Source: an archaeon
GTDB lineage: Archaea; Nanobdellota; Nanobdellia; Woesearchaeales; GW2011-AR9
NCBI GenBank assembly: GCA_018670085.1
Contig: JABHRS010000022.1
Span: forward strand, 3,992-67,991
Direction: 5' to 3'
DNA: 64,000 nt
Notes under the pieces: model-generated
What the model saw: the letters and a program-made list of their open reading frames with translations, nothing else
Database searches by the model: none
Told to the model about the DNA's origin: nothing
Position numbers and translations under genes: made by a program
Shown: one piece after another, positions 1-64,000 of the stretch
How positions within the stretch are numbered: position 1 is the stretch's first letter
Layout of the letters: the number at the start of each line of letters is the position of its first letter

Positions 1-464
1 TACTCAGCTTTTTCTAAGGATTTACCAAGAGAATTCATATGTGATAACTCTGAATGCAAATCTTTTAATTCACCTAAAATTCTTTTGTACTGAAGTACTT
101 GAATATATTTATAATCTTGAGAAGACCTTCTAGAAGCTACCCTTGGAGTTGTAGGTAAGCCAGTTCCTAGTGGTTGAACTGGTATTGGGCCTGATTCTTG
201 ATCCACCATATCATCATGAGGTGCTGTACCAGAATCTAATTGACCCCAAACATCAGTGTCTAAAGCATCAGGACTGTCACCCATCCCCATAACATTTGGA
301 TTGTCCATCCCAATTGAAGTTGAATCCAAACCTGCAGCTTCTTTGAACTGATCTGGTTTTAAAATAGTGCCCTCAGAATTGTTTGTTCCAAAACTCAGTG
401 ATTTATCATCTTGCAAACTAGAAATTACTCTTTTCTTTTTTTTACGACCAAATAACCATCCCAT
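1..464 (-). CDS. hypothetical protein, N-terminal part only (C-terminus lies beyond the left edge)
   Basis: Uninterrupted reverse-strand frame from ATG (462-464) to the window edge; absent from the ORF track because no stop lies in the window. Begins MGWLFGRKKKKRVISSLQDDKSLSFG, continues Gly/Asp/Pro-rich and ends in a heptad-like stretch (ILGELKDLHSELSHMNSLGKSLEKAE). No family recognised. Confidence 0.4.
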   Translation of the reverse strand, partial: MGWLFGRKKKKRVISSLQDDKSLSFGTNNSEGTILKPDQFKEAAGLDSTSIGMDNPNVMGMGDSPDALDTDVWGQLDSGTAPHDDMVDQESGPIPVQPLGTGLPTTPRVASRRSSQDYKYIQVLQYKRILGELKDLHSELSHMNSLGKSLEKAE

Positions 465-1044
465 ATTAAAAGGAATAAACGCAAGATTGCTTTTAAAACT
501 TTGTTGAGTATTTCAGAATAGTAACATAAGATAATATAGTTTACTTTATGCTCCTTTTTGGTATCTTAGCTGCTTTTTCCCACATGTTTTCAAAATAATT
601 TTCCAAGACAGAAATTAAGTTTTTGTTTTTACTGATTAGATTCAATCTTTCTTCTTGGTTCCTAAAATCATCAACACCCAAAATAAACTCAGAATCGTCT
701 TTTACCAAAAAAGAAAGAAGTGCCGCCATTTGTTGCCTCAAAAATTGCAGAATATGGGTTTCAATTAACAGAAGCACATATTGTTGGATTGAAACATGTC
801 GAAGGAGAGAAAGATGACTATTCTCCAAAAAGAAGAACTCAAACTCCACTTGCAGCATTTGCACACATCTGTGATACATGGAGTGCTAGAGGGTGGCCAA
901 ACTTTCCAGCTACAGAAAATGATCCTTGGAAACATGGTTCTTGAACCTGAGTATGTTAATATAATCGACTCAGTGCATGAGTGATATACCTACATTTTCC
1001 CCTAATGCGGAGCCAATATTAACAAACTCATTCCTAGGATTTTT

Positions 1045-2847
1045 ATGGTGGATTGGAAAAAAAATCTCTGGGGATCAATAGCGTTTTTATTTTTATTTTG
1101 TCTTTTCATCCCTGCTGCACTGTCTTTTGTAGAAATAAATGAATTAATGTACAACCCAATTGATTGTAGTGATAGTAAATGTGAATGGATTGAATTATAT
1201 AACCCATTGAATGAAACTGTATCTCTTGAAAATTGTAGCATTGACTCAAAACAGATTGGAAACCACAATATCAGTAATCAAAGTTATGTGATCTTGGTTC
1301 GTGACAGAGAAAACTTTATTGGTAATTTTGGTTATAATAATGATAGTCCGATTATTGAAATGTCATTTAGTTTATCAAATAGTGGAGAAAATTTGGTTTT
1401 GGAAGGATCTGATTTTTGTAATGACTCGATAAATTATTCTACTCAGATTGATACTGCAAATGGGAATAATTATAGTTTAGAGAAGTTTAATGAGAATTAT
1501 TGGAACAAATCTTTTGATTTTGGAGGGAGCGCTGGTTCAGTTAATTCAATTTTGACACAAGAGGATGTTCTGATAATTAATGAGAGCAATAATTCTTCTG
1601 ATTTAAATGGTTCAACAGATAGATGCGACTTTGATTTACAACTTTATTTGAACAATAGTTTAACCTCGTCAACTGATTTTGCATTTTCAGTTGCAGTTCA
1701 AGATAATTTTGATAGTGAAAATAATGTAACCAATAGTTCACACTCAATTGTTGGAAAAATTATAAACTTTGATGGACAAATAATCAAAGAATATTATCCT
1801 TTGACAAATCAAAGTTACAATAAGTTAGAATCTTTTTATTATAGTCCTAATTTGGAAAATGGGATCTATTTTTTAAATTTTGAAGTTGAAGACATAAACT
1901 GCAATGATAGTGATAAGTATAACAACAAAAAATCAGGAATTTTTGCAATCAGTTCTGAGATTAGTGAGCAGATAAATTTGTCAAATGCACTTCCTCAATT
2001 ATGTGCTACTGAATTAGGAACAGAAAACACTGAACCAGTTCAAGAGGTGGGCCAAACAGATTCTGGTGGAGGGCATGGAAGTAATGGTGATAGAGTTAGT
2101 GATACAAATAACTCTGGAGATTCGAGTGAATCCATTCATTCAAATAGTAGTTTGATGATAGACAAATTTGATAACGAATATCAATTTCTAGAAGTGCCAA
2201 ATAAAGTATATGAAAATGAAAAAATTGATTTGGAAATTGCAGTTAAATCAATGGATAATAGTGCACATGACTATTTGGCTCACGCTTATCTTTACAAAGG
2301 AGCTTTTTGTTATTCTTGTAACAATAAAAGTTTGGAGCGTGATGAAAATAAAATCTCTTTTTCAGTTGCTGTTGATGAAGTTAATTACCAAAAATTTGAG
2401 TTGATTTTAGATAAAGAGATCAATCCAGGAGACTATAAAATAAAAGTTAAATTTCAAAAGGATGACCGCAAAACATTTGATGAGATTACAACAAATATTT
2501 CCATTGTCAAAAGAGAAGAGATAATGGAAAATGTTAGTAATGGTTCAGAAAATAGTACAGAAGTATTGGATTTGACTGCATTTGATCTGCCTGATAAACA
2601 ACAAAATAGCGATACTGGGTCGACTGTAGATTTGATTGAAAGTGAAGAATCAAGTGAGGATGGTAATGAATCTGCTACAAGTGAACCCAACACTAGTTCA
2701 AGCTCATTTGGTTCTAGAATAACTGGTGCAATCACAAACCCCTTGGTTTATCAATCAACAGGGAGTAGGGCGAAACTATTGGTTCCAGGATTAATTATTG
2801 TTAGTTGTTTGGTGATGATGATCTTAGTTTGGAAGAAAAAGTTCTGA
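1045..2847 (+). CDS. anchored surface protein with lamin-tail-domain (LTD)-like N-terminal module
   Basis: N-terminal hydrophobic signal (IAFLFLFCLFIPAALS). FVEINELMYNP...CEWIELYNP...SLSNSGENLVLEG fits the LTD pattern. About 25-28 N-x-S/T sequons by eye, a Ser/Glu-rich stalk, and a C-terminal TM helix plus KKKF. Confidence 0.6.
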   Translation: MVDWKKNLWGSIAFLFLFCLFIPAALSFVEINELMYNPIDCSDSKCEWIELYNPLNETVSLENCSIDSKQIGNHNISNQSYVILVRDRENFIGNFGYNNDSPIIEMSFSLSNSGENLVLEGSDFCNDSINYSTQIDTANGNNYSLEKFNENYWNKSFDFGGSAGSVNSILTQEDVLIINESNNSSDLNGSTDRCDFDLQLYLNNSLTSSTDFAFSVAVQDNFDSENNVTNSSHSIVGKIINFDGQIIKEYYPLTNQSYNKLESFYYSPNLENGIYFLNFEVEDINCNDSDKYNNKKSGIFAISSEISEQINLSNALPQLCATELGTENTEPVQEVGQTDSGGGHGSNGDRVSDTNNSGDSSESIHSNSSLMIDKFDNEYQFLEVPNKVYENEKIDLEIAVKSMDNSAHDYLAHAYLYKGAFCYSCNNKSLERDENKISFSVAVDEVNYQKFELILDKEINPGDYKIKVKFQKDDRKTFDEITTNISIVKREEIMENVSNGSENSTEVLDLTAFDLPDKQQNSDTGSTVDLIESEESSEDGNESATSEPNTSSSSFGSRITGAITNPLVYQSTGSRAKLLVPGLIIVSCLVMMILVWKKKF

Positions 2848-2910
2848 TGATTCTTTTTACAGAGATATTTCGTAGAAATCCTTAAAAAGAGTTCTTTAAA
2901 TAGAGTTATT

Positions 2911-3483
2911 ATGACAACTATTGAGTATGGGGCAACAATTGAAGTTTTAGGGAAACCGAAGGAACATGTAGAAGGGATGTTGAAGTCAATTTTACAAAAG
3001 CTCAAAGAAGATGATAGATTCATTCTAAAGGAATCAAAAGTGCATGAAGCTACATTGCAAGAAGGGACTGAATTATTTGCAACATTTATGGAAGTAGAAT
3101 TAAAAACTGAAGGTGTTGATAACATCACTGGTTTTTGTTTTGATTTTATGCCCTCTTCTATTGAAATCGCAGCGCCTTCAGAATTAAAACTGAGTGCTGC
3201 AGATTACAGTGCATACCTGAATGATTTGCAAGCAAAGTTACATCAAGTCGACATGCTCGCAAAACAGATGAAAATGGAGCGAGATATGAACGCGAGTAAC
3301 CTGGCTGCACTCCTGAAGAACAATATTTTAGTTTTGTTGAATAATAACAAATTAACAATTGAACAACTTGCTGGGTTTACTGGAGTCAACGCAGATAAAT
3401 TAGCAGATTATTTGGACAAATTAATTGATATGGGCAAAATTGATTTAGATGGAGAGAAGTATACTAGAATTCAAGGCGTTTAA
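2911..3483 (+). CDS. hypothetical protein with C-terminal winged-helix-like segment
   Basis: 190-aa ORF with protein-like composition. C-terminal LTIEQLAGFTGVNADKLADYLDKLIDMGKIDLDGEKY looks like a wHTH. No family recognised. Confidence 0.5.
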   Translation: MTTIEYGATIEVLGKPKEHVEGMLKSILQKLKEDDRFILKESKVHEATLQEGTELFATFMEVELKTEGVDNITGFCFDFMPSSIEIAAPSELKLSAADYSAYLNDLQAKLHQVDMLAKQMKMERDMNASNLAALLKNNILVLLNNNKLTIEQLAGFTGVNADKLADYLDKLIDMGKIDLDGEKYTRIQGV

Positions 3484-3546
3484 TGATTGATATTTTTTAT
3501 TTTTATTTGTTTGATTAAAAATATTTCTGTAGTTGATGAAAGTGAT

Positions 3547-4218
3547 TCAAACTAATTGATCTTCATCAATAACAGAGTCACCAACTGTGGTATCATCACT
3601 TTTAGCTGCAAGCATTGCAGCCTCTATTTCGTTTCTGGTAATAGCGTCTTTTTGATGCGCTTCTTGCATTCGCTCAACTTCATCAATTTCTTTATCGAGT
3701 GCATCTGCCTCATTTAGAATTTCATCTGGAACTTGTTCTAAAAATGCTTTCTTAGCTTCTTCACTTGGAAGATCAAAATATTGAAAGAATTTTTTGGTTA
3801 ATCTTACCCGATAAGTTCGGCCAAAACGCTCTTTGATTATGAAACCTTGTTCGACTAATTCACGCATATGTTCATACGCAGATGAACCCCTCATCTTCAC
3901 AATTTCAGATTGGACAACAGGATATTTCCAAGCAATTACTGCCAAGGTTTGCATTAGTGCACCATCAATTTCTGTTGATTCTACAATACTACTTACAAGT
4001 GGAATGTATGCATCACGCACAGTCAACTTCCACATCCCGTCCTCGCGATGATTAATTTGTAGAGAATGATCTCTTTGAGCGTATTCTGTTTGAAGAATGA
4101 CCAATTGTTCTTCGACTTGAACAATTTCAGATTCAGTAAGCGATGCGATTTTTTCTGGGCTAATCTCTTTTCCTACCGCAAATAGTACTGCTTCGATTTT
4201 TAGTTTTAATTCTTCCAT
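3547..4218 (-). CDS. scpB: segregation and condensation protein B (ScpB)
   Basis: N-terminal LKIEAVLFAVGKEISPEKIA motif. Length and double winged-helix layout are typical of ScpB; acidic C-terminal tail. Confidence 0.75.
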   Translation of the reverse strand: MEELKLKIEAVLFAVGKEISPEKIASLTESEIVQVEEQLVILQTEYAQRDHSLQINHREDGMWKLTVRDAYIPLVSSIVESTEIDGALMQTLAVIAWKYPVVQSEIVKMRGSSAYEHMRELVEQGFIIKERFGRTYRVRLTKKFFQYFDLPSEEAKKAFLEQVPDEILNEADALDKEIDEVERMQEAHQKDAITRNEIEAAMLAAKSDDTTVGDSVIDEDQLV

Positions 4219-4446
4219 TATTTCAAAATTGGGAGTCTAAATTAGCTTTTAAATCTTGTGGCAAATAATCAATTTATTGTGGATCTGTTGAGTGAATTTT
4301 TGGAAAATGAGAGAATAAAAGTTTTTTGTGAATAATTATCACCCAATCACCACAACCTTTATAAAGTAATTTCGGCCAGTTTTGATATATAAATAAAGTC
4401 TGTTTTATAGAGGAAAAGACTGAAAAACTATTTTAAAATAACAAAA

Positions 4447-7161
4447 ATGTCAGACCAAAATTCTCCACAAAATCCTTCGACTGAAGACGCGGTTATTGCC
4501 GAAGTATCAGTTGTAGAAAATGTTGCGATCACTGAAGAAAATCAAGAAGAACACGAAGGTGAATCTTATGATAGGATCATCCCGAATCTAATTCAAGATG
4601 AAATGAAAAAGGCATACATTAGTTATGCTATGGCTGTGATTGTTGGCCGTGCACTCCCAGATGTGCGCGATGGATTAAAACCAGTTCATCGGCGAATTTT
4701 GTATGCAATGCAAGACCTTGGGATGTACCACAATAAGGCATCAAAAAAATGTGCAAGAATTGTAGGGGAAGTTCTGGGTAAATATCACCCGCATGGTGAC
4801 ACTGCAGTATATGATGCATTGGTTAGAATGGCTCAAGATTTTTCTTTACGTTATCCATTAATTAAAGGTCAAGGGAATTTTGGTTCAGTTGATGGTGATA
4901 ACGCTGCGGCTATGAGGTACACTGAAGCAAAACTAAGTAAACTTGCTGAAGACTTACTTGAAGACCTTAGTAAAGACACAGTTGATTGGAGAAATAATTT
5001 TGATGACTCTCTTAAGGAGCCTGCAGTTCTTCCAAGTAAAATTCCAAACTTATTGATGAATGGGAGTAGTGGGATTGCAGTTGGAATGGCAACTAACATT
5101 CCACCCCATAATTTGACTGAACTATGTACTGCAATTGTTGCATTAATTGATAATCCTGAATTAGAACTTGACGAATTAATTAAAATTATCCCTGGGCCTG
5201 ATTTTCCAACTGGAGCAGATGTTTATGTTGGAGGTAGCTTGAAGGCAGCATACGCAACAGGAAGAGGAAGAGTGATTATTAAATCCGTTGCCACAATTGA
5301 AGATGAAAAAAGAAAAATTATTGTTTCAGAACTTCCTTACCAAGTTAACAAATCTAATTTGATTAAACAGATTGCGGACCTGGTGAAGGACAAAAGAGTT
5401 CAAGGTATTCGAAATATTAATGATGAGTCTGACCGTGATGGGATTAGGGTTGTAATTGATTTGAAAAAAGATGCTGATTCTGCTGTAGTGTTAAACCAAC
5501 TCTACAAATTTTCTAATTTGAAAACTTCATTTAGTTTGAACATGCTGGCGTTAGTTGATAACGCGCCGAGACTTTTGAGTATTAAACAATTTCTTGAAGA
5601 ATATATTAAACACCGGAAAGAAGTTGTAACAAGAAGAACACAATACGAACTTAATGAAGCTGAAAAAAGATTACATATTCTTGATGGTCTTTTAATCGCA
5701 TTAACTAACTTGGATGCGATTATCCCAGCTATTCGTGGCAGTCGCACTGTTGAAGATGCGCGAAATTATCTGATTTCAAATTTTGAACTGTCAGAAATTC
5801 AAGCAAGAGCTATCTTGGATTTGAAATTACAAAAATTAGCTGGTCTTGAAAGAGAAAAGATTTCAGGAGAACATGCTGAACTGATGAAAATTGTGGAAAC
5901 TTTGAGAGGTATTTTGGCTTCTGAGGAAAAAATTTATTCTATCATTAAAGAAGAGATTGGTGAAGTTTCTGAAAAGTATGGTGGACCAAGACGTAGTAAA
6001 ATTGTCTTCAACGAAGACGATACTTTAGATATTGAAGATTTGATTGAGGAAGAAACAGTTGTTTTAACTAAAACAAACAGTGGTTATCTGAAAAGAATCT
6101 CTCTTGATGCTTACAGAACTCAAGGACGTGGCGGAAAAGGAGTTGTTGCAACTAACATGAAAGATGGAGACTTTATTGATGATGTATTTGTCTGCTCAAC
6201 TCATGCATGGTTATTATTATTTACTAGTTTTGGAAAAGTTCATTGGATTAAAACTTACCATATCCCTGTAGGTTCTCGTCAATCGCGCGGAAAACATATT
6301 TCTAATATTGTAGAATTTAGAGAAGGTGAAACAATTAGTGCGCTAATTCCAGTTGCATCACTTGAAGAAGAAAATGTTGAAGGGTATGTAGTTATGGCAA
6401 CTGCTAGTGGGACCATCAAAAAAACAGAACTGTCTTCGTTCTCCAAACCGAGGAAAGGTGGAATTAGAGCGATTCAGCTATTAGAAGATGATTCTTTAAT
6501 CGGAGCGAAAGTTAGTTCTGGTGGAGACAATATTATCTTGGTTACAAAGAAGGGGCTTGCTAATCGATTTAGCGAGATTACAGTTAGAGCGATGGGAAGG
6601 AGCGCTCGCGGAGTTAGAGGGATCAGGTTAAAAGAAAACGACAAAGTAGTATCAGTTCTAGTTTCTAATGAAACTTCAGAAGTACTAACTATCACAAAGA
6701 AAGGTTATGGTAAACGGAGCGTAGTTACAGATTACCGACTTTGTAATCGTGGCGGGAGAGGAGTAATTAATCTAAAAGTTACTGATAAAAATGGGCCTGT
6801 TGTGGATGCAAAATTAGTTACAGGCGATGAACAATTAATGTTAATGAGTAAAGAGGGGATTGCAATTAGAATTGCAGTGACTGGAGTTCCGACAATTGGT
6901 AGGTCAACTCAAGGTGTTAGAGTTATGCGATTTAAACGAGAAGACGATATGGTTGCAGCTGTTGCAATAATCAGATCAGAACATATTTCTGAAGACAGTG
7001 AAGATATAGATGAAAATGATGTTGAAGGTGTAGAAAAAAAAGAGACTTTAGAGATTGAGAGTTCAGTTGATAATGAATCAGCAGTACAAATCGAAGAAGA
7101 GGAAGCGGTGGAAAATTCAGAACAGACAGAGGAAGCCCCAGAAAATGAGCCTAGTGAATAA
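4447..7161 (+). CDS. gyrA: DNA gyrase subunit A
   Basis: [19 protein letters not shown], catalytic-tyrosine motif [11 protein letters not shown]-terminal pinwheel repeats carry QGRGGKG / NRGGRG motifs. Acidic N-terminal (~40 aa) and C-terminal (~60 aa) tails. Confidence 0.95.
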
Positions 7162-8302
7162 TAATTCTAATGAGATTAATTCTTATATCGCACTTTGTAA
7201 GCCCGGATTGGCTGAGTATTGTAATAAAGAATTAGAAGAATTTCAACAGCAAATTGAAATTACTAATATTTTGAAAGATACTGAGTCGGTTGTTTTTTCT
7301 CTTAAGAATAAAGATTTGTTAGAAGTTTTTCAAAAAATATCTATTAGTTATTCTCTCTCAAAATTGATCTGGCAAGGAGAAGACCCAGAACTTGTAAACT
7401 CTTTAGATGTTGAAACTGTTAAAAAATTGATTTTGGACATAGTTGATTTTTCAAACACTGAAAAAAAGGAAAGTTATAATTTCAGGGTTTTATGTGAAGG
7501 TATCTCTGGGAATGAAAATAGAATCCAGTACTGTTCAATTGTTCAAAAAGCCTTAACTATTTTATTTGGAAAACAGGGTATTAAACTGGTTGTTGATTAT
7601 AAAAATCCAGAATTTGTTTTTTCTTTAAGTTTGGAAGATGCTACAAAAACTAAAAAATTCTCATTAGGATTGAAATTGCATCAAAAAGAATTAGATAAAC
7701 GTGAATGGAGAGTTTATACTCACAAGGCTTCGTTTAGAGGTGATTTTGCAAGTACTATTTGTCAATTGGCAGAGATTAAAAAAGGAGATTCGACCTTATT
7801 CTTGTTTTGCCGAGATGGAGCAATAGCTATTGAATCTGCCCTTCAAAAAAATAACTTCCCAATCAGAGAAGTTTCGAAAAGCTTGAGAAATTATGTCACT
7901 AGTGAAAGTGTTATGACTAAGGAAAAAATTAATCAAGATACACAGAAAATCATCTGCCTTGACGATGCAGGTTCTAACATTAGGGCAGCTGTTAATAATG
8001 CCAAAATGGCAGGGGTTAATCACAAACTAAAGTTTGAACTTGTTCAATTGGATGAAGTGGATTTTACTTTAGATGAGCAGAGCATAGACACCGCAATTGT
8101 TCATATCACTGGAAAGGATGAAAAAAGGATTAATGAAATTTTTTCCCAGTTAAACAAAATTCTAAAATCAGGGGCAAAGGTTTTATTCATCACCCGGTCA
8201 GGATTTGAAATTGAAGGAGATTCTACTTTTTCATTAAAATGGTATAAACAAATTTTACGGGGAAGTGGCTTTATTCCGCTCTCTTTACTGATTAAAAATT
8301 AG
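7145..8302 (+). CDS. THUMP-type RNA methyltransferase-like protein (Trm14/COG0116-like) with degenerate SAM and catalytic motifs
   Basis: The track ORF starts at 7055 inside gyrA; the ATG at 7145 (MSLVNNN) is the plausible start. The layout resembles THUMP plus a Rossmann methylase ([30 protein letters not shown]...IESAL). The expected DPxCGSGT is FLFCRDGA and the expected NPPYG is VHITGKD. Confidence 0.5.
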
Positions 8303-8419
8303 ACCATTTTGTTTGAAAAATTGTCAAATCTAATGTTTATACACAGAATACTGACAAAATAACTGTTTTTGAGTTTCTAAGATCGAAAACTTTAGTAAAC
8401 TTTAATAAGTTCTTTTTCT

Positions 8420-9160
8420 ATGTTTATAGTTATGATCATGAATGAAGAATGGGCTGCGAGAATCCGTGATTTTTTTAGATTTTCAAGAGAAGAGATGATC
8501 TCTCTTGGAGTTGTTATTTTAATAGGTGGTTTTCTGTTCTCACTTCGTTTTCCAGGAGAAATTTTTACAATCCAGAGCTGGACATACCATTTTATCTTAG
8601 CAGCATTGGTTGCTGCAATTAGTATTGTAATTAAAACTGCATCACAAAAAATGCAGGCACTCAAACATGGATATTATGCTGAGTTTCATATTGTTTGGAT
8701 AGCAGTGATTGCGTCACTTTTGATTGGGATTTTTAGTCGAGGATATCTACCAGTGTTATTTTTTGGTGCTATTTCAACTAGTTTTATGGTTCGTCAAAGA
8801 TTAGGAGAATTTAGATATGGGTATTCTTTTGAAGACAACGCGAATTTGATTTTAAATGGAATAACTACTTGTTTAACCTTGGCAACAATATTTGCATTAG
8901 GCTCTTTTTTGTTCCCAGACAGTTATTTTTTCACTACAGGAATTATTTTTAATTTGGTTCTTGCTGCATGTACATTAGTTCCAATTCCGAAAATGGATGG
9001 TTTAGCATTACTTTTTGGAAGTAAGTTCTTATTCACAGTTGGAGTTGGATCAGTGATTTTATACAGTCTTTTATTATTATCAGGGACTAAAATAGGATTA
9101 GTTCTTGCGATCATGATCGGAGTTATTAACAAAATTGTTAGTCTACTTTGGACTGCATAA
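8420..9160 (+). CDS. polytopic membrane protein, site-2-protease (M50)-like but lacking HExxH
   Basis: About 7 TM helices. FNLVLAACTLVPIPKMDGLALLFG resembles the M50 NxxPxxxLDG motif. The position where HExxH is expected reads KTASQ. Confidence 0.5.
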   Translation: MFIVMIMNEEWAARIRDFFRFSREEMISLGVVILIGGFLFSLRFPGEIFTIQSWTYHFILAALVAAISIVIKTASQKMQALKHGYYAEFHIVWIAVIASLLIGIFSRGYLPVLFFGAISTSFMVRQRLGEFRYGYSFEDNANLILNGITTCLTLATIFALGSFLFPDSYFFTTGIIFNLVLAACTLVPIPKMDGLALLFGSKFLFTVGVGSVILYSLLLLSGTKIGLVLAIMIGVINKIVSLLWTA

Positions 9161-9174
9161 GAGAGGTGTTAAAG

Positions 9175-9528
9175 ATGGGAAAAAATGGTATTGATTTAGT
9201 TGCGTTTTGGCCAGAATATTTGGCTGGTGCAGTTCTATGTTTAGGATTTTTACTTGCATTATTCTCTCAAAGCCCAGTAGTTGCGATATTCACAACTGTT
9301 TGTATAGGCGCGGTTGCCGCTAGAGTGTTTTTTGTAAAAAGGGCTGAACAGCCAATTGGACCATTTGTGTTAATCATCTCTGCACTTGCAGTAGGTTTAA
9401 TTTCAGGGATGTTTTTTGTGAATCGGATCTTGATTATGGTTTTGTTTTTGGGGAGCTTTGCAATTTCATATTACTTGCATGACAAAAAAATCATCAAAAC
9501 GTTTAAAAGTAAGGCCTTCTTAAAGTGA
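9175..9528 (+). CDS. small integral membrane protein
   Basis: Track ORF 9148-9528. The ATG at 9175 is preceded by GAGGTG (9161-9168) right after the upstream stop. 3-4 hydrophobic helices. Confidence 0.5.
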   Translation: MGKNGIDLVAFWPEYLAGAVLCLGFLLALFSQSPVVAIFTTVCIGAVAARVFFVKRAEQPIGPFVLIISALAVGLISGMFFVNRILIMVLFLGSFAISYYLHDKKIIKTFKSKAFLK

Positions 9529-9531
9529 GTT

Positions 9532-9828
9532 ATGATAGAAGTTAGCTGTAAAAGTATTGTTGTGAGTCGAAAGCCAGGTAAAGATAAAGATGGCCTTTGG
9601 ACTGCACTAATTGGATTATTTGATGAGAATAACCCTCACTTGAAAGCTAAAGTACCTTTTAAATCTCTAGAATTCGAAGATATGATTAAAGTTAGATTTC
9701 GAGACTTGCGTAATATTAGCCTATATTTAATGGGCAATGATTTAGTAATTAATAACCTAATTAGTTTGCAAGTTGAAGTTGATGAAGGGAAAAGAATTCT
9801 AACCTTAAGTGGCGAGCAAGAGTTGTAA
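9532..9828 (+). CDS. hypothetical protein
   Basis: 98-aa ORF starting 4 nt after the previous stop, with protein-like composition. No family recognised. Confidence 0.4.
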   Translation: MIEVSCKSIVVSRKPGKDKDGLWTALIGLFDENNPHLKAKVPFKSLEFEDMIKVRFRDLRNISLYLMGNDLVINNLISLQVEVDEGKRILTLSGEQEL

Positions 9829-9840
9829 TAATTGTAAGTT

Positions 9841-9876
9841 CTTTTTTAATTCGTTAATGTTCTTTATAACATTAAA
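9841..9876. terminator. T-run plus 8-bp hairpin between convergent genes
   Basis: T6 run at 9842-9847. Inverted repeat TTAATGTT (9854-9861) / AACATTAA (9868-9875) with a 6-nt loop, sitting between the stop at 9828 (+) and the stop at 9880 (-). Confidence 0.25.
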
Positions 9877-9879
9877 CTC

Positions 9880-12800
9880 CTAACCCATAAAAGCACTCAA
9901 ACCTACCTGACGATCCTTCTCTTTACCAAACACCACATCAATATTTAATTTTAGAAGGTTAATTGTTTCTTTAAGATAAGGAGAGAAATCATACTCATCA
10001 CAAAGGTCAAGCGACATCTGCACATACTTAACAACAGAACCTTGCGAAATTGTAAAAATTATATTTCCTTTAGTGCACTCGGTACAGTTCATAGAAATTG
10101 GTGGCCTTCTGTATTTAGTGTTACAAGTTGTACAACGAAAACCCTGCATACTAAACTTACGGAAATTTCCTTTAATATCCGCTAAAAAGTGTTTACGAAT
10201 AACTAAGGCTGCAACCAGATCCATATCAACCGCTCTCACCTTTTTGGCAATATCCATTTGGCCAAATAATTTCTCCTTCATACTTGGAAGAGTCTTATAC
10301 GCACTACATTGGATTCCTTTATTAAAATCGTCAACATCGTGAGTGAAACCAAAATCTTCATATTGATTTTCTTTACCAACTCTATCATCAAGTTGTTCAA
10401 TTTTTTTTTGGTCAGGACCATACTTTAACTCCCATGGTTTTTTCATCTCTAAAGCTGCCTCATAAAGTTCTAGTGGGTAATTCCACATTACATCAACCCC
10501 TAAAACTTGATCGTCAACTTCTGCTGGAGATAATACTGGAGTTAGAACTAACGCAGCATCCATAGTAGAACCCCTGCTAGAAGGCAAATATTCTTTGGAA
10601 AAATTGAGAAGGCCATCCATTAAAAGCATCACTGCAGCTTCATCTCCATCACAATCTCTACGCATTCCTGCATGATACATGGGATGGGCCAGTAAACTTT
10701 GAGTCTGAGAAAAACCAATAATTCTACCAACTGTTCCAGCTGAAATGTGTGGAGCTAGTCCTATTACCAAATGCCCAATCAAATCCTCTTGTTTTTCAGC
10801 ATTATAAAATGGTTTCATCTTGTATAAATTCACCATGATTTCGTCAATAAATTTTGTGATTCTGAGTAGAACTTTAGAAGATGAATCCTCGATAGCATCA
10901 TAATTTGGAAGGACTAAGTCTTGTGGTTTCATCTCCAAAACTTGATTAGTGTCAGTTAATTCTTTCCCATGAATATCTTGTGTGTAACCAAGTTCAATTA
11001 ATTTTTTTATAGATGTTTCAATTTCTTTTGGTTTGAAATGAGTTAAAGGTAATTCAGTGCAATCATACCTAGTCGTTCCATCTTTATTTACTGCAACCGA
11101 ATATTTTGCCCGATAAATTCCCTTGATCAAATTTTCAGGGATCTTTGCTTTGTTTGAAACACCTTTAACACCCTTAATTACATCAGGATAAATTCGGAGG
11201 TTCAGTTCTTTTAGGACCTTTTTGAAATAATCTTTGATGTTTAAGTTACCATAGGCATAATCGTCAGAACGATTGTCTTTAGTTTCAAACAACTCACCAT
11301 ATTGCTGTTGAAATTTGATTAACCATTCTTTATTGAACATACTTTTGATCGTCCCCTTTTCTAAAGCTGATTGAAAAGTTTTCATCCGTCCACCCTCTTC
11401 TCCCACTGGAAATAACACATGAGGTTTACCTTTCATAGAACGCATTTTAGATTTTTCTGGACGACCCATCCTGGCACCAATAAAGGTCCCGGCCTTATCT
11501 TGCTGGATTACACTGTTGATGCTGTTTAGATACTCAAGAGCATTTTGGCAATCTTTTGACTTTATTGGATCAATGGCTAAATTTGAAAGCTGTTTTTGAG
11601 AATTTAAATTGAATAGTTTGAGGATTAATTTTGCTTGATCTTTTTCTAAAACTAAATTTTCCTTATCTAAAACCAAATGAGGAATACCTATTTTTTCTAA
11701 CAATGCTTTTCCTTTGATTTGTACTGATTGGGATTCGAATAAAGGAAGGATTATTTTTTCTGTTGTTTCTGTTGAATGTATTTCTTCTTCACTGCCTTTT
11801 ACTCCTTGTATTTTTCCAAGTTTCAAATAGCTGACAAGGGAGTTTAAATCTGAGATATTTAGAAGTTTCCAATAATAAGAATAATACGAGTGAAGTGCCA
11901 CATGGTACTCCTTAGAAATTTTTAATGCTAAATCTAATTTAGGATTAACATATAATGGTTTTTCAACGGAGTTTTGAAATTCAGTGATTTGTTCTGTGGT
12001 CAGTTTTAGTTTTTCTTTAATTTGTTCAAAATTTAATTTTTCCTTTTTGTCAAAAGCTTCTTTCCCGAGAATGGCTTTTTGTACCTCAAGAGACCACCAC
12101 TCAGGACAATAACCTGCTGGAACTAGTTTATGTCCATTCTCACTAAAGTCGCCATAGTTAAATAGGATGTCGCCCAAAAATAAAACTTCGTGGACTTCCT
12201 TCACAACTTCTTTTGCTTCAGCTTCAGTGTGCAAATATTTTACAGTCCCATCTTTTAAAATTACAGTCGGACCATCGATTGTGTCACACAAGGTGATTGT
12301 AGCTGCCTTTCCTGGTCTTTCTACTTTTAACTGAGTGCCTACTGCAATATAATCTTCAATCACAATTAAACTAGCTGGATTCATAGCAGCCGCTGAAAAT
12401 CCAGAAGTTCTTCCACGACCATATCTTAACCTTAGGCCACCTGGTGCCATGGGATGAGTAATAACTGGCCGACCAGCTACAATATCTGCGATGAAAGTGT
12501 CGTTAGCCCTTAGAACTTCTATTTTCTTTCCGTCTTTTCCAAAAGCATCTTTAGACGCTGGACCTTCCTTCGCAGCACTATGTTTTGCATGAATTTCTTC
12601 CTTTAGTTTAATGAAGTCACCCATGAATTCCCAATCCAAATCGTAATCTTTTCCCCATTTTGATAATCTTTTCCAAAGTTTTGGTGACTTCTGACAAAGC
12701 CCCTCTGCAATAACAAGACACATTCCTCCTCTGATAAGGTTTGTCTCGATCCTTGGGATATCCTTATAGTTTGATACCTCAATTCGTTCAGTTGGATCAC

Positions 12801-13599
12801 CATCAACTTCAATTGGTAAATGTTCTACCATAAATTTTAATTCTTCATTACTTGGGCGGTATTGTAAATTAGTAACCCGGTCATGATAATCATTTACTTC
12901 AATCACATAACGGCTTACTTCTTTTTCAGTTGGATCCCAAGGTGCATAACCCATTTTCACCCTAACATAATCTGCAAGAATTACTGAAACTGAAGACGCT
13001 GTACCTCCTGCTCCTCTAACTGGGCCAGCATATTGCAAAGCGAAATATTCCTTACCATTATCTCTTCTTCTTTTGAGTTTTAAACCTACAAAACCCTCTA
13101 ATGGTGCAGCTACAATCCCAAGCGTTAAGTACGCAAAACCTGTTCGGATTCCAACTTCTATTGCTTCAATTTTAGTTGGGAATTTACAAAACTTTTGCTG
13201 TGCGATTTCTTCTGCAATTCTAAACCCAACTCGCCAATCTAATAAACCAATTTCATCTTCTAACTCTTCAATACGTTCTGTGATCCCTGCACCAAGTACT
13301 TGTGGGGCTACAATTGAGATTAATCCAATTACTCGCTCTGCCATAGAATTTGCTAGCATAATCTCCACATCATCATGAGGATCTAACCCTTTTTTCCTGG
13401 CTTCCCTGGCAATTTTGTAAGAGTGATCAATCTCTTCACGCATTTTTGCAAAATATTTATGCATCGATTCTGACGCTACAATTTCCATAAAGTATATACC
13501 TCTATTTGGCTTTTTAAGGATTCGCCGCTCTGAACCTAACTGTTGGGTTCTATCCTCTAAAACAGCTATTCTCTCATTATTGAACCAAATAATCTCCAA
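9880..13599 (-). CDS. DNA polymerase II (PolD) large subunit DP2
   Basis: N-terminal YFAKMREEIDHSYKIAREARKKGLDP, catalytic RRDCDGDEAA, C-terminal zinc fingers (CTTCNTKYRRPP...CTEC). No intein-sized insertion. By comparison with Pyrococcus DP2, the ATG at 13488 (MEIVASESMHKYF) may be the true start. Confidence 0.95.
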   Translation of the reverse strand: MEIIWFNNERIAVLEDRTQQLGSERRILKKPNRGIYFMEIVASESMHKYFAKMREEIDHSYKIAREARKKGLDPHDDVEIMLANSMAERVIGLISIVAPQVLGAGITERIEELEDEIGLLDWRVGFRIAEEIAQQKFCKFPTKIEAIEVGIRTGFAYLTLGIVAAPLEGFVGLKLKRRRDNGKEYFALQYAGPVRGAGGTASSVSVILADYVRVKMGYAPWDPTEKEVSRYVIEVNDYHDRVTNLQYRPSNEELKFMVEHLPIEVDGDPTERIEVSNYKDIPRIETNLIRGGMCLVIAEGLCQKSPKLWKRLSKWGKDYDLDWEFMGDFIKLKEEIHAKHSAAKEGPASKDAFGKDGKKIEVLRANDTFIADIVAGRPVITHPMAPGGLRLRYGRGRTSGFSAAAMNPASLIVIEDYIAVGTQLKVERPGKAATITLCDTIDGPTVILKDGTVKYLHTEAEAKEVVKEVHEVLFLGDILFNYGDFSENGHKLVPAGYCPEWWSLEVQKAILGKEAFDKKEKLNFEQIKEKLKLTTEQITEFQNSVEKPLYVNPKLDLALKISKEYHVALHSYYSYYWKLLNISDLNSLVSYLKLGKIQGVKGSEEEIHSTETTEKIILPLFESQSVQIKGKALLEKIGIPHLVLDKENLVLEKDQAKLILKLFNLNSQKQLSNLAIDPIKSKDCQNALEYLNSINSVIQQDKAGTFIGARMGRPEKSKMRSMKGKPHVLFPVGEEGGRMKTFQSALEKGTIKSMFNKEWLIKFQQQYGELFETKDNRSDDYAYGNLNIKDYFKKVLKELNLRIYPDVIKGVKGVSNKAKIPENLIKGIYRAKYSVAVNKDGTTRYDCTELPLTHFKPKEIETSIKKLIELGYTQDIHGKELTDTNQVLEMKPQDLVLPNYDAIEDSSSKVLLRITKFIDEIMVNLYKMKPFYNAEKQEDLIGHLVIGLAPHISAGTVGRIIGFSQTQSLLAHPMYHAGMRRDCDGDEAAVMLLMDGLLNFSKEYLPSSRGSTMDAALVLTPVLSPAEVDDQVLGVDVMWNYPLELYEAALEMKKPWELKYGPDQKKIEQLDDRVGKENQYEDFGFTHDVDDFNKGIQCSAYKTLPSMKEKLFGQMDIAKKVRAVDMDLVAALVIRKHFLADIKGNFRKFSMQGFRCTTCNTKYRRPPISMNCTECTKGNIIFTISQGSVVKYVQMSLDLCDEYDFSPYLKETINLLKLNIDVVFGKEKDRQVGLSAFMG

Positions 13600-13618
13600 A
13601 AATGATGAGCGTTTTTAG

Positions 13619-13626
13619 TTTATAAA
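13619..13626 (-). promoter_or_regulatory. candidate TATA box upstream of the DP2 gene
   Basis: Palindromic TTTATAAA about 20 nt upstream of the ATG at 13599. If it is functional, the longer ORF would be leaderless. Confidence 0.3.
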
Positions 13627-13701
13627 TAATGGTGGTGCTTGACCAGTGGGTTGTGGGTAAGGAGTTGTGCGATGTATGGTTTCTAGTGGTTTGATTCAGA
13701 A

Positions 13702-15999
13702 TTAAAATAAAGTCCGGTGTTCTTGCTTTCGCCTGTTAACATAAACTAAATGGCCGTTATGTTTTGTGAAGTAACATTGATCAGAATATGCTGTTTGGTT
13801 GATGCCTGCTATCATATTTACTTTCAGCATTTTTGATGTAACTTCATCCAGTTGTTTTTTTGTGAAATGCATGTTATGATCATTCGCTAGATATGCGATA
13901 GTTGGAATTCTTTTTCTTTGGATTATTGAGAACAGTTCAGTTTGAGTGAACCCTCCATTTAAAAGTAAAATTCCCTTTGAAAGATTGATTGAAGCAACTG
14001 AATTTTTTGGGTCAGTGGTTCGTTTTAGTAATACATTCAAATCTTTTTTAATTGAAGATAATGCTTCTACAAATAAATCCCTAACATGTTTTGGATTCAT
14101 TTTTTTGCAAAGTTCTAAATATCCTTCTGGTTGGATTGGGCTTCTTCTGTGTCCAATTCCTTGCCAAATTAATGGGTTCTTGTGAATATGTTGGAGAATT
14201 AAATAATAATTTCGATAAGGTTTATTTGTGGCATAGTACATATCTAATCCCTTAACAAATGAAGTTCCCTCTAATTCCTGCCGTAGTTTTGCTTGACCAC
14301 GATATCTCTTAGGGATCAATTGATTATCAAAATAAGTAATATTGTCTGAAGTGTAGTTGATAACTAATGAAAACTGGAAAAAGTTTTTTTCTTTTGCAAG
14401 TTTTAGCAATTGTTTGATGTTCAGATTATTTTTTTTACTTGCGAGATAAATTGCTTTGGAAAACGGATCTGAACCAATATAAAATGCGTTTGTCTCTTTA
14501 TAATTATCATAAAAATGAATTCCGTCTGCTTTGTCTGTTGAAATTTTTATCTCGTTTGTACCGAAAATATTCATTAATTCTTCATGATGAGACACCGCAT
14601 ATTCAAAAGCTTTTTTGTATGGTTTGAACTTCGCGATCCAGCCAAGATAATTTTTTCTAATCCAAAGTAAATTTTTAATTATATCTATAATCTCAGTACT
14701 CCCATGTCTGGCATCTCTTAAGCATAGTTCTGGAAATTGATCCATGGTTCCTGCAAAATCTAACATATGCCCTTTATCGATTGTAGACATTATTGGAAAT
14801 AACAGCAGGCCTCCCACTTTCCTGTTTTCATCTTTGATATATGCACTCGACCTTTGGTGTTCTTGGTAGCCAAAGGAAATTCCATCGGTAACTCTCCTGC
14901 TAAAATCAGCTGATGACTGTTTATCAGAGAAATATTTTTTCTTTCGGATTAAAGTGTCTAGTGGGCTGGCAATAACTCCATCCTTGAATAATTTTTTAGT
15001 ATTTCCTCCTGGGAAATAATGGCTAACAAAGCCTGGTGTTGCAAAGGAAGGAATCTTATCTGGGTTCATACAAAGAGCAGGAAACTTGCTAGATGAATTG
15101 AAGATGAGGATTGTTCCTTTTGGAACCTTGAAATAAATATTACATAATTGGTCAAAGTCTTTTTCTGATAAAACTTTTCTTAAATGATCTTGATTATTTT
15201 TTAACATATCAATCCATTCACTAGCGATGTTCTTGGTGTTGGTGAATGTATTCCAACTGAAATTGTAGCCAAGACAATGATGATTGTCAAAAAAATAAGC
15301 TTTTTTATGGAACTGTTCTGCCCTACCTTTCTCTAAAAAATATTTGAACATTGGAATTGATTTAATGTAGGCAGTCTTAACTGCACATTCTCTAAAATAT
15401 CCTTCAACACCCAAGATTAATTGATGACTGGAGTTGAAGTTAGTATCTTGTTTTACTTTTGTTTGATGGTCTTTAATGACATTCTTGACTTCTTTTAGTA
15501 AAGCTAAAAGTCCCATGGCAGCAGCATGCGCTTGCCCTTCTAAACTCCCAACTTTCTTTGTATCTTTTTCTTTGATTGCTTTGGCTAATTCTCCAGTGTA
15601 CCTGGAAAATTCTCTGATTAAAGTTGCTGAATGGACCCTAACTTGTTCTGAAATGTTACGAACTTTTTGTTTTTTAGAGTTATCCAAATGAGATGATAAT
15701 TTATTTATTTCTTTGAATAATTTTCTTTCATCTGTTACTCTGCGCCGCTCTACTCTGCTGATTCTATTTAAATTTCGTTTTTCATCTTGGAATATTTTTA
15801 CTACAAGCGATGCATGCTCTTGTATTTTTTTGTGATCTTTTTCGGAGAGCGCCTTTGAGCCATCCTTTATGGCAGTTTCAATTTTTAGAATGTGTTTTGT
15901 TTCTTCAATTAATTCAGATAATAATGATACTTCAAACAGTAAATCTTTCTCTTCTTTAAATTCTAATTTAGCAGCTTTTTGAGAATCCATTACCATCAA
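13702..15999 (-). CDS. uncharacterised 765-aa protein (N-terminal coiled coil plus large unknown domain) lying between the two PolD subunit genes
   Basis: Long clean ORF. Residues 1 to ~190 are Lys/Glu-rich and heptad-like; the rest is rich in aromatics, Lys and Asn with no motif I recognise (no Walker A, HExxH or DxD). Confidence 0.7.
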   Translation of the reverse strand: MMVMDSQKAAKLEFKEEKDLLFEVSLLSELIEETKHILKIETAIKDGSKALSEKDHKKIQEHASLVVKIFQDEKRNLNRISRVERRRVTDERKLFKEINKLSSHLDNSKKQKVRNISEQVRVHSATLIREFSRYTGELAKAIKEKDTKKVGSLEGQAHAAAMGLLALLKEVKNVIKDHQTKVKQDTNFNSSHQLILGVEGYFRECAVKTAYIKSIPMFKYFLEKGRAEQFHKKAYFFDNHHCLGYNFSWNTFTNTKNIASEWIDMLKNNQDHLRKVLSEKDFDQLCNIYFKVPKGTILIFNSSSKFPALCMNPDKIPSFATPGFVSHYFPGGNTKKLFKDGVIASPLDTLIRKKKYFSDKQSSADFSRRVTDGISFGYQEHQRSSAYIKDENRKVGGLLLFPIMSTIDKGHMLDFAGTMDQFPELCLRDARHGSTEIIDIIKNLLWIRKNYLGWIAKFKPYKKAFEYAVSHHEELMNIFGTNEIKISTDKADGIHFYDNYKETNAFYIGSDPFSKAIYLASKKNNLNIKQLLKLAKEKNFFQFSLVINYTSDNITYFDNQLIPKRYRGQAKLRQELEGTSFVKGLDMYYATNKPYRNYYLILQHIHKNPLIWQGIGHRRSPIQPEGYLELCKKMNPKHVRDLFVEALSSIKKDLNVLLKRTTDPKNSVASINLSKGILLLNGGFTQTELFSIIQRKRIPTIAYLANDHNMHFTKKQLDEVTSKMLKVNMIAGINQTAYSDQCYFTKHNGHLVYVNRRKQEHRTLF

Positions 16000-16075
16000 G
16001 ATCTAATAATTAAATTTAGTATTTAAATATTCACTTGTAAAATTGAGTTATTGTTGAAAAAAATAGAAATTACTA

Positions 16076-17794
16076 TCAAACAAAACGTAAAACTCTAACT
16101 TCCCTGGTCTTCAAATTTACTACTGGAACCCGTCCTGGTTCAGGATTGTGTCCAAGCTTTTCTTGGAAATCAGTTTTAGATTGCCAACAACTTCCACAGA
16201 TCATAGTAACTGCTTTATAATTTGCAACACTACTATAATGGATATGCCCAGAGATCATAATATCTGGAACTTTAGTAATTAATAGAGGGTCAACATCATA
16301 AGCTGGAAGATATGGCGTTGACTTAAAGGCAGGAGCTAAATGCCTGCGCTTTAATAAAAATTTCATAATTAAATCTGCACGGTTATATCCTCCATTATTT
16401 CGAATACTATCTACATTAGCTACATAATAATCAAAACTATAACCATGATACATCAAAACATTGATACCACCAAAATCAGGAGTCTTTGCGATAGTAATTG
16501 TGGAAGGATTAGAAACTAATTCTACGTTTTCCATTGCATGCAACTCCTCAGTATATTCTTTGTAGAAAACTGATTGAGGTTCAGCTAAATGAACTAAATC
16601 ATGATTACCTGGACAGATGAAAATTTTCTTGTCTTTTGGAATTTGTTTAATGAACCTGGTGAACTCATCATACTGACCTTTCATATCCAAGATTGTTAAT
16701 TCTTTATGTTGATTAGGGTAAATTCCGATCCCGTCAATTAAATCACCTGCGATAAATATATACTTTACTTTATTTGCAAGATCTTTCTGTGCATCACTTC
16801 CAGTCTCTGCTTTCAGCCAGTTCATACACTTTTGAAACTCTTCATCTAAAAAATTATTACTACCTACATGAATGTCTGAGAGAAAAATAGCATATTCTTC
16901 TTTCGGTGCTTTTTTAAGATCAGCTGAGTTTGGGACATCTGGCCAAACAAATTCGGATGCAAACATGATGTCACCAGAGTTGGACCCAGAGATTCCAATC
17001 ACTTCATCAAAAATTAATTCTTGAGCTTGTGCAAAGGCGGCTTTATTTTTTTGAGAAACTATTACTTTGATATGACCAGTTAAATCTTCAACTGTGATAA
17101 TATAATTATTGTTCCTGGTGAGTGCGATATCATATACAACACCAATGATTGCGCAATCTTCCTTCTCTTTTTTTTGTAATACTCTACTAATACTAGTAAC
17201 ACCTTTCATTTCAGGATGTGCACGAATTATTTTCTCTAAAAATTTGTAACGGCTCTTAAAAATCCCTGCAAAATCTTTTACTTTGTATTTTTTAGCGATG
17301 TGGGCGTAATTAACAACCACTTGATATGATACATCTATTTGCTGTTCTTCTTCTAAAGGTAAATCAAATTTTTCATTTAATCCTTCTTCAAACATTGTTC
17401 CTGGTGAATCAAAAGAAACTTCAACGCCACCTGGTTTTAACTCAGTTTTAGCTGCATGAATTGTAGTTGTAGTTCCTTGTGTTTGAATACTTGATTCAAT
17501 TGCACCTGAGAGAGAAACTGCACCTGTATTTTGAAGATGGGATTGATACAAATCCTTCTCTTCTGGAGTTTGTAAGTCGATTCTGTGAGTGTCTAGATTT
17601 TTTGAGTCTATTAATTTACCATCGTCTAATTGAAGTGAAATGTCTTGATTGTCTACAACCAATAAATTGTTTTCCTTTCGAATTTTTTCAATCAAAGTTC
17701 CATCAGTATCAGATTCAATCTGGTTCATCATCTCCTTTGTGACTAAAACTCCTTGAGCGAAGAGTTTTTCGATTAATTTTTCTTTGGATTCCAT
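16076..17794 (-). CDS. DNA polymerase II (PolD) small subunit DP1 (Mre11-like phosphoesterase/exonuclease)
   Basis: Calcineurin-like phosphoesterase motifs in order: FLSDIHVGS, IAGDLIDGIGIYP, CPGNHD, MYHGYS, SGHIH. An OB-fold region precedes them. Confidence 0.9.
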   Translation of the reverse strand: MESKEKLIEKLFAQGVLVTKEMMNQIESDTDGTLIEKIRKENNLLVVDNQDISLQLDDGKLIDSKNLDTHRIDLQTPEEKDLYQSHLQNTGAVSLSGAIESSIQTQGTTTTIHAAKTELKPGGVEVSFDSPGTMFEEGLNEKFDLPLEEEQQIDVSYQVVVNYAHIAKKYKVKDFAGIFKSRYKFLEKIIRAHPEMKGVTSISRVLQKKEKEDCAIIGVVYDIALTRNNNYIITVEDLTGHIKVIVSQKNKAAFAQAQELIFDEVIGISGSNSGDIMFASEFVWPDVPNSADLKKAPKEEYAIFLSDIHVGSNNFLDEEFQKCMNWLKAETGSDAQKDLANKVKYIFIAGDLIDGIGIYPNQHKELTILDMKGQYDEFTRFIKQIPKDKKIFICPGNHDLVHLAEPQSVFYKEYTEELHAMENVELVSNPSTITIAKTPDFGGINVLMYHGYSFDYYVANVDSIRNNGGYNRADLIMKFLLKRRHLAPAFKSTPYLPAYDVDPLLITKVPDIMISGHIHYSSVANYKAVTMICGSCWQSKTDFQEKLGHNPEPGRVPVVNLKTREVRVLRFV

Positions 17795-17843
17795 TTTAGT
17801 GTGTATTTAGTTTAGTTAAATTATTATTAAATTCAAAAATGAA

Positions 17844-19049
17844 CTAATTATTCATTTTCAAAGATTTCTCAATTAACTCTTGAAGCTTTATTTTCATCAT
17901 CTCATCAAGGGAGACACTTACTTCACGGGTTCTACCATACCTTCCTTTGGAGATGATTTTAGCATTAATTATTCCAAGCATATCAAACTCAGCTAGAATG
18001 TCAGAGATACGTCTCTGAGTTAAAACATTAAATTGGGCCTTTTTACAGACTTGACTATAAAGTTCATAAATTTCTCCTGTGAAAAATGGACGCTTGTTAG
18101 GAGTTAATTGAAGGATTGCATACAATACTAGTTGAAATTGTTTTGGTTGACTAGTTACTGTATTAACTATCTTATCGGACTCTATTTTTTCTTCAGCCTT
18201 ATCTAAATGGTTAAGTGCAACTGTTTTGGAATTTTCACGTTCTGCTAGTTCCCCTGCTACTCGAAGTAAATCAATTGCACGACGCGCATCACCATGCTCA
18301 CGAGCAGCGTAGGCAGCACACTTCTCAACAACACCAGGTTCAACAACACCAGGAGCAAATGCTTGCTCACAACGTTGTCTTAAAATATCTTGAATTTGAA
18401 GCGCATTATATGGGGGAAAGATTAACTCTTCTTCTGATAGAGAAGATTGAACCCTTGGATCCAAATTTTCTGCAAAAACTAAATTGTTTGAGATACCAAT
18501 CAAACATATTTGAGATTGTTTTAACTCAGCATTGATACGAGTTAAGTTATAGAGCATTTCATCTCCCATCTTTTTAGTTAATTGATCGATTTCATCTAGA
18601 ACCAGTAAAACAATCTGCTTCTTGGAATCTAAAAGAGAATAAAATATATTGTAAACTTCATCTGTTGGAAGACCGGTTGCTGGAACTTCACGGCCAAATG
18701 CCTTAATTATTTGAGCAATTAAACGATATTCAGTGTCTGCTACCCTTTTTAGTTTGCAGTTAACATAAATTGATTTTAATGGGATCTCTCTTTCTTTGGC
18801 AATCTGATCCATTGATTGTAATATGTATTTTATAGACAGAGTTTTACCAGTACCAGTCTTTCCATAGACAAAAAGGTTTGAAGGGCGTTCAACTCTTAAT
18901 GAAGGTGCTAGAATATTTGCGATCTCACTAATTAATTCTTCCCGGTAAAGAATTTCACTTGGAACATAGTGGGAAAGTAGAAGAGCCTTGTTTGTAAACA
19001 ATGATTCACGTTCTAAAAAATGTTCAAAAAATTTTTTCATCTTTTTCAT
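17844..19049 (-). CDS. cdc6: Orc1/Cdc6 replication initiator
   Basis: AAA+ Walker A VYGKTGTGKT, Walker B LVLDEIDQL, sensor region, C-terminal winged helix. Adjacent to the predicted origin. Confidence 0.95.
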   Translation of the reverse strand: MKKMKKFFEHFLERESLFTNKALLLSHYVPSEILYREELISEIANILAPSLRVERPSNLFVYGKTGTGKTLSIKYILQSMDQIAKEREIPLKSIYVNCKLKRVADTEYRLIAQIIKAFGREVPATGLPTDEVYNIFYSLLDSKKQIVLLVLDEIDQLTKKMGDEMLYNLTRINAELKQSQICLIGISNNLVFAENLDPRVQSSLSEEELIFPPYNALQIQDILRQRCEQAFAPGVVEPGVVEKCAAYAAREHGDARRAIDLLRVAGELAERENSKTVALNHLDKAEEKIESDKIVNTVTSQPKQFQLVLYAILQLTPNKRPFFTGEIYELYSQVCKKAQFNVLTQRRISDILAEFDMLGIINAKIISKGRYGRTREVSVSLDEMMKIKLQELIEKSLKMNN

Positions 19050-19060
19050 TCTACACAGTT

Positions 19061-19084
19061 ACCCCCTCATTTCTCATGGAAAAT
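19061..19084 (-). promoter_or_regulatory. ORB-like box 1
   Basis: ACCCCCTCATTTCTCATGGAAAAT. The reverse strand reads TTTTCCATGAGAAATGAGGGGGT (TTCC..GAAA-type dyad plus G-string). 12 nt upstream of the cdc6 start. Confidence 0.55.
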
Positions 19085-19145
19085 AATTTAATTTTAATTC
19101 TGAAACATGTTTTTTAGGTTAAATTGCATATAACGTTGCCTTTTA

Positions 19146-19174
19146 CCTACCTACCCTATCATTTCCAGTGGAAC
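19146..19174 (-). promoter_or_regulatory. ORB-like box 2 (contains TTCCAGTGGAA core)
   Basis: CCTACCTACCCTATCATTTCCAGTGGAAC. TTCCAGTGGAA matches the mini-ORB core described for Sulfolobus and Pyrococcus origins, with an adjacent GGGTAGG string on the reverse strand. Confidence 0.65.
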
Positions 19175-19544
19175 TTCTTTAAATATATATCGAAAACAAA
19201 AGAGAGGTCTTTGAATTGTGTTATAGAAACAATGATGAATGAACAGTAAACACCGAGTATAACTAAAGTAATATGTATTTTGTACATGATTGACTGGTTT
19301 GAGATATATTTTTGAGTAGAGTTAAATGCAATCATTGTGTTGGATTAGGTCAATTTCAATTGATTAGGATGGATTGGTTGTTTTGAAAAAATTGTTTTGT
19401 GTTGTTCGCTTTTTTAGTTGGTTTGAGCATAAACTCAGTAAGAAGTTATTGAATGTGAATATAAATCAAATTGGTATTTGTTTTTTTTACTATGTGCATC
19501 TTCTTCTTCTGTTCTATGCTTTGCTACTTTCCTTCTACTGAACT

Positions 19545-19650
19545 TTTATGATTATTATGATTATTATTATATATTATATTATTATTTACAATATAGTAAA
19601 TAAATATATATATATAAATAAATTAAAATAAAAAAAAACAAAAAATCAAA
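19545..19650. other. candidate DNA unwinding element
   Basis: About 105 nt of almost pure A/T (ttatgattattatgattattattatatattatattattatttacaatatagtaaataaatatatatatataaataaattaaaataaaaaaaaac), preceded by a pyrimidine-rich tract at 19499-19540. Confidence 0.5.
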
Positions 19651-19986
19651 GGTAAAATTTTGGTTTAGGAAGAGAAATAGAGGAAGCTTCAGTCTTAAAG
19701 GTAATTCTTATGTTTAGCGCTTTGTTTATTTTTTGAATTGAAGACAAAAGATTATTTCGTTTTTCTTTTAATGATAAAGGTGTTTTTATTTTATCTAATT
19801 AATTATATTATCTCTGTTTGATTCATGTTTAAGTATTGTTTTGTTTTTTGATGAAATACATTTAACATAATAGTATTGAACCACATTCATTTTTTTCTTT
19901 TTTGCTGCTTGTTAAATGCAATTGTCTTTAAGTAGAAATTTTTGTGCGTTAGATGATTTTGATTTTTTCACTTTTTTAAAATAAGA

Positions 19987-20013
19987 GTTTCCATCGGAAG
20001 TGGAGGGGTAGGG
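19987..20013 (+). promoter_or_regulatory. ORB-like box 3 (opposite orientation)
   Basis: GTTTCCATCGGAAGTGGAGGGGTAGGG has the same dyad plus G-string architecture as boxes 1 and 2 but is inverted, on the far side of the A/T tract. Confidence 0.6.
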
Positions 20014-27886: not shown

Positions 27887-28783
27887 ATGACAGATAAAAT
27901 TCAATATTCACATATACTAGTTAGAATTGCTAGTGAAATATTTTTGAAAGGAAAAAATCAAAATTCCTTTGTAAATAAGTTGCGTGAGAATATTAAGAAA
28001 TTAACTGGCCAAAGCCAAATAAGCAAAGGACGTGGAAGAATGTTGATTCCTTTTTTTGAGGGACATCAAAAATTACAGCGAGTTTTTGGCGTTCATTCAT
28101 ATTCACTGGCAGCGTTTATTCCCAAAAAAGAAGATTCTGATGAAGACATAATTAATAAAATTCAACATAAGGCGATTCATTTGTTAGAAAATGATAAAGG
28201 ATCATTTCATTGCCGAACAAAGAGAAGTGATAAAACCTTTTCTAAAACTTCAGTTGAAATAAATCATCAAATTGGAGAATTTATCGAAGAAAAAAACAAA
28301 AATTTAGTATTCAAATTAAAAGGCCCTGATATCGTCATTGGAATTGAGATTAATGAAACAGGGGCCTTTGTTTACAAAGACAGAGTAATTTGCCCAGGAG
28401 GTCTGCCAGCAGGAATTGAGGGAGAAGCAGGAGTTATGCTTAAAGATGAATCATCATTACTTGCAGCACTTTTAATGATGAAACGAGGAGTTGGAATTAC
28501 TTTAATTAAAGAAAGGAATTGTGAAGTTTTGGATTTATCCTTAATTGAAGCGTTTAGCCCAAGACCAATTAAAATTGTAGAAAATGTTGAAGCTTATATT
28601 GAAAAATGTAAAAGAAGACCTTGCGTGATTGTAAAAAAAGATATTGTAGAATCTTTGATCGAAGAAGTTGATATTGATGCTACTAAATCTGAACTTGCAA
28701 TTGTTTATCTGTACCCGCTTTGTGCGTATTCCAAAAAACAAATTCTTGAAGAGGTTAAAAAATATCAAAATTTAATTCTCTAA
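27887..28783 (+). CDS. ThiI-like THUMP protein with destroyed PP-loop and shortened C-terminal domain
   Basis: The N-terminus SHILVRIASEIFLKGKNQNSFVNKLRENIK parallels ThiI ([21 protein letters not shown]). GGLPAGIEGEAGVMLKDESSLLAALLMMKRG parallels [30 protein letters not shown], so SGGIDS is replaced by LKDESS. Only ~95 aa follow, against ~195 in ThiI. Confidence 0.65.
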   Translation: MTDKIQYSHILVRIASEIFLKGKNQNSFVNKLRENIKKLTGQSQISKGRGRMLIPFFEGHQKLQRVFGVHSYSLAAFIPKKEDSDEDIINKIQHKAIHLLENDKGSFHCRTKRSDKTFSKTSVEINHQIGEFIEEKNKNLVFKLKGPDIVIGIEINETGAFVYKDRVICPGGLPAGIEGEAGVMLKDESSLLAALLMMKRGVGITLIKERNCEVLDLSLIEAFSPRPIKIVENVEAYIEKCKRRPCVIVKKDIVESLIEEVDIDATKSELAIVYLYPLCAYSKKQILEEVKKYQNLIL

Positions 28784-28787
28784 TTGA

Positions 28788-29789
28788 TTAATTAGAGATA
28801 TACCTGTCATATAAAGTTACGGCACTCTCTTTTGTTTTTGCTTTAATTAAAGCCCTACCATCAGAGAAAACAGTCAAATTACCAAAACGTAAACTAATCT
28901 CATCAAGAATTGTTTCAGTAAATTCTGATTCTATTGTTTTTTGTAACTTAACTAAATCGATCTTGGTTTCACGGGAAACTTGAAACATTCCAGAGGAGCA
29001 AAATCTGACTATATCTTCTTGGCCTTGGACCTTTAGAGAGGGAAATTCATTAGAGCAGGTTTTACATCTTGGATCTTTTTGTATATCAAAGTTCCGAAGA
29101 GAAATTGTTTTTGCATCATATGTGAATAATTTATTTTTAAGATTAGATATATCTTGCCCAGTTAAGAATTGAATTGCAATATTACTCTGCATTGATGCAA
29201 TACTTTTGGTTACAGCACCAATAACTCCTGCTTCTTGGCAAGTTTCACCATTTGCCTTTTTTGGCATCTGGCAACGTAGACACGCAGAATCTGCTGCGAT
29301 AAAAGAAAACATACCACTCCAACCAACAGCTGATGCGAAAATCCAATTAATCATATTTTTTTTAGTATAATCATTAATTAAAAACCGAGTATTCATATTA
29401 TCAGTACAATCAAGGACCAAATTAATTTTATCTGAGATGGTCTGGCTGATATTTTTGGCACTTAGATGAACTGGCGCAATTTCAATTGTTATCTCTGGGT
29501 TAATTTCCAACAATCTTCTTTTAGCAGCGACAACCTTACTTGAAGATATATCTGAATTTGCAAATAAAGATTGCCTTTGCAAGTTAGATAATTCTACTAC
29601 ATCGCGATCAATTAATAGAATTGATCCAACCCCTGACCTTACCAGTAACTCAGCTGCAACTGTACCAAGCGCTCCAACTCCTATAATCGCAACCTTTGCA
29701 GATTGTAATTTTTCTTGCCCTTGCGTTCCGATTAAAGGAATTTGCCTAATATAACGGCCATTTAATTTATTCATTTTTTTGATCCTCAA
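28788..29789 (-). CDS. E1-like adenylyltransferase (ThiF/MoeB/UbaA/TtuC family)
   Basis: Nucleotide-binding IIGVGALGTVAAELLVRSGVGSILLIDRDVVELSNLQRQ. Zn motifs CLRC and CKTC. Extra ~85-aa C-terminal module. Overlaps the stop of the upstream gene. Confidence 0.85.
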   Translation of the reverse strand: MRIKKMNKLNGRYIRQIPLIGTQGQEKLQSAKVAIIGVGALGTVAAELLVRSGVGSILLIDRDVVELSNLQRQSLFANSDISSSKVVAAKRRLLEINPEITIEIAPVHLSAKNISQTISDKINLVLDCTDNMNTRFLINDYTKKNMINWIFASAVGWSGMFSFIAADSACLRCQMPKKANGETCQEAGVIGAVTKSIASMQSNIAIQFLTGQDISNLKNKLFTYDAKTISLRNFDIQKDPRCKTCSNEFPSLKVQGQEDIVRFCSSGMFQVSRETKIDLVKLQKTIESEFTETILDEISLRFGNLTVFSDGRALIKAKTKESAVTLYDRYISN

Positions 29790-30789
29790 AAATCGCTTTT
29801 AATTTACAAGCATTACATTCCATTAAATTACTTGGTTCAGAACAAGTAATGCATTTTTTTGGGGACCCATTAGTTTTTCCTTTAGAAATATTTGCAAGTT
29901 CCCTTTCTCTTAAAAGAGGCATCATATCTAAAAATGATTTAACAATTCCATGTTTGGTTCCTTTATATTTCGATTCTAAACTGTTAAGAGAATCTCTGAT
30001 TTCTGCACGGTAACTTTGCACTACATTAGGACATTCAGTATACTCAACTTTCCATTTTTTTAAGAAAGTGTACAACCTTGTTTCTTTTTCTGAGCACAGA
30101 TATAATGGTTTGATCCGCCTTACAAATCCTGCCTGATCTGAAATTCCACTCATTGGACCAAGTTTGGCTGCAAGTTTTGTGTTAGCTTTACAGATGTTCA
30201 TCATAATTGCTTGTGCTTCATCGTCTAAATTGTGTCCGGTAACTAATTTTGTAGCATTCAGTTTTTTCGCGTATTTGTTCAACAAATATCTGCGCCAAAC
30301 ACCACAAACATTACAAGGTTTTTTTCCAGTCACCTTATTAATTTTAGGGTATGCGATATCAAGGGTTGCACCTAAATGCTCTTTATCTTTAAAATTTGCA
30401 ATAGTCAATTCTACATCGTGATCATCACAGAATTTTTTTAGATCCAAAAGAGTCTTATCACGATAATCAGCAATTCCCTCATCAATTGCAAGAGCAGTGA
30501 TAGAAGCTGAATTGATATTTTGTCTTTCTAGATATTTTTTAACTAGATAAAGAACTGTGAGGGAATCCTTCCCGCCGCTGGTGGCTACACAAATTTTATC
30601 ATTTCTATCAATTAATTTGAATTTTTGAATAGTACGAAATACTTTGTTTTCAAAATAAGAGATAAAATGAGTTCCACAGTATAACCCGTGCTGTAGTTCA
30701 ATCACTGCTTTTTTTTCACATTTGCTACAAATAGAAATACTGTTCTGTCTGCCTTGATGGTTATTTCCTTTAGACATATTATCCTCCAC
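29767..30789 (-). CDS. tRNA 2-thiolation protein, TtuA/NcsA (Ncs6) family PP-loop ATPase
   Basis: N-terminal Zn finger CSKCEKK...CGTH, PP-loop SGGKDS, CNVCGVWRR, C-terminal Zn finger CITC...CNAC. Confidence 0.85.
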   Translation of the reverse strand: MEDNMSKGNNHQGRQNSISICSKCEKKAVIELQHGLYCGTHFISYFENKVFRTIQKFKLIDRNDKICVATSGGKDSLTVLYLVKKYLERQNINSASITALAIDEGIADYRDKTLLDLKKFCDDHDVELTIANFKDKEHLGATLDIAYPKINKVTGKKPCNVCGVWRRYLLNKYAKKLNATKLVTGHNLDDEAQAIMMNICKANTKLAAKLGPMSGISDQAGFVRRIKPLYLCSEKETRLYTFLKKWKVEYTECPNVVQSYRAEIRDSLNSLESKYKGTKHGIVKSFLDMMPLLRERELANISKGKTNGSPKKCITCSEPSNLMECNACKLKAIFEDQKNE

Positions 30790-30982
30790 TGATCACACTG
30801 AGGAAAATGATTATGTCTCCATCAACAATAGAATCAGTAGGGAGCAAAATTTCAGCATTTCTTGCAACAAGAACAGTTTCAGAATTAACAGCAAGTTCTA
30901 CTAATAAATCTTTGACAGTTGTCGCATTTGTTGTCAAATTAGTGGTTGTCCCTGCCTTTTCGTTTTGTACTGTAATTTTCAT
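30779..30982 (-). CDS. ubiquitin-like sulfur carrier (ThiS/MoaD/SAMP/TtuB-like) ending in Gly-Gly
   Basis: 67 aa with beta-grasp-like length. The C-terminus is ...FLSVISGG followed directly by the stop. Overlaps the start of the TtuA/NcsA gene. Confidence 0.75.
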   Translation of the reverse strand: MKITVQNEKAGTTTNLTTNATTVKDLLVELAVNSETVLVARNAEILLPTDSIVDGDIIIFLSVISGG

Positions 30983-31027
30983 ATTTCACATCCCACTCTT
31001 CCATTAATTGGCTAAGTGTTTTGATCT

Positions 31028-31459
31028 ATGTTCAATTTAGTGGGCAGTTTTTTAAATATTATCTACATTTATGGTAATAACTTGAAAAAACATAAAAAAC
31101 ATGTAAAAAATAAGTCTGTAATCAGAAATGAAAATCAATTACGTAGTCAGATCGAGAGACCAAATAAAGAAGCTATAACTGGTGCTGAAGAAATTCACCA
31201 CAAAGACTCTTTACACTATTTAAGAGGTGGATTAGATCAAATTACATGCAAAATTGCTACCAAAAAGAAGAATATTATCGGATTTTCGTTTAAATCACTA
31301 AAAAAGATTAATGACCCAATTAAGCAGGCTAAAATTTTGGGAAGAATGCAGCAGAATATGAGGCTCTGTGAAAAATTTAATACAAAAACAGAGATTTTGG
31401 GAGATTTATCATTAGATTTTCGGGCGTCGTTTGAAAAATTCTTGAAGAACAAGAAGTAA
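31028..31459 (+). CDS. RNase P protein subunit Rpp30-like, N-terminally truncated
   Basis: GLDQITCKIATKKKNIIGFSFKSLKKINDPIKQAKILGRMQQNMRLCEKFNTK aligns by eye with Pyrococcus Rpp30 ([52 protein letters not shown]). The ORF is 143 aa at most, against ~210. Confidence 0.4.
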   Translation: MFNLVGSFLNIIYIYGNNLKKHKKHVKNKSVIRNENQLRSQIERPNKEAITGAEEIHHKDSLHYLRGGLDQITCKIATKKKNIIGFSFKSLKKINDPIKQAKILGRMQQNMRLCEKFNTKTEILGDLSLDFRASFEKFLKNKK

Positions 31460-31546
31460 ACCTAGAACAAAGGTTAATTTATATTTATAAGCAAAAAAAT
31501 CATTGTTTCGAAAAATTCTTAAAGGGATCAAGCTCTGAGGATAGTT

Positions 31547-32356
31547 ATGGACGAGACCAAAATGTCAGCTAATTTAGAAGTTGAAGAAGAGACTAACACT
31601 AATGCTGAATTGAACTCTGGGATTACAGCAGAGACAAAGGCAGAAACTAAGGAAATGACTAAAGATTTTGATCCAAAAACAATTGGAATTGCAGTAGTTG
31701 TTTTACTTGGTTTATTTGTAATTGGAGTTGGTGGTTTTAGCGCCCTTGATTGGATGGGTGAAACCGTAACAGGCGCAGTTACTACTGACGTTAATTCTGA
31801 TCTAGATATTTTGCATGCAGAAAACAGAGCAGGAAAATTGGATAATTCTGAAGGATACATGTATGAAGATTTTAGTTTTGTATTTTACGATGAGCTTTGG
31901 TGGACAGAAATTGTAGTCCATTATGAAGACCAACCAACTATTATTGTGGTGCCGTTACATAACAGCCCAGAAGACCTTTTAGATGTCCCAGTTGAAGGAA
32001 AACTTGATAGCGAGTTCAACGAAGTTGCAGATTTATATTTAGCAATTGACCCTAAGGTGTCTGACCAACATTATTCACTTGCAATATCAGAACTTAGTTT
32101 TAATATTGTAAAAGGAATTGGAAGAAAGCCAATTGGATCTTGCAGTGAAGAACATGAAGTTTGTGTGGGCAGAGAAATTATTAGCTGTGAAAACAATCCA
32201 AACAATTATCCAGTTTTAGAATTAGTTTATGATGAAACACTTGAATTTGGAACAGTTGAATATGATGGAATGTGCATGAAAATTTCAGGTAGTGGCGAAG
32301 AAATGGTCCGTGCGGCTGATAGATTACTTTTGAACTGGTATCAAGTTATGAATTAA
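31547..32356 (+). CDS. membrane-anchored extracellular hypothetical protein
   Basis: Acidic N-terminus, a single TM (IGIAVVVLLGLFVIGVGGFSAL), then a ~190-aa ectodomain with conserved-looking Cys. Confidence 0.55.
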   Translation: MDETKMSANLEVEEETNTNAELNSGITAETKAETKEMTKDFDPKTIGIAVVVLLGLFVIGVGGFSALDWMGETVTGAVTTDVNSDLDILHAENRAGKLDNSEGYMYEDFSFVFYDELWWTEIVVHYEDQPTIIVVPLHNSPEDLLDVPVEGKLDSEFNEVADLYLAIDPKVSDQHYSLAISELSFNIVKGIGRKPIGSCSEEHEVCVGREIISCENNPNNYPVLELVYDETLEFGTVEYDGMCMKISGSGEEMVRAADRLLLNWYQVMN

Positions 32357-32388
32357 TTTTTTTCTTTTCTTTGTTTCTTTTTAATTTA

Positions 32389-32847
32389 TCATCTATCACT
32401 CATAGAGATAATCTCATTGAATTCATTTTTTTCTACTGGCATGACACTAAGGCGGTTTCCACGTTGGACAAGTTTCATCTTGTTCAGTTTTGGATTCGCT
32501 TTTAACTCATCAAGGCTAACAAATGAATTAAATTTTCTTTCAAATTTCAAATCAACTGATGTCCACCTTGGTTCAAAAATAGTAGATTTGGAGTCAAAGT
32601 ATTTTGATTTATGATCAAATTGTTCTGGGTCAGCAACCCCTGGATGAAACACAGAAACAACGCCTGCAGCACCAGGAGGCTTACAATTACTATGATAAAA
32701 TATTACCTGGTCACCAATTGTAAATTTACGTAGGAAGTTCCTGGCCTGATAATTGCGGATACCACCCCAATAAATAATATTCTCTCTTTTCATATCATCT
32801 ATTGAAAATTCTGTCGCTTCAGATTTGATTAACCAATATTTTACCAT
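32389..32847 (-). CDS. EVE (PUA-like) domain protein
   Basis: YWLIKSE...FSIDD...WGGIRNYQARNFLRKFTIGDQVIFYHSN...GVVSV pattern typical of EVE/THYN1-like domains. Confidence 0.75.
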   Translation of the reverse strand: MVKYWLIKSEATEFSIDDMKRENIIYWGGIRNYQARNFLRKFTIGDQVIFYHSNCKPPGAAGVVSVFHPGVADPEQFDHKSKYFDSKSTIFEPRWTSVDLKFERKFNSFVSLDELKANPKLNKMKLVQRGNRLSVMPVEKNEFNEIISMSDR

Positions 32848-32866
32848 TTAATTAGAATAAAAATTA

Positions 32867-33991
32867 TTATGTTTTAAGTTTTTTGATTAGTTCCACTGGT
32901 TGGAGTTTTGTTTTGATGGCAGTTTCACTGAACTGTGTTCTCCATGTTCCCTTAATATTAAGGAGCAGCTCATTTGTTGGAACTTTTATCTTGTATTTTT
33001 TTGCTAATATATGGCTGTCAATGAACCCTATGATATTTGGATTTTCTGCCTCAGTCTGTAAAGAGCGGAGAAGTTTGACTTCTGAGTTGAAATCATTTTT
33101 TTTGATTATAGTTTTGATGAATGTTTTGTCATGCAGTGGCCCTGTCCAAAGTGGCCCTGCAACTTGGAACTCTTTGTTAGACTTAGCTTCCCAATAATTT
33201 ATTTTACTGATTTTCGATTCTAAAGTTTTTGGGTTATAAAGAAAATATTGGTGCTGTGTTTGAATATTGTTGCATTTTTCTTTTCCACTAGATGATTGAA
33301 AAAATATTCGGTAGTAATGGTCTTTATGATAACTCAAAATAGGAGTTAATGCTTTGCCAAATTGAACTCCTTGAAGCTGCACCTTTCTGATCAGAATTCT
33401 AAGTCCGAGCTCATGCATTAAATGATTTTTTAGTGGAGATGCCCAGTACTTCCTTTTGCAGGCTTTCGGATAAGTTCCAGCTAAGGCAGCAGTGTCTGTT
33501 GCGGTGATTGCAATAATTCCTTTCCTATTAATTCTGGCAACTACTGCTGCTAAGAATTGGTTTGGCGAACCAAATGGATCAAGATCAATGTAGTCGAATC
33601 CTAAATTGTTTAAGAGGAAGAGGTTAGCGTCTTGGTTGTGAGTTGATACTTTTTTGGAGTTTAATTTATTAGTTTTTATTGATTTTTGGAAATCTTCGAT
33701 GAAATTTTCTCTGATATCATTGACTGCAATTTCTGAAATATTTTCTGTGGAAATTTCGTTTAAGATCCTAAGTGCACGGATTCCAGAACCAGCTAGAGGG
33801 AGCCCGATTTTAATTGGCTTATTTTTTATTTGAGTGAAGGATTTGATAGCATTGATTGTGATGTTCCTGTGAGAGAGCATTTTAGGGTTGTAGAAAGTCC
33901 CCATAGCCTTGGAGACTGGATCCTTTGGAATTTTGATATCTAGTTTGATGTTCGCTTCTTGGACCATGTTTGTTCTAAAATCAAGTAACAT
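32867..33991 (-). CDS. trm1: tRNA (guanine26-N2)-dimethyltransferase Trm1
   Basis: FYNPKM..NRD-like N-terminus, IDLDPFGSPNQFL, ITATDTAALAGTYPKACKRKY, HELGLRILI. Confidence 0.85.
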   Translation of the reverse strand: MLLDFRTNMVQEANIKLDIKIPKDPVSKAMGTFYNPKMLSHRNITINAIKSFTQIKNKPIKIGLPLAGSGIRALRILNEISTENISEIAVNDIRENFIEDFQKSIKTNKLNSKKVSTHNQDANLFLLNNLGFDYIDLDPFGSPNQFLAAVVARINRKGIIAITATDTAALAGTYPKACKRKYWASPLKNHLMHELGLRILIRKVQLQGVQFGKALTPILSYHKDHYYRIFFQSSSGKEKCNNIQTQHQYFLYNPKTLESKISKINYWEAKSNKEFQVAGPLWTGPLHDKTFIKTIIKKNDFNSEVKLLRSLQTEAENPNIIGFIDSHILAKKYKIKVPTNELLLNIKGTWRTQFSETAIKTKLQPVELIKKLKT

Positions 33992-34021
33992 TTAAAAAAT
34001 ACTACTAAAAATACTATTGTT

Positions 34022-35812
34022 ATGGCAGTTCGAAAGATCCTAGTTACAGTAGTTGGTCACGTAGATCACGGAAAAACTTCTCTTCTTGATAAAATTAGAC
34101 GAAGTGATGTAACAGCGGGAGAAGCTGGCGCGATCACTCAAGCAATTGGAGTTTCTATCATCCCAATTAGAACTATTGAGAAAGTTTGTGGGAAATTACT
34201 TGATCATATGAAAGGAAAAATTACAATTCCTGGTCTGCTCACAATTGATACTCCTGGCCATGCAGCTTTCACTTCACTTCGAAAAAGGGGAGGATCACTT
34301 GCTGATATCGCAATATTGGTTGTTGACATCAATGAAGGATTTAAACCACAGACGATTGAGAGTATCGAAATTTTAAAAGCAAATAAAGTGCCGTTCGTAA
34401 TTGCAGCAAATAAAGTAGATTTAATGCATGGATGGGAATATGATACTAACAAAAATTTATTGCAAAATATGTCTGGGATGAGTCACCAAGCACAAGGTGA
34501 ATTTGAGAAAAAATTTTATGAATTAGTTGGACAATTCCAAGAACATACAGTGAATGCTGAAAGATTTGATAGAGTTCAAGATTATACACAGCAATTTGCA
34601 ATTGTACCAATTTCAGCACATACAGGACAAGGGATTCCAGAATTATTAATGGTATTAACTGGCCTTGCACAAAAATTCTTTGAAGCGAAGTTGGAAATTT
34701 CAATTGATGGGGCTGCTAAAGGAAGTATTCTTGAAGTTAAAGAAGAAAAAGGATTAGGCCTTACACTTGACACTATAATTTATGATGGAACTATCAGAGT
34801 GAATGATGTTTTAGTAATTGGATCACTAAATGGTGCGATTGTGACTAAAGTTCGAGCATTGCTTGAACCTAAGGAACTTGCTGAAATGCGAGATAAAAAA
34901 AGCAAATTCAAAAATGTGAAATCCGTTGTTGCAGCAACTGGAGTAAAAATTTCTGGTCCTAACATGGACGGCGCGATGGCAGGAATGCCAGTACGTGCTG
35001 CAACTACTAAAGACAAAAAAGAAATTGAGAAATTGAAACTTGAAGTACAATCAGAAATTGAGGATGTATTACAAGAAACTGAAACTGAGGAATCAGGAGT
35101 TATGATTAAGGCAGATACCCTTGGTAGTTTAGAGGCCATGAAAGTTCTACTCGGAGATAAAGGGATTCCAGTTGCGTTTGCAAGTTTAGGAGATGTGAGT
35201 AAAAAGGATTTGTCAACACTTGAATCTTTGCGCGATAAAGACGAGTTCACAGGAGTCTTACTTGGTTTTAATGTGAAAATTCCTGGAGATTTGGCGATTG
35301 CAATAAAAGAGAAGGATTTGACAATTATTAAACATGATATAATCTATAAAATATTCGATGATTATGATCTGTATACTGGAACTCTGCAGGAAAAAATTGA
35401 AAAAAGAGAACTTGCAAATTTAACTAGGCCCTGTAAATTTTCAATTATGCCAGGGTATGTTTTTCGACAAAATAATCCTGCAATTTGTGGAGTGGATATT
35501 GAAGTTGGGCAAATCAAAAACGGAGATGGCTTGATGACTATCTCTGGAAAATCTATGAGCACAGTTAAGAGCATGAAAAAAGGACAAGAAAACGTAACAC
35601 GGGCAACTCAAGGAGACCAAGTTGCGATGGCAATGCCTGGGCTCACTGTTGGGCGTCAAGCAAAGGAAGGCGATTTTTTGTATACTGATATCCCTGAAAA
35701 TGATTACGCTAAATTGAAGAAATTGAAGAAACATCTTTCTAAGTTAGAAGTTGATTTAGTGAAAGAAATTGTGGAGATTAAGCGGAAGGATAATCCTGTT
35801 TGGGGAGTTTGA
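34022..35812 (+). CDS. infB: translation initiation factor aIF5B (IF2 family GTPase)
   Basis: G1 VVGHVDHGKTSLLDKIR, G3 DTPGH, G4 ANKVD; ~596 aa four-domain length. Confidence 0.95.
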   Translation: MAVRKILVTVVGHVDHGKTSLLDKIRRSDVTAGEAGAITQAIGVSIIPIRTIEKVCGKLLDHMKGKITIPGLLTIDTPGHAAFTSLRKRGGSLADIAILVVDINEGFKPQTIESIEILKANKVPFVIAANKVDLMHGWEYDTNKNLLQNMSGMSHQAQGEFEKKFYELVGQFQEHTVNAERFDRVQDYTQQFAIVPISAHTGQGIPELLMVLTGLAQKFFEAKLEISIDGAAKGSILEVKEEKGLGLTLDTIIYDGTIRVNDVLVIGSLNGAIVTKVRALLEPKELAEMRDKKSKFKNVKSVVAATGVKISGPNMDGAMAGMPVRAATTKDKKEIEKLKLEVQSEIEDVLQETETEESGVMIKADTLGSLEAMKVLLGDKGIPVAFASLGDVSKKDLSTLESLRDKDEFTGVLLGFNVKIPGDLAIAIKEKDLTIIKHDIIYKIFDDYDLYTGTLQEKIEKRELANLTRPCKFSIMPGYVFRQNNPAICGVDIEVGQIKNGDGLMTISGKSMSTVKSMKKGQENVTRATQGDQVAMAMPGLTVGRQAKEGDFLYTDIPENDYAKLKKLKKHLSKLEVDLVKEIVEIKRKDNPVWGV

Positions 35813-35814
35813 GT

Positions 35815-36534
35815 TTATTTTTGTGCTTTGATCATAATTGCAAGGGGTTTGTTTTCTCTATATTTTAAGTAAGGATATTTTTCAACAGTTTTTTTATTGG
35901 GAGTGGGTTCTAGAATTTTCGTGATCTTAAGTCCAGTTTCAGTGATTGAATTTATTAAATCTTGAACAGTCCAATGGAAGTCTGTATATCTTGTAACTGA
36001 TCCATCTGGTTTTTTTGAGACAATCTTGAATGGAAAACCACTTTTGAAGTAATTGTATTCTTTTTCAACTTCAACATTTGGGAAATTAGTTTCTGGAGCA
36101 AAAGGATGAATATCTCCTACAATTAAAAACCCATTTTCTTTGAGTAATTTTTGTGTTTGTTTGAATATTTTTTTAATTTTTGATAATTCCGAAATTTCTA
36201 AAATTACATGTTCTAAAAGAATAACGTCAAAAGAATTATTTTCTAAATTAATTTCTTCAGAACCATCAGCAACAAAATATTTGATTTCTTTTTCTTTGTT
36301 TTCGCTTTCAGCAGATTTAATTTGTTTTTTTGAAATATCAAATCCTGTACACCTAGCTCCTTTTTTATTTAATATTCTGAGCCAGTATCCATCTCCACAA
36401 CCAATTTCAAGAATTTTTTTGTTTTTAACATCACCAATTAAATTCATTAAAGCTGGAGCAATAACATATAATTTACTATAATTTGGTTTTTTAGCACTTT
36501 TAACCTGTTCTTCTGACCATTTGTGAACTTTCAT
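35815..36534 (-). CDS. class I SAM-dependent methyltransferase
   Basis: Motif I ILEIGCGDGYW, followed by DVILLEHVI. 4-nt overlap (ATGA) with the upstream gene. Confidence 0.75.
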   Translation of the reverse strand: MKVHKWSEEQVKSAKKPNYSKLYVIAPALMNLIGDVKNKKILEIGCGDGYWLRILNKKGARCTGFDISKKQIKSAESENKEKEIKYFVADGSEEINLENNSFDVILLEHVILEISELSKIKKIFKQTQKLLKENGFLIVGDIHPFAPETNFPNVEVEKEYNYFKSGFPFKIVSKKPDGSVTRYTDFHWTVQDLINSITETGLKITKILEPTPNKKTVEKYPYLKYRENKPLAIMIKAQK

Positions 36535-37310
36535 ATTTCTAGCTCTGAATCTTGTGTGTAGTTGGTTGATTTTTGCAGAGCAAGATATGCCTTATGTAAC
36601 TCTTTACCAATGTAGGCTGCGTGATCAATTCTAGAAACAATTCCTGCTTTATGAATTTCAAAATAAATATCTTGGGGCTTTTTTCCTTCGAAAATACAGT
36701 CAATAATTCCAAGCTCTTTACAATGAGCAAGTTCGAGAATCTGCTTTTCCTTATTTATTCTGATTAAAAAATATCCCTTTGGATCCATTTCCCAATCTGC
36801 AATTTCATCGTAATCTCCAACAATTACCGGAACAGAATCCAGTTGGTCTTTGTTGGAAACTCCAGTTGGTTTAAATTCTTTTAAAACTTCAGATTTACTC
36901 ATTCTAACCTGAGATTTGATCTTACTACTTTTGAACAGTTTTTCATTAAAGGCATTTAGGCGCTTAATTTTGATGTTGAGCTTGTTTTCTTTGATGAATT
37001 TTTGAACCCGTTCTTCTTTGATTGGTTGATCGTAACCTAAACAAATGATATCTGGTCTGATTTCAAGAATTATTTGCATCTCGTTAGATTCGTTTCCAAG
37101 TTCTACTTGATCAACAACACTGAGAGCTTCTAAAAACTCTTTTCTAAGATCTTCTGGGTAAATTGGGGCAACACCGGTGTTTTTAGTGATAGTTGAGTCT
37201 CTTGCTACCACAACTATTAATCTGTCACCATTGGATTTTGCTTCTTCAAAGAACTTAAGGTGCCCTGGGTGAACTAAATCGAATTTACCGGCTACTAGTA
37301 CTGTTTTCAT
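36531..37310 (-). CDS. cytidylyltransferase-like (RibL/FAD synthetase-type) domain fused to a DUF4346-like domain
   Basis: N-terminus VLVAGKFDLVHPGHLKFFEEAK...LIVVVARD (HxGH nucleotidyltransferase). C-terminus DPKGYFLIRINKE...IDHAAYIGKELHKAYLALQ...YTQDSELEI resembles DUF4346. Confidence 0.6.
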   Translation of the reverse strand: MKTVLVAGKFDLVHPGHLKFFEEAKSNGDRLIVVVARDSTITKNTGVAPIYPEDLRKEFLEALSVVDQVELGNESNEMQIILEIRPDIICLGYDQPIKEERVQKFIKENKLNIKIKRLNAFNEKLFKSSKIKSQVRMSKSEVLKEFKPTGVSNKDQLDSVPVIVGDYDEIADWEMDPKGYFLIRINKEKQILELAHCKELGIIDCIFEGKKPQDIYFEIHKAGIVSRIDHAAYIGKELHKAYLALQKSTNYTQDSELEI

Positions 37311-37354
37311 CTAAGCTTGTGTTAAAAGGCTCATTTTTAAACTTTAGTATGAAA

Positions 37355-37921
37355 CTATAGAATTACAAGATTTTTTTTAATCTCTTTTAATAATTGAGGA
37401 AATTGAAGGAACCCAGATTCTTTATTGAAATGACCACCATTATCAATAATTTTTAGATCTGCATCAAGTTTCTGTTGTAACTCATTTGCTTTTTCAATTG
37501 GAACATAAGGGTCATTGTTAGAGTGGAACATAATTATTTTTTGGCAGGAAGATCTTATTTTATTGAAGTTGAATTTTCTGTCTGTGAAAGTTTGATTAAT
37601 CTGGTCAAATTCAGGGTTACCTAAGAGACCTAAGAATCCTGAGACAAAGAAGCAGACAGATATTTTTTTGTTAGATTGTTGCAGTATATCTAAGATGAAA
37701 GCTGGACCTAAACTGTGCCCGATGAAAATAGTGTTTTGATCAATTTTTGCTTTGTGTTTAGAAAATATTTTTCGCCATGATTCTAAGGATTGATCAATTG
37801 GTGTTGGAAATTTTGGGACTATTAATTCGTGCCCTAAAGCTTCTAGCTCTGTTTTAAGCCAAGGGAACCAATTTTCGTTCGGGTTACCAAAGCTGCCGTG
37901 GATGAGGAAGATTGTGGTCAT
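37355..37921 (-). CDS. alpha/beta hydrolase, YdeN/RBBP9-like serine hydrolase
   Basis: IFLIHGSFGNPNENWFPWL, nucleophile elbow GHSLG, ~188 aa. Confidence 0.7.
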   Translation of the reverse strand: MTTIFLIHGSFGNPNENWFPWLKTELEALGHELIVPKFPTPIDQSLESWRKIFSKHKAKIDQNTIFIGHSLGPAFILDILQQSNKKISVCFFVSGFLGLLGNPEFDQINQTFTDRKFNFNKIRSSCQKIIMFHSNNDPYVPIEKANELQQKLDADLKIIDNGGHFNKESGFLQFPQLLKEIKKNLVIL

Positions 37922-37993
37922 TGAGGTGTATTAAGCTTAAACTTACAAAAATCTTTGCTTTTTGAAGTTCTTAGATCAAAGATCTCAGTAACC

Positions 37994-38001
37994 TTTATAA
38001 A
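37994..38001 (+). promoter_or_regulatory. candidate TATA box of the Zn-ribbon / EF-1beta genes
   Basis: CC-TTTATAAA-T 23 nt upstream of the ATG at 38024. Confidence 0.4.
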
Positions 38002-38023
38002 TAGGGTTCATTCCGATCCTCTT

Positions 38024-38194
38024 ATGAAATCAACAGTATGCATCTCAACTAAAAAACAAATTGTGAACGATTCAGGAGCAGTTAGATTCCCTTGCCCTGG
38101 ATGTGCTGACTATGAGATTGTTCGAGGAACATTTGCTCGAAAAAACGCAATCAAATACCACTGCCCATCTTGTGGATTCACTGGACCTAACTAG
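38024..38194 (+). CDS. small Zn-ribbon protein (COG2888-type, usually found upstream of EF-1beta)
   Basis: The track ORF starts at 37955; the ATG at 38024 gives a 56-aa protein with CPGC...CPSC. Conserved archaeal neighbourhood with aEF-1beta. Confidence 0.65.
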   Translation: MKSTVCISTKKQIVNDSGAVRFPCPGCADYEIVRGTFARKNAIKYHCPSCGFTGPN

Positions 38195-38249
38195 GTTTTA
38201 TTCTATTTTTAGTTCAACAAATTTAAACTGAGAAAAACGAGGTATAACT

Positions 38250-38528
38250 ATGTCTAAAGCAATAATTACATTTAAAATAATGCCAGAGAGTCCTGACACT
38301 GATCTTGAATCTATTAAGGAAGGCGCAAAAAAAATCGCAGAAGAAGCTGGCGCAATCGGCGAGATGCTGGTTAAAGAAGACCCAATTGCTTTTGGGTTAG
38401 TTGCAGTTCTAGTTTTAGTTATGTACGAAGTAGATGGTGCAAACTTTGATGTGATTGCAGGAAAAATGGCAGAACTAGCTGGAGTTAATTCAGCAGAAGT
38501 TGCTAAGATGGATTTGGCTTTAGGGTAA
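38250..38528 (+). CDS. ef1b: elongation factor 1-beta (aEF-1beta)
   Basis: 92 aa. N-terminal ITFKIMPESPDTDLESIKE and C-terminal FGL..L pattern are typical of aEF-1beta. Confidence 0.85.
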   Translation: MSKAIITFKIMPESPDTDLESIKEGAKKIAEEAGAIGEMLVKEDPIAFGLVAVLVLVMYEVDGANFDVIAGKMAELAGVNSAEVAKMDLALG

Positions 38529-38581
38529 AATCTTTTTTATTTTTAATTTCTTTTTCTAATTTTTATTTAATCATTAATTTA

Positions 38582-40318
38582 TTATTGGCTATTTTTTAAG
38601 AATTCTCTAGCTTTAAACAAAATAGCAATTGTTTCTACGTTATTGATTTTACCATTCATACACCATTCAATTGCTTGGTCGAATGGAATTTTTAGAAGTT
38701 CAATTTCTTCGTCATCATCTTGATTATCCTCTCTAAAAGATAAATTTTTGGCAATAAAATAACTATCAACATGTGGGCCAGTAGAAGGATCTATCTCTAA
38801 ACTACCTAACTCAATGAACTCTGTTGCAACAATTCCAGCTTCTTCTTGTAACTCTCTTTTGGCGGCTTCTAATTTTGACTCGCCTTTTTCTAATCCACCT
38901 CCAATTAATTCTATATTGTAATCTTGGATGGGATAACGATATTCTTTGATTAGGTAGACATTGTTTTCTTTATCAATAGGTAAGATACAAACCCCATCCA
39001 TTACCTTGATGTAAGTGTATTCTCCTTTGTTCCCATTTGGATTAATTACTTCATCAAAATAAGTATCAAATATTTTACCAGAATGAATCTTTTCACTGGA
39101 AACCTGAGTCCAATTACCTATTTTGACCCCCTTCGTTTCCGATGGAACTTTAGTCATTTTAGGTTCATTTTGAACAAGACTAAGTGTTGTTTGCTGAACC
39201 TTTAGTGTTCCTTTCTTGGAAGTAATTCTATTGTTTTTTTCATTGACCACAAAAGAAGTTCTAAGGAATTGCTCAAGCACATGGACATTAGTTGTACTAT
39301 GTTTTGTAATATCATTAGTTACAATTGAGGAATTTGGAAGTAGAGCCATATAGATTAGTAACTGATCTGCGAGGTAATGATCAACAGCAGCCCCTGAATC
39401 AATAAGTTGTTTTAGTTTTTTTGCAACACCTTGGCCAATTTCTTCAGAAGAAACACCCTTCTCAATTAACATCGAGGAAGCTAACCTGATGCAATTTGTT
39501 GGATTAATATCTCCGTTTTTACTATGTACAGTCCAAAGTAAAAATTCTCCTCCTGTTGAAAGAGCAGGAAAATAACCTTTATCGATACTTACAGGGATCC
39601 TTAAATTTCTAAAACTGGTGGTTGCAGCAGCCTCAACACGCCTTGCAACTTCAACGTCGGAAAGATTTCTTGAAGAATTAACAAAGCCTTTAACATATTC
39701 TAATTTACCTTGACTTGTGAAATCAAATTTTCTAACTCCAGTTGAAATTTTTGAAATTAAAGACTGAATATCACTGAACTCTTTTAATTTGAATTTTGGA
39801 GTAATTTCTAAAACTATTTCTCCACCACCTTTTGGATAATAACCTCGCTTAGTTACACTAAGAGTTAGTTTGTTTGCAAAACGTTGAAGGTTTGGTAGCA
39901 GAATAGATTGTAAATAATCAACTGAAGCTTGCCATTTTCCACAAGTACCTCCCTTGATTGTAAGAGTGACTTTACTCGGTGCGAAAAGACAAGGAGGGAG
40001 GACTGCTTGTAAAAATAAACTAATACTACCTGCAGTTTTGATATCAAAAGTGTATTGGCCAGATTTTATCTGACCTGGATGAAACCAAAATTCAGTTGTT
40101 CCAAGTTCGATTGGACTTGTTTTAGTGGTTGGTGCTAATTGTTTTAATGCTTTGATTGCTTCAAGATGTTGGGCCTTGAGCCCAGTTTTTGGCCTTCCAC
40201 TTCGAATATTTTTGATTTTGAACGGTTTTTGACTAAGCATGGATGAAGCTAAAGCAGTTCTCACCAATGCTCCGCCCCCTTCACCAAAGGACCCATCCAA
40301 TTCAATCATTTGTGCCAT
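38582..40318 (-). CDS. rtcA: RNA 3'-terminal phosphate cyclase (RtcA) fused to a C-terminal Nudix hydrolase domain
   Basis: N-terminal ~345 aa: IELDGSFGEGGGALVRTALA, GLKAQHLEAI, VDHYLADQLLIYMAL (RtcA). C-terminal ~190 aa carry an exact Nudix box GGLEKGESKLEAAKRELQEEAGI in an ADP-ribose-pyrophosphatase-like context. Confidence 0.8.
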   Translation of the reverse strand: MAQMIELDGSFGEGGGALVRTALASSMLSQKPFKIKNIRSGRPKTGLKAQHLEAIKALKQLAPTTKTSPIELGTTEFWFHPGQIKSGQYTFDIKTAGSISLFLQAVLPPCLFAPSKVTLTIKGGTCGKWQASVDYLQSILLPNLQRFANKLTLSVTKRGYYPKGGGEIVLEITPKFKLKEFSDIQSLISKISTGVRKFDFTSQGKLEYVKGFVNSSRNLSDVEVARRVEAAATTSFRNLRIPVSIDKGYFPALSTGGEFLLWTVHSKNGDINPTNCIRLASSMLIEKGVSSEEIGQGVAKKLKQLIDSGAAVDHYLADQLLIYMALLPNSSIVTNDITKHSTTNVHVLEQFLRTSFVVNEKNNRITSKKGTLKVQQTTLSLVQNEPKMTKVPSETKGVKIGNWTQVSSEKIHSGKIFDTYFDEVINPNGNKGEYTYIKVMDGVCILPIDKENNVYLIKEYRYPIQDYNIELIGGGLEKGESKLEAAKRELQEEAGIVATEFIELGSLEIDPSTGPHVDSYFIAKNLSFREDNQDDDEEIELLKIPFDQAIEWCMNGKINNVETIAILFKAREFLKNSQ

Positions 40319-40369
40319 GTTCTTAATTTTTAGTTTTTTAGTTTTTTTTTTATTTTAAATTTTTGAATT

Positions 40370-40975
40370 TTAATTAATTTTATTTTGTTGGAAAAATTTT
40401 CTAGTTTTAAATGCAATGATTAGACCGTCACCAACATTTAACTCTTTGTATGATAGACCACTATTTTCTAGATCCTTGAAGAAAGTTCCAAGCTTAGTTT
40501 TGTGAGAGATAGTATTGTCAATGAAAATAGCGCCATTGTCTTCCAATAAAGGAATGCTAAGTAGGAGAAATTCACCATAATCTGGTTTATGGGCGTCAAT
40601 AAATATACAATGGAATTTTCTTTTTTCTTTATTAAATCGTTTTAAGACATCAAATGCATTTGCTTGAATTAATTCTATATTATCACTAAGGAGACAATTT
40701 TGGACAGCTTCAACTATGAATATTCTGTCTTTTTCAATAGTTGTTACATGGTCAGCTACAAGTGAGAAATTTAGTGCGGAATATCCAATGTGCGTTCCAA
40801 TCTCTAGAACTCGATGGAAATCACCTTGGCGGATGTATTGCATGATTAAATGCAATGAATCTTGTTTTACGAACCAATCAGTACGTTCAGATTCAAGTTC
40901 TTTGATTTTGGCAAGGACTGTCTGTTGAGGCATAAGAGTTCGGATTTTGGGTACTTTAAATGGGTTGCGGCGCAA
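40370..40975 (-). CDS. class I O-methyltransferase (family 3, YrrM/TrmR/CCoAOMT-like)
   Basis: VLEIGTHIGYSALNF, FIDAHKPDYGEFL. Confidence 0.7.
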   Translation of the reverse strand: MRRNPFKVPKIRTLMPQQTVLAKIKELESERTDWFVKQDSLHLIMQYIRQGDFHRVLEIGTHIGYSALNFSLVADHVTTIEKDRIFIVEAVQNCLLSDNIELIQANAFDVLKRFNKEKRKFHCIFIDAHKPDYGEFLLLSIPLLEDNGAIFIDNTISHKTKLGTFFKDLENSGLSYKELNVGDGLIIAFKTRKFFQQNKIN

Positions 40976-41013
40976 TTATCTGAATCTAAGCCACTGGTCA
41001 AGTATAGATAGCC

Positions 41014-41021
41014 TTTAAATA
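41014..41021 (+). promoter_or_regulatory. candidate TATA box
   Basis: CC-TTTAAATA 29 nt upstream of the ATG at 41050. Confidence 0.3.
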
Positions 41022-41049
41022 TTTATTTAATCATAATTAATGAATTAAA

Positions 41050-41769
41050 ATGAATACGAAAAGACAATCTGAAAAAAGAAAAATAATTAGAGATTTCATT
41101 GTAAAAAATCCGACCTGTACGTATCTTGACATTAAAAATAATACAAAAATCAAAGTTGAAAGAATATATCAAAATATGCCTGCAGCCTTTCTTGATGCAG
41201 GAGTAGCATTACCAATTAGATATTATAAACGAAATAAAGATAATCAAAAAGAAGAAGTAATCTCATTTTTAAAGAGAAATCCAGGAGCGACTGTTATTGA
41301 GATCCAAGAAGTCACAGGAGTGAATATCCCAAGAGAGTTTGGATCTATTAAAGATGTTTACAAATTGGCAGGCGTTAGATATCCTGAAAGAGAAGTAACT
41401 AGTGGAGTCATGAATCCAGATGTCTGCAAAAGAAGCATTCTTTTTGAAAAATTCGTTGTTGATGAATTTTCTAAATATGGAGAAGTGTTTCCAAAAGTAA
41501 GATGTAATAAAGGCATTACTGATGCAATTTTTGTGAAAGATAACATCAAATATGTAGTTGAAGTTAAAGATTTTAGGGGAAGAAATAACATCACTAAATC
41601 CCAAATAAAACAGATATTAAGGTATATGAAAGATTTGGATATAAGGGAAGGTTTTATCGTTTGCCCTGAAGAAAGCTTCCCAAAAAGGAATAATAGCAGA
41701 AATCTTTTTATAGGGGACTTTAAGATAAGAATAATCTCACCAAAAGAAATTTGTGGGGGCGTAGTATAA
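41050..41769 (+). CDS. HTH-containing protein with C-terminal PD-(D/E)xK nuclease-fold domain
   Basis: Two wHTH-like N-terminal segments (IIRDFIVKNPTCTYLDI; VISFLKRNPGATVIEI). C-terminal GITDAIFVKDNIKYVVEVKD matches D...E-x-K. The last 15 nt overlap the tRNA-Trp gene. Confidence 0.55.
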   Translation: MNTKRQSEKRKIIRDFIVKNPTCTYLDIKNNTKIKVERIYQNMPAAFLDAGVALPIRYYKRNKDNQKEEVISFLKRNPGATVIEIQEVTGVNIPREFGSIKDVYKLAGVRYPEREVTSGVMNPDVCKRSILFEKFVVDEFSKYGEVFPKVRCNKGITDAIFVKDNIKYVVEVKDFRGRNNITKSQIKQILRYMKDLDIREGFIVCPEESFPKRNNSRNLFIGDFKIRIISPKEICGGVV

Positions 41770-41875
41770 CGGCTAGAATTTCGGGCTCCAGTAATGGAGC
41801 GATGAGTCACATTGTGGCGATGATTAGCTTTCTAGAAGATACCTGACGATCTGGGTTCGAATCCCAGCGTCCCCA
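41755..41875 (+). tRNA. tRNA-Trp (anticodon CCA) with a 49-nt intron after position 37
   Basis: Acceptor GGGGGCG / CGTCCCC plus discriminator A. Anticodon stem TCGGG / CCTGA, loop CT-CCA-G (CCA at 41788-41790). T-arm CTGGG-TTCGAAT-CCCAG. Predicted intron 41792-41840. No encoded CCA end. Confidence 0.85.
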
Positions 41876-41929
41876 CTCTTTACCTCACTTTCACTAACTT
41901 TTAAATACAAATTCTTCCTTCCCAATAAT

Positions 41930-42784
41930 ATGAATCAACTGAAACTAATCTCTAAATTACTTAGAGCCGAACAATGGTACAAAAATAGCGTTGTTTTCAT
42001 AGCTTTATTATTTTCAGGAAACCTATTTGATAAAGAATTGTTTCTAATCACTTTATTGGCATTTGTTGCCTTATGTTTAGTATCTTCAGCAAATTACATA
42101 ATTAATGATCTGCGAGATAAAGATAAAGACCGATTACACAAAATTAAAAAATTTCGACCAATTGCTGCAAAACTGATATCAGAAAAATTTGCTAAATTTT
42201 GGATTGCAGGATTGTTGATTTTTGGTTTCGGGTTATCATATATTTTGAATCTGTATTTCTGTGTGATGATAGTATTTTTATTTTTGTTAATGCAAACATA
42301 CACTTACTGGCTTAAACATTATTTATATTTAGATGTATTTATGATTTCAGTATTTTTTGTTTTGCGCGCCGTACTTGGAGCCTTTGCAATTATGGTCTGG
42401 ATTTCTCCTTGGTTGATCATTTGCCCTTTCTTTTTGGCGATATTTTTGGCTGCGAATAAAAGATATGCTGACCTTGCGATGGATTCTAAAAAAGCAGTTA
42501 AAACAAGATCTGTACTGAAAAAATATTCATTGTCAAAGGCGAAGAGGTTGGTGAACATCGGCGCTGTAATGTTGATTTTCAGTTTTACTATTTACTCTTT
42601 GCAGAAAAACCTGTACTTTTTGTTGTCAGTTCCAGTTGCAGCCGCTGCCTTGTGGCGTTACATGCAATTAGTTTTTTCGAATTATAAAATTGGCATACAA
42701 TCAGAATTAGCTTTAAGAGATTGGAAATTATTGATATTAAGTGTTATTTGGGCTGCAATCATCGGAATAGTTTTGTATATATAA
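41930..42784 (+). CDS. UbiA-family prenyltransferase (decaprenyl-phosphate phosphoribosyltransferase-like subgroup)
   Basis: LRAEQWYKN N-terminal signature, Asp-rich NDLRDKDKD, ~8 TM helices. Confidence 0.75.
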   Translation: MNQLKLISKLLRAEQWYKNSVVFIALLFSGNLFDKELFLITLLAFVALCLVSSANYIINDLRDKDKDRLHKIKKFRPIAAKLISEKFAKFWIAGLLIFGFGLSYILNLYFCVMIVFLFLLMQTYTYWLKHYLYLDVFMISVFFVLRAVLGAFAIMVWISPWLIICPFFLAIFLAANKRYADLAMDSKKAVKTRSVLKKYSLSKAKRLVNIGAVMLIFSFTIYSLQKNLYFLLSVPVAAAALWRYMQLVFSNYKIGIQSELALRDWKLLILSVIWAAIIGIVLYI

Positions 42785-42831
42785 CTTCAAAAAATTACAA
42801 ACAAATATAAACAGAATTCCTCTTCTTCTTT

Positions 42832-44049
42832 TTGATGGCGAATAATTGTGTCAGTTGGTGCAAAGAAAATTCTAAAATGCTTAAAGCAACTGCAGTTCTA
42901 ACTGGAACTGTGATTGGTGCTGGAATTCTTGGAATACCATATGTTGTTGCAAAAACAGGAATGCTATATGGTTCAGCTATTATTATCATAATTGGGATTG
43001 TGTTTTTATTTCTTAATTTATTTTTAGCAGAAATTTCACTTCGAACTAAAGGAGATCATCAGCTCAGTGGGTACATGGAAAAGTATCTTGGACGTTATGG
43101 AAAGATCGCTATGACATTTTCGATGATGGTTGGAATATATGGTGCACTGACAGCGTATTTAATTGGAGAGGGTGAATCGATAAAAGCCTTGATTATGCAG
43201 ATCCCAGGTCTTAGTTCTTTATTACCAGGGATTTTTTTGGAACCAATTACCCTTAGTATCATATTTTTTGTAATCTGTACAATTATCGTTTCAATGGGCG
43301 TTGAAGAAATGGGTAAAGCTGAGCTTGTTGTAGTGGGTTTTATGTTACTTGTTTTATTGTTAATAAGTGCGTTTTCAATTCCAAAAATACAAAGTAGTTT
43401 TTTGACTTATTCAAATGCTAAAGAGATATTATTCCCACTTGGAGTGATTATATTTGCCTTCATTGGATCAGCTGGGATTCCAGAGATGAAGGAGATTCTT
43501 AAAAAAGATAAAAAGAAATTCAAAACAGCAGTAATCATTGGCACTATAACTCCGATTGCATTATATTTATTTTTCTGTCTTGCGGTAATTGGAACAGTAG
43601 GTATTGCAAACTTTGAAAATTTAGCGGCTAATGAGAGAATTGCAACAATTGCGCTTGGATATTATATCGGACCTATTATGGGGGCGTTTGCGAACATTCT
43701 TGCAATTCTTGCAATGTTTACTTCCTTTATCACTTTAGGGGTTGCCTTGGTTGAGATGTATAATTACGATTACCATATACCAAGAAGTTGGAGTATCATT
43801 TTAACTGTGTCAGTTCCATTATTTGCACTATTGTTTAATCTGACAACTTTTATTTCGGCTCTCGCAATTACTGGAATATTTGCTGGCGGAATTGATGGGA
43901 TATTGATTGTACTTGCATATTGGAAAGCAAAATTGCTTGGGAAACGTAAGCCAGAATTCACAATGGGTAAACATAAATTTGTTGGTTACACAATTATTTC
44001 ATTGTTCTTGTTTGGAATGATCCATCAATTGTATTATTTGTTTTTCTGA
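42832..44049 (+). CDS. amino acid permease (aromatic amino acid / HAAAP-like)
   Basis: GTVIGAGILGIPYVVAKTG, about 11 TM helices, 405 aa. The start may be the internal MLKATAV. Confidence 0.7.
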   Translation: MMANNCVSWCKENSKMLKATAVLTGTVIGAGILGIPYVVAKTGMLYGSAIIIIIGIVFLFLNLFLAEISLRTKGDHQLSGYMEKYLGRYGKIAMTFSMMVGIYGALTAYLIGEGESIKALIMQIPGLSSLLPGIFLEPITLSIIFFVICTIIVSMGVEEMGKAELVVVGFMLLVLLLISAFSIPKIQSSFLTYSNAKEILFPLGVIIFAFIGSAGIPEMKEILKKDKKKFKTAVIIGTITPIALYLFFCLAVIGTVGIANFENLAANERIATIALGYYIGPIMGAFANILAILAMFTSFITLGVALVEMYNYDYHIPRSWSIILTVSVPLFALLFNLTTFISALAITGIFAGGIDGILIVLAYWKAKLLGKRKPEFTMGKHKFVGYTIISLFLFGMIHQLYYLFF

Positions 44050-44185
44050 TCTTTAATTCGAAGTTAATCATCCGTTAAATGCAATTATTCCAGTATCTCT
44101 TCATCTCAATTAAGGAATTGTATTATTTTTTTGTATATTTTTATTAGTTTTTTTTGTATATTTTTATCTAATTTTAAAACGAAGG

Positions 44186-44193
44186 TTTATAAA
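44186..44193 (+). promoter_or_regulatory. candidate TATA box of the giant surface protein gene
   Basis: GG-TTTATAAA-G 34 nt upstream of the ATG at 44227. It lies inside the TTG-initiated track ORF, which argues against the 44131 start. Confidence 0.45.
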
Positions 44194-44226
44194 GTTCTCG
44201 ACCATTTATCTATTAGATTTACCGTG

Positions 44227-47200
44227 ATGGTTGGGACAAAAATTATGCCTGAAGCAGATGGTTTTGCTTCTTCAAGTAAAGATTGGTTTGGTTCTTCTAT
44301 TTTCGGATCTAAACTTTTTCAACTATCTTTATTATTTTTAGTTATTTTCTCTCTATTCTCAATATCTGTTTTAGCAGACACCGAAGGATGTTATCTTTTT
44401 ACAGGGGGATCAGAAGACTATCTCTGTCAAGATAATGTTTTAGAAAGTGATGCAGAAGCTGATTGTGATTTATATGGGGCTGATTGCGATTTCGATTCAA
44501 AATTTATTGCAGGAGCGTCCTGTTCTGATTACCCAGAAGTTTGTGAAGAAGTAACATGCTCAGTTGATTGTGATTCACACAGCATTGGAAAATGTGAAGA
44601 TCTTGGTGGAGTTGAAGTAACTGATCCTGAATATGATTTATGGTGCAGCGAAGGTTGTTGCTCAGTTGGAAGTTTTTGTGAGTACGTTGACCTTCGATAT
44701 GATTGTGTTGATCGGGCACTACAACAAGGATATACTGAAAGTGACATTTATATGGAAATTGGAGATACTGATCCAGTGTCTTGTCAGACAGATATTTGTG
44801 GGATCACATTAAGTAGTGGAACCGTTGGAGGATATATTCTAGATGGAACAACTGGACTTGCAATTAGTGGAGCCACTATTGAAATAAGCAGCTCAGTTAG
44901 TGACACAAGTTCTAGCGACGGATATTTCTTTTTTGCAGATGTCACACCTAACAGTTATGTTTTACAAGTCAGTGCATCTGGCTATTCTAGTACCAGTTCG
45001 ACTGTTTCAATTGGATCTGGAGAATCCCTTGAAGTTAATTTTAGTTTGGCTGAAGCAGGAGAAAGTTTCACCATTGGTGGAATAATTCATGATAACACAG
45101 GTTTAGAAGTATCTGATGTGAGTATTTGTTTTGAAAGTTCAGCTGGCGATGAATCATGCACAGTAAGTGATAGCGTTGGAGTTTACGGTGTTTTTGATTT
45201 ACAAGCAAGCGACTATACTATCACAATGACAAAATATGGATACTCCACTACCACTGATTCTCTTTCTGTGTCTGCGGATGCAACTCACAATTTAGTAATT
45301 AATTCAATTGATTTTCAAGGAGTCTCAGGAATAACCTTACTTGATGAAAATGGAAATGGTCTGTATGATTCCTCTACAGAAGATGTGATTTATGGCGCTT
45401 CAATTTATGTTGATGGAGTATACCAAGGTAATTCACAGTATTCAGGTGGAGACTATGAAGTTTATCTTGAGGAGGGAGATTATGTTATCCATGCAACATA
45501 TCAGGATTATGCGAGCGGAGAGTATGATATCGCAGTAACATCAGGGGTAACTGTAGATTTAGATTTATTACTTGAAAAAGAAATTGGTGAATGTAGTTAT
45601 GGTGAAGAAAATGATCAAAAAGCTGTAGAAATATTTGACGGAGTTACAAGTCAAGGAGATCCAGAGATCACACTTAGCTGGGCAAAACCATGTGCAGAAG
45701 TTAGCGGATATATTATTGAAAAAGAAGGAGAAGTATTTGGAGAATCATTTTCTCCACTTGCAATAACAACAGTTGACACAGACGTGGAATGGGGAGAAAC
45801 TTATACTTATTCAATTGTAGCAGTTTATACTGATGGGCCACTTGACGAACCAAGATTTAGTGAAAGTGCAACTGAAGTTACCGTGACTCTTGGAAGTTTT
45901 AACTGTGAAGGGCGAGAAGTTGGTGATACATTTTGTGTAGTTGGCGATACCAGCTCTGGTTCTGACGAAAGAAAATCCGTATATACCTGCAATGAAAATA
46001 ACGATATTTTAGTCAGTAGTGATTGTTCAAGTTTAGATAACGAAGATAGTAGCTTTTTTTGTAGTTCAGCATCTGACAGTTATGCGCTTTGTAAAGACGC
46101 CGGAAGTTGTAGTATATTAGGGCAAGCTGCTGAACCATTTGGCCTTTATTATTCAAGCGAGAGTTGTTATGGCGGTTTAGATAGTTCTGATGGGTATGAA
46201 TCATTTTGTTATTATGATCATGCTGAGTCTAGTATTGTTGATGCATGTTATTCATGTGAAGAAGTTACCAACTGTTTTGATTATATTGGACAGGAAAGTT
46301 GTGAGATTAATAACTGTCTTGGCGTTGGATGTAGTTGGATTGATTCAAGCAATACCAGTTTAGATTATGGAATTACCGGAAGTGAAGGATTTTTAGATTC
46401 AGGATACTTATTTCCTTCAACACTTGAAACAGGACATGGATATTGTGCTCCAGATGAGTATGGAGAAGATGAAGAAACAGGTTTTAATGATTATTGTGGA
46501 CTATGTGGGCCAGAAGCAGATTTATTTGAAAACAGCTATTGCACTGCAGATGTTTGTAGTAATTTAGGTCGATGTTTTGCAGATACTGAATTAACTGCAT
46601 GTGATACATGTGGAGATATTGCAAGTAGCGAAGCAAACTGTTATGCCTACAACTCTGAATTAGAATGTACTGGCGGAGATGCAATTTCAATTACTACAGG
46701 AACTGTAAGCGGCTCAGCAGATAGTTGTTCTTGGAATAAATGTAGTTGGCAAACGCTAAGTACTGATGATGAGTCTGGTGATAGCGCAGTTAATGGCTAT
46801 TGTTACAAAGATGGAAACGCCGACACTATTGATGATTGTTCAGAATTCAGTAGCGGAGAGTATACTGCATGTATCAAAGATGTGTATGCGCCAGTTACAA
46901 GTTTAGATGTAGAATATTTTGCTATTGTTTCAACTACCTTCTCCAATATTACATTTTTGGGAGTTGATGAAGCTAATCCAATGGGGCAATTAGGTTACTG
47001 TTTAGCAAGTAGCGAGACTAGCGATTGTACTGATTTTGAATATGTTGATTATAATGGACTGGAACCGTCTGAAGAATTAATTGTTGATATAGTTGCAAGT
47101 AGTTTTCTAGAATCAAGTGAAATTGATGGAGTCAGTTATGTTCTGAGATATTTCTCCTTGGACAAGTATCTTAACCAAGAATCAGTGCATGAAACAATTG

Positions 47201-50200
47201 TGTTTATTGATAACCATTTACCTGAATATACAGTTGAATGGGAAAGCTCAGTTGACGGCGACATATCTGAACTGATTGTTTATCTTGGTGATTTGAATGA
47301 GGCTATGAGTTGTGACTTTGGCCTTACTGAAGTGTATCCTGCTGGCGACATTTTTGAATCAAGTGTAGGGCGCGATGAAGATAAAGATGCAAGCTTCTCA
47401 GATCTTGATGGAATTATTTACAATTTAACTGTTGCTTGTCGTGATGATTATGGGAACATTGGAGAATACGATGAAGAGATTGTTTTTGATTTAGAACAAG
47501 ATATTACTTTAGTCTACCCAGAGTATGATGGAGTGGTTGCTGAAACTAGTATCGAATTTGCAATTACAACATTAGTCTCAGCTAGTTGCGAATTATACGA
47601 TGTTGAAAGTGGTGCAAAGGTAGCTGATTTTTCAAGTTTGGATGATGCTAACAAAGAACATAAAACAGAACCAGTAGGCGGATTCTATGAAGGAAATTAC
47701 GCAGGAACAGTCAAAGCTGTTTGTGTTGAGTCTTTAGATGGAGATGTTCTTGAAGATTATTTTTATTTTAAGGTAGATTTTACCGCACCAGAAACTCAAA
47801 TAGTTCTAACTGAGGGAGAGAGAACTGAAGAACCAAATGGATTTGGATGGGAAGAATATTTTGTGGAAACTGTTCAAGTCGATTTTAGTTGTGTTGAAGA
47901 TGATGGTTTTACTTGTGCGAATACATATTATTGTTTAGGGGATGGTTGTGAGTACGCAAGCGCCGGAGGGTATATTGAGTATACTGAAAGTGTAGAATTG
48001 GTTGAATCTACTGAAATTTGTTATTACTCAATTGATGAAGCAGGTTCAGTTGGATACCCTGATTGTGGAGAAATATTAATCGAAGGATTTGGAATTATTT
48101 TAGTTAGTCCAACACAATATGTATATGAGGGAGAGACTTGGGGAATAAGTAATATTGCAACATTTGATTGGGAATTAATGACAAAGATTGATACGAATGC
48201 CTGTGCATTTGATTTTAACTCTGGATTTGACATGACTGCACAACCAGAATATAAACAAATTTCGAGTAGTGATGTTGGGGATAATTATTATTTATACAGT
48301 AGTTTTCCAGGTGATGTTCTTGAATCATTTGATAAGGGTGGTAGCATAAAAACATTGTATGTTGCATGTCAAGATTATTTAGGCGAAGTTGGACCTGATC
48401 AAAAAATGAATTTAGAGTATGATCCTAGTGCACCTGAAATAAATGATGCATTCGCTGAACCTGATTCATTGAGTGAAGGAGTTGAAACTTATCTGTTTAC
48501 AACAACCGACGACAAAACTCTTTGTAAATTTAGTGATAATAGCGAAGGAAGTGGAAGTTCAGAATTTGATACAATGGAATATAGTTTTCCTGGATTTGAA
48601 CTAGATGAAGGCAAACAAGAATTATTCATTGACCATGATACTAGCTTCGGATTTAGTTTCTCCGGGGCATCAAAGGATTATTTACTAAATGTTCAATGTA
48701 TGAATGGTGCTGGCGATTTATCTGCGGTTGAAGAAATTGACTTTAGTGTTGATTATTCGATTTCAGGATATATCGCATCAACAAGCCCTAACGGATATAT
48801 TAGTGATACTGATGTGACATTAGAAGTTGTTACAAGCAAAAATGCTGAATGTAGTTATGATGAAATTGTGATGGAATCAACTGGTGGAACTACTCACACT
48901 CAATATTTAGGAGTACTCGAAGAAGGAGAATACCAATATTTGATTGTCTGTAGTATTGAAGGAAGTGATAGAGAAGGGGAAGCTGCATTTATTATTGATT
49001 TAACTGCACCAACTGTAACTGAGGTTGACGACGGAAGTTATTCTTGTAGTTTAGATACTGTATCACTCTTAGTATATTCTGATGAAGATGCAATTAGCAG
49101 TTTCTATTATGAACTATACGAAACAGGAGATGTGGTTGGGGTAGATGAAAATGATAGTACTAATGTTTCAGACCTGGATTCTTCAAGTGGAACATTAATT
49201 TCAAGCGGTTCAATGCCAGCAACAGAAGGGACAAATATTAGTGGACTTAGTTTAGTTGAAAATGGAAGCTATTATTTCTCAGTTTCAGTTACTGATGAAG
49301 CAGGAAATTCTGGCGCTGCATTATCAAGCAACGGATTTGTTGCAGTTCCAAGTGACTCAGTAAATTGTGCTAGTGATGAAGTAGCCCCAGAAATAACAAT
49401 TAGTACTGAAGGTAGTTGTTCTGGAGAAGCTGCAACTATAACTTGTTCTGATGACCTTGGTTGTAGTAGTGTATTGTATGGTTTTGCAAGTGATTCAAGT
49501 TCATGTGTAGCGGATTCAACTTACTATGGTTCTGCAATTAATTTTGAAAGTTCTGGATGGGTGTGTTATATCGCTGAAGATGTGAACGGAAACAATTTAA
49601 CTGGTTCAGTAAAAGTAACTGTTACTGATGATGATGGAGATGGAGTTTTAAACAGTTGTGACGTTTGTAGTTCTACAACTGCGGGTTCTGCGGTTGATTT
49701 GGATGGTTGCGGTTATGGACAAGACCCTGACACTGATGATGGGGATACAACTGACACTGACAATGATGGACTTCCAGATAGTTGGGAAAATTTGTATGAT
49801 GAAATAAGTTGCCCACTAAATTATGCAAATAGTGATAGTGATTCTGATGGTGTGTTAGATACTAATGAAGATTATGATGATGATGGTTATACTAATTATG
49901 AAGAATACCGAGCAGGGTATGATCCTTGCGTGTTTGATGGGAGAACCGTAGATCCAGGTACTGATCCAGATCCAATAATAGATGATGACCCAATTGATCC
50001 AAATGAAGAAAAATCACTTTTAGGATTGGTGTTTTTGTTAGCTGGTTTATTACTAATATCAGGTGGAGCTGGTGGATTGTATTATGCTTATGCTAAAGAC
50101 CCTAACGGGAAAGCTGCAGTTGCACAATTTTTTGGTGCAGGAGTTGGATCTCTTGGTGGACAAATAGCCACTACCAATGGATATAGGAGACCTACTAGAA

Positions 50201-50628
50201 GTAGAAGAAGTTCTAGGCAAATTAATACTGGTGAACTGCAAGGGCAACCAGCTAAAAATTCTTGGATGCAAAATTTGAGAAGTAGCGTTGCTGGGCTTGG
50301 AAGAGCGAAACAAAAAAAATCAAGGAGAAAAGAACGAAGTGGAATCTTTGCTGGATTTAGTTCAAGAACTCAGGGATTTCCTCATTTTGATGATGTACTC
50401 GGATCCCGTAAAAAACCAATGGCAAAATTAGGAGATTTAACTTCAAGGTATGCTGAACATAAAGAAACTGTGAATAAAGGATTAAAATCACACGAGAAAG
50501 ATCTGTTCGCCAAGTTAGATACTATCACTGAGCGAGCAAAAACACATCCTTTAACTGAAGTGTCTTCACCTAAAGAAGCAAAAGATATTTTCAAAAAATT
50601 AAAAGAATTAAGTGATAAGAGGAAGTGA
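44227..50628 (+). CDS. giant (~2130 aa) Cys-rich acidic surface protein with C-terminal TM anchor and basic cytoplasmic tail
   Basis: Signal peptide LFQLSLLFLVIFSLFSISVLA-DTEG. Three carboxypeptidase-regulatory-like beta-sandwich repeats (~44812-45580), an FN3-like module (~45660-45840), then long Cys/Asp/Glu/Ser-rich regions. Thrombospondin-type-3-like Ca-binding repeats (DDDGDGVLNSCD, DTDNDGLPDSWE, DSDSDGVLDTNEDYDDDGYTNYEEY; ~49615-49930). TM LLGLVFLLAGLLLISGGAGGLYYAY (~50014-50094) and a ~175-aa Lys/Arg-rich tail. Confidence 0.85.
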   Translation: MVGTKIMPEADGFASSSKDWFGSSIFGSKLFQLSLLFLVIFSLFSISVLADTEGCYLFTGGSEDYLCQDNVLESDAEADCDLYGADCDFDSKFIAGASCSDYPEVCEEVTCSVDCDSHSIGKCEDLGGVEVTDPEYDLWCSEGCCSVGSFCEYVDLRYDCVDRALQQGYTESDIYMEIGDTDPVSCQTDICGITLSSGTVGGYILDGTTGLAISGATIEISSSVSDTSSSDGYFFFADVTPNSYVLQVSASGYSSTSSTVSIGSGESLEVNFSLAEAGESFTIGGIIHDNTGLEVSDVSICFESSAGDESCTVSDSVGVYGVFDLQASDYTITMTKYGYSTTTDSLSVSADATHNLVINSIDFQGVSGITLLDENGNGLYDSSTEDVIYGASIYVDGVYQGNSQYSGGDYEVYLEEGDYVIHATYQDYASGEYDIAVTSGVTVDLDLLLEKEIGECSYGEENDQKAVEIFDGVTSQGDPEITLSWAKPCAEVSGYIIEKEGEVFGESFSPLAITTVDTDVEWGETYTYSIVAVYTDGPLDEPRFSESATEVTVTLGSFNCEGREVGDTFCVVGDTSSGSDERKSVYTCNENNDILVSSDCSSLDNEDSSFFCSSASDSYALCKDAGSCSILGQAAEPFGLYYSSESCYGGLDSSDGYESFCYYDHAESSIVDACYSCEEVTNCFDYIGQESCEINNCLGVGCSWIDSSNTSLDYGITGSEGFLDSGYLFPSTLETGHGYCAPDEYGEDEETGFNDYCGLCGPEADLFENSYCTADVCSNLGRCFADTELTACDTCGDIASSEANCYAYNSELECTGGDAISITTGTVSGSADSCSWNKCSWQTLSTDDESGDSAVNGYCYKDGNADTIDDCSEFSSGEYTACIKDVYAPVTSLDVEYFAIVSTTFSNITFLGVDEANPMGQLGYCLASSETSDCTDFEYVDYNGLEPSEELIVDIVASSFLESSEIDGVSYVLRYFSLDKYLNQESVHETIVFIDNHLPEYTVEWESSVDGDISELIVYLGDLNEAMSCDFGLTEVYPAGDIFESSVGRDEDKDASFSDLDGIIYNLTVACRDDYGNIGEYDEEIVFDLEQDITLVYPEYDGVVAETSIEFAITTLVSASCELYDVESGAKVADFSSLDDANKEHKTEPVGGFYEGNYAGTVKAVCVESLDGDVLEDYFYFKVDFTAPETQIVLTEGERTEEPNGFGWEEYFVETVQVDFSCVEDDGFTCANTYYCLGDGCEYASAGGYIEYTESVELVESTEICYYSIDEAGSVGYPDCGEILIEGFGIILVSPTQYVYEGETWGISNIATFDWELMTKIDTNACAFDFNSGFDMTAQPEYKQISSSDVGDNYYLYSSFPGDVLESFDKGGSIKTLYVACQDYLGEVGPDQKMNLEYDPSAPEINDAFAEPDSLSEGVETYLFTTTDDKTLCKFSDNSEGSGSSEFDTMEYSFPGFELDEGKQELFIDHDTSFGFSFSGASKDYLLNVQCMNGAGDLSAVEEIDFSVDYSISGYIASTSPNGYISDTDVTLEVVTSKNAECSYDEIVMESTGGTTHTQYLGVLEEGEYQYLIVCSIEGSDREGEAAFIIDLTAPTVTEVDDGSYSCSLDTVSLLVYSDEDAISSFYYELYETGDVVGVDENDSTNVSDLDSSSGTLISSGSMPATEGTNISGLSLVENGSYYFSVSVTDEAGNSGAALSSNGFVAVPSDSVNCASDEVAPEITISTEGSCSGEAATITCSDDLGCSSVLYGFASDSSSCVADSTYYGSAINFESSGWVCYIAEDVNGNNLTGSVKVTVTDDDGDGVLNSCDVCSSTTAGSAVDLDGCGYGQDPDTDDGDTTDTDNDGLPDSWENLYDEISCPLNYANSDSDSDGVLDTNEDYDDDGYTNYEEYRAGYDPCVFDGRTVDPGTDPDPIIDDDPIDPNEEKSLLGLVFLLAGLLLISGGAGGLYYAYAKDPNGKAAVAQFFGAGVGSLGGQIATTNGYRRPTRSRRSSRQINTGELQGQPAKNSWMQNLRSSVAGLGRAKQKKSRRKERSGIFAGFSSRTQGFPHFDDVLGSRKKPMAKLGDLTSRYAEHKETVNKGLKSHEKDLFAKLDTITERAKTHPLTEVSSPKEAKDIFKKLKELSDKRK

Positions 50629-50630
50629 GG

Positions 50631-51194
50631 ATGGGATCACGAAAAAAAGCAGTGAAAAAACAAGGTTTTTTGAGCATTTTTCCAAAAGGGAAAAAGGGGA
50701 TGGGTATTGGTCAAGTATTTGCATTTATCGTTGCAGGACTCACTTTCGCATTTGTTTTAATTTTTGGATATGGAGCAATAGCTGATTTTTTAGATAAAGG
50801 GGAAACTGTTGAATTTTTACAGTTTAAAAATGAACTTGAAAGTAGCATTAAACAAATTGCCTCAGAATATGGGTCAGTTAGACAAACAACATTTTATCTT
50901 CCAGGAAATTATGAAGAAGTGTGTTTTATTGATTTGGATGAGCCCTACGATTCTTCGAGCGAGCTTTGTAGTCAGAACATTATTGCGTGTGATGTTTGGG
51001 AAACAGCATCTGAAGAAGGTGGATACACTGCAGCTGATGAAAATGTTTTTCTGGAACCTGCAGCACCGGTTGCAATTAAAGTTTATACTATTGATTTAGA
51101 TGAAGAATACCTCTGTGTCCCAGTTCAAGGGGGAAGATTCACTTTGAGGTTAGAAGGAAAAGGTTCAAGAACATATGTTACTGAGGGGTCTTAA
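50631..51194 (+). CDS. class III signal peptide (type IV pilin-like) protein
   Basis: The ATG at 50631 is preceded by GTGAGG and overlaps the giant gene stop region. N-terminus KKQGFLSIFPKGKKG-MGIGQVFAFIVAGLTFAFVLIFGYG. Confidence 0.6.
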   Translation: MGSRKKAVKKQGFLSIFPKGKKGMGIGQVFAFIVAGLTFAFVLIFGYGAIADFLDKGETVEFLQFKNELESSIKQIASEYGSVRQTTFYLPGNYEEVCFIDLDEPYDSSSELCSQNIIACDVWETASEEGGYTAADENVFLEPAAPVAIKVYTIDLDEEYLCVPVQGGRFTLRLEGKGSRTYVTEGS

Positions 51195-51285
51195 TTTTTT
51201 TAGGATAAACGATGACGAAGCATAGTTAATTATTAATTTTTGAATGTATTATTTTTAATTTAATAATTTTGATTTAAAAAAGAAG

Positions 51286-52419
51286 ATGGCAAATAAAAGA
51301 GGACAGTTAACACTTAGTTTTAATTGGATATTCGTTTTAATTGCAGGAACAATGATTTTACTATTTTTTGTTGGAATTATTATGAAACAAAAAACTGTAT
51401 CAGAACAAAAATTAAATTTTGATGTGGTAACAGTAATGGATTCAATATTAACAGGATCAACTGTTTCCGAACAAACCATAAATTTTGTTGATATCAGTGG
51501 CCTTTCAGGATTTGAATTATTTTTTGATTGCGAGCTTGACGATGGGGGCGGGTATGAAGATATATTTGCGCAATATGGAATCACAGGCACAACTGCAAGT
51601 AGCGAATTACCAATGCAAGTTTTATTCGCACCCAAAACAATGGAAGGAAATGAAATGATCACATGGAGTTTACCTTACAAAATGCCGTTCAAAGTAATGG
51701 ACTTATTAATGGTAACTTCAACTTCAATCAAATATTATGTAATTGGAGGAAAAGGTTCGGACTTTAGGCACGATTTGGAAAATGCAACCAGTGGGTTTAC
51801 AATAGAATTTATCTCCGATATTTCTGAAATTTCTGCAGTTGGAAACTTGTTCCATGTGAGGGTGATTGATTTAGATGGATCCACTTTAGTTGATGGCGCA
51901 GGAGTTCCAGAGGAATTAGCTAACGCAGGAGTTGGGGTTGTAACTGGAGTTTTAGTCGGATCAACACTTGGGCAAGTAGATTATTTTACAGCTAGCGGCG
52001 ATAAATGGAATAGACTAACTGGTGCTGGATCAGTTCCGATAATTGCAACAGGCCTCTTTGAAAAAGAAGCTTCTCTTTATGGTGCATTATTTGCAGCAGA
52101 CGATGAAGTGTATAAATGCAATATGATGAAGGCATTTAAGAGATATTCAATTTTAGTAGAAATATATCAAAATAAGCTTGATTCGCTCAGCGCGTATCAT
52201 GCATTGGATGGGCCTGGTGCTTCCAAAACATCTTGTAAGGGATTTTTATCGGATACAACTGGGAATAATATGGAAGACACTTTGAGCTCATTATCTGGAG
52301 AATTAAGCACTTGTATCGAACATGGATATGATGACTGTTTGCAAGTAGAACCACTTGCAAATCAACTGCATGAATTAAATGCTAACTTAAGAGCAGACAC
52401 TTGCGAGAGGTTGTATTAG
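51286..52419 (+). CDS. class III signal peptide (type IV pilin-like) protein, 377 aa
   Basis: MANKRG-QLTLSFNWIFVLIAGTMILLFFVG, then a large globular domain with a C-terminal Cys cluster. Confidence 0.7.
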   Translation: MANKRGQLTLSFNWIFVLIAGTMILLFFVGIIMKQKTVSEQKLNFDVVTVMDSILTGSTVSEQTINFVDISGLSGFELFFDCELDDGGGYEDIFAQYGITGTTASSELPMQVLFAPKTMEGNEMITWSLPYKMPFKVMDLLMVTSTSIKYYVIGGKGSDFRHDLENATSGFTIEFISDISEISAVGNLFHVRVIDLDGSTLVDGAGVPEELANAGVGVVTGVLVGSTLGQVDYFTASGDKWNRLTGAGSVPIIATGLFEKEASLYGALFAADDEVYKCNMMKAFKRYSILVEIYQNKLDSLSAYHALDGPGASKTSCKGFLSDTTGNNMEDTLSSLSGELSTCIEHGYDDCLQVEPLANQLHELNANLRADTCERLY

Positions 52420-52459
52420 TTGTGTGTGGTGTATGTATTAAAATTAATAGGTAATAATA

Positions 52460-53026
52460 ATGAAAAAGATGAATAAAAAAGCACAAATGCAAATGCTGGA
52501 AACCATTGGGGTAATTTTCATTTTTTTCGTATTAATCCTGTTTGGATCAATTTTTTATTTTAAATTTCAAGAGATAAGTTTTCAGAATAAACAAGAAGAG
52601 TTACTTGCGCAATCTGCTATGGACACTACATTAGTAACATTATTTCTCCCAGAAATTCAATGTAGTAGAGGAGATTCTGAAGCCGAAGATAACTGTATTG
52701 ATTTAGGGAAAGTTAGGGCACTGCAACAAGTGCTGAAGGAAAATCCCAAATATTTGACGGATTATTATTTTAACCTTTTCAGTTATGCAAATATATCTGT
52801 GACAATGGTGCATCCTGTTGAACATTCATGGACAATTTATGAATTTGAAAAAGTAGGAGTTTACGATAATGGGTCTGAGTATTCTGCTTGGGATAGGAAG
52901 GAAGCCACATATTTTGTGGTTACTCTTCGCGATGAGTTGAAAGGAATAGGAGAAAATAATGAGGAATTTTACAATAAAGAAATTGTATACGGGTTTGGTT
53001 ATCTGACAGTTGAGGTGTTTAGTTAA
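52460..53026 (+). CDS. class III signal peptide (type IV pilin-like) protein
   Basis: MKKMNKKA-QMQMLETIGVIFIFFVLILFG (Glu at +7). The stop overlaps the next start (TAATG). Confidence 0.7.
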   Translation: MKKMNKKAQMQMLETIGVIFIFFVLILFGSIFYFKFQEISFQNKQEELLAQSAMDTTLVTLFLPEIQCSRGDSEAEDNCIDLGKVRALQQVLKENPKYLTDYYFNLFSYANISVTMVHPVEHSWTIYEFEKVGVYDNGSEYSAWDRKEATYFVVTLRDELKGIGENNEEFYNKEIVYGFGYLTVEVFS

Positions 53027-53604
53027 TGTTAACTTACAAAACAAAGCTGATTTTCGGGTATAAAATTTCTAAAAAAGCACAAGCAGAAATGATTGGTCTT
53101 GTAGTGATTGTGATCATGATAACCCTTGGAATGCTGTTTTTAGCAAAGTTTGCACTTCAAGAGGAACCAGCTAAAAAAATTTTTACTCGCAAAGGGCTTG
53201 CATATAGCACAATGAGTGCAGTAATGAAAACTGAACTTGAATGTATAGAACCATTTGATGTGGATACTCAAGAATTAGAAGTACAAGATATATTACTTGA
53301 AGATTGTGCCAAATACAAAAAACCAAACTCTGGTGGGAGTAGTGATTATCCTTGTAATGGGTATTCGAATAGTTGTGATTTTTTGGAAGCAGAGCTTACT
53401 GAGCTTTTGAGCAAAACATTAGGTGTTTGGCAAAAAGATTATGTCTTTTCTTCAATTATTGTTGATGGCACTACAGAAAAAGAATTAGTTTTAGTTGACA
53501 GTGGTGGGTGTGGATATTCATCTGAGAGAGATAGCAGTGGATTATTTCCAATATATGTTAGTGACGTTGGCTTAGTTGAAAGTGTTTTATATATCTGCGA
53601 GTAA
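53026..53604 (+). CDS. class III signal peptide (type IV pilin-like) protein
   Basis: ...ISKKA-QAEMIGLVVIVIMITLGMLFLA (Glu at +3). Confidence 0.7.
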   Translation: MLTYKTKLIFGYKISKKAQAEMIGLVVIVIMITLGMLFLAKFALQEEPAKKIFTRKGLAYSTMSAVMKTELECIEPFDVDTQELEVQDILLEDCAKYKKPNSGGSSDYPCNGYSNSCDFLEAELTELLSKTLGVWQKDYVFSSIIVDGTTEKELVLVDSGGCGYSSERDSSGLFPIYVSDVGLVESVLYICE

Positions 53605-53735
53605 AAATAGATTATTTTTTTCTTCTCTTCCCCGTAACGTTTATATACGTTAAAGCATTGTTTCTCTTGTATATTTGTATTAACAAAAGTATAAATTATA
53701 ATCTAATATTTGATATTAAATCTGAGGTGGAATAA

Positions 53736-54155
53736 ATGGATCTTATAAAAAAAATATTAAACTCAAAAAAAAGTCTAAACAGCTCTTTGGTGCCAGCTGA
53801 TAAAAAGGGACAAGGGCTTTCTTTAACAGTAATAATTGTAGCAGCACTTGCATTAATTGTACTAGTTGTGTTAGTATTGATCTTCACTGGAAGAATGGCA
53901 ATTTTTACTGACGGCCTTGGAGAATCAGGCGCAGCTGAACTTACAAAATACAAAATCACTTATGGTGATTGTCATCCAACTAGTACTCAAGAAACAGTTT
54001 TCTTGAGTGATATGAAACAAGCTGCAAATGATAAATCAAACACTGCAGAATTAGAAATCTCCGCACAAGAAGATTTTGAAGATGTGATTGATGATTGCCG
54101 TGCAGCAGGTCTCGATGAGAATTCATGTGAGTTTGCAGGTTGTGATTGGAATTAA
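53736..54155 (+). CDS. class III signal peptide (type IV pilin-like) protein, small, Cys-containing
   Basis: ...ADKKG-QGLSLTVIIVAALALIVLVVLVLIF. The ectodomain has 4 Cys (GDCHP...DDCRAAG...NSCEFAGCDWN). Confidence 0.7.
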   Translation: MDLIKKILNSKKSLNSSLVPADKKGQGLSLTVIIVAALALIVLVVLVLIFTGRMAIFTDGLGESGAAELTKYKITYGDCHPTSTQETVFLSDMKQAANDKSNTAELEISAQEDFEDVIDDCRAAGLDENSCEFAGCDWN

Positions 54156-54212
54156 TTTATTTTTTTAATCATTTTTTAATTATTTTTTCAATTTTGAATT
54201 ATAGAGGATACA

Positions 54213-54494
54213 ATGAATATTAGAAAAATTAGTCGTAAGGGGCAGTCAAACATGTTTTGGATTATTATCGGAGCTGTGATTGCACTCGTTGTAATGATCG
54301 TATTACTATTACTTTTTACAAGTAAAACCAAAATCCTTGAAGGAGGAGTTTCTGGATGCGAAGGAAAAAGTGGAGAATGCGTTGATCCAGATATTGGATG
54401 TGGCTCTGGAACACTAGAAGCCCCATTTGAGTGCAGTAATCCATCATATACATGTTGTTTAGGATTTGGTAATGACGACGATAGTTTATCATAA
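54213..54494 (+). CDS. mini pilin-like protein, Cys-rich (93 aa)
   Basis: MNIRKISRKG-QSNMFWIIIGAVIALVVMIVLLLLF. The ectodomain has 7 Cys in ~45 aa. Confidence 0.7.
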   Translation: MNIRKISRKGQSNMFWIIIGAVIALVVMIVLLLLFTSKTKILEGGVSGCEGKSGECVDPDIGCGSGTLEAPFECSNPSYTCCLGFGNDDDSLS

Positions 54495-54508
54495 TTGTAG
54501 GTTTGAAT

Positions 54509-54628
54509 ATGTCAAAGAAAGGAGTCAGTAATGCAACCATGGCACTTATAGTCTCAATACTATTGTTATTGATTATTTTTGGCTTTTTTATGTTGAAGTT
54601 AAAGGGAATTGGATCAACGTTTGGTTGA
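54509..54628 (+). CDS. 39-aa pilin-like micro-ORF (not in ORF track)
   Basis: Hand translation: MSKKG-VSNATMALIVSILLLLIIFGFFMLKLKGIGSTFG-stop. Same KKG plus hydrophobic helix design; 14 nt after the previous stop. Confidence 0.45.
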   Translation: MSKKGVSNATMALIVSILLLLIIFGFFMLKLKGIGSTFG

Positions 54629-54664
54629 TTTTATTTATATTGATTATTTTGGTGAATGGTAAGG

Positions 54665-54826
54665 ATGGATAAAATGAGATTATTTTCTGGACGCAAAGGT
54701 GCTGAGATGTGGCAGCTGGTTTTGATTATTATTAGTATTATCATATTAATATTTTTGATGATTTTTTATGGACAAGTCGATGATAAAATTGGTGGCGTAT
54801 TTGAAAAATTCTTTGGGTGGCTATAA
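54665..54826 (+). CDS. 53-aa pilin-like micro-ORF (not in ORF track)
   Basis: Hand translation: MDKMRLFSGRKG-AEMWQLVLIIISIIILIFLMIFYGQVDDKIGGVFEKFFGWL-stop. The stop lies 3 nt before the next ATG. Confidence 0.45.
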   Translation: MDKMRLFSGRKGAEMWQLVLIIISIIILIFLMIFYGQVDDKIGGVFEKFFGWL

Positions 54827-54829
54827 AAA

Positions 54830-55678
54830 ATGGGATTTAGTTTACCATTAAATAAAATTGTAACATATGTGATCATAGCGTTCGCGTTGATATTCACAGT
54901 TTTGTGGTTAATTGATCCTGATGGAGGAGTCTTATCAGGGTTAAAAGAGATCGTTATTGAAGACTTAGATGCAGGATTTGGAGTAGAAGAAGTGCTAGCG
55001 GACGAAGTTAGTATTTCAGCTGAGCATAAAAAAGAAATTGATTCTATGAGTGCAGCGTTTAAATCTATGTTAAGAGATGAATTAGCAGATAATTGTTTTC
55101 ACCATTTTAGTGGATTTACTTCGTTTGACAATCAAATAGAAATTATTATGGTTGAAGTTGGCGAAGACGTATCGGTTGAAATTAAAGGAGGCCCTGAAGC
55201 AAAGCAAGTATATGATAGGTATACAATTGAAGATATGGGCCTTTGTGTAGTTCAAGGAGATAATGGAGAAGATTCAAACTTTTATCATCGGTTTTTGAAA
55301 GATGATACCCTTGACCCAATTTTGTATCAAAACGAAGTGCCCTTTGATGTTACTGGACCGTACTTCAAAGAAGTTTCATCATTAATTATTTCATTTGATT
55401 CACCCTGGTTAGATGTCAATAAGAACAGGATTAATTTTGGAGAAGGTTATGTTGATTTTGATGGGGATGACTGGTTATTTTCTCCAGATAATAAAAATAT
55501 CTGCTTCTTTCCTACAACCCGTGGTGGGAATGTTTGTCAGGCAGGCACACAAACAGGTGGATTTATTGACAACGATTGTTTTGAAGATAAAAGTGGAGAC
55601 CTTTCATCAATTGTTGATGAAAGATATAAAACCACAATTCCATACAGAAGTCAACATGGATCGTTAAATAGTTGTTGA
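54830..55678 (+). CDS. N-terminally anchored extracellular protein in the pilin-like cluster
   Basis: MGFSLPLNKIVTYVIIAFALIFTVLWL. It has a hydrophobic N-terminal helix but no basic leader (an in-frame stop lies immediately upstream). 282 aa, several Cys. Confidence 0.65.
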   Translation: MGFSLPLNKIVTYVIIAFALIFTVLWLIDPDGGVLSGLKEIVIEDLDAGFGVEEVLADEVSISAEHKKEIDSMSAAFKSMLRDELADNCFHHFSGFTSFDNQIEIIMVEVGEDVSVEIKGGPEAKQVYDRYTIEDMGLCVVQGDNGEDSNFYHRFLKDDTLDPILYQNEVPFDVTGPYFKEVSSLIISFDSPWLDVNKNRINFGEGYVDFDGDDWLFSPDNKNICFFPTTRGGNVCQAGTQTGGFIDNDCFEDKSGDLSSIVDERYKTTIPYRSQHGSLNSC

Positions 55679-55712
55679 GTGAGTAGTAGATGATAATTTG
55701 AAAAAAGAGAAG

Positions 55713-56705
55713 ATGAAAATGAAATCTAATAAAAAAGCAGAGAAAAAACGTGGTCTTTTGAGCTATTTACCACAAGGGAAAAAAGCGATTGGAAACGCAG
55801 TAGTAATCTCTTTGATATTGACCTTATTATCCTTTGGACTTTTAGCAATAACGATTTCAAAAGCGATAGCCGAAGGAGATGATTTGGCGCTTGAAACTGC
55901 TTGTCGTCAAAGTATTAATATTCGCGCATCAACTGTACTTTGGGCAAAAAGTACATTTCTTGAAAAAGAAGCACAATTAAATTTGGTGCCGCCACTATGT
56001 ACAACAATCGATAAACGCTTGGAAGGAAGCAAAGAAGAAGTGATTGAAGAAATAGCAGATTTGTCTGCTAGATGTTGGTGGATGTTTGCAGAAGGAAGAT
56101 ATGATGAAATTCTGTCTGGTAATGAAGATAAAATTGGACAAATGATGGGAATGACCAAAGGAGAAAATGATTGTTTTATCTGTTATTCATTGCTGATGGA
56201 CGAAGATGATTTTGAGGGAGAAACAAGTATTCCTGGAAATGAGATCATGGATTTCATGTTTGAAAATGAATACGGAAAAGTAGGAGAAGGTGTAACCTAT
56301 TTTGATTATATACAAGAGTTTGGTGGTCCAGGGAGGTTCTACAGTTTAGCAACTTCAGAAAATGGGTCTGGGATAAATTCGGCAATTGAAGCTCGTAATG
56401 CTTATGCGATTGTATTTGCTGCAAAAAATTCAAAATTACCTCAGGATGACGATGTATTTCTTGGTATCGGCGCTGCAAAAATTGCAGTTGGACTTGGAGG
56501 CGCATTAGTTCTTGGCCTGGCAACAGGAGGGGTTGGATGGGTTACAGTTGGAGCACTTGGTGTTGCAACTTTAGTTACAGCATCAGGATATTCTAATGTT
56601 AAGGCGGTTTTGTATGATGGTGATAGGGACGTTAGTTCAATATATCTAGATAATTTACGTGAAGCACAAGCACATTGTCATGAAGGAGACTTAGGTGGAA
56701 ATTAA
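55713..56705 (+). CDS. class III signal peptide-like protein with additional C-terminal Gly-zipper membrane region
   Basis: The track ORF starts at TTG 55698; the first ATG is at 55713. N-terminus KKRGLLSYLPQGKKA-IGNAVVISLILTLLSFGLLAI is paralogous to the 50631 gene leader. C-terminal LGIGAAKIAVGLGGALVLGLATGGVGWVTVGALGVATLV. Confidence 0.6.
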   Translation: MKMKSNKKAEKKRGLLSYLPQGKKAIGNAVVISLILTLLSFGLLAITISKAIAEGDDLALETACRQSINIRASTVLWAKSTFLEKEAQLNLVPPLCTTIDKRLEGSKEEVIEEIADLSARCWWMFAEGRYDEILSGNEDKIGQMMGMTKGENDCFICYSLLMDEDDFEGETSIPGNEIMDFMFENEYGKVGEGVTYFDYIQEFGGPGRFYSLATSENGSGINSAIEARNAYAIVFAAKNSKLPQDDDVFLGIGAAKIAVGLGGALVLGLATGGVGWVTVGALGVATLVTASGYSNVKAVLYDGDRDVSSIYLDNLREAQAHCHEGDLGGN

Positions 56706-56706
56706 G

Positions 56707-57057
56707 ATGGCAGTTTACAAACTCAATAAAAATAAAAGACAAGAAAAAAGCTTAGTTAATTTTTTTAAGCGACCTTCTAAGAAGGCACAATCACAAATGT
56801 TTTGGATATTAATGGTTGCAATTATTGCAATCATTGCTGCAACCTTTATCATTCTCTGGTTTAGAAATAGTGGTGGTGCAGCTTTTGGAAGTTTAGATAC
56901 TACTATTGATAAATTCGGAGATTGTGATAATGATGATATAGCTAATTATTTTGATGATTGTCCATGTGAAGTTGGAGTTGCCGAGTTTGATGGGTGCGCG
57001 GATGCTAACAAAGTGGATGAATGCACGGAAGATCAGATAAAAAAATGCGCAGAGTAA
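56707..57057 (+). CDS. mini pilin-like protein, Cys-rich (116 aa)
   Basis: The ATG at 56707 is preceded by GGTGG. ...RPSKKA-QSQMFWILMVAIIAIIAATFIILWF (QSxMFWI shared with the 54213 gene). The acidic ectodomain has 6 Cys. Confidence 0.7.
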   Translation: MAVYKLNKNKRQEKSLVNFFKRPSKKAQSQMFWILMVAIIAIIAATFIILWFRNSGGAAFGSLDTTIDKFGDCDNDDIANYFDDCPCEVGVAEFDGCADANKVDECTEDQIKKCAE

Positions 57058-57082
57058 GTTAACTTATTTTTTGGTGAATTTA

Positions 57083-57913
57083 ATGGTAGGGATCTCAAGT
57101 AAGAAAAAAGGACAAATCATGACAGCGTTTTTGGTTAAAATGATTCTTGCACTTATGCTTCTTCTTGCTTCAACTGCGATGATTGGGTCAATATTTTCAA
57201 TTTTATTGGATCAGTCAGGAGAAAATTTTGCTGATTTTACTAGTGATTTGGAATTTGTAGGCATGCACGATCCAGGTTACAAATTAAGTAGTTTGTTAAT
57301 TTTAGATGAAGGGTCAGCATTAGTTTATTTTGAAGGAGAAGATTCAGTGACATTAAGATCTGACTATCTGGTTGAAGTAGATTCTTTTGGTGAGCAACTT
57401 GGGTCTAATAATTTTGAATTTTTAAGACCTGGTGGATGTTCTGAATTCTCAAGTGAAGGTTGTATCTGTTTATACCAAAATATCATCACAGAAATTGTAG
57501 ACACAGAACGAAAATCAAGCGCATTAGCGTTATTTGTAGGCGAAGCAGAATTTCACACTTATTATTCTGCAACTTCCTCTTCAATTAGATGCAGTGCTAG
57601 CGATGTTGGTTCAATGTCAATTACAAGTTGTAATTTAGGAACCGCTAACGAAAAAACAAAGAGTATTGAACAAAGCTGTGAAAATGGTTTTGTGATTGAA
57701 AGAAATATTTTGGGTTCAGATGTAGCAACCATGTTATTTAATGAAAGAAGGAGATCAGTTTTTTTAGAATCTAATGACAATGGATTATATGTTGAAGCAC
57801 AGAACGCATATAATGGCCCATCTCCATTGGATGCAAAAGAGATTGACGCTGAAGAATCCCTTCCTGAAGAAGTACAAGATTTGTACGCAGAAGCTTCATG
57901 GGGAGGACCTTAA
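57083..57913 (+). CDS. class III signal peptide (type IV pilin-like) protein
   Basis: MVGISSKKKG-QIMTAFLVKMILALMLLLAS. The KKGQI start closely resembles Methanococcus-type pilin leaders. Confidence 0.7.
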   Translation: MVGISSKKKGQIMTAFLVKMILALMLLLASTAMIGSIFSILLDQSGENFADFTSDLEFVGMHDPGYKLSSLLILDEGSALVYFEGEDSVTLRSDYLVEVDSFGEQLGSNNFEFLRPGGCSEFSSEGCICLYQNIITEIVDTERKSSALALFVGEAEFHTYYSATSSSIRCSASDVGSMSITSCNLGTANEKTKSIEQSCENGFVIERNILGSDVATMLFNERRRSVFLESNDNGLYVEAQNAYNGPSPLDAKEIDAEESLPEEVQDLYAEASWGGP

Positions 57914-57915
57914 TT

Positions 57916-58347
57916 ATGACATTTAGGGGAAGTCTATTTTTATCAAAAAAAGCACAACTAGGAATTGTTTTCTTAATGGGGGCTTTAGCATTACTTGCTA
58001 TTGTAAGTTTGATTTTTTCGATAGCACAAAAAACTGGAGATTCTGAAGAAGTTGTGAAAGCAGTATTTGCTGAAGAAGTAAGGCTTGCTTTGAATTCTTT
58101 GATCAGTGTGCCAGGCGATGGGTTAATTCAGTTACCGCAAAATGAAGACTATAACATTACTGAGTTTACTGTTTCATTGCATAATGGATATGTAGAAGTC
58201 TGCAGTAGTTGTGAAATAGATTATTTCACTGCAAGAAAAGGTTTCCATTTGCCGGAAGATTATGAAGCAAGAGGAACAGTTAAAGAACAAGAAATTATCT
58301 GTTTGGTGAAAGATGCTAAAGTTTTACGGTTAGAGGACTGCGATTAA
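57916..58347 (+). CDS. class III signal peptide (type IV pilin-like) protein
   Basis: The ATG at 57916 is preceded by GGAGG. MTFRGSLFLSKKA-QLGIVFLMGALALLAIVSLIFS. Confidence 0.7.
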   Translation: MTFRGSLFLSKKAQLGIVFLMGALALLAIVSLIFSIAQKTGDSEEVVKAVFAEEVRLALNSLISVPGDGLIQLPQNEDYNITEFTVSLHNGYVEVCSSCEIDYFTARKGFHLPEDYEARGTVKEQEIICLVKDAKVLRLEDCD

Positions 58348-58348
58348 G

Positions 58349-58855
58349 ATGGCGCCCTCAAGTTTTCGATTGTTTAAGCTTAACAAAAAAGGAGAAGCTA
58401 ATGATGCTAACATTCCTGCTGTTATGCTCTACTACATGATGGCCTCATTTATTATTGTAATATTAATTTTTGGGTTTGCATCAATTTTAACAGGATGGCA
58501 AAATCAGGTGTCGGAATTTCCAGATGAACTTAAAGGAGAAATAATAGCTTTAAGATTTTCACAAAGTGTTGATTGTTTTGCCTATTCAGATCCAGTTTCA
58601 GGTAAGGTGTACCCAGGAGTAATCGATTTAGAGAAATTTAAAGATAGCAGAATGGATACATGCTATTTTACTGGAGTTGATGGGCAGGATTTTTTTCAAT
58701 TCGAATTATCTCTTCCAGAGTATAAAAAAACGGTTGAAACAGATAATAATTATAGAAATCTGATTGATCATACGATTGAGAAACAAATATTAGTTTACGA
58801 TGAAGGGAAATTTGTACCGACAAAATTATTTATTTATGTACAAACAAGAATATGA
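58349..58855 (+). CDS. class III signal peptide-like protein
   Basis: ...KLNKKG-EANDANIPAVMLYYMMASFIIVILIFGF. The start lies 1 nt after the previous stop. Confidence 0.6.
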   Translation: MAPSSFRLFKLNKKGEANDANIPAVMLYYMMASFIIVILIFGFASILTGWQNQVSEFPDELKGEIIALRFSQSVDCFAYSDPVSGKVYPGVIDLEKFKDSRMDTCYFTGVDGQDFFQFELSLPEYKKTVETDNNYRNLIDHTIEKQILVYDEGKFVPTKLFIYVQTRI

Positions 58856-58874
58856 TTAAAATTCAACTGATACA

Positions 58875-59456
58875 ATGAAACTAAAAATATTCAATTCAAA
58901 GAAGGCTGCCGTTGGGAAGGCAATGGATCTGATTTTGTTAATACTATTTAGTGTAGCTGGATTTTTATTAGTGAATACCTTTTTTTTACAAGCAGCAGAA
59001 GGCGGAGTGGAAGGATTAACTACTAATGCCTATGAAATTAAATCAAGTAATGAAGCATTGTCAATTTTAATGGCGCCGATAAGTGTTGATTCAGGTACTG
59101 ACTCAAGACTAGAGGTCCCTTTGTACCAAATACTCGCAAGCGGTAAGGAATCATACAGTTACCGCACAGAGATCATAGCACTATTTGATGAATTGTATGG
59201 AGAAGATTTGTGGTCAATTAGAATTTGTAGTGATGATATTTGTAAATTAGATATGCATACAGCAGGGGATGGCTGTTATGATAGTAGTTGCCAAGTAAAT
59301 AATATTATTCAATCATACAATGCTTATGTGTATGACAGTTTGGATTCAAGATCTACTAGTTTAGATTATATCACAGGGAAAGAAATAATTCCATTAATCA
59401 ATTTGGATGGAGAAGAAATTTATCTTCACATAGTTTTTGTTGGGAGCGTGATTTGA
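58875..59456 (+). CDS. class III signal peptide-like protein
   Basis: MKLKIFNSKKA-AVGKAMDLILLILFSVAGFLLVNTFF. Confidence 0.6.
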   Translation: MKLKIFNSKKAAVGKAMDLILLILFSVAGFLLVNTFFLQAAEGGVEGLTTNAYEIKSSNEALSILMAPISVDSGTDSRLEVPLYQILASGKESYSYRTEIIALFDELYGEDLWSIRICSDDICKLDMHTAGDGCYDSSCQVNNIIQSYNAYVYDSLDSRSTSLDYITGKEIIPLINLDGEEIYLHIVFVGSVI

Positions 59457-60728
59457 ATGGTGAATAGAAAAAAACTTGGAAAGAAAGGAGAAGTTTTGCA
59501 CTATTTGCCATTAATTATGATGTTAGCATTAGGGATATACTTAATGTTCTTTATCTCATCAAACACTAAAGAAGCAATTGAAGAAAAAGGAGTTGCCAGT
59601 TTAGAATTTTTAGAATTATTTAGAGAAGTACAAAAGAGACAGTTACAAATCGAATATACAGGACAAAAAGTTGCAATTGCTACACTCAATGATTACTTGT
59701 CTGGAAAAGTTTCGGGAGATTGCGGCGAGATGGATGGAGTTAGGTTGTTAATTGGGCAAGAAGATTATTGCAGATTAACAGTTGATGAGTTTGTAGAAAC
59801 TTTTGGAGTAAATTACAGCCTTGCTTACAACGAATTGTATCCAACTGAAAACATAGTTACTAGTTTTATTGGAAAAGACGAGAATAAAGTTACAATGAAT
59901 AAATCCTTGTTCATCAAAGCTCCTGAACAAGATTATATCTTTTCTTATGGTGGAATGAGTGGAGATAATATCTTACATGGAATTGCAAGTAAAAAAAATG
60001 AGTACATGAACGAAGGTGTTTTGGCAAGTTACTCCATTGAACCATCTTTTGATATTCGGCTAGATTTGGAACTTGAGGATAATTTCAGTAAATTGTTTAG
60101 TGATAGTATTTCCCTTGTATCAGCTTGCGCAAATTCATTGGTTTTACAAGATTGTTTAGACCAAGAAGTAATTGGAAACTCAGATTATTCTGAATGGGAG
60201 TATGGTGTTTGTGAATTTCAAGGATATAACGAAAAAAATAGAGTTGCGACATTTTGCGTTGAAAGTGAGATGCAGGTGTTCAATTCCGGAATTGTTGAAA
60301 CTTTGAAATATTCATTTGCGCTTGATTTTACGCCATTTGAATCATTTGTAGTTGAGAATTTACAAGTAAGTTATGATCCGTTAGATCCGCTACTAGGTTA
60401 TGATTTGTGGTTTGATGCACAGGACACTGCTAGCTCATATAAAATTTATATCACAGATTACGCGATTCCTGACTTTATCGGATCAGCAGATGAATTCGAG
60501 TTGCAGCGAATTAATAGCGACACTTTCGAATTTGTAGAAATCTCTGTTGACAGTTTAGATGCTAATTGTCCTGAACCACCTGTAGTTGAAGTTGGGTATA
60601 GCTGTGCAGACCAGGTTCGTTATGTATATCCATTGGATGCCTTGATTAGTGGAGAAACATATTATTTTGCCGTTACAAGTTTAATAGGAGATAAAGAATC
60701 ACAGATTAGTGGTTTTGAGACTAATTGA
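59457..60728 (+). CDS. class III signal peptide-like protein, 423 aa (last gene of the cluster)
   Basis: MVNRKKLGKKG-EVLHYLPLIMMLALGIYLMFF. The start immediately follows the previous stop (TGAATG). Confidence 0.65.
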   Translation: MVNRKKLGKKGEVLHYLPLIMMLALGIYLMFFISSNTKEAIEEKGVASLEFLELFREVQKRQLQIEYTGQKVAIATLNDYLSGKVSGDCGEMDGVRLLIGQEDYCRLTVDEFVETFGVNYSLAYNELYPTENIVTSFIGKDENKVTMNKSLFIKAPEQDYIFSYGGMSGDNILHGIASKKNEYMNEGVLASYSIEPSFDIRLDLELEDNFSKLFSDSISLVSACANSLVLQDCLDQEVIGNSDYSEWEYGVCEFQGYNEKNRVATFCVESEMQVFNSGIVETLKYSFALDFTPFESFVVENLQVSYDPLDPLLGYDLWFDAQDTASSYKIYITDYAIPDFIGSADEFELQRINSDTFEFVEISVDSLDANCPEPPVVEVGYSCADQVRYVYPLDALISGETYYFAVTSLIGDKESQISGFETN

Positions 60729-60752
60729 TTAATGATCAGTTGATTAAAAGTT

Positions 60753-60780
60753 ATGAATTATGAATTATGATTATTTTTTT
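60753..60780 (+). terminator. 7-mer tandem repeat plus T7 run after the cluster
   Basis: ATGAATT ATGAATT ATGATTA (60753-60773) followed by TTTTTTT (60774-60780), between convergent gene ends. Oligo-T is the usual archaeal termination signal. Confidence 0.3.
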
Positions 60781-60783
60781 CTT

Positions 60784-61425
60784 CTACTTTTTCTTGATTT
60801 TAACAATGATTGTAATTAAAACGAAAGTCAATACTACTCCCATTATAATCAAGTAGGTAAATTTGTTTGATTTTTTTGTATCATCTGTGTCAGGTGTTTC
60901 AATTTGATCAAGGAGAAAATCTTCTGAAGTAGTAGTAGTAGTAGTATCCTCAGACTCTGATAACTCCGCCATGATTGAATCTGTTTGGATGAAAGAAGAG
61001 ATATCAATAGTTAGTTTTTTGTTGAGGCTTAAGTCGTAGATATTTATTGTTTCTGCCTTTTCGAAGTAAGGCAAATAAACTGTCTGAGTAGATTCATTGA
61101 GAATGATGGTCCCGCCACCATTAATTTGCCCATCCTCATTTGCAGTTTCATAAAACAATTCCGTTGGGATATCAAATGAAGAAATATTTAACAAATCTCC
61201 ATCGGCTGAGAGTATTTCTGTTAAGTATTGGCCTTGGGTGTTAGTAATATCTTTTGGACTTGGTTCTACTGAAATTGTGGAGTATGAAAGCTCTTCGAAA
61301 CTGTATTGAATTTCAATTTTGTAATAATGATCAGTGTCAGCTGAAGCAAATGTTGCAGTAATAGTAATAAAAGTAATTAGTAGTAAAATAAATATATTCA
61401 TTTTTTGGAAATTAATTGATTTCAT
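60784..61425 (-). CDS. secreted, C-terminally anchored hypothetical protein
   Basis: Signal peptide MNIFILLLITFITITATFASA, a beta-rich ectodomain, a Thr-rich linker (TTTTTS), and a C-terminal TM plus KIKKK. Confidence 0.65.
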   Translation of the reverse strand: MKSINFQKMNIFILLLITFITITATFASADTDHYYKIEIQYSFEELSYSTISVEPSPKDITNTQGQYLTEILSADGDLLNISSFDIPTELFYETANEDGQINGGGTIILNESTQTVYLPYFEKAETINIYDLSLNKKLTIDISSFIQTDSIMAELSESEDTTTTTTSEDFLLDQIETPDTDDTKKSNKFTYLIIMGVVLTFVLITIIVKIKKK

Positions 61426-63482
61426 TAAGGGGCACCTACTATTTTTTTATGATCTTCTGTTGTAATGAATCCATGCTCCCATAATAAATTTATCTTTTGT
61501 TCATACCTTGGATCGTATTGCTTGCTATCTGGGTTAATTAAGGGAGCGAAGAAATCGTAATCTTTATCTGCAATTGGTTCAACAAATGTAGCAATATCTT
61601 CGCCAACTTTAGTACAACCATATGCCCTGGTACAACCATTTTTTGGGCCATCAGAGTCATCATCCCATAAGACATTACTAGTTGAAGAGATCCCTTCACC
61701 ATATATATCTCCAGCAATTTCTTCCCACTCGTCAATAAAAGTGTTTTCACCATGGATTATTTTATCGCGGATCCCAGCAAATTCTTCCTTTTCTTCATCA
61801 GTTAATTCTGTAACTTCCTCATTGAACATAAATGTTGTCCACTCATCGCCATATTTTTCTTGCAGATCATATTTGTTTTTTAACTCAAGGCCTAAAACTC
61901 CTAATTTCATTAGATTTTCTTGCCCATTTGATTCATCGTTAAATGTACCAACATAAGTGTGGACAGCTTCATGATATAACGTGTTTGGGTCAACATCCGC
62001 TGAAAGAGTAATTACTCCACCCAACGCACAGCCCACCGCGTTAGGACTACCACAGGATGCCCCAATATCTTTTTCTGACACTATAATAACTCCATTGACA
62101 CTATTTTTCACAGCAGTAGGGAGCTGATCTAATTCTTGAGAAAAGATATACAGCGAAACTGCATCAACAGATTCAATTGATTCAATTTTAGTTGATTCCC
62201 TTATCCTAGTTGATGCCATATCAAAAACAACTTTATTTGTCGCTAAATTTTCGGTACATTCAACACATTCAAAAATCTCAGACGGACTATTGGAGGGAAG
62301 AGTATAAGTTTGATCAGAGTTATCAAAAATTATTTGGTGAGGTGAAGAATCTGTTCCTAAGAGATTGTTTTCTTCTTGGTCATATAATTGTAATGTAAAC
62401 GGAACACTTCCGCTTGATCCAAACCCATATGTTTTTATCTTAGATTCTTCGACATATACATTTGATTTTCCATTTCTTACATCACCATTACCAAACATTT
62501 TGACAATTGGAATTAAATCGTTCTCTCTTTGAGAGATTTGAATGGATGCAGAATTTTTCACATCGAATTCTAGGCGATCATTTTCTTCAAATGTTAAAAA
62601 TGGGTTTTCTTCTTGGAATTTAAGTACACCTGCATTTGCTGCAAGTAAAGTTCCAGATTCTTGATCCATTGAAATATATGATCCTAGGTGTTCTTCGCCA
62701 TCAAAATAAACATTCACATCAGAGCTTCTTGAATACACTTGAACTCCATTTATTTTTGTTGAGAAGTCATCTTTTTTAATTATCATTTGTCCATCTTTGA
62801 ATTGGATAACTCCACTGATTGTGTTTTGATCAATAATAACTTCTCTTGGTTCTTTATCAAAAGAAAATGACCCGTCTGCGTTAGCTGCGTATGTTTCAGG
62901 GGCAATCATAAGGGTGACATCATCACCTTCAGGGATTTCTAATTCAGTGGAGCGCGTAGGAAAATTGATTCTTATCTGGTCTTTTTCTACAGTAAATTTA
63001 GTTCCAGTTGGATAAACTCCTGGAATTGTTACGGAATCACCATTGCCGTGTGTAATTCCGGTTTCTGAATAGCTGCTTTTGGTTTTTTCGTGGAAATCGA
63101 TCTGACAAGAAACACAACCTTTGTCAGCTAGATATTTATCACTATCAATTGCATCATGATCTAAATTTTTGTGATCATAATCCACCTCATTGTAATCTAA
63201 ATTAACATAAGCGTCCCAAGGTAATTTTTTGTAAAAATCATCATTTGAATATAAATCAGAATTTGAGTAGTCAATTTTTTCCCAATCTACATTTTTCCAA
63301 TCCCATTGACTAGGGTCAGAATTTGAGTAGAAATCAGTATCTTGGTAATTCGATTTATCTGCGTAATCAAAAACAGGATCTTCTGCGTGGGAAATTACAG
63401 TTAAAACTAACATGATTATTAAAAAAGTACTAATCACAGTTAATTTTTTATTCAAGGGATTCGTCCTCTTCAACTTCTTCAT
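61425..63482 (-). CDS. large secreted protein with HExxH (zincin-like) motif
   Basis: The track ORF extends to 63518. The ATG at 63482 gives MKKLKRTNPLNKKLTVISTFLIIMLVLTVISHA. TLYHEAVHTYVG sits about 190 aa from the C-terminus. The stop overlaps the next start by 1 nt. Confidence 0.7.
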   Translation of the reverse strand: MKKLKRTNPLNKKLTVISTFLIIMLVLTVISHAEDPVFDYADKSNYQDTDFYSNSDPSQWDWKNVDWEKIDYSNSDLYSNDDFYKKLPWDAYVNLDYNEVDYDHKNLDHDAIDSDKYLADKGCVSCQIDFHEKTKSSYSETGITHGNGDSVTIPGVYPTGTKFTVEKDQIRINFPTRSTELEIPEGDDVTLMIAPETYAANADGSFSFDKEPREVIIDQNTISGVIQFKDGQMIIKKDDFSTKINGVQVYSRSSDVNVYFDGEEHLGSYISMDQESGTLLAANAGVLKFQEENPFLTFEENDRLEFDVKNSASIQISQRENDLIPIVKMFGNGDVRNGKSNVYVEESKIKTYGFGSSGSVPFTLQLYDQEENNLLGTDSSPHQIIFDNSDQTYTLPSNSPSEIFECVECTENLATNKVVFDMASTRIRESTKIESIESVDAVSLYIFSQELDQLPTAVKNSVNGVIIVSEKDIGASCGSPNAVGCALGGVITLSADVDPNTLYHEAVHTYVGTFNDESNGQENLMKLGVLGLELKNKYDLQEKYGDEWTTFMFNEEVTELTDEEKEEFAGIRDKIIHGENTFIDEWEEIAGDIYGEGISSTSNVLWDDDSDGPKNGCTRAYGCTKVGEDIATFVEPIADKDYDFFAPLINPDSKQYDPRYEQKINLLWEHGFITTEDHKKIVGAP

Positions 63483-64000
63483 TTTCAAAGTTATATATGT
63501 TAATAAAACTAAATTCAAAATCTTGATTGTTTATCTGAGTGATATTGTCAGTAATTCTAAATAATACTTGGTCATTTTCAATGAAAGCAGCATAAACTTT
63601 CAAATCATTGTTAATTGCAAGTTCCACTACACAACTAAGACAAATTGCCTTTGGATCTTCTGTTTGTTCCCTTAATAATTCTTCAACGACTTGGTAAATT
63701 ACAAATAAACTAGATTTTGTTTGGATATTAAATGAACTAAGCTCTTGAGTTGTATCTTCGATATTAATTGAGATTGGATAATTAATGTCAAAATTGATAT
63801 TATCTTGATTGATAGTTGTGGTCGTTGTGATACTACCTGTCTGAATATGATAACCTTGTTTTTCAAAAGAAGAATAGTCTCGAGTACAAAAGAATAATTC
63901 ACTGTTAACATATAAAGATAGTTGATTTTGAATTTCTTCGATTGAAAGCAGATGATTTTCGGAGATATAAAAGAAATAAGGGAGATAAAGGTAATCATCT
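63448..64000 (-). CDS. hypothetical protein, C-terminal part only (N-terminus beyond the right edge)
   Basis: Hand translation of the reverse strand gives an open frame from the window edge to the TAA at 63448-63450: ...DDYLYLPYFFYISENHLLSIEEIQNQLSLYVNSELFFCTRDYSSFEKQGYH...ICLSCVVELAINNDLKVYAAFIENDQVLFRITDN...FENEEVEEDESLE. The track ORF 63699-63998 is a different, low-complexity frame. Confidence 0.5.
   Translation of the reverse strand, partial: DDYLYLPYFFYISENHLLSIEEIQNQLSLYVNSELFFCTRDYSSFEKQGYHIQTGSITTTTTINQDNINFDINYPISINIEDTTQELSSFNIQTKSSLFVIYQVVEELLREQTEDPKAICLSCVVELAINNDLKVYAAFIENDQVLFRITDNITQINNQDFEFSFINIYNFENEEVEEDESLE

What the first reader, a model, noticed from the sequence alone, without database searches (positions are those of the whole stretch)
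13702..15999. Unrecognisable 765-aa gene inserted between the PolD small and large subunit genes in the origin-proximal replication cluster
The minus-strand order is oriC, orc1/cdc6, DP1, the 765-aa ORF, DP2. In the classical Pyrococcus arrangement DP1 and DP2 are adjacent. The intervening protein has a ~190-aa Lys/Glu-rich coiled-coil N-terminus and a ~570-aa domain with no motif I can assign. The same strand and gaps of 76 and 100-210 bp make co-regulation with the replisome genes plausible. It could be a lineage-specific replisome or chromatin accessory factor, or an unrelated insertion.
Basis: partly seen in the sequence, partly recalled or inferred. Interest (0 to 1): 0.6.

Follow-up and report, generated by a model that had tools for sequence, protein, structure and literature searches.

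The report
Orphan accessory gene splitting PolD genes
The 765-residue gene between the two DNA polymerase D subunit genes is real, but it belongs to a rare, fast-evolving protein family of unknown function that sits at unrelated places in other DPANN archaea, so it is most likely an accessory gene in a variable slot and not a replisome part.

Summary
The minus-strand order is cdc6, DP1, a 765-aa ORF (13702-15999), DP2. The ORF matches nothing in Pfam, NCBIfam, PADLOC, PHROGs or PDB sequences.

The replisome-factor reading is not supported.
- Of 34 relatives with DP1 and DP2 on one contig, 30 have them within 139 nt of each other or overlapping.
- The adjacency is broken only in this genus and one neighbouring genus. 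There the slot holds other genes: pyrH in three congeners, CYTH-NUDIX in G013.
- The ORF's family is found in 9 of 401 sampled genomes of the phylum, all from one order.
- It lies in 12 different housekeeping contexts and is next to PolD only here.
- Its sister gene in a congener is 32% identical (DP1: 72%) and lies between an Asn-synthase fusion gene and a GTPase gene. That junction carries no such gene in this genome.
- The ORF has its own TATA box in leaderless geometry. It lacks the DNA-repair promoter box that DP2 carries in the spacer.
- It has no PIP-like motif, and its codon usage is native.

Function remains unknown. The protein has an optional N-terminal helical module, an enzyme-like core with invariant polar residues, and a conserved C-terminal domain. 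A PARP-like resemblance failed profile comparison. Both AlphaFold2 models were poor (pLDDT 53-54).

The parts
13702..15999 (-). Gene X: 765 aa from TTG 15999, or 764 aa from ATG 15996. Member of an orphan protein family found only in one DPANN order.
15424..15999 (-). N-terminal module (aa 1-192): four long helices with a conserved basic ERRR..E.R motif. It is missing from the ~600-aa short forms of the family. It also occurs in another ORF of this genome (C33:31051-32229).
14590..15414 (-). Conserved alpha/beta core (aa 196-470). Invariant in 19 sequences: T209, N312, G323, R369, G373, Y387, D420, E424. Nearly invariant: K208, W324, H327, S375, GG396-397. It looks like an enzyme, but the chemistry is unknown.
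13705..14457 (-). Conserved C-terminal domain (aa 515-765) with no detectable relatives outside the family.
16020..16029 (-). TATA-like box TATTTAAATA. It starts 30 nt before TTG 15999 (33 nt before ATG 15996), which is leaderless-promoter geometry. No repair-type box lies upstream of it.
   Evidence: sequence; no box; promoter function is inferred
16057..16063 (-). T7 run 13 nt after the DP1 stop codon. It is a likely archaeal termination signal that separates DP1 from X.
   Evidence: sequence; function is inferred
16076..17794 (-). PolD small subunit DP1
9880..13599 (-). PolD large subunit DP2. The start is probably TTG 13599, because similarity to congener DP2 extends upstream of ATG 13488 and the promoter geometry fits.
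13619..13658 (-). DP2's own promoter inside the X-DP2 spacer: box ACCCACAACCCACTGGTCAAG (13658-13638), then 8 nt, then TATA TTATTTATAAA (13629-13619), which starts 30 nt before TTG 13599.
17844..19049 (-). orc1/cdc6

Best explanation
Gene X is an independently transcribed accessory gene with a narrow taxonomic range. It occupies a variable slot that opened between DP1 and DP2 in this genus. It is not a dedicated replisome or chromatin component.

Shown:
- In this order DP1 and DP2 are ancestrally a tight, often overlapping pair.
- In genus g1 the pair is split and the slot holds different cargo in each genome: pyrH on the opposite strand in three congeners, with extra genes in G001 and G003. 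G000 has X and no pyrH.
- The X family is sporadic: about 2% of sampled genomes of the phylum, all in one order.
- It is always single-copy and sits in different housekeeping neighbourhoods.
- X and its congener sister form a 100/100-supported clade but are only 32% identical. They lie at different loci.

Inferred:
- X is transcribed from its own leaderless TATA promoter, outside the repair-box regulon that drives DP2.
- The protein is a soluble, basic, modular enzyme. It has an optional N-terminal four-helix module (regulatory or targeting, reused with an NYN-like nuclease ORF in the same genome), a catalytic-looking alpha/beta core with invariant polar residues (R369, Y387, D420, E424, and usually H327 and S375), and a conserved C-terminal domain.
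- Patchy distribution, relocation and fast divergence point to a conflict or defence-type role, or another niche-specific role. The substrate is probably a nucleotide or nucleic acid. The chemistry is not established.
For: Anatomy and neighbours.

Synteny:
- DP1 and DP2 are at most 139 nt apart or overlapping in 30 of 34 relatives with both on one contig.
- Slot contents in G001, G004, G013 and G003.

Distribution:
- 34 clusters in 1.84 billion representatives.
- 5 of 401 genomes of the order.
- 9 of 401 genomes of the phylum, all in the same order.
- One copy in G000.

Contexts:
- Contexts differ and no conserved partner exists.
- The AsnS-GTPase junction that holds the sister gene in G003 has only a 148-aa ORF in G000 and no X remnant.

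Divergence and composition:
- Tree: X and P0006 are sisters (100/100) with branches of 1.04 and 1.86 substitutions per site, against 72% DP1 identity.
- Native codon usage and GC.

Transcription signals:
- Own TATA box, and a T7 run after DP1.
- DP2 has its own box plus TATA in the spacer. The same box type lies upstream of DP2 in three congeners and is absent upstream of X and of all X-family genes checked.

Protein features:
- No PIP or APIM motif, no transmembrane segment, net charge +40.
- Conserved residues.
- N-terminal module shared with C33:31051-32229 (E 5.5e-6), whose C-terminus weakly resembles NYN (E 0.028).
Against: - No function is demonstrated. The enzyme and conflict-role statements are inference from conservation pattern and distribution only.
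- There is no PADLOC hit and no consistent association with defence islands. TA or integrase genes are near only 3 of 12 loci.
- Several family members have neighbours in DNA or nucleotide metabolism: gyrA, Ogg, UDG, AP-endonuclease-like, NUDIX, HIT, MazG, dCMP deaminase. A DNA-related role therefore cannot be excluded. These categories were defined after seeing the data, and HIT genes are numerous in G000 (matches on 5 contigs).
- X points the same way as DP1 and DP2, and there is no strong terminator between X and DP2. Read-through transcription cannot be excluded.
Confidence: 0.6

Rival explanations
1. X is a lineage-specific replisome or chromatin accessory factor that works with PolD.
For: - It lies between DP1 and DP2 on the same strand, next to cdc6 and the putative origin.
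- The protein is basic (net +40).
- One distant family member lies directly downstream of gyrA. Others are near Ogg, UDG or AP-endonuclease-like genes.
Against: - Synteny with PolD is unique to this genome among the 12 family loci examined.
- PolD was found in 36-38 of 41 relatives, but full-length X in only 2, plus one distant short form.
- The congener sister gene lies elsewhere.
- X has its own promoter and lacks the box that DP2 shares with repair genes.
- No PIP or APIM motif is present, and the C-termini are not conserved.
Confidence: 0.07
2. The conserved core is an extremely divergent PARP-like (H-Y-E type) NAD+-dependent ADP-ribosyltransferase. This concerns the chemistry and is compatible with an accessory or conflict role.
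For: - By eye, three family motifs are co-linear with PARP1 segments: 'HAxPGxNLxxVxKxGxLxSP' with '[20 protein letters not shown]', 'DGISF[AS]F' with 'KGIYFAD' followed by a Tyr 11-12 residues later, and 'PEIxLRD' with 'NEYIVYD'. The PARP fragments were verified against PDB chains.
- hhalign's best local alignment picks the first of these motif pairs.
- NUDIX or HIT genes lie near 4 of 12 loci.
Against: - hhalign of a 32-sequence core profile against a PARP1/PARP2/TNKS2/PARP15 profile gives probability 0.5% and P 0.11. The other two motifs are not aligned co-linearly.
- There is no PARP or other ART hit in Pfam for 14 members or the consensus, nor in PDB sequences.
- The +6 Asn, +14 Gly and +19 Pro spacing is not conserved even among PARPs.
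- The first Tyr of the triad is Ser in this family.
- The structural models are too poor to test the fold.
Confidence: 0.1
3. X is itself a selfish mobile gene, for example a transposase-like or homing-type element, that inserted between DP1 and DP2.
For: - The two congeners carry it at different sites. Distribution is sporadic.
- Relatives carry inteins in DP2 and gyrA, so homing elements are active in these lineages.
- One family locus has an adjacent tyrosine integrase.
Against: - It is single-copy in every genome.
- No terminal inverted or direct repeats flank it.
- It has no similarity to transposases, homing endonucleases or PHROG families, and no relatives in viral contigs.
- Codon usage is native.
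- It has no DDE, HUH or LAGLIDADG-type motif by eye.
Confidence: 0.08
4. X is a decaying or functionless ORF.
For: It shows very fast divergence from its congener sister, and no known domain was found.
Against: - It is an intact 765-codon frame.
- Residues are invariant across clades that are only 20-30% identical.
- Homologues are full-length and intact in all loci examined.
- Codon usage is normal.
Confidence: 0.02

Closest known systems
Classical archaeal cdc6-DP1-DP2 origin-proximal cluster (Thermococcales type; PolD structure paper PMC6355029; archaeal replication-gene context analysis PMC2643942)
   Same: The same three genes lie in the same order and on the same strand, next to a long non-coding putative origin. 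These two papers appeared in the search list. I did not read them.
   Different: Here DP1 and DP2 are separate transcription units, split by a 2.3-kb unrelated gene. The split occurs only in this genus and one neighbouring genus, and its cargo varies.
Variable hotspots between conserved core genes that collect accessory or defence genes in prokaryotes (general knowledge)
   Same: The flanking genes are conserved. The cargo differs between congeners: X; pyrH; pyrH plus three orphan genes. G013, in a neighbouring genus, carries CYTH-NUDIX. X-family genes also occupy another variable junction (AsnS-GTPase) in G003.
   Different: There is no recognised defence gene and no integrase or repeats at this site. 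The slot lies inside a replication operon.
PARP-like H-Y-E ADP-ribosyltransferases (Pfam PF00644)
   Same: Three short motifs are co-linear by eye, and a helical region lies N-terminal to a beta-rich core.
   Different: There is no statistical support (hhalign probability 0.5%). The first Tyr is replaced by Ser. The fold is not confirmed.
DPANN DNA-repair promoter box found earlier in this scan (e1-3591103, e1-3591117); those reports name the Sulfolobales Orc1-2 damage-response element (PMC6061795) as its closest known relative
   Same: DP2, immediately downstream of X, carries this box at the canonical distance from its TATA box. So do uvrB, rarA, and the hjc- and hef-like genes.
   Different: X and the 12 X-family genes examined do not carry it. 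X therefore lies outside that regulon.

Membership tests
PolD/replisome accessory factor | Conserved gene neighbourhood with DP1/DP2 or other replisome genes across lineages | tested here: not met
   Twelve family loci were examined. Only G000 has the gene next to PolD.
PolD/replisome accessory factor | Phyletic pattern that follows PolD | tested here: not met
   DP1 was found in 36 of 41 relatives and DP2 in 38 of 41. Full-length X was found in 2 of 41, plus one distant short form. The family occurs in 9 of 401 genomes of the phylum.
PolD/replisome accessory factor | PCNA-interacting (PIP) or APIM motif | tested here: not met
   A regex scan found none. The C-termini of the family are not conserved.
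PolD/replisome accessory factor | Physical interaction with DP1, DP2 or PCNA | not testable with these tools
   No multimer prediction or experiment was available.
ADP-ribosyltransferase superfamily (PARP-like H-Y-E) | Significant profile similarity to an ART family | tested here: not met
   hhalign gave probability 0.15-0.5% and P 0.11-0.4. There was no Pfam or PDB sequence hit.
ADP-ribosyltransferase superfamily (PARP-like H-Y-E) | H-Y-E catalytic triad in order | tested here: inconclusive
   H327 is nearly invariant and E424 is invariant. The position that would align with the first Tyr is Ser375. Y387 is invariant 12 residues later.
ADP-ribosyltransferase superfamily (PARP-like H-Y-E) | ART fold (split beta-sheet) | tested here: inconclusive
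   The AlphaFold2 models have pLDDT 54 and 53, and below 35 in the core. Foldseek found no match at E <= 0.001.
Mobile element (IS, transposon or homing-endonuclease gene) | Terminal repeats or target duplications, several copies, and a transposase or endonuclease domain | tested here: not met
   No flanking repeats. Single copy. No such domains. No viral relatives.
Known anti-phage defence systems (PADLOC-DB 2.0) | Match to a defence-system protein model | tested here: not met
   Five family members were scanned. The only hit was a coiled-coil-type match to ZorA at E 0.004 in the N-terminal helices.

The most novel reading that the evidence does not exclude
The family is a new, DPANN-restricted enzyme class. 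Its core would be a highly divergent NAD+/nucleotide-using transferase of the PARP/ART type with a Ser in place of the first Tyr. It would be coupled to an exchangeable N-terminal four-helix sensor module that this lineage also fuses to an NYN-like nuclease. It would act as a stand-alone conflict or DNA-damage effector.
Probability: 0.1. Interest if true: 0.7.

Novelty: new member of a known kind. Interest (0 to 1): 0.3.

Why it matters
For annotating replication genes, this shows that position inside the cdc6-DP1-DP2 cluster does not indicate function here. The cluster is split in one genus and the split acts as a cargo slot. DP2 has acquired its own promoter carrying the lineage's DNA-repair box.

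The gene defines a rare 'dark' protein family of 600-820 residues with an enzyme-like conserved core and no detectable relatives. It is a reasonable target for structure determination, but nothing yet ties it to a long-standing question.

Tried and rejected
1. Domain searches. I scanned X, 14 family members and three consensus segments against Pfam, X against NCBIfam, and five family members against PADLOC and PHROGs. Nothing significant came back.
2. PDB sequence search with the family profile gave only a spurious PEX19 match.
3. AlphaFold2 on the full length (9-sequence alignment) and on the core alone (11 sequences) gave pLDDT 54 and 53. Foldseek against PDB returned only generic helical bundles or noise. 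The alignments could not be made deeper. The three word-indexed homologue searches returned at most 3 proteins each, and the 34 representative hits were not eligible for folding.
4. The PARP/ART lead was tested with PDB-verified PARP1, PARP2, TNKS2 and PARP15 fragments and hhalign. It was not supported.
5. I looked for Tpt1 (PF01885) sequences in relatives to build a second ART profile and found none.
6. By eye I checked for DDE, PD-(D/E)xK, GIY-YIG, kinase, GH18, patatin, HKD, 2H and nucleotidyltransferase signatures. None fits the order and spacing of the invariant residues.
7. A search for a conserved neighbour by all-against-all BLAST of 112 neighbouring ORFs found only pairwise recurrences (HIT twice, PIN_2 twice, GTPase twice, PAN-like twice). 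These are compatible with chance, given multiple testing and the many HIT matches in G000 (5 contigs).
8. Flanking repeats that would mark a mobile element: none.
9. RNA genes in the spacers: none.
10. The viral-contig scan found no relatives.
Full report
**Observation**

The window's minus strand carries four genes in this order:
- orc1/cdc6, 17844-19049
- DP1, 16076-17794 (DNA_pol_E_B and Metallophos)
- a 765-codon ORF, 13702-15999, here called X
- DP2, 9880-13599 (PolC_DP2 N-terminal, central and catalytic domains)

X starts at TTG 15999 or ATG 15996. The public copy, P0005, is 764 aa. X has no significant Pfam or NCBIfam match.

**Is X a real gene?**

Yes. A full HMMER scan of 1.84 billion representative proteins found 34 related clusters, 23 of them at E <= 1e-10.

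The family has long forms of 730-820 aa. It also has short forms of about 600-640 aa that lack the first ~190 residues.

Nineteen sequences that are only 20-33% identical to X share these residues:
- Invariant: T209, N312, G323, R369, G373, Y387, D420, E424, G676.
- Nearly invariant: K208, W324, H327, S375, GG396-397.

Codon usage and GC content are typical of the genome (synonymous-codon score z -0.26, GC z -0.98).

**Synteny test**

The genome (G000, 1.48 Mb, 34% GC) belongs to a large DPANN order. Family loci from public MAGs are labelled Woesearchaeota or Nanoarchaeia.

I located DP1 and DP2 in 40 relatives. Where both lie on one contig, 30 of 34 genomes have them overlapping or at most 139 nt apart. 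The exceptions are:
- G000 (genus g1) holds X.
- G004 (genus g1) holds one opposite-strand gene.
- G001 (genus g1) holds four genes.
- G013 (a neighbouring genus) holds a CYTH-NUDIX gene.

In G003 (also genus g1) DP1 and DP2 lie on different contigs. The same opposite-strand gene and a membrane-protein gene lie upstream of its DP2.

The opposite-strand gene in G001, G003 and G004 is archaeal UMP kinase, pyrH (TIGR02076, E 1e-48 to 2e-52). G000 has no pyrH match.

The DP1-DP2 junction is therefore a variable slot specific to this genus, and X is the cargo of this one genome.

**Distribution and contexts of the family**

| Sample | Genomes with a match |
|---|---|
| 40 relatives plus G000 | G000 and G003 full-length, G033 a distant short form; two further weak hits cover only the N-terminal helices |
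| 401 genomes of the order | 5 |
| 401 high-quality genomes of the phylum | 9, all in the same order; 4 of 41 in G000's own family |

No relatives were found in viral contigs.

Twelve loci with enough flanking DNA show twelve different neighbourhoods:

| Locus | Neighbours of the X-family gene |
|---|---|
| G000 (window) | DP1 / DP2 |
| L001 (G003) | Asn-synthase fusion / DRG-type GTPase |
| L016 | NUDIX, 149-aa ORF / PHP, AP_endonuc_2 |
| L017 | integrase, HIT |
| L018 | BtpA / Trm5 |
| L019 | AAA_14 |
| L020 | 99-aa ORF / UPF0047 |
| L021 | Trm56 / PKD |
| L028 | Spt5-NGN / small ORFs |
| L029 | gyrA / PIN_2 |
| L032 | Ogg, DUF6938 / thioredoxin-reductase-like |
| L033 | MazG, HIT |

An all-against-all comparison of 112 neighbouring ORFs found only pairwise recurrences: HIT, PIN_2, a GTPase and a PAN-like ATPase. 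HIT-type matches are numerous in G000 (5 contigs), and the number of comparisons is large. I do not regard any partner as established.

Many neighbours act on nucleotides or damaged DNA. I noticed this pattern only after seeing the data, so I treat it as a weak lead.

**Relation to the congener copy**

In a maximum-likelihood tree X and P0006 (from G003) are sisters with 100/100 support. They sit on very long branches of 1.04 and 1.86 substitutions per site and are 32% identical. DP1 of the same two genomes is 72% identical.

P0006 lies between an Asn-synthase/diphthamide-synthase fusion gene and a GTPase gene. In G000 these two genes are neighbours (C19:23061-27028), separated only by a 148-aa ORF, with no trace of an X-like gene.

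The family therefore moves, or is lost and regained, within the genus. It also evolves several times faster than the replication genes.

**Transcription signals**

These are read from the sequence; their function is inferred.
- A T7 run (16063-16057) follows the DP1 stop codon by 13 nt.
- TATTTAAATA (16029-16020) begins 30 nt before TTG 15999. This is the leaderless geometry noted elsewhere in this genome (e1-4544449).
- The X-DP2 spacer contains ACCCACAACCCACTGGTCAAG (13658-13638), then 8 nt, then TTATTTATAAA (13629-13619). That TATA box starts 30 nt before TTG 13599.
- CCACTGGTCAA occurs 15 times in the genome, against 0-1 times in shuffled genomes. With one mismatch allowed the count is 51, against 10-18.
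- Most copies lie 41-43 nt upstream of a start codon. Those genes include uvrB (PDB match 9e-146) and rarA (1e-107). By eye they also include hjc-, hef-, PolB- and Cas4-like genes and several LAGLIDADG ORFs.
- The same box type precedes DP2 in G001, G004 and G003.
- The box is absent upstream of X, of P0006 and of the other X-family genes examined.

This box was reported earlier in the scan as a DPANN DNA-repair promoter box (e1-3591103, e1-3591117). I reached it independently, starting from the spacer.

Two consequences follow. DP2 is driven by its own repair-regulon promoter and probably starts at TTG 13599. X is a separate unit outside that regulon.

**What the protein looks like**

X has no transmembrane segment, no PIP or APIM motif, and a net charge of about +40.

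AlphaFold2 on the full length (9-sequence alignment) gave pLDDT 54. Residues 1-190 form four long helices. Parts of 435-660 are moderately confident helices and a small sheet. The conserved core at 311-434 scores below 35. Folding the core alone (11 sequences) gave pLDDT 53. Foldseek against PDB returned only generic helical bundles or noise.

The N-terminal module is mobile as a domain. A family HMM of it matches aa 64-163 of another G000 ORF, C33:31051-32229 (E 5.5e-6 among 3210 ORFs). That ORF's C-terminus weakly resembles an NYN nuclease domain (E 0.028, below the Pfam cut-off). Short ORFs carrying only this module also exist (P0038 and P0039; some may be fragments).

**The PARP lead**

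By eye, three family motifs line up with human PARP1:
- 'HAxPGxNLxxVxKxGxLxSP' with '[20 protein letters not shown]'
- 'DGISF' with 'KGIYF', followed by a Tyr 11-12 residues later
- 'PEIxLRD' with 'NEYIVYD'

Two residues were corrected from the printed alignments. I built a profile from the four fragments and compared it with a 32-sequence profile of the X core.

hhalign aligned only the first motif, with probability 0.5% and P 0.11. Global and alternative alignments gave nothing co-linear. The spacing that caught my eye is not conserved even among PARPs. The lead is therefore unsupported. It is not strictly excluded, because ART families are often recognisable only by structure.

**Verdict**

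The replisome-factor interpretation fails the tests of synteny, phyletic pattern, motif and promoter. The 'unrelated insertion' alternative is supported, with one refinement: the gene is not compositionally foreign. It belongs to a native but sporadic, fast-evolving, order-restricted orphan family that occupies variable junctions.

My best mechanistic guess, at low confidence, is a modular stand-alone enzyme with a conflict-type or niche-specific role. Interest is modest. The family is a genuine unknown, but nothing here points to a new principle. The promoter box next to it was already found by this scan.

Noticed in passing
window 13619-13658 (-); also window 40991 (+); G000-wide: DP2 has its own promoter in the X-DP2 spacer. 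A box ACCCACAACCCACTGGTCAAG lies 8 nt upstream of a TATA box that starts 30 nt before TTG 13599, so DP2 probably starts at that TTG. CCACTGGTCAA occurs 15 times in G000, against 0-1 in shuffles. It precedes uvrB, rarA, hjc-, hef- and PolB-like genes and several LAGLIDADG ORFs. The same box type precedes DP2 in three congeners. The scan had already reported this repair-type box (e1-3591103, e1-3591117).
   Followed up: partly
L011:4201-4962 (-), L010:6887-7621 (-), L014:2057-2749 (-); G000 whole genome: Three congeners carry archaeal pyrH (UMP kinase, TIGR02076) on the opposite strand in the DP1-DP2 slot. G000 (94% complete) has X there and no detectable pyrH anywhere. Its only AA_kinase-family match lies in a 486-aa open frame on C17.
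   Followed up: partly
G000 C33:31051-32229 (+), outside the window: In this ORF (about 377 aa from its first ATG), residues 64-163 match the N-terminal helical module of the X family (E 5.5e-6). Its C-terminus weakly resembles an NYN nuclease domain (E 0.028). The module seems to be shuffled between different effector domains.
   Followed up: partly
L032:3658-6898 (+) (genome G033): A short-form X-family gene starts 4 nt after a 446-aa DUF6938 gene on the same strand. By eye the DUF6938 protein looks like a GT-B glycosyltransferase. This is the only tightly coupled partner seen, and it is not conserved elsewhere.
   Followed up: no
L014:4181-9511 (G003 DP2, 1776 aa); G006, G021, G037 DP2; L029:2-3367 (gyrA): DP2 genes of several relatives are 350-550 aa longer than usual, with gaps in the match, which suggests inteins. 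The gyrA next to one family member carries an intein (NCBIfam intein_Cterm and GyrA_w_intein).
   Followed up: no
L015, L016, L017 (record titles): MAGs titled 'uncultured Methanosarcinales archaeon' carry X-family genes. By contig-length match with G357, L016 belongs to the same family as G000 in the genome collection. These public labels look wrong.
   Followed up: partly
G000 C19:24332-24778 (+): A 148-aa ORF occupies the AsnS-GTPase junction that holds the X-family gene in congener G003. This is another variable slot.
   Followed up: no

What the first reader, a model, noticed from the sequence alone, without database searches (positions are those of the whole stretch)
44131..60728. 16.5-kb single-direction locus: giant anchored surface protein plus 16 genes nearly all starting with archaeal class III (pilin-like) signal peptides, with no assembly machinery nearby
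Seen in sequence: the ~2130-aa surface protein gene (44227-50628) is followed by sixteen co-directional genes with minimal or overlapping junctions (TAATG at 53024-53028, TGAATG at 59454-59459, gaps of 1-3 nt at 58347/58349 and 54826/54830). About 14 of the 16 begin with a short Lys/Arg-rich leader, then Gly or Ala, then often Gln or Glu, then a ~20-residue hydrophobic helix. Examples are KRG-QLTLSFNWIFVLIAG, KKA-QMQMLETIGVIF, KKA-QAEMIGLVVIV, KKG-QGLSLTVIIVAAL, RKG-QSNMFWIIIGAV, KKA-QSQMFWILMVAI, KKG-QIMTAFLVKMIL, KKA-QLGIVFLMGAL, KKG-EANDANIPAVML and KKG-EVLHYLPLIMML. Established knowledge: this is the design of archaeal prepilin/class III signal peptides cut by FlaK/PibD/EppA-type peptidases, such as Methanococcus pilins starting ...KKGQ. 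Unusual points: the number of distinct pilin-like genes in one array; their heterogeneous ectodomains (39 to 423 aa) that match nothing I recognise; physical linkage to a giant adhesin-like protein; and no FlaI/PilB-type ATPase, FlaJ/PilC platform or prepilin peptidase in the 64-kb window. Inference: this may be a dedicated cell-surface filament, a pseudopilus, or an adhesin-presenting apparatus, plausibly for cell-cell (host) attachment in a small-genome archaeon.
Basis: partly seen in the sequence, partly recalled or inferred. Interest (0 to 1): 0.88.

Follow-up and report, generated by a model that had tools for sequence, protein, structure and literature searches.

The report
Woesearchaeal giant-adhesin plus 15-pilin-like operon
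A tiny-genome (DPANN, Woesearchaeota) archaeon carries a conserved 17-gene operon: one giant membrane-anchored surface protein followed by about 15 different, unannotated proteins that look like type IV pilus subunits. It is most likely the structural parts kit of a new lineage-specific surface filament or attachment organelle, and the genes for its assembly motor are not linked to it.

Summary
After a 2133-aa Sec-secreted, C-terminally anchored protein come 16 co-directional genes. Fifteen of them begin with a basic leader ending [KR][KR]-[G/A], followed by a ~20-30-aa hydrophobic helix. In a six-frame control this motif occurs in 15 of 265 window ORFs, and all 15 lie in the locus. Gene order 1-17 is kept almost perfectly in about 78 loci from Woesearchaeota/Nanoarchaeota MAGs, down to ~25% identity. 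The consensus N-K-K-[G/A]|Q is conserved family by family. AlphaFold models of two members (pLDDT 86 and 88) show a ~56-residue N-terminal helix on a beta-rich head, which is pilin architecture.

No protein matches any Pfam, NCBIfam or PDB entry by sequence or fold. The strict FlaFind pattern fits only 2 of 16. No secretion ATPase, platform protein or prepilin peptidase lies within 84 kb here or in any related locus.

Best reading (~0.6): this is the subunit and adhesin gene set of a lineage-specific type IV filament-like organelle, processed and assembled in trans. In one subclade, array members carry peptidoglycan hydrolase domains, which hints at action on bacterial cell walls. I rate it a new variant of a known kind, with interest about 0.62.

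The parts
44227..50628 (+). g1: giant surface protein, 2133 aa. It has a Sec-type signal peptide, a Cys-rich very acidic ectodomain with CarboxypepD_reg x3 and PEGA domains, a TM anchor at residues 1928-1953 and a ~180-aa basic cytoplasmic tail.
   Evidence: homologues lie upstream of the array in 40 of 56 loci
50631..51194 (+). g2: 187-aa pilin-like protein (…GKKG|MGIGQVF…)
   Evidence: motif in 89% of 55 orthologues
51286..52419 (+). g3: 377-aa pilin-like protein (KRG|QLTLSFNW). The AF2 model has a helix at 5-60, a beta domain and a C-terminal helical bundle; four Cys are invariant.
52460..53026 (+). g4: 188-aa pilin-like protein (KKA|QMQMLET). The AF2 model has a helix at 6-61 and an antiparallel beta sheet, with an invariant C68/C79 pair. 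It is a paralogue of g5.
53026..53604 (+). g5: 192-aa pilin-like protein (KKA|QAEMIGLV), paralogue of g4
53605..53735 (+). 131-nt AT-rich spacer with a TATA-like TTTATATA at 53640 and T-runs. It is a likely internal promoter/terminator boundary between modules g1-g5 and g6-g17.
   Evidence: three species end the array after g5
53736..54155 (+). g6: 139-aa small pilin-like protein (KKG|QGLSLTVIIVAAL). It has the most conserved N-terminus and is a candidate major subunit.
54213..54494 (+). g7: 93-aa small pilin-like protein with a 6-Cys knot-like tail. It is a paralogue of g6 and g12 and is often duplicated in relatives.
54503..54628 (+). g8: 41-aa helix-only pilin-like peptide (KKG|VSNATMALIV), Flp/EpdE-like in size. 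It is not called in public annotations.
54656..54826 (+). g9: 56-aa helix-only pilin-like peptide (RKG|AEMWQLV)
54830..55678 (+). g10: 282-aa bitopic protein with an N-terminal TM but no KK[GA] site in this clade (the site is retained in the divergent clade). It is probably an uncleaved membrane-anchored component.
55719..56705 (+). g11: 328-aa protein with a pilin-like N-terminus (GKKA|IGNAVV) plus a conserved Gly-rich C-terminal TM segment or segments. It is a candidate membrane base component.
   Evidence: 34 of 46 orthologues have 2 or more TM segments
56707..57057 (+). g12: 116-aa small pilin-like protein (KKA|QSQMFWIL), paralogue of g6 and g7
57083..57913 (+). g13: 276-aa pilin-like protein (KKG|QIMTAFLV). 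Its positional equivalents in L008 and L051 carry Glucosaminidase + VanY domains.
57916..58347 (+). g14: 143-aa pilin-like protein (KKA|QLGIVFLM). Its positional equivalents in L008 and L051 carry Amidase_3.
58349..58855 (+). g15: 168-aa pilin-like protein (KKG|EANDANIPAVML)
58875..59456 (+). g16: 193-aa pilin-like protein (KKA|AVGKAMDL)
59457..60728 (+). g17: 423-aa pilin-like protein (KKG|EVLHYLPL), the last gene of the array

Best explanation
The locus is the structural gene set (subunits plus adhesin) of a Woesearchaeales-specific type IV filament (TFF)-like surface organelle. Shown: fifteen of the sixteen small proteins start with a basic leader ending N/S-K/R-K/R-G/A, followed by a hydrophobic helix. 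This site, the gene content and the gene order are conserved over about 78 loci. Two members fold, in prediction, as a ~53-residue N-terminal helix carrying a beta-rich, disulfide-bonded head. The families share only that N-terminal module. Inferred: the leaders are class III signal peptides cut after G/A by an A24 prepilin peptidase of EppA/PibD type. The mature hydrophobic helices then pack into a helical core, extruded from the membrane by a FlaI/PilB-type ATPase and a TadC/FlaJ platform encoded elsewhere. The helix-only or tiny-headed proteins (g6-g9, g12) would form the shaft. The larger, one-per-genome proteins (g2-g5, g13-g17) would form tip, priming or decorating complexes. g10 (site lost) and g11 (extra C-terminal TMs) would stay in the membrane as base parts. 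The giant Sec-secreted, TM-anchored g1 would be the adhesin or S-layer-like partner through which, or with which, the filament acts. The likely role is contact with other cells.
For: Motif specificity: 15 of 265 six-frame ORFs, all in the locus. Conservation of the site: 75-100% of members in 15 families. Positions -3 (K/R 89%) and -4 (N/S 55%) were not imposed by the search rule, and +1 is Q in 77-92% of g3-g5. In M. maripaludis, positions -1 to -3 are the conserved determinants and a +1 Gln is essential for EppA processing (PMC4390842). AF2: g3 has pLDDT 86.4 and a helix at 5-60; g4 has pLDDT 88.2 and a helix at 6-61 plus a beta sheet. In both, the helix starts at the predicted cut site. Even Cys counts in almost all ectodomains, with invariant Cys pairs. 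hhalign: most family pairs align only over the 25-40 leader+helix columns at 80-96% probability, while g4/g5 and g6/g7/g12 are full paralogues. The N-terminal profile's best non-photosystem PDB hit is an archaellin precursor aligned in register at its KKG|A site, E = 0.07, so sub-threshold. Order 1-17 is kept in 56 + 22 loci. Precedent: archaeal T4P loci with large adhesin or S-layer-like proteins and many Cys-rich minor pilins, with pilin loci separate from ATPase/tadC loci (PMC4858521); DPANN dark-matter pilin islands (PMC6393860).
Against: No sequence or fold link to any known pilin: Pfam and NCBIfam are empty, hmmsearch against PDB is empty, and Foldseek's best E values are 0.03 and 0.14 with TM < 0.2. 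The strict FlaFind pattern fits only 2 of 16, because polar residues follow the site. No ATPase, platform or peptidase lies within 84 kb or in any of ~78 related neighbourhoods, and I could not check the rest of the genome. One paper states that T4P components are missing in DPANN genomes (bioRxiv 10.1101/2020.05.14.094862). Fifteen distinct subunits in fixed order is more than any characterised TFF uses. g1 is TM-anchored with a cytoplasmic tail, which is unlike PilY1-type tip adhesins.
Confidence: 0.6

Rival explanations
1. Non-filament envelope complex. The proteins use pilin-like N-termini, cleaved or not, only as membrane anchors, as the class III-signal sugar-binding proteins of Sulfolobus do. 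Together with the giant g1 they build a fixed-stoichiometry surface or pseudo-periplasmic scaffold or S-layer anchoring complex, and no extended pilus forms.
For: There is strict one-to-one orthology and a fixed order for 15 different subunits. g1 has a C-terminal TM anchor and a cytoplasmic tail. g11 is polytopic and g10 has lost the site. No assembly ATPase is ever linked. The locus sits in a housekeeping context next to RPA. S-layer-like Ig-fold proteins are known partners in TFF loci (bioRxiv 10.64898/2026.04.22.720090). PibD substrates include non-pilus binding proteins (PMC4858521).
Against: Helix-only peptides of 41 and 56 aa (g8, g9) and tiny-headed g6, g7 and g12, often duplicated, look like shaft subunits and not like anchored enzymes or binders. 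The 53-residue helix extends well beyond a membrane span.
Confidence: 0.25
2. Ordinary uncleaved type II signal-anchor membrane proteins. The Lys-rich leader would just be the positive-inside rule, with no relation to prepilin processing.
For: The strict FlaFind regex fails for 14 of 16. There is no Pfam Class_IIIsignal, Pilin_N or archaellin hit. There is no peptidase nearby.
Against: The positive-inside rule does not require a small residue at -1 (G/A/S by the selection rule, G or A in 93%), K/R at -3 in 89%, N/S at -4 in 55% or Gln at +1. No other N-terminally anchored or secreted protein in the window has the motif. The families share a homologous leader+helix module. The modelled helix is about twice a membrane span.
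Confidence: 0.1
3. A mobile or viral island, or an assembly or annotation artefact.
For: All 16 proteins are orphan 'dark matter'.
Against: The identical locus was assembled independently in 41 blocks of the public assembly collection. The same chromosomal neighbours (RPA-like, YdjM) recur in distant genomes. GC is the same as in the flanks. No relative occurs on viral contigs. The g4/g5 superfamily has 1115 clusters at 50% identity.
Confidence: 0.02

Closest known systems
Clade 1 / 'System 1' archaeal T4P (Epd pilus of Methanococcus maripaludis and relatives; PMC4858521, PMC4390842, bioRxiv 10.64898/2026.04.22.720090)
   Same: Both have many different class III-signal proteins in one operon. 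The cleavage context is K-G/A followed by Gln at +1, the EppA-type determinant. Both include helix-only or tiny major-pilin-like subunits (EpdE lacks a globular head) and large adhesin-like proteins in the locus. System 1 is reported in a few DPANN.
   Different: No homology to the Epd families or to DUF2341 adhesins is detectable. There are 15 pilin-like genes, against about 4-6. The ATPase, the two platform genes and EppA, which are part of the 11-gene epd cluster, are absent here and in all ~78 related loci.
Thermoproteales clade 4G T4P loci (PMC4858521)
   Same: Both have a large protein with a C-terminal TM (S-layer-like), a second large secreted protein in some relatives, many small, fast-evolving, Cys-rich predicted minor pilins, and extreme sequence divergence.
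   Different: The lineage is different (DPANN), there are no shared families, and those loci are defined by their ATPase/TadC genes, which are missing here.
Bacterial minor-pilin/PilY1 operon (fimU-pilVWXY1E) and the T2SS pseudopilins GspG-K
   Same: In both, a set of different pilin-like proteins with one copy each is encoded together with a large non-pilin adhesin that carries a Sec signal. The bacterial proteins are thought to form a priming or tip complex.
   Different: The bacterial sets have five pilin-like proteins, not fifteen. PilY1 is not TM-anchored. The bacterial leader ends G|F/M with Glu at +5. No homology was detected.
DPANN 'dark matter' pilin islands (PMC6393860, Fig. 2A)
   Same: Both are runs of unannotated signal-peptide proteins in DPANN genomes that are interpreted as divergent pilins.
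   Different: Those islands were recognised because FlaI/TadC and known surface proteins sit beside them. The present operon has no such marker, is much larger, and is shown here to be conserved in order across a whole order-level lineage.

Membership tests
Archaeal class III (prepilin-type) signal peptide proteins | Short basic leader ending K/R at -2 and a small residue (G/A/S) at -1, directly followed by a ~20-aa hydrophobic stretch | tested here: met
   15 of 16 window proteins; kept in 75-100% of orthologues in 15 families
Archaeal class III (prepilin-type) signal peptide proteins | Match to the FlaFind pattern [KRDE][GA][ALIFQMVED][ILMVTAS]x3 (written from memory of Szabo et al. 2007) | tested here: not met
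   Only g3 and g13 match; the others have polar residues at +2 to +5
Archaeal class III (prepilin-type) signal peptide proteins | Actual cleavage by an A24 prepilin peptidase (PibD/FlaK/EppA) encoded in the genome | not testable with these tools
Type IV pilin / TFF subunit fold | Extended N-terminal alpha-helix of ~50 residues, with its first half hydrophobic, packed against a beta-sheet head | tested here: met
   AF2 models for g3 (helix 5-60, pLDDT 86) and g4 (helix 6-61 + beta sheet, pLDDT 88); only two of the 15 were modelled
Type IV pilin / TFF subunit fold | Detectable structural or sequence similarity to a solved pilin, pseudopilin or archaellin | tested here: not met
   Foldseek vs PDB: no hit with E < 0.03, no pilin listed. 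hmmsearch vs PDB: nothing. The N-terminal profile hits an archaellin precursor only at E = 0.07.
Named archaeal pilin families (Pfam Class_IIIsignal/DUF361, Pilin_N, Arch_flagellin; NCBIfam equivalents) | HMM match at or near the curated threshold | tested here: not met
   No such family even at E <= 1; homologues of g3, g4 and g6 carry no Pfam annotation
Complete TFF system (as defined in PMC4858521 and the 2026 MacSyFinder models) | Co-localised secretion ATPase (T2SSE/FlaI) and platform protein (TadC/FlaJ) | tested here: not met
   Absent from the window, from +-10 kb beyond it, and from 56 + 22 related loci. The only Walker-A hit is an ABC ATPase.
Epd-type (System 1) pilus | Gln at +1 of the pilin cleavage site (EppA determinant, PMC4390842) | tested here: inconclusive
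   Q at +1 in 8 of 15 window proteins and in 77-92% of g3-g5 orthologues, but only 37% overall. EppA itself was not found nearby.

The most novel reading that the evidence does not exclude
The operon encodes a previously undescribed DPANN cell-contact organelle: a heteropolymeric pseudopilus built from about 15 different pilin-like subunits and coupled to a giant adhesin. Woesearchaeales would use it to attach to, and breach the envelope of, host cells. In some lineages the subunits themselves carry peptidoglycan glycosidase, amidase and peptidase domains (L008, L051), which points to bacterial hosts. A more radical variant is that it assembles without a canonical TFF ATPase and platform, which would agree with the report that these are missing from DPANN genomes.
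Probability: 0.15. Interest if true: 0.85.

Novelty: new variant of a known kind. Interest (0 to 1): 0.62.

Why it matters
How DPANN archaea recognise and hold on to their hosts is largely unknown, and their genomes are dominated by unannotated genes. This locus turns 16 'hypothetical proteins' into a coherent, testable module. One of its families alone has more than 1,100 clusters at 50% identity in public data, and the module is found in more than 70 related loci from Woesearchaeota/Nanoarchaeota MAGs and metagenomes. It is probably the main surface appendage or attachment device of a very widespread group of aquatic and sediment archaea. ATPase-anchored surveys of archaeal type IV filaments cannot see such unlinked subunit arrays, so DPANN pilus capacity may have been underestimated. 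The variants that carry peptidoglycan hydrolases give a concrete lead to bacteria as interaction partners.

Tried and rejected
1. Pfam and NCBIfam scans of all 17 proteins at E <= 1 found only CarboxypepD_reg and PEGA in g1.
2. Foldseek of both AF2 models against the PDB found no meaningful hit. The long single helix may hamper Foldseek, so this does not exclude a pilin fold.
3. Profile hmmsearch of the g3, g4 and N-terminal alignments against PDB sequences found nothing significant.
4. The homology search with g6, intended to reach annotated pilins, returned only unannotated Woesearchaeota proteins.
5. Looking for machinery: regexes for the T2SSE Walker A and the A24 GxGDxK motif over all ORFs of 78 loci, and Pfam on 90 flanking ORFs. 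The only hit was an ABC-transporter ATPase in L038. The Pfam summary lists only 25 of the 81 families, so a single-locus hit cannot be fully excluded by that call alone.
6. Extending the window by 10 kb each way found nothing. The first attempt on the right edge failed because the 697-aa ORF start differs from the called gene.
7. The mobile or viral origin idea is rejected.
8. My first synteny script timed out on the giant-protein alignment, so g1 was then searched by phmmer only. Some iterated family profiles (e.g. g9) drifted through the shared N-terminus, so family labels among g6, g7, g9 and g12 are approximate.
9. One literature search was too broad and gave nothing relevant. Szabo et al. 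2007 is not held.

Full report
OBSERVATION. The window is a chromosomal piece of a low-GC (~33%) archaeon. It encodes PolD DP2 and DP1, Orc1/Cdc6, MCM, TBP, aIF5B and GyrA. From 44227 to 60728 all coding is on the + strand. It starts with a 2133-aa protein (g1) and continues with 16 genes (g2-g17) separated by -1 to 131 nt. I count 15 of 16 proteins, all but g10, with [KR][KR][GA] followed within 8 residues by a strongly hydrophobic 16-mer. As a control I applied the same rule to all 265 ORFs of >= 40 aa in the six frames of the whole window. It returned exactly those 15 ORFs and nothing else, and none of the 49 ORFs of >= 100 aa outside the locus matched. The pattern is therefore a property of this locus. 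It is not explained by chance or by this organism's membrane proteins in general.

THE GIANT PROTEIN. g1 has a Sec-type signal peptide and an extremely acidic ectodomain (401 D+E against 86 K+R) with 80 Cys. It carries three CarboxypepD_reg domains and PEGA domains, a single TM helix at residues 1928-1953 and a ~180-residue Lys/Arg/Ser-rich cytoplasmic tail. It is a membrane-anchored surface protein and not a pilin.

NO KNOWN FAMILY. Pfam and NCBIfam give no hit for g2-g17 even at E <= 1. That includes the class III signal, archaeal pilin and archaellin models. Homologues of g3 (47 clusters), g4 (171) and g6 (252) are all unannotated proteins. Where a source names the organism it is archaeon, Woesearchaeota or Nanoarchaeota, apart from one short contig labelled Hodarchaeota. 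None carries a precomputed Pfam domain. A profile of the g4 family finds 1115 representative clusters (50% identity level) in 1.84 billion proteins, nearly all 150-190 aa. So this is a large, widespread and undescribed family.

SYNTENY. The identical locus has been assembled independently many times: the index lists the identical g3 protein in 41 blocks of the public assembly collection. More distant g3 homologues (43%, 38% and 27% identity) sit in the same arrangement. A scan of GTDB species representatives with the g3 profile gave 53 loci, all from Woesearchaeota/Nanoarchaeota MAGs. Some record titles say 'uncultured Methanosarcinales', which I take to be generic submission labels. Iterative HMM searches with all 17 window proteins against the ORFs of these loci show the order 1-2-3-…-17 kept almost perfectly in more than 40 species-level genomes. 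A divergent clade has 2-3-4-5-7-7-11-10-12-13-14-15-17 preceded by other giant proteins of 1100-3200 aa. Twenty-two further loci from a metagenome scan show the same order. Three species stop after g5. In the window, the only long spacer (131 nt, 53605-53735) lies between g5 and g6 and contains a TATA-like box and T-runs. This suggests two modules, g1-g5 and g6-g17. The commonest neighbour is an RPA-like OB-fold gene, and there are no mobile-element genes. The g4 family is absent from viral contigs.

THE N-TERMINAL SITE. Across 567 sequences from the 15 families, aligned on the putative cut site, the profile is: -4 N 38% / S 17%; -3 K 76% / R 13%; -2 K/R; -1 G 58% / A 35% / S 5%; +1 Q 37%; then polar or mixed residues to about +5; then I/V/L. 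Positions -3 and -4 were not imposed by my selection rule. Within families the site is kept in 75-100% of members, and Q at +1 reaches 77-92% in g3, g4 and g5. Orthologues read, for example, KKA|QMQMLET, RKG|QINMVET, RKA|QIRMTET and KKA|QMKMGET for g4. This matches the design of archaeal class III signal peptides: conserved -1 to -3, and cleavage that leaves the hydrophobic segment on the mature protein (PMC4858521, PMC6098224). The +1 Gln is the determinant for the pilin-specific peptidase EppA in M. maripaludis (PMC4390842). The strict FlaFind regular expression, written from memory, fits only g3 and g13, because most proteins have polar residues at +2 to +5. A 41-position profile of the 15 window N-termini searched against all PDB sequences gives only sub-threshold hits. 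The best hit that is not a photosystem TM peptide is an archaellin precursor (5z1l_A, E = 0.07), aligned in register at its own SKKG|A site. That is suggestive, not significant.

STRUCTURE. AlphaFold2 with real alignments gave confident models. g3 (pLDDT 86.4, pTM 0.83) has one continuous helix over residues 5-60, a beta-rich domain and a C-terminal helical bundle. g4 (pLDDT 88.2) has a helix over residues 6-61, a small alpha/beta insertion and an antiparallel sheet. In both, the helix begins at the predicted cut site, so the mature helix is ~53 residues. From general knowledge, that is the canonical alpha-1 length of type IV pilins. Invariant Cys pairs (g4 C68/C79; four in g3) and even Cys counts in nearly all ectodomains fit disulfide-bonded extracellular heads. 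Foldseek against the PDB finds nothing for either model (best E = 0.03 and 0.14, TM < 0.2), and profile searches against PDB sequences are empty. The pilin resemblance is therefore one of architecture, and membership in a known family cannot be shown. All-vs-all hhalign of the 16 families shows that g4/g5 and g6/g7/g12 are true paralogues. Most other pairs align only over the 25-40 columns of leader plus helix, at 80-96% probability. That is the usual relationship among pilins of one system.

SUBUNIT CLASSES (inference from anatomy). g8 (41 aa) and g9 (56 aa) are helix-only. g6, g7 and g12 have tiny Cys-knot tails, the most conserved N-termini and variable copy number. They resemble head-less major pilins such as EpdE/Flp (bioRxiv 10.64898/2026.04.22.720090). 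g2-g5 and g13-g17 are single-copy with 100-380-residue heads, which is minor-pilin-like. g10 has lost the KK[GA] site in the main clade but keeps it in the divergent clade. g11 has one or two additional Gly-rich TM segments near its C-terminus in 34 of 46 orthologues. Both look like parts that remain in the membrane.

MACHINERY. No T2SSE/FlaI-type ATPase, T2SSF/TadC/FlaJ platform or A24 peptidase is encoded in the window, or 10 kb further left or right. Motif searches over all ORFs, and Pfam on 90 flanking ORFs, found none in any of the 56 + 22 related neighbourhoods. The one Walker-A hit is an ABC ATPase. I could not scan whole genomes, so whether these organisms have the machinery elsewhere remains open. 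The literature is divided. He et al. state that T4P components are missing in DPANN (bioRxiv 10.1101/2020.05.14.094862). Makarova et al. and the 2026 TFF survey report them in some DPANN (PMC6393860; bioRxiv 10.64898/2026.04.22.720090). Separate pilin and ATPase loci are known in other archaea (PMC4858521).

A FUNCTIONAL CLUE. In one subclade (L008/L009 and L051, the latter labelled Woesearchaeota) the proteins at the g13 and g14 positions are enlarged. One is a 612-619-aa protein with Glucosaminidase and VanY/Peptidase_M15 domains. The other is a 349-350-aa protein with Amidase_3 (E = 1e-15 to 4e-19). Both sit behind KKA/KRGQ + TM N-termini. The enzyme domains are C-terminal additions to the ~150-residue N-terminal module. 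Direct similarity to the window's g13 is weak (20% identity, E = 0.04). Archaea of this group have no murein, so these are plausibly directed at bacterial walls. The window's own g13 and g14 lack such domains.

INTERPRETATION. The best-supported reading (~0.6) is the subunit and adhesin set of a lineage-specific type IV filament-like organelle, processed and assembled by trans-encoded machinery. The main rival (~0.25) is a non-filament, membrane-anchored envelope complex that only borrows pilin-type N-termini. Its support comes from the fixed 15-subunit composition, the TM-anchored g1 and the complete lack of linked machinery. Plain signal anchors (~0.1) are disfavoured by the conserved -1, -3, -4 and +1 positions and by the 53-residue helix. 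A mobile element or artefact is excluded. The closest known systems are the Epd/System 1 pilus, the Thermoproteales 4G loci and the bacterial minor-pilin/PilY1 operons. This locus differs in having no detectable homology to any of them, roughly three times as many subunits, and no cis-encoded ATPase, platform or peptidase. I class it as a new variant of a known kind.

Noticed in passing
L008:17474-20428 (same in L009); L051:17127-20057: Two consecutive array genes encode peptidoglycan hydrolases with pilin-like N-termini in Woesearchaeota-type contigs. One has Glucosaminidase + VanY/Peptidase_M15 and the other has Amidase_3. They sit at the positions of g13 and g14.
   Followed up: partly
window 54503-54628 (+): The 41-aa gene g8 (TTG start) is not called in the public annotations of the same organism (L001-L005, L064). 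Its family recurs at the same position in 24-29 related loci, so it is a real gene that annotation has missed.
   Followed up: yes
window 53605-53735 and 54156-54212: AT-rich spacers flank g6, with a TATA-like TTTATATA at 53640 and oligo-T runs. Three related species (L028, L038, L045) end the array exactly after g5. This suggests g6 has its own promoter and that there are two modules (g1-g5, g6-g17).
   Followed up: partly
L045:1246-3486: An additional 746-aa protein with an NKKGQ + TM N-terminus lies just upstream of the giant gene. Proteins of this signal type therefore also exist outside the 16-gene array.
   Followed up: no
window 41755-41875 (+): Rfam finds a tRNA spanning 121 nt (40 bits), while ARAGORN reports none. 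It is probably an intron-containing archaeal tRNA.
   Followed up: no
window 13702-15999 (-): A 765-aa ORF with no Pfam match sits between the PolD large (DP2) and small (DP1) subunit genes on the same strand.
   Followed up: no
window 60784-61425 (-) and 61425-63518 (-): Two convergent genes directly downstream of the array encode further Sec-signal surface proteins. One is 213 aa with a C-terminal TM. The other is 676-697 aa. Neither has a Pfam match.
   Followed up: partly
window 38582-40318 (-): By eye from the translation, a 578-aa protein looks like an RNA 3'-phosphate cyclase (RtcA)-like N-terminal half fused to a Nudix-like C-terminal half. I did not test this with Pfam.
   Followed up: no
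L052:1-9000: Other loci of the divergent clade have giant surface-protein genes here, but this locus shows only short low-complexity ORFs, mostly on the opposite strand. It could be a degraded gene, a frameshifted assembly or unusual sequence.
   Followed up: no
L063:7216-7974: A LAGLIDADG homing-endonuclease-like gene lies about 3 kb left of the window's start in the same contig.
   Followed up: no

What the first reader, a model, noticed from the sequence alone, without database searches (positions are those of the whole stretch)
44227..50628. Giant protein architecture: beta-sandwich repeats, long Cys-rich acidic core, TSP3-like calcium repeats, TM anchor and a basic cytoplasmic tail
Seen in sequence: a cleavable-looking signal, three CarboxypepD_reg-like repeats (for example GTVGGYILDGTTGLAISGATIEIS...YVLQVSASGYSS), and an FN3-like unit (PEITLSWAKPCAEVSGYIIEKEGE...YTYSIVAVY). 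More than 1000 aa follow that are rich in Cys, Asp, Glu, Ser and Tyr, with many CxxC and C-x-n-C spacings. Then come D-x-D-x-D-G repeats (DDDGDGV, DTDNDGLPDSWE, DSDSDGVLD, DDDGYTNYEEY), one TM helix, and a ~175-aa Lys/Arg/Ser-rich tail (RRPTRSRRSSRQ...KQKKSRRKERS) ending in a helical KE-rich segment. A type I topology with a sizeable cytoplasmic tail is unusual for archaeal adhesin or S-layer-like proteins. It suggests coupling of the ectodomain to something intracellular. The dense Cys content implies extracellular disulfides or metal sites.
Basis: partly seen in the sequence, partly recalled or inferred. Interest (0 to 1): 0.6.

Follow-up and report, generated by a model that had tools for sequence, protein, structure and literature searches.

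The report
Giant anchored surface stalk of Woesearchaeota
This is an intact 2133-residue, disulfide-rich surface protein of a tiny uncultured DPANN (Woesearchaeota-type) archaeon, held in the membrane by one helix with a conserved 180-residue tail inside the cell, and it heads a conserved operon of pilin-like genes, so it is probably the anchored stalk of an undescribed cell-contact structure.

Summary
The gene is real and intact: 44227-50628, 2133 aa. One correction: the Cys-dense parts are only residues 52-195 and 556-885. Residues 886-1800 are nine ~100-aa repeat modules with mostly two conserved Cys each.

New here:
- The tail's last 123 aa are conserved and occur only at the C-terminus of this protein family (107 representatives among 1.84 billion proteins).
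- The tail carries two to four copies of a phi-F-x-x-phi motif, which also recurs in more distant relatives.
- The N-terminal 16-Cys tip gives a very confident model (pLDDT 95) with no match in the PDB.
- The protein is single-copy and present in 8 of 8 sampled genomes of its GTDB family, with domain number and length fixed.
- In other families of the order it is split into a secreted N-part and an anchored C-part.
- It always precedes the same series of class-III-signal (pilin-like) genes.

Function is inferred, not shown. The scan had already met this operon type on other DNA. The closest published concept is the large C-terminally anchored accessory proteins of archaeal type IV pilus loci (Makarova 2016).

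The parts
44227..44379 (+). N-terminal signal region (aa 1-51): weakly charged n-region, ~21-aa hydrophobic core, VLA|DTEGCY cleavage-like site
   Evidence: Kyte-Doolittle peak at 23-55. Homologs align at 'A..GCY' directly after the hydrophobic core. No signal-peptide predictor was available.
44380..44811 (+). Membrane-distal tip domain (aa 52-195): 16 Cys, alpha/beta, family-specific
44812..45591 (+). Three CarboxypepD_reg / PEGA-type beta-sandwich domains (aa 196-455)
   Evidence: PF13620 E 3.8e-23 with 3 stretches. hhalign probabilities between them 97-99%. PDB profile hit to NOMO2 at E 8.5e-20.
45592..45891 (+). FN3-like domain (aa 456-555)
   Evidence: fn3 hits in 13/22 homologs, best E 2.6e-6. 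Family profile hits FN3 chains in the PDB at E 0.003. Below threshold in this protein itself.
45892..46881 (+). Cys-rich core (aa 556-885): 30 Cys, all kept in at least 90% of homologs, two weakly related halves
   Evidence: hhalign cysA versus cysB gives 41% probability. AF2 pLDDT 74. No PDB fold match, best E 2.7. No Pfam or NCBIfam hit in this protein, and no Pfam hit to this region in any of 22 homologs.
46882..49626 (+). Nine ~80-125-aa repeat modules D1-D9 (aa 886-1800), mostly with one conserved Cys pair. Boundaries often read 'xTAPxxT'. The fusion joint to the separately encoded C-part lies near aa 1290-1300 (nt ~48094-48126).
   Evidence: hhalign: D3~D7 96.7%, D6~D7 93.5%, D4~D9 94.1%, D1~D4 63%. 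Weak Big_13 and titin-Ig hits. Big_13, Big_3_3, Big_1 and SdrD_B hits in homologs. Module lengths nearly fixed across 37 homologs. Split forms.
49627..49941 (+). TSP3-type calcium-binding repeats (aa 1801-1905), DxDxDGxxD, three to four units
   Evidence: Invariant D1801/1803/1805/1812, D1843/1845/1847, D1882/1884/1886. TSP3_bac 15.2 bits here and 3/22 homologs hit. tblastn matches to TSP3-like repeat regions of Verrucomicrobiota and others.
49942..50016 (+). Variable acidic, Pro-rich juxtamembrane stalk (aa 1906-1930)
   Evidence: 12% mean identity; length 18-118 aa among homologs.
50017..50091 (+). Single TM helix (aa 1931-1955) with conserved G-x5-GG-x-G-phi-L-x-Y-x-Y pattern
   Evidence: Kyte-Doolittle peak at 1928-1953. 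No indels in 37 homologs. L1951 invariant; G1940, G1949, Y1953 and Y1955 near-invariant.
50092..50256 (+). Variable basic Gly/Ser/Arg/Pro-rich cytoplasmic linker (aa 1956-2010)
   Evidence: 11% mean identity; length 20-65 aa; net +7.
50257..50625 (+). Conserved cytoplasmic tail module (aa 2011-2133) with three phi-F-x-x-phi motifs (IFAGF, LFAKL, IFKKL), ending in SDKRK (homolog consensus SKKRK)
   Evidence: Exclusive to this family: 107 hits in 1.84e9 representatives, all at the extreme C-terminus. The only hit in the own genome. Motif 16-fold enriched over the ectodomain. No Pfam or PDB sequence match.
50625..60728 (+). Co-directional, partly overlapping cluster of ~14-16 small genes, most with class-III (type IV pilin-like) N-termini. 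This is context, not part of the protein.
   Evidence: no family hits. Ten of the genome's 41 class-III-like ORFs lie here. Collinear orthologs follow the giant gene in L001, L002, L003 and L116-L119.

Best explanation
The gene encodes the membrane-anchored stalk subunit of a lineage-specific surface apparatus of Woesearchaeota-type DPANN archaea. It is built together with the pilin-like proteins encoded directly downstream.

Shown:
- It is an intact type-I-style protein. A signal region is followed by about sixteen extracellular modules. In order these are the Cys-knotted tip, 3 CarboxypepD_reg domains, an FN3-like unit, the two-part Cys core, nine repeat modules and TSP3 calcium repeats. Then come one TM helix and a 180-aa basic tail.
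- Every module is fixed in number and almost fixed in length across homologs down to 28% identity.
- Nearly all 80 Cys are conserved.
- The gene is single-copy and present in every sampled genome of its GTDB family.
- The tail module occurs in no other protein.
- The downstream pilin-like genes are collinear orthologs in distant relatives.
- In other families of the order the same protein is split. A secreted N-part comes first, then a ~930-1225-aa C-part that carries the TSP3 repeats, the TM helix and a motif-bearing tail.

Inferred:
- The ectodomain is a disulfide- and calcium-stiffened rod tens of nanometres long.
- The rod presents the tip domain for contact with another cell or surface.
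- The C-part is the anchor that holds the distal part, covalently here through the fusion.
- The tail's repeated amphipathic phi-F-x-x-phi helices fasten the anchor on the cytoplasmic side. They would do so by binding a partner or by lying on the inner membrane leaflet, so that the single TM helix can bear load.
- The pilin-like proteins are processed by the genome's A24 prepilin peptidase.
- They are assembled by the T2SSE-family ATPase encoded elsewhere, into a short filament or pseudopilus that works with the stalk.
For: - Intact ORF and domain calls.
- 37-sequence alignment with invariant Cys, Asp triads, TM glycines and tail Phe/Leu.
- Fixed module lengths.
- Internal repeat homology.
- Tail exclusive to the family and always C-terminal.
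- Tail profile in 8/8 genomes of the own family and 15/401 of the order, one copy each.
- Tip domain in 8/8 genomes of the own family.
- Longest tail among 22 type-I-like ORFs of the genome.
- Operon synteny and orthology.
- Class-III-like N-termini concentrated in the cluster (10 of the genome's 41).
- Split N-part and C-part followed by the same pilin series in four other families.
- Tail motif kept in the split forms, including a high-GC genome.
- Prepilin peptidase and T2SSE ATPase present elsewhere in the 94%-complete genome.
- Published precedent: large C-terminally anchored, Cys-conserving accessory proteins are predicted in archaeal T4P loci (PMC4858521, read).
Against:
- No cytoplasmic partner is encoded in the operon. 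Every operon product has an N-terminal hydrophobic segment.
- PF00482 (platform protein) was not detected in the genome.
- The pilus ATPase is on another contig with no obvious pilus neighbours.
- Physical association of the giant with the pilin-like proteins rests on gene order alone.
- The pilin-like assignment rests on N-terminal motifs alone; no pilin family model matched.
- The rod shape and its length are inferred from domain types, not modelled.
- A beta-sandwich fold is directly supported only for the CarboxypepD_reg and FN3 domains and one or two D modules.
Confidence: 0.55

Rival explanations
1. It is the lineage's main S-layer or cell-envelope protein. It would form a lattice or canopy anchored by its C-terminal helix, and the neighbouring pilin-like genes would be only loosely related. 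The tail would simply be a basic 'foot' on the inner leaflet.
For: - Signal region, long acidic array of beta-sandwich modules, juxtamembrane stalk and C-terminal TM match the general plan of archaeal S-layer glycoproteins (established knowledge).
- Single copy and universal in its family.
- Makarova et al. label comparable proteins 'S-layer-like'.
- The tail motifs are amphipathic and basic, as membrane-binding helices are.
Against: - Strict collinear linkage to the pilin-like series across families, often with overlapping stop and start codons.
- It is split into secreted and anchored subunits in most of the order.
- There is no PGF-CTERM-type sorting signal, and the 180-aa tail is far longer than in the genome's other anchored proteins.
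- The full architecture is found in only ~4% of sampled genomes of the order.
- There is no evidence of lattice contacts.
Confidence: 0.2
2. It is a pilus-borne tip adhesin, analogous to PilY1 of Pseudomonas, carried outward by the minor-pilin-like proteins of the operon.
For: - It is a large non-pilin protein encoded at the head of a pilin-like operon, with calcium-binding repeats. This resembles the fimU-pilVWXY1Y2E logic (established knowledge; Makarova 2016).
- Many homologs start with 'KKRG' followed by a ~20-aa hydrophobic stretch, resembling the neighbours' class-III motif.
Against: - A conserved C-terminal TM helix and a conserved cytoplasmic tail tie it to the membrane.
- This protein and its closest relatives lack the KKRG motif and have an AxA-like cleavage site instead.
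- It was not picked up by the class-III scan.
- No PilY1 or DUF2341 domain was found by Pfam in any of 22 members.
Confidence: 0.1
3. The tail is a signalling or force-transmitting adaptor. It would bind a specific cytoplasmic protein, such as the pilus ATPase or a cytoskeletal or division protein, so that contact made by the ectodomain is reported inside the cell in an integrin-like way.
For: - Residue-level conservation extends beyond the amphipathic pattern: the IPH block, the Y-x-EHK-x-EIKPGL block and an invariant spacing of three motifs.
- The module is exclusive to this family.
- The motif is multivalent and kept order-wide.
Against: - No partner was identified.
- The MIT/ESCRT-III idea was tested and failed: neither family is in the genome.
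- There is no match to any solved structure or family.
- The linker between the TM helix and the module is variable in length and sequence.
Confidence: 0.15

Closest known systems
Large accessory proteins predicted in archaeal type IV pilus loci, especially the Pyrobaculum-Thermoproteus systems (Makarova, Koonin & Albers 2016, PMC4858521)
   Same: There are two large proteins per locus. One is secreted and the other has a C-terminal TM ('S-layer-like'). They are encoded with several small class-III-signal proteins, and almost all components carry conserved cysteines. The split form seen in G016, G066, G087 and G119 has exactly this layout.
   Different: That survey does not mention Woesearchaeota or DPANN. 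No sequence relationship was tested here. In this window the two large proteins are fused into one. The anchored part carries a long conserved cytoplasmic tail with a repeated motif. The loci lie away from the ATPase. All of it remains prediction in both cases.
PilY1 with the minor pilins (fimU-pilVWXY1Y2E) of Pseudomonas aeruginosa type IVa pili
   Same: A large calcium-binding non-pilin protein is co-encoded with a set of low-abundance pilin-like proteins (established knowledge).
   Different: PilY1 has no membrane anchor or cytoplasmic tail and sits on the pilus tip. No PilY1 or DUF2341 domain was detected here. The system is bacterial and its machinery is encoded nearby.
NOMO (Nodal modulator, BOS complex) of eukaryotic ER
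   Same: A type I membrane protein whose lumenal or extracellular part is a rod of CarboxypepD_reg / transthyretin-like beta-sandwiches. It is the best PDB sequence hit (9c7v_B, E 8.5e-20).
   Different: The similarity is limited to the three CarboxypepD_reg domains. NOMO has no Cys-rich tip or core, no TSP3 repeats and only a short tail. Its cellular context is unrelated.
Haloarchaeal S-layer glycoprotein (for example Haloferax volcanii SLG)
   Same: Signal peptide, acidic Ig-like array, juxtamembrane stalk and C-terminal hydrophobic anchor (established knowledge).
   Different: SLG has a PGF-CTERM signal processed by archaeosortase and is lipid-anchored, with no long tail. Here there is no PGF motif and the tail is a conserved 180 aa. 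SLG is not operonic with pilin-like genes.

Membership tests
CarboxypepD_reg (PF13620) domain-containing protein | Match to the PF13620 model above the gathering score | tested here: met
   82.1 bits against a cut-off of 32.3, with three stretches. 22/22 homologs hit.
Fibronectin type III (PF00041) | Match to the fn3 model | tested here: inconclusive
   No fn3 hit at E<=1 in this protein. 13/22 homologs hit at E<=0.01, best 2.6e-6. The family profile hits FN3 chains in the PDB at E ~0.003.
Bacterial TSP3 calcium-binding repeats (PF18884) | DxDxDGxxDxxE-type repeat matching the model, with conserved Asp ligands | tested here: inconclusive
   15.2 bits against a cut-off of 25 in this protein. 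3/22 homologs hit. Asp triads are invariant in 37 homologs. tblastn hits bacterial TSP3-like regions. Calcium binding is not testable here.
Archaeal type IV pilin / class III signal peptide protein | [KR]-[GA] cleavage motif directly before the N-terminal hydrophobic helix, and no other membrane anchor | tested here: not met
   This protein was not picked up by the class-III scan. It has a C-terminal TM helix. Many more distant homologs do have KKRG before the hydrophobic stretch, which remains unexplained.
PilY1-type pilus tip adhesin | PilY1 beta-propeller or DUF2341 domain; no membrane anchor | tested here: not met
   No such Pfam hit in any of 22 members. TM helix and tail are conserved.
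PGF-CTERM / archaeosortase-sorted S-layer glycoprotein | PGF (or similar) tripeptide, then a TM helix, then a short basic tail at the extreme C-terminus | tested here: not met
   The sequence before the TM helix is PIDPNEEKSLLGL, with no PGF. The tail is 180 aa. Archaeosortase presence was not tested.
Large C-terminally anchored 'S-layer-like' accessory protein of archaeal T4P loci (Makarova 2016) | Large secreted protein with a C-terminal TM helix and conserved Cys, encoded in an operon with class-III-signal proteins | tested here: met
   Description read. This is a descriptive class, not a sequence family. Homology to the Thermoproteales proteins was not tested.
ESCRT-III-type MIM motif bearer (idea for the tail) | A MIT-domain partner (Vps4/CdvC) and Snf7-family proteins in the genome | tested here: not met
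   PF04212 and PF03357 were not found in the 94%-complete genome, while the Sulfolobus control was hit.

The most novel reading that the evidence does not exclude
The giant protein and its pilin-like partners would form a previously unseen archaeal cell-to-cell contact organelle. A rigid stalk of tens of nanometres presents a new-fold, eight-disulfide tip to the host cell. The family-exclusive cytoplasmic tail, through its repeated phi-F-x-x-phi helices, would recruit a specific intracellular partner. Binding outside would then be coupled to events inside the symbiont, making it an integrin-like transmembrane link in a DPANN archaeon.
Probability: 0.15. Interest if true: 0.8.

Novelty: new variant of a known kind. 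Interest (0 to 1): 0.5.

Why it matters
DPANN archaea are thought to live attached to other cells, yet for Woesearchaeota no attachment structure has been seen and none of these genes has an annotation. This protein gives several concrete handles:
- It is a single-copy marker, universal within its GTDB family, with fixed architecture.
- Its tip domain (144 aa, 16 Cys) is predicted with high confidence and has no counterpart in the PDB. It could be expressed and solved.
- Its cytoplasmic module has a simple repeated motif that can be tested for membrane or partner binding.
- The natural fused and split versions indicate which parts must work together.

If the tail does bind an intracellular partner, it would be a rare prokaryotic example of a surface fibre wired to the cell interior. 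If it does not, the protein is still the best candidate for the anchored component of the Woesearchaeal contact apparatus.

Tried and rejected
1. Pfam, NCBIfam and PDB sequence searches gave nothing for the tip, the Cys core or the tail.
3. I considered the tail as an ESCRT-III-like MIM helix. It was rejected because no MIT or Snf7 family is in the genome.
4. I considered the giant as a giant pilin. Homologs have a 'KKRG' N-terminus, but this protein lacks it and has a C-terminal anchor.
5. The search for related loci on genome contigs returned mostly bacterial TSP3-repeat noise and only five true relatives. The genome search was used instead.
6. The neighbourhood of the genome's T2SSE ATPase on contig C9 showed no pilus genes or obvious partner.
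7. Three literature searches found no paper on this protein family.
9. Model coordinates are not exposed, so disulfide pairing in the AF2 models could not be checked.

Full report
**What is in the sequence**

A single open frame runs 44131..50628 on the + strand. The ATG at 44227 gives a 2133-aa product. A TTTATAAA box lies 33 nt upstream of that ATG (sequence). By my reading of archaeal promoter spacing, this fits a short-leader transcript starting just before 44227.

The window is archaeal. It encodes PolD DP2, Cdc6/Orc1, MCM and aIF5B, and its GC content is about 33%. Named homologs come from 'Candidatus Woesearchaeota' or 'Nanoarchaeota' MAGs. The genome held for the window is 1.48 Mb in 37 contigs and 94% complete.

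- *CarboxypepD_reg.* Pfam confirms three stretches (E 3.8e-23).
- *Hydrophobic segments.* Kyte-Doolittle analysis finds exactly two, at residues ~23-55 and 1928-1953.
- *Charge.* The ectodomain is strongly acidic, with net charge -9 to -31 per module. The 180-aa tail is +22 and has no Cys.
- *D-x-D-x-D-G repeats.* They lie at 1801-1905, and their Asp triads are invariant in 37 homologs. The TSP3_bac model is sub-threshold here (15.2 against 25 bits) and hits 3 of 22 homologs. tblastn picked up TSP3-like repeat regions in many bacteria.
- *FN3-like unit.* It is not detected in this protein alone. fn3 hits 13 of 22 homologs, and the family profile hits FN3 chains in the PDB at E ~0.003.

**The one correction**

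The Cys-dense sequence is not '>1000 aa'.

Residues 886-1800 are nine modules of 81-126 aa. Seven have one conserved Cys pair; D4 has six Cys and D9 five. Profile-profile comparison shows two recurring module types:
- D3~D7 at 96.7% and D6~D7 at 93.5%.
- D4~D9 at 94.1% and D1~D4 at 63%.

Weak Big_13 and titin-Ig matches and the Big_* and SdrD_B hits in homologs make a beta-sandwich fold likely but not proven for all nine.

**Conservation**

More than 50 clusters of full-length homologs exist, 1979-2183 aa long, 27-68% identical and mostly covering ~98% of the query.

In a 37-sequence alignment 56 of the 80 Cys are invariant, and 74 are kept in at least 90% of the sequences. Every module keeps its number and nearly its length; the TM region, for example, is 25-25 aa and D2 is 96-101 aa. 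Only the signal region, the juxtamembrane stalk and the post-TM linker vary freely.

This is unlike repeat-number-variable adhesins and suggests a structure of defined geometry. The exact protein is on record from 9 contigs up to 216 kb, so 'interrupted in better assemblies' is refuted.

**The tail**

After the TM helix comes a variable basic Gly/Ser/Arg/Pro linker of 20-65 aa at 11% identity. The TM helix itself has the pattern G-x5-GG-x-G-phi-L-x-Y-x-Y, with L1951 invariant.

A conserved 123-aa module follows the linker. Its consensus reads ...R..lFg.F.k.S..IPH....L..K...L.KL..LA..Y.EHK.EIKPGL...EK..F.KLE.IAK..K.K.I..VV.K.EAKDIF.KLK..SKKRK. F2041, F2044, F2094, L2097 and L2125 are invariant.

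Evidence that the module belongs to this family alone:
- A profile of this module, searched without any word filter against 1.84 billion representative proteins, found 107 hits. All lie at the extreme C-terminus.
- The complete hits are nearly all 1979-2288 aa, with one of 3268 aa. The short ones I inspected are N-truncated fragments of the same protein.
- In the own genome the only hit is this gene.
- There is no Pfam or PDB sequence match.

A short motif, phi-F-x-x-phi (IFAGF, LFAKL and IFKKL in this protein), occurs 2-4 times in every one of the 37 tails. It is 16-fold denser there than in the ectodomains.

Within the genome, a crude scan found 22 ORFs with an N-terminal hydrophobic segment plus one C-terminal TM. 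Among them this protein has the longest tail. Sixteen have 0-18 aa, including another 2166-aa giant with 15 aa.

**The unknown domains**

AF2 was run with the 37-sequence alignment.
- *Core (aa 545-900).* The model has pLDDT 74 and also no PDB match (best E 2.7).

No AlphaFold-DB-type library was available, so 'no known fold' is relative to solved structures only.

**Distribution**

- With the tail profile, 15 of 401 sampled genomes of the GTDB order have a match at E<=1e-5. These include 8 of 8 genomes (eight genera) of the window's own family. Each match is a single copy, and it lies at the end of a ~2000-2170-aa frame wherever the contig allows.
- The tip domain is found in the same 8 of 8 genomes and in none of 393 others.
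- With the whole protein, 37 of 201 genomes match at 1e-20. Most share only residues ~470-1290 or ~1300-1900, inside other proteins.

**Fusion**

In G016, a complete one-contig genome of another family, the locus reads as follows:
- a 1872-aa secreted protein with a signal, a Cys-rich N-terminus, CarboxypepD_reg, FN3, a homologous Cys core and Ig-like modules, but no TM helix;
- overlapping it by 4 nt, a 929-aa protein with its own signal, D5-D9-like modules, TSP3 repeats, a TM helix and a +32 tail with four phi-F-x-x-phi motifs;
- then the same pilin-like series of 185, 351, 159, 155... aa.

G066 (high GC), G087 and G119 show the same split layout, with 3-5 motif copies in the tail.

The window's protein therefore corresponds to the N-part plus the C-part joined near aa 1290-1300. 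The split state is spread over many families and the fused state over few. Fusion is thus the more economical direction, but no rooted tree was made.

**Context**

- The giant gene's stop overlaps the next start. About 14-16 small genes follow on the same strand, up to 60728. None has a Pfam or NCBIfam match.
- Most of them begin with K/R-K-G/A, often followed by Q, and then a ~20-aa hydrophobic helix. That is the archaeal class III (prepilin) design.
- A simple FlaFind-like rule hits 41 of 5007 ORFs in the genome, and 10 of these lie in this 10-kb stretch.
- Twelve of 14 downstream proteins have collinear orthologs behind the giant gene in at least two of the three loci whose giants are 51%, 39% and 31% identical. 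Nine have one in all three. The first four are as conserved as the giant itself, at 37-55% identity.
- The genome has an A24 prepilin peptidase and one T2SSE-family ATPase on other contigs. PF00482 was not detected. The ATPase neighbourhood holds no pilus genes.

**How it most likely works**

*Shown:* the architecture, the topology indicators, the conservation, the exclusivity of the tail, the fusion/split relationship and the linkage to pilin-like genes.

*Inferred:*
- The roughly sixteen extracellular modules form a rod stiffened by disulfides and by calcium at its base. Its length of tens of nanometres is my estimate from typical Ig-like domain lengths.
- The rod presents the family-specific tip for contact.
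- The C-part is the anchor subunit.
- The tail's multivalent amphipathic helices secure the anchor on the cytoplasmic face, either on a partner or on the inner leaflet.
- The pilin-like proteins are processed and assembled in trans by the peptidase and ATPase into a structure that cooperates with the stalk.

I put this at about 0.55. The rivals are a plain S-layer protein (0.2), a specific signalling or adaptor tail (0.15, which is a refinement rather than a contradiction) and a pilus-tip adhesin (0.1).

**Comparison with what is known**

The nearest published description is the prediction by Makarova, Koonin and Albers (2016, PMC4858521). They state that some archaeal T4P loci, notably in Pyrobaculum-Thermoproteus, encode two large proteins, one with a C-terminal TM ('S-layer-like') and one secreted, together with small pilin-like proteins. 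Almost all of these have conserved cysteines. That paper does not mention Woesearchaeota or DPANN. Three literature searches found nothing on this family.

PilY1, NOMO and haloarchaeal S-layer glycoproteins share single features only (see Closest known systems and Membership tests).

I classify the finding as a new variant of a known (predicted) kind.

The scan has met this operon type before on other DNA (e1-3244020, e1-1174889, e1-900739 and others). What this report adds is:
- the dissection of the tail;
- its exclusivity and its order-wide motif;
- the confident tip model with no PDB match;
- the corrected domain map.

**Limits**

- No signal-peptide or TM predictor was available.
- The pilin-like assignment rests on N-terminal motifs.
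- The genome tallies are samples of related genomes and are not independent.

Noticed in passing
homologs P0015-P0055 (N-termini): About 25 of 37 homologs begin M..[KQ]KRG followed by a ~20-aa hydrophobic stretch and then 'A..GCY'. The strictly kept KKRG resembles the class III motif of the neighbouring pilin-like genes. The window's protein and its closest relatives lack it. It is unclear whether some family members are processed by the prepilin peptidase.
   Followed up: partly
G000:C20:22958-29461 (-), outside the window: The genome has a second giant type-I-like ORF of 2166 aa, almost the same length, but with only a 15-aa tail after its C-terminal TM helix. Its relationship to this protein was not examined.
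   Followed up: no
P0153 (233 aa): This weak tail-profile hit (E 1.9e-4) looks like a stand-alone small protein: one TM helix (...GGGAFYLFY) plus a tail with four or five phi-F-x-x-L motifs and no ectodomain. It may be an anchor-only version or a fragment.
   Followed up: no
window 55698-56705: This 335-aa cluster member has a pilin-like N-terminus and also a C-terminal Gly-rich hydrophobic stretch (IGAAKIAVGLGGALVLGLATGGVGWVTVGALGVATLV). The Gly-rich stretch resembles the conserved Gly pattern in the giant's TM helix. Orthologs are kept in L001-L003.
   Followed up: partly
L003 20280-21953: In the most distant locus examined, a 557-aa Lcl_C-domain gene is inserted into the pilin-like series between otherwise collinear genes.
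   Followed up: no
window 41755-41875: Rfam finds a 121-nt tRNA (40.2 bits) that ARAGORN missed.
   Followed up: no
window 38582-40318 (-): A single 578-aa ORF combines RNA 3'-terminal phosphate cyclase (RTC, E 7.9e-74) with a C-terminal NUDIX domain (E 3.9e-13).
   Followed up: no
window 4447-7161: A DNA gyrase A subunit (E 2.2e-164) sits in this DPANN archaeal genome next to typical archaeal replication genes.
   Followed up: no
L001 4857-9929; L002 400-9085; L003 385-9064: In relatives the giant gene is preceded by further large unannotated genes (1690 aa; 1805 and 1047 aa; 600, 647, 900 aa). In the window it is preceded by an amino-acid permease and a UbiA prenyltransferase, so the upstream side of the locus is not conserved.
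   Followed up: no
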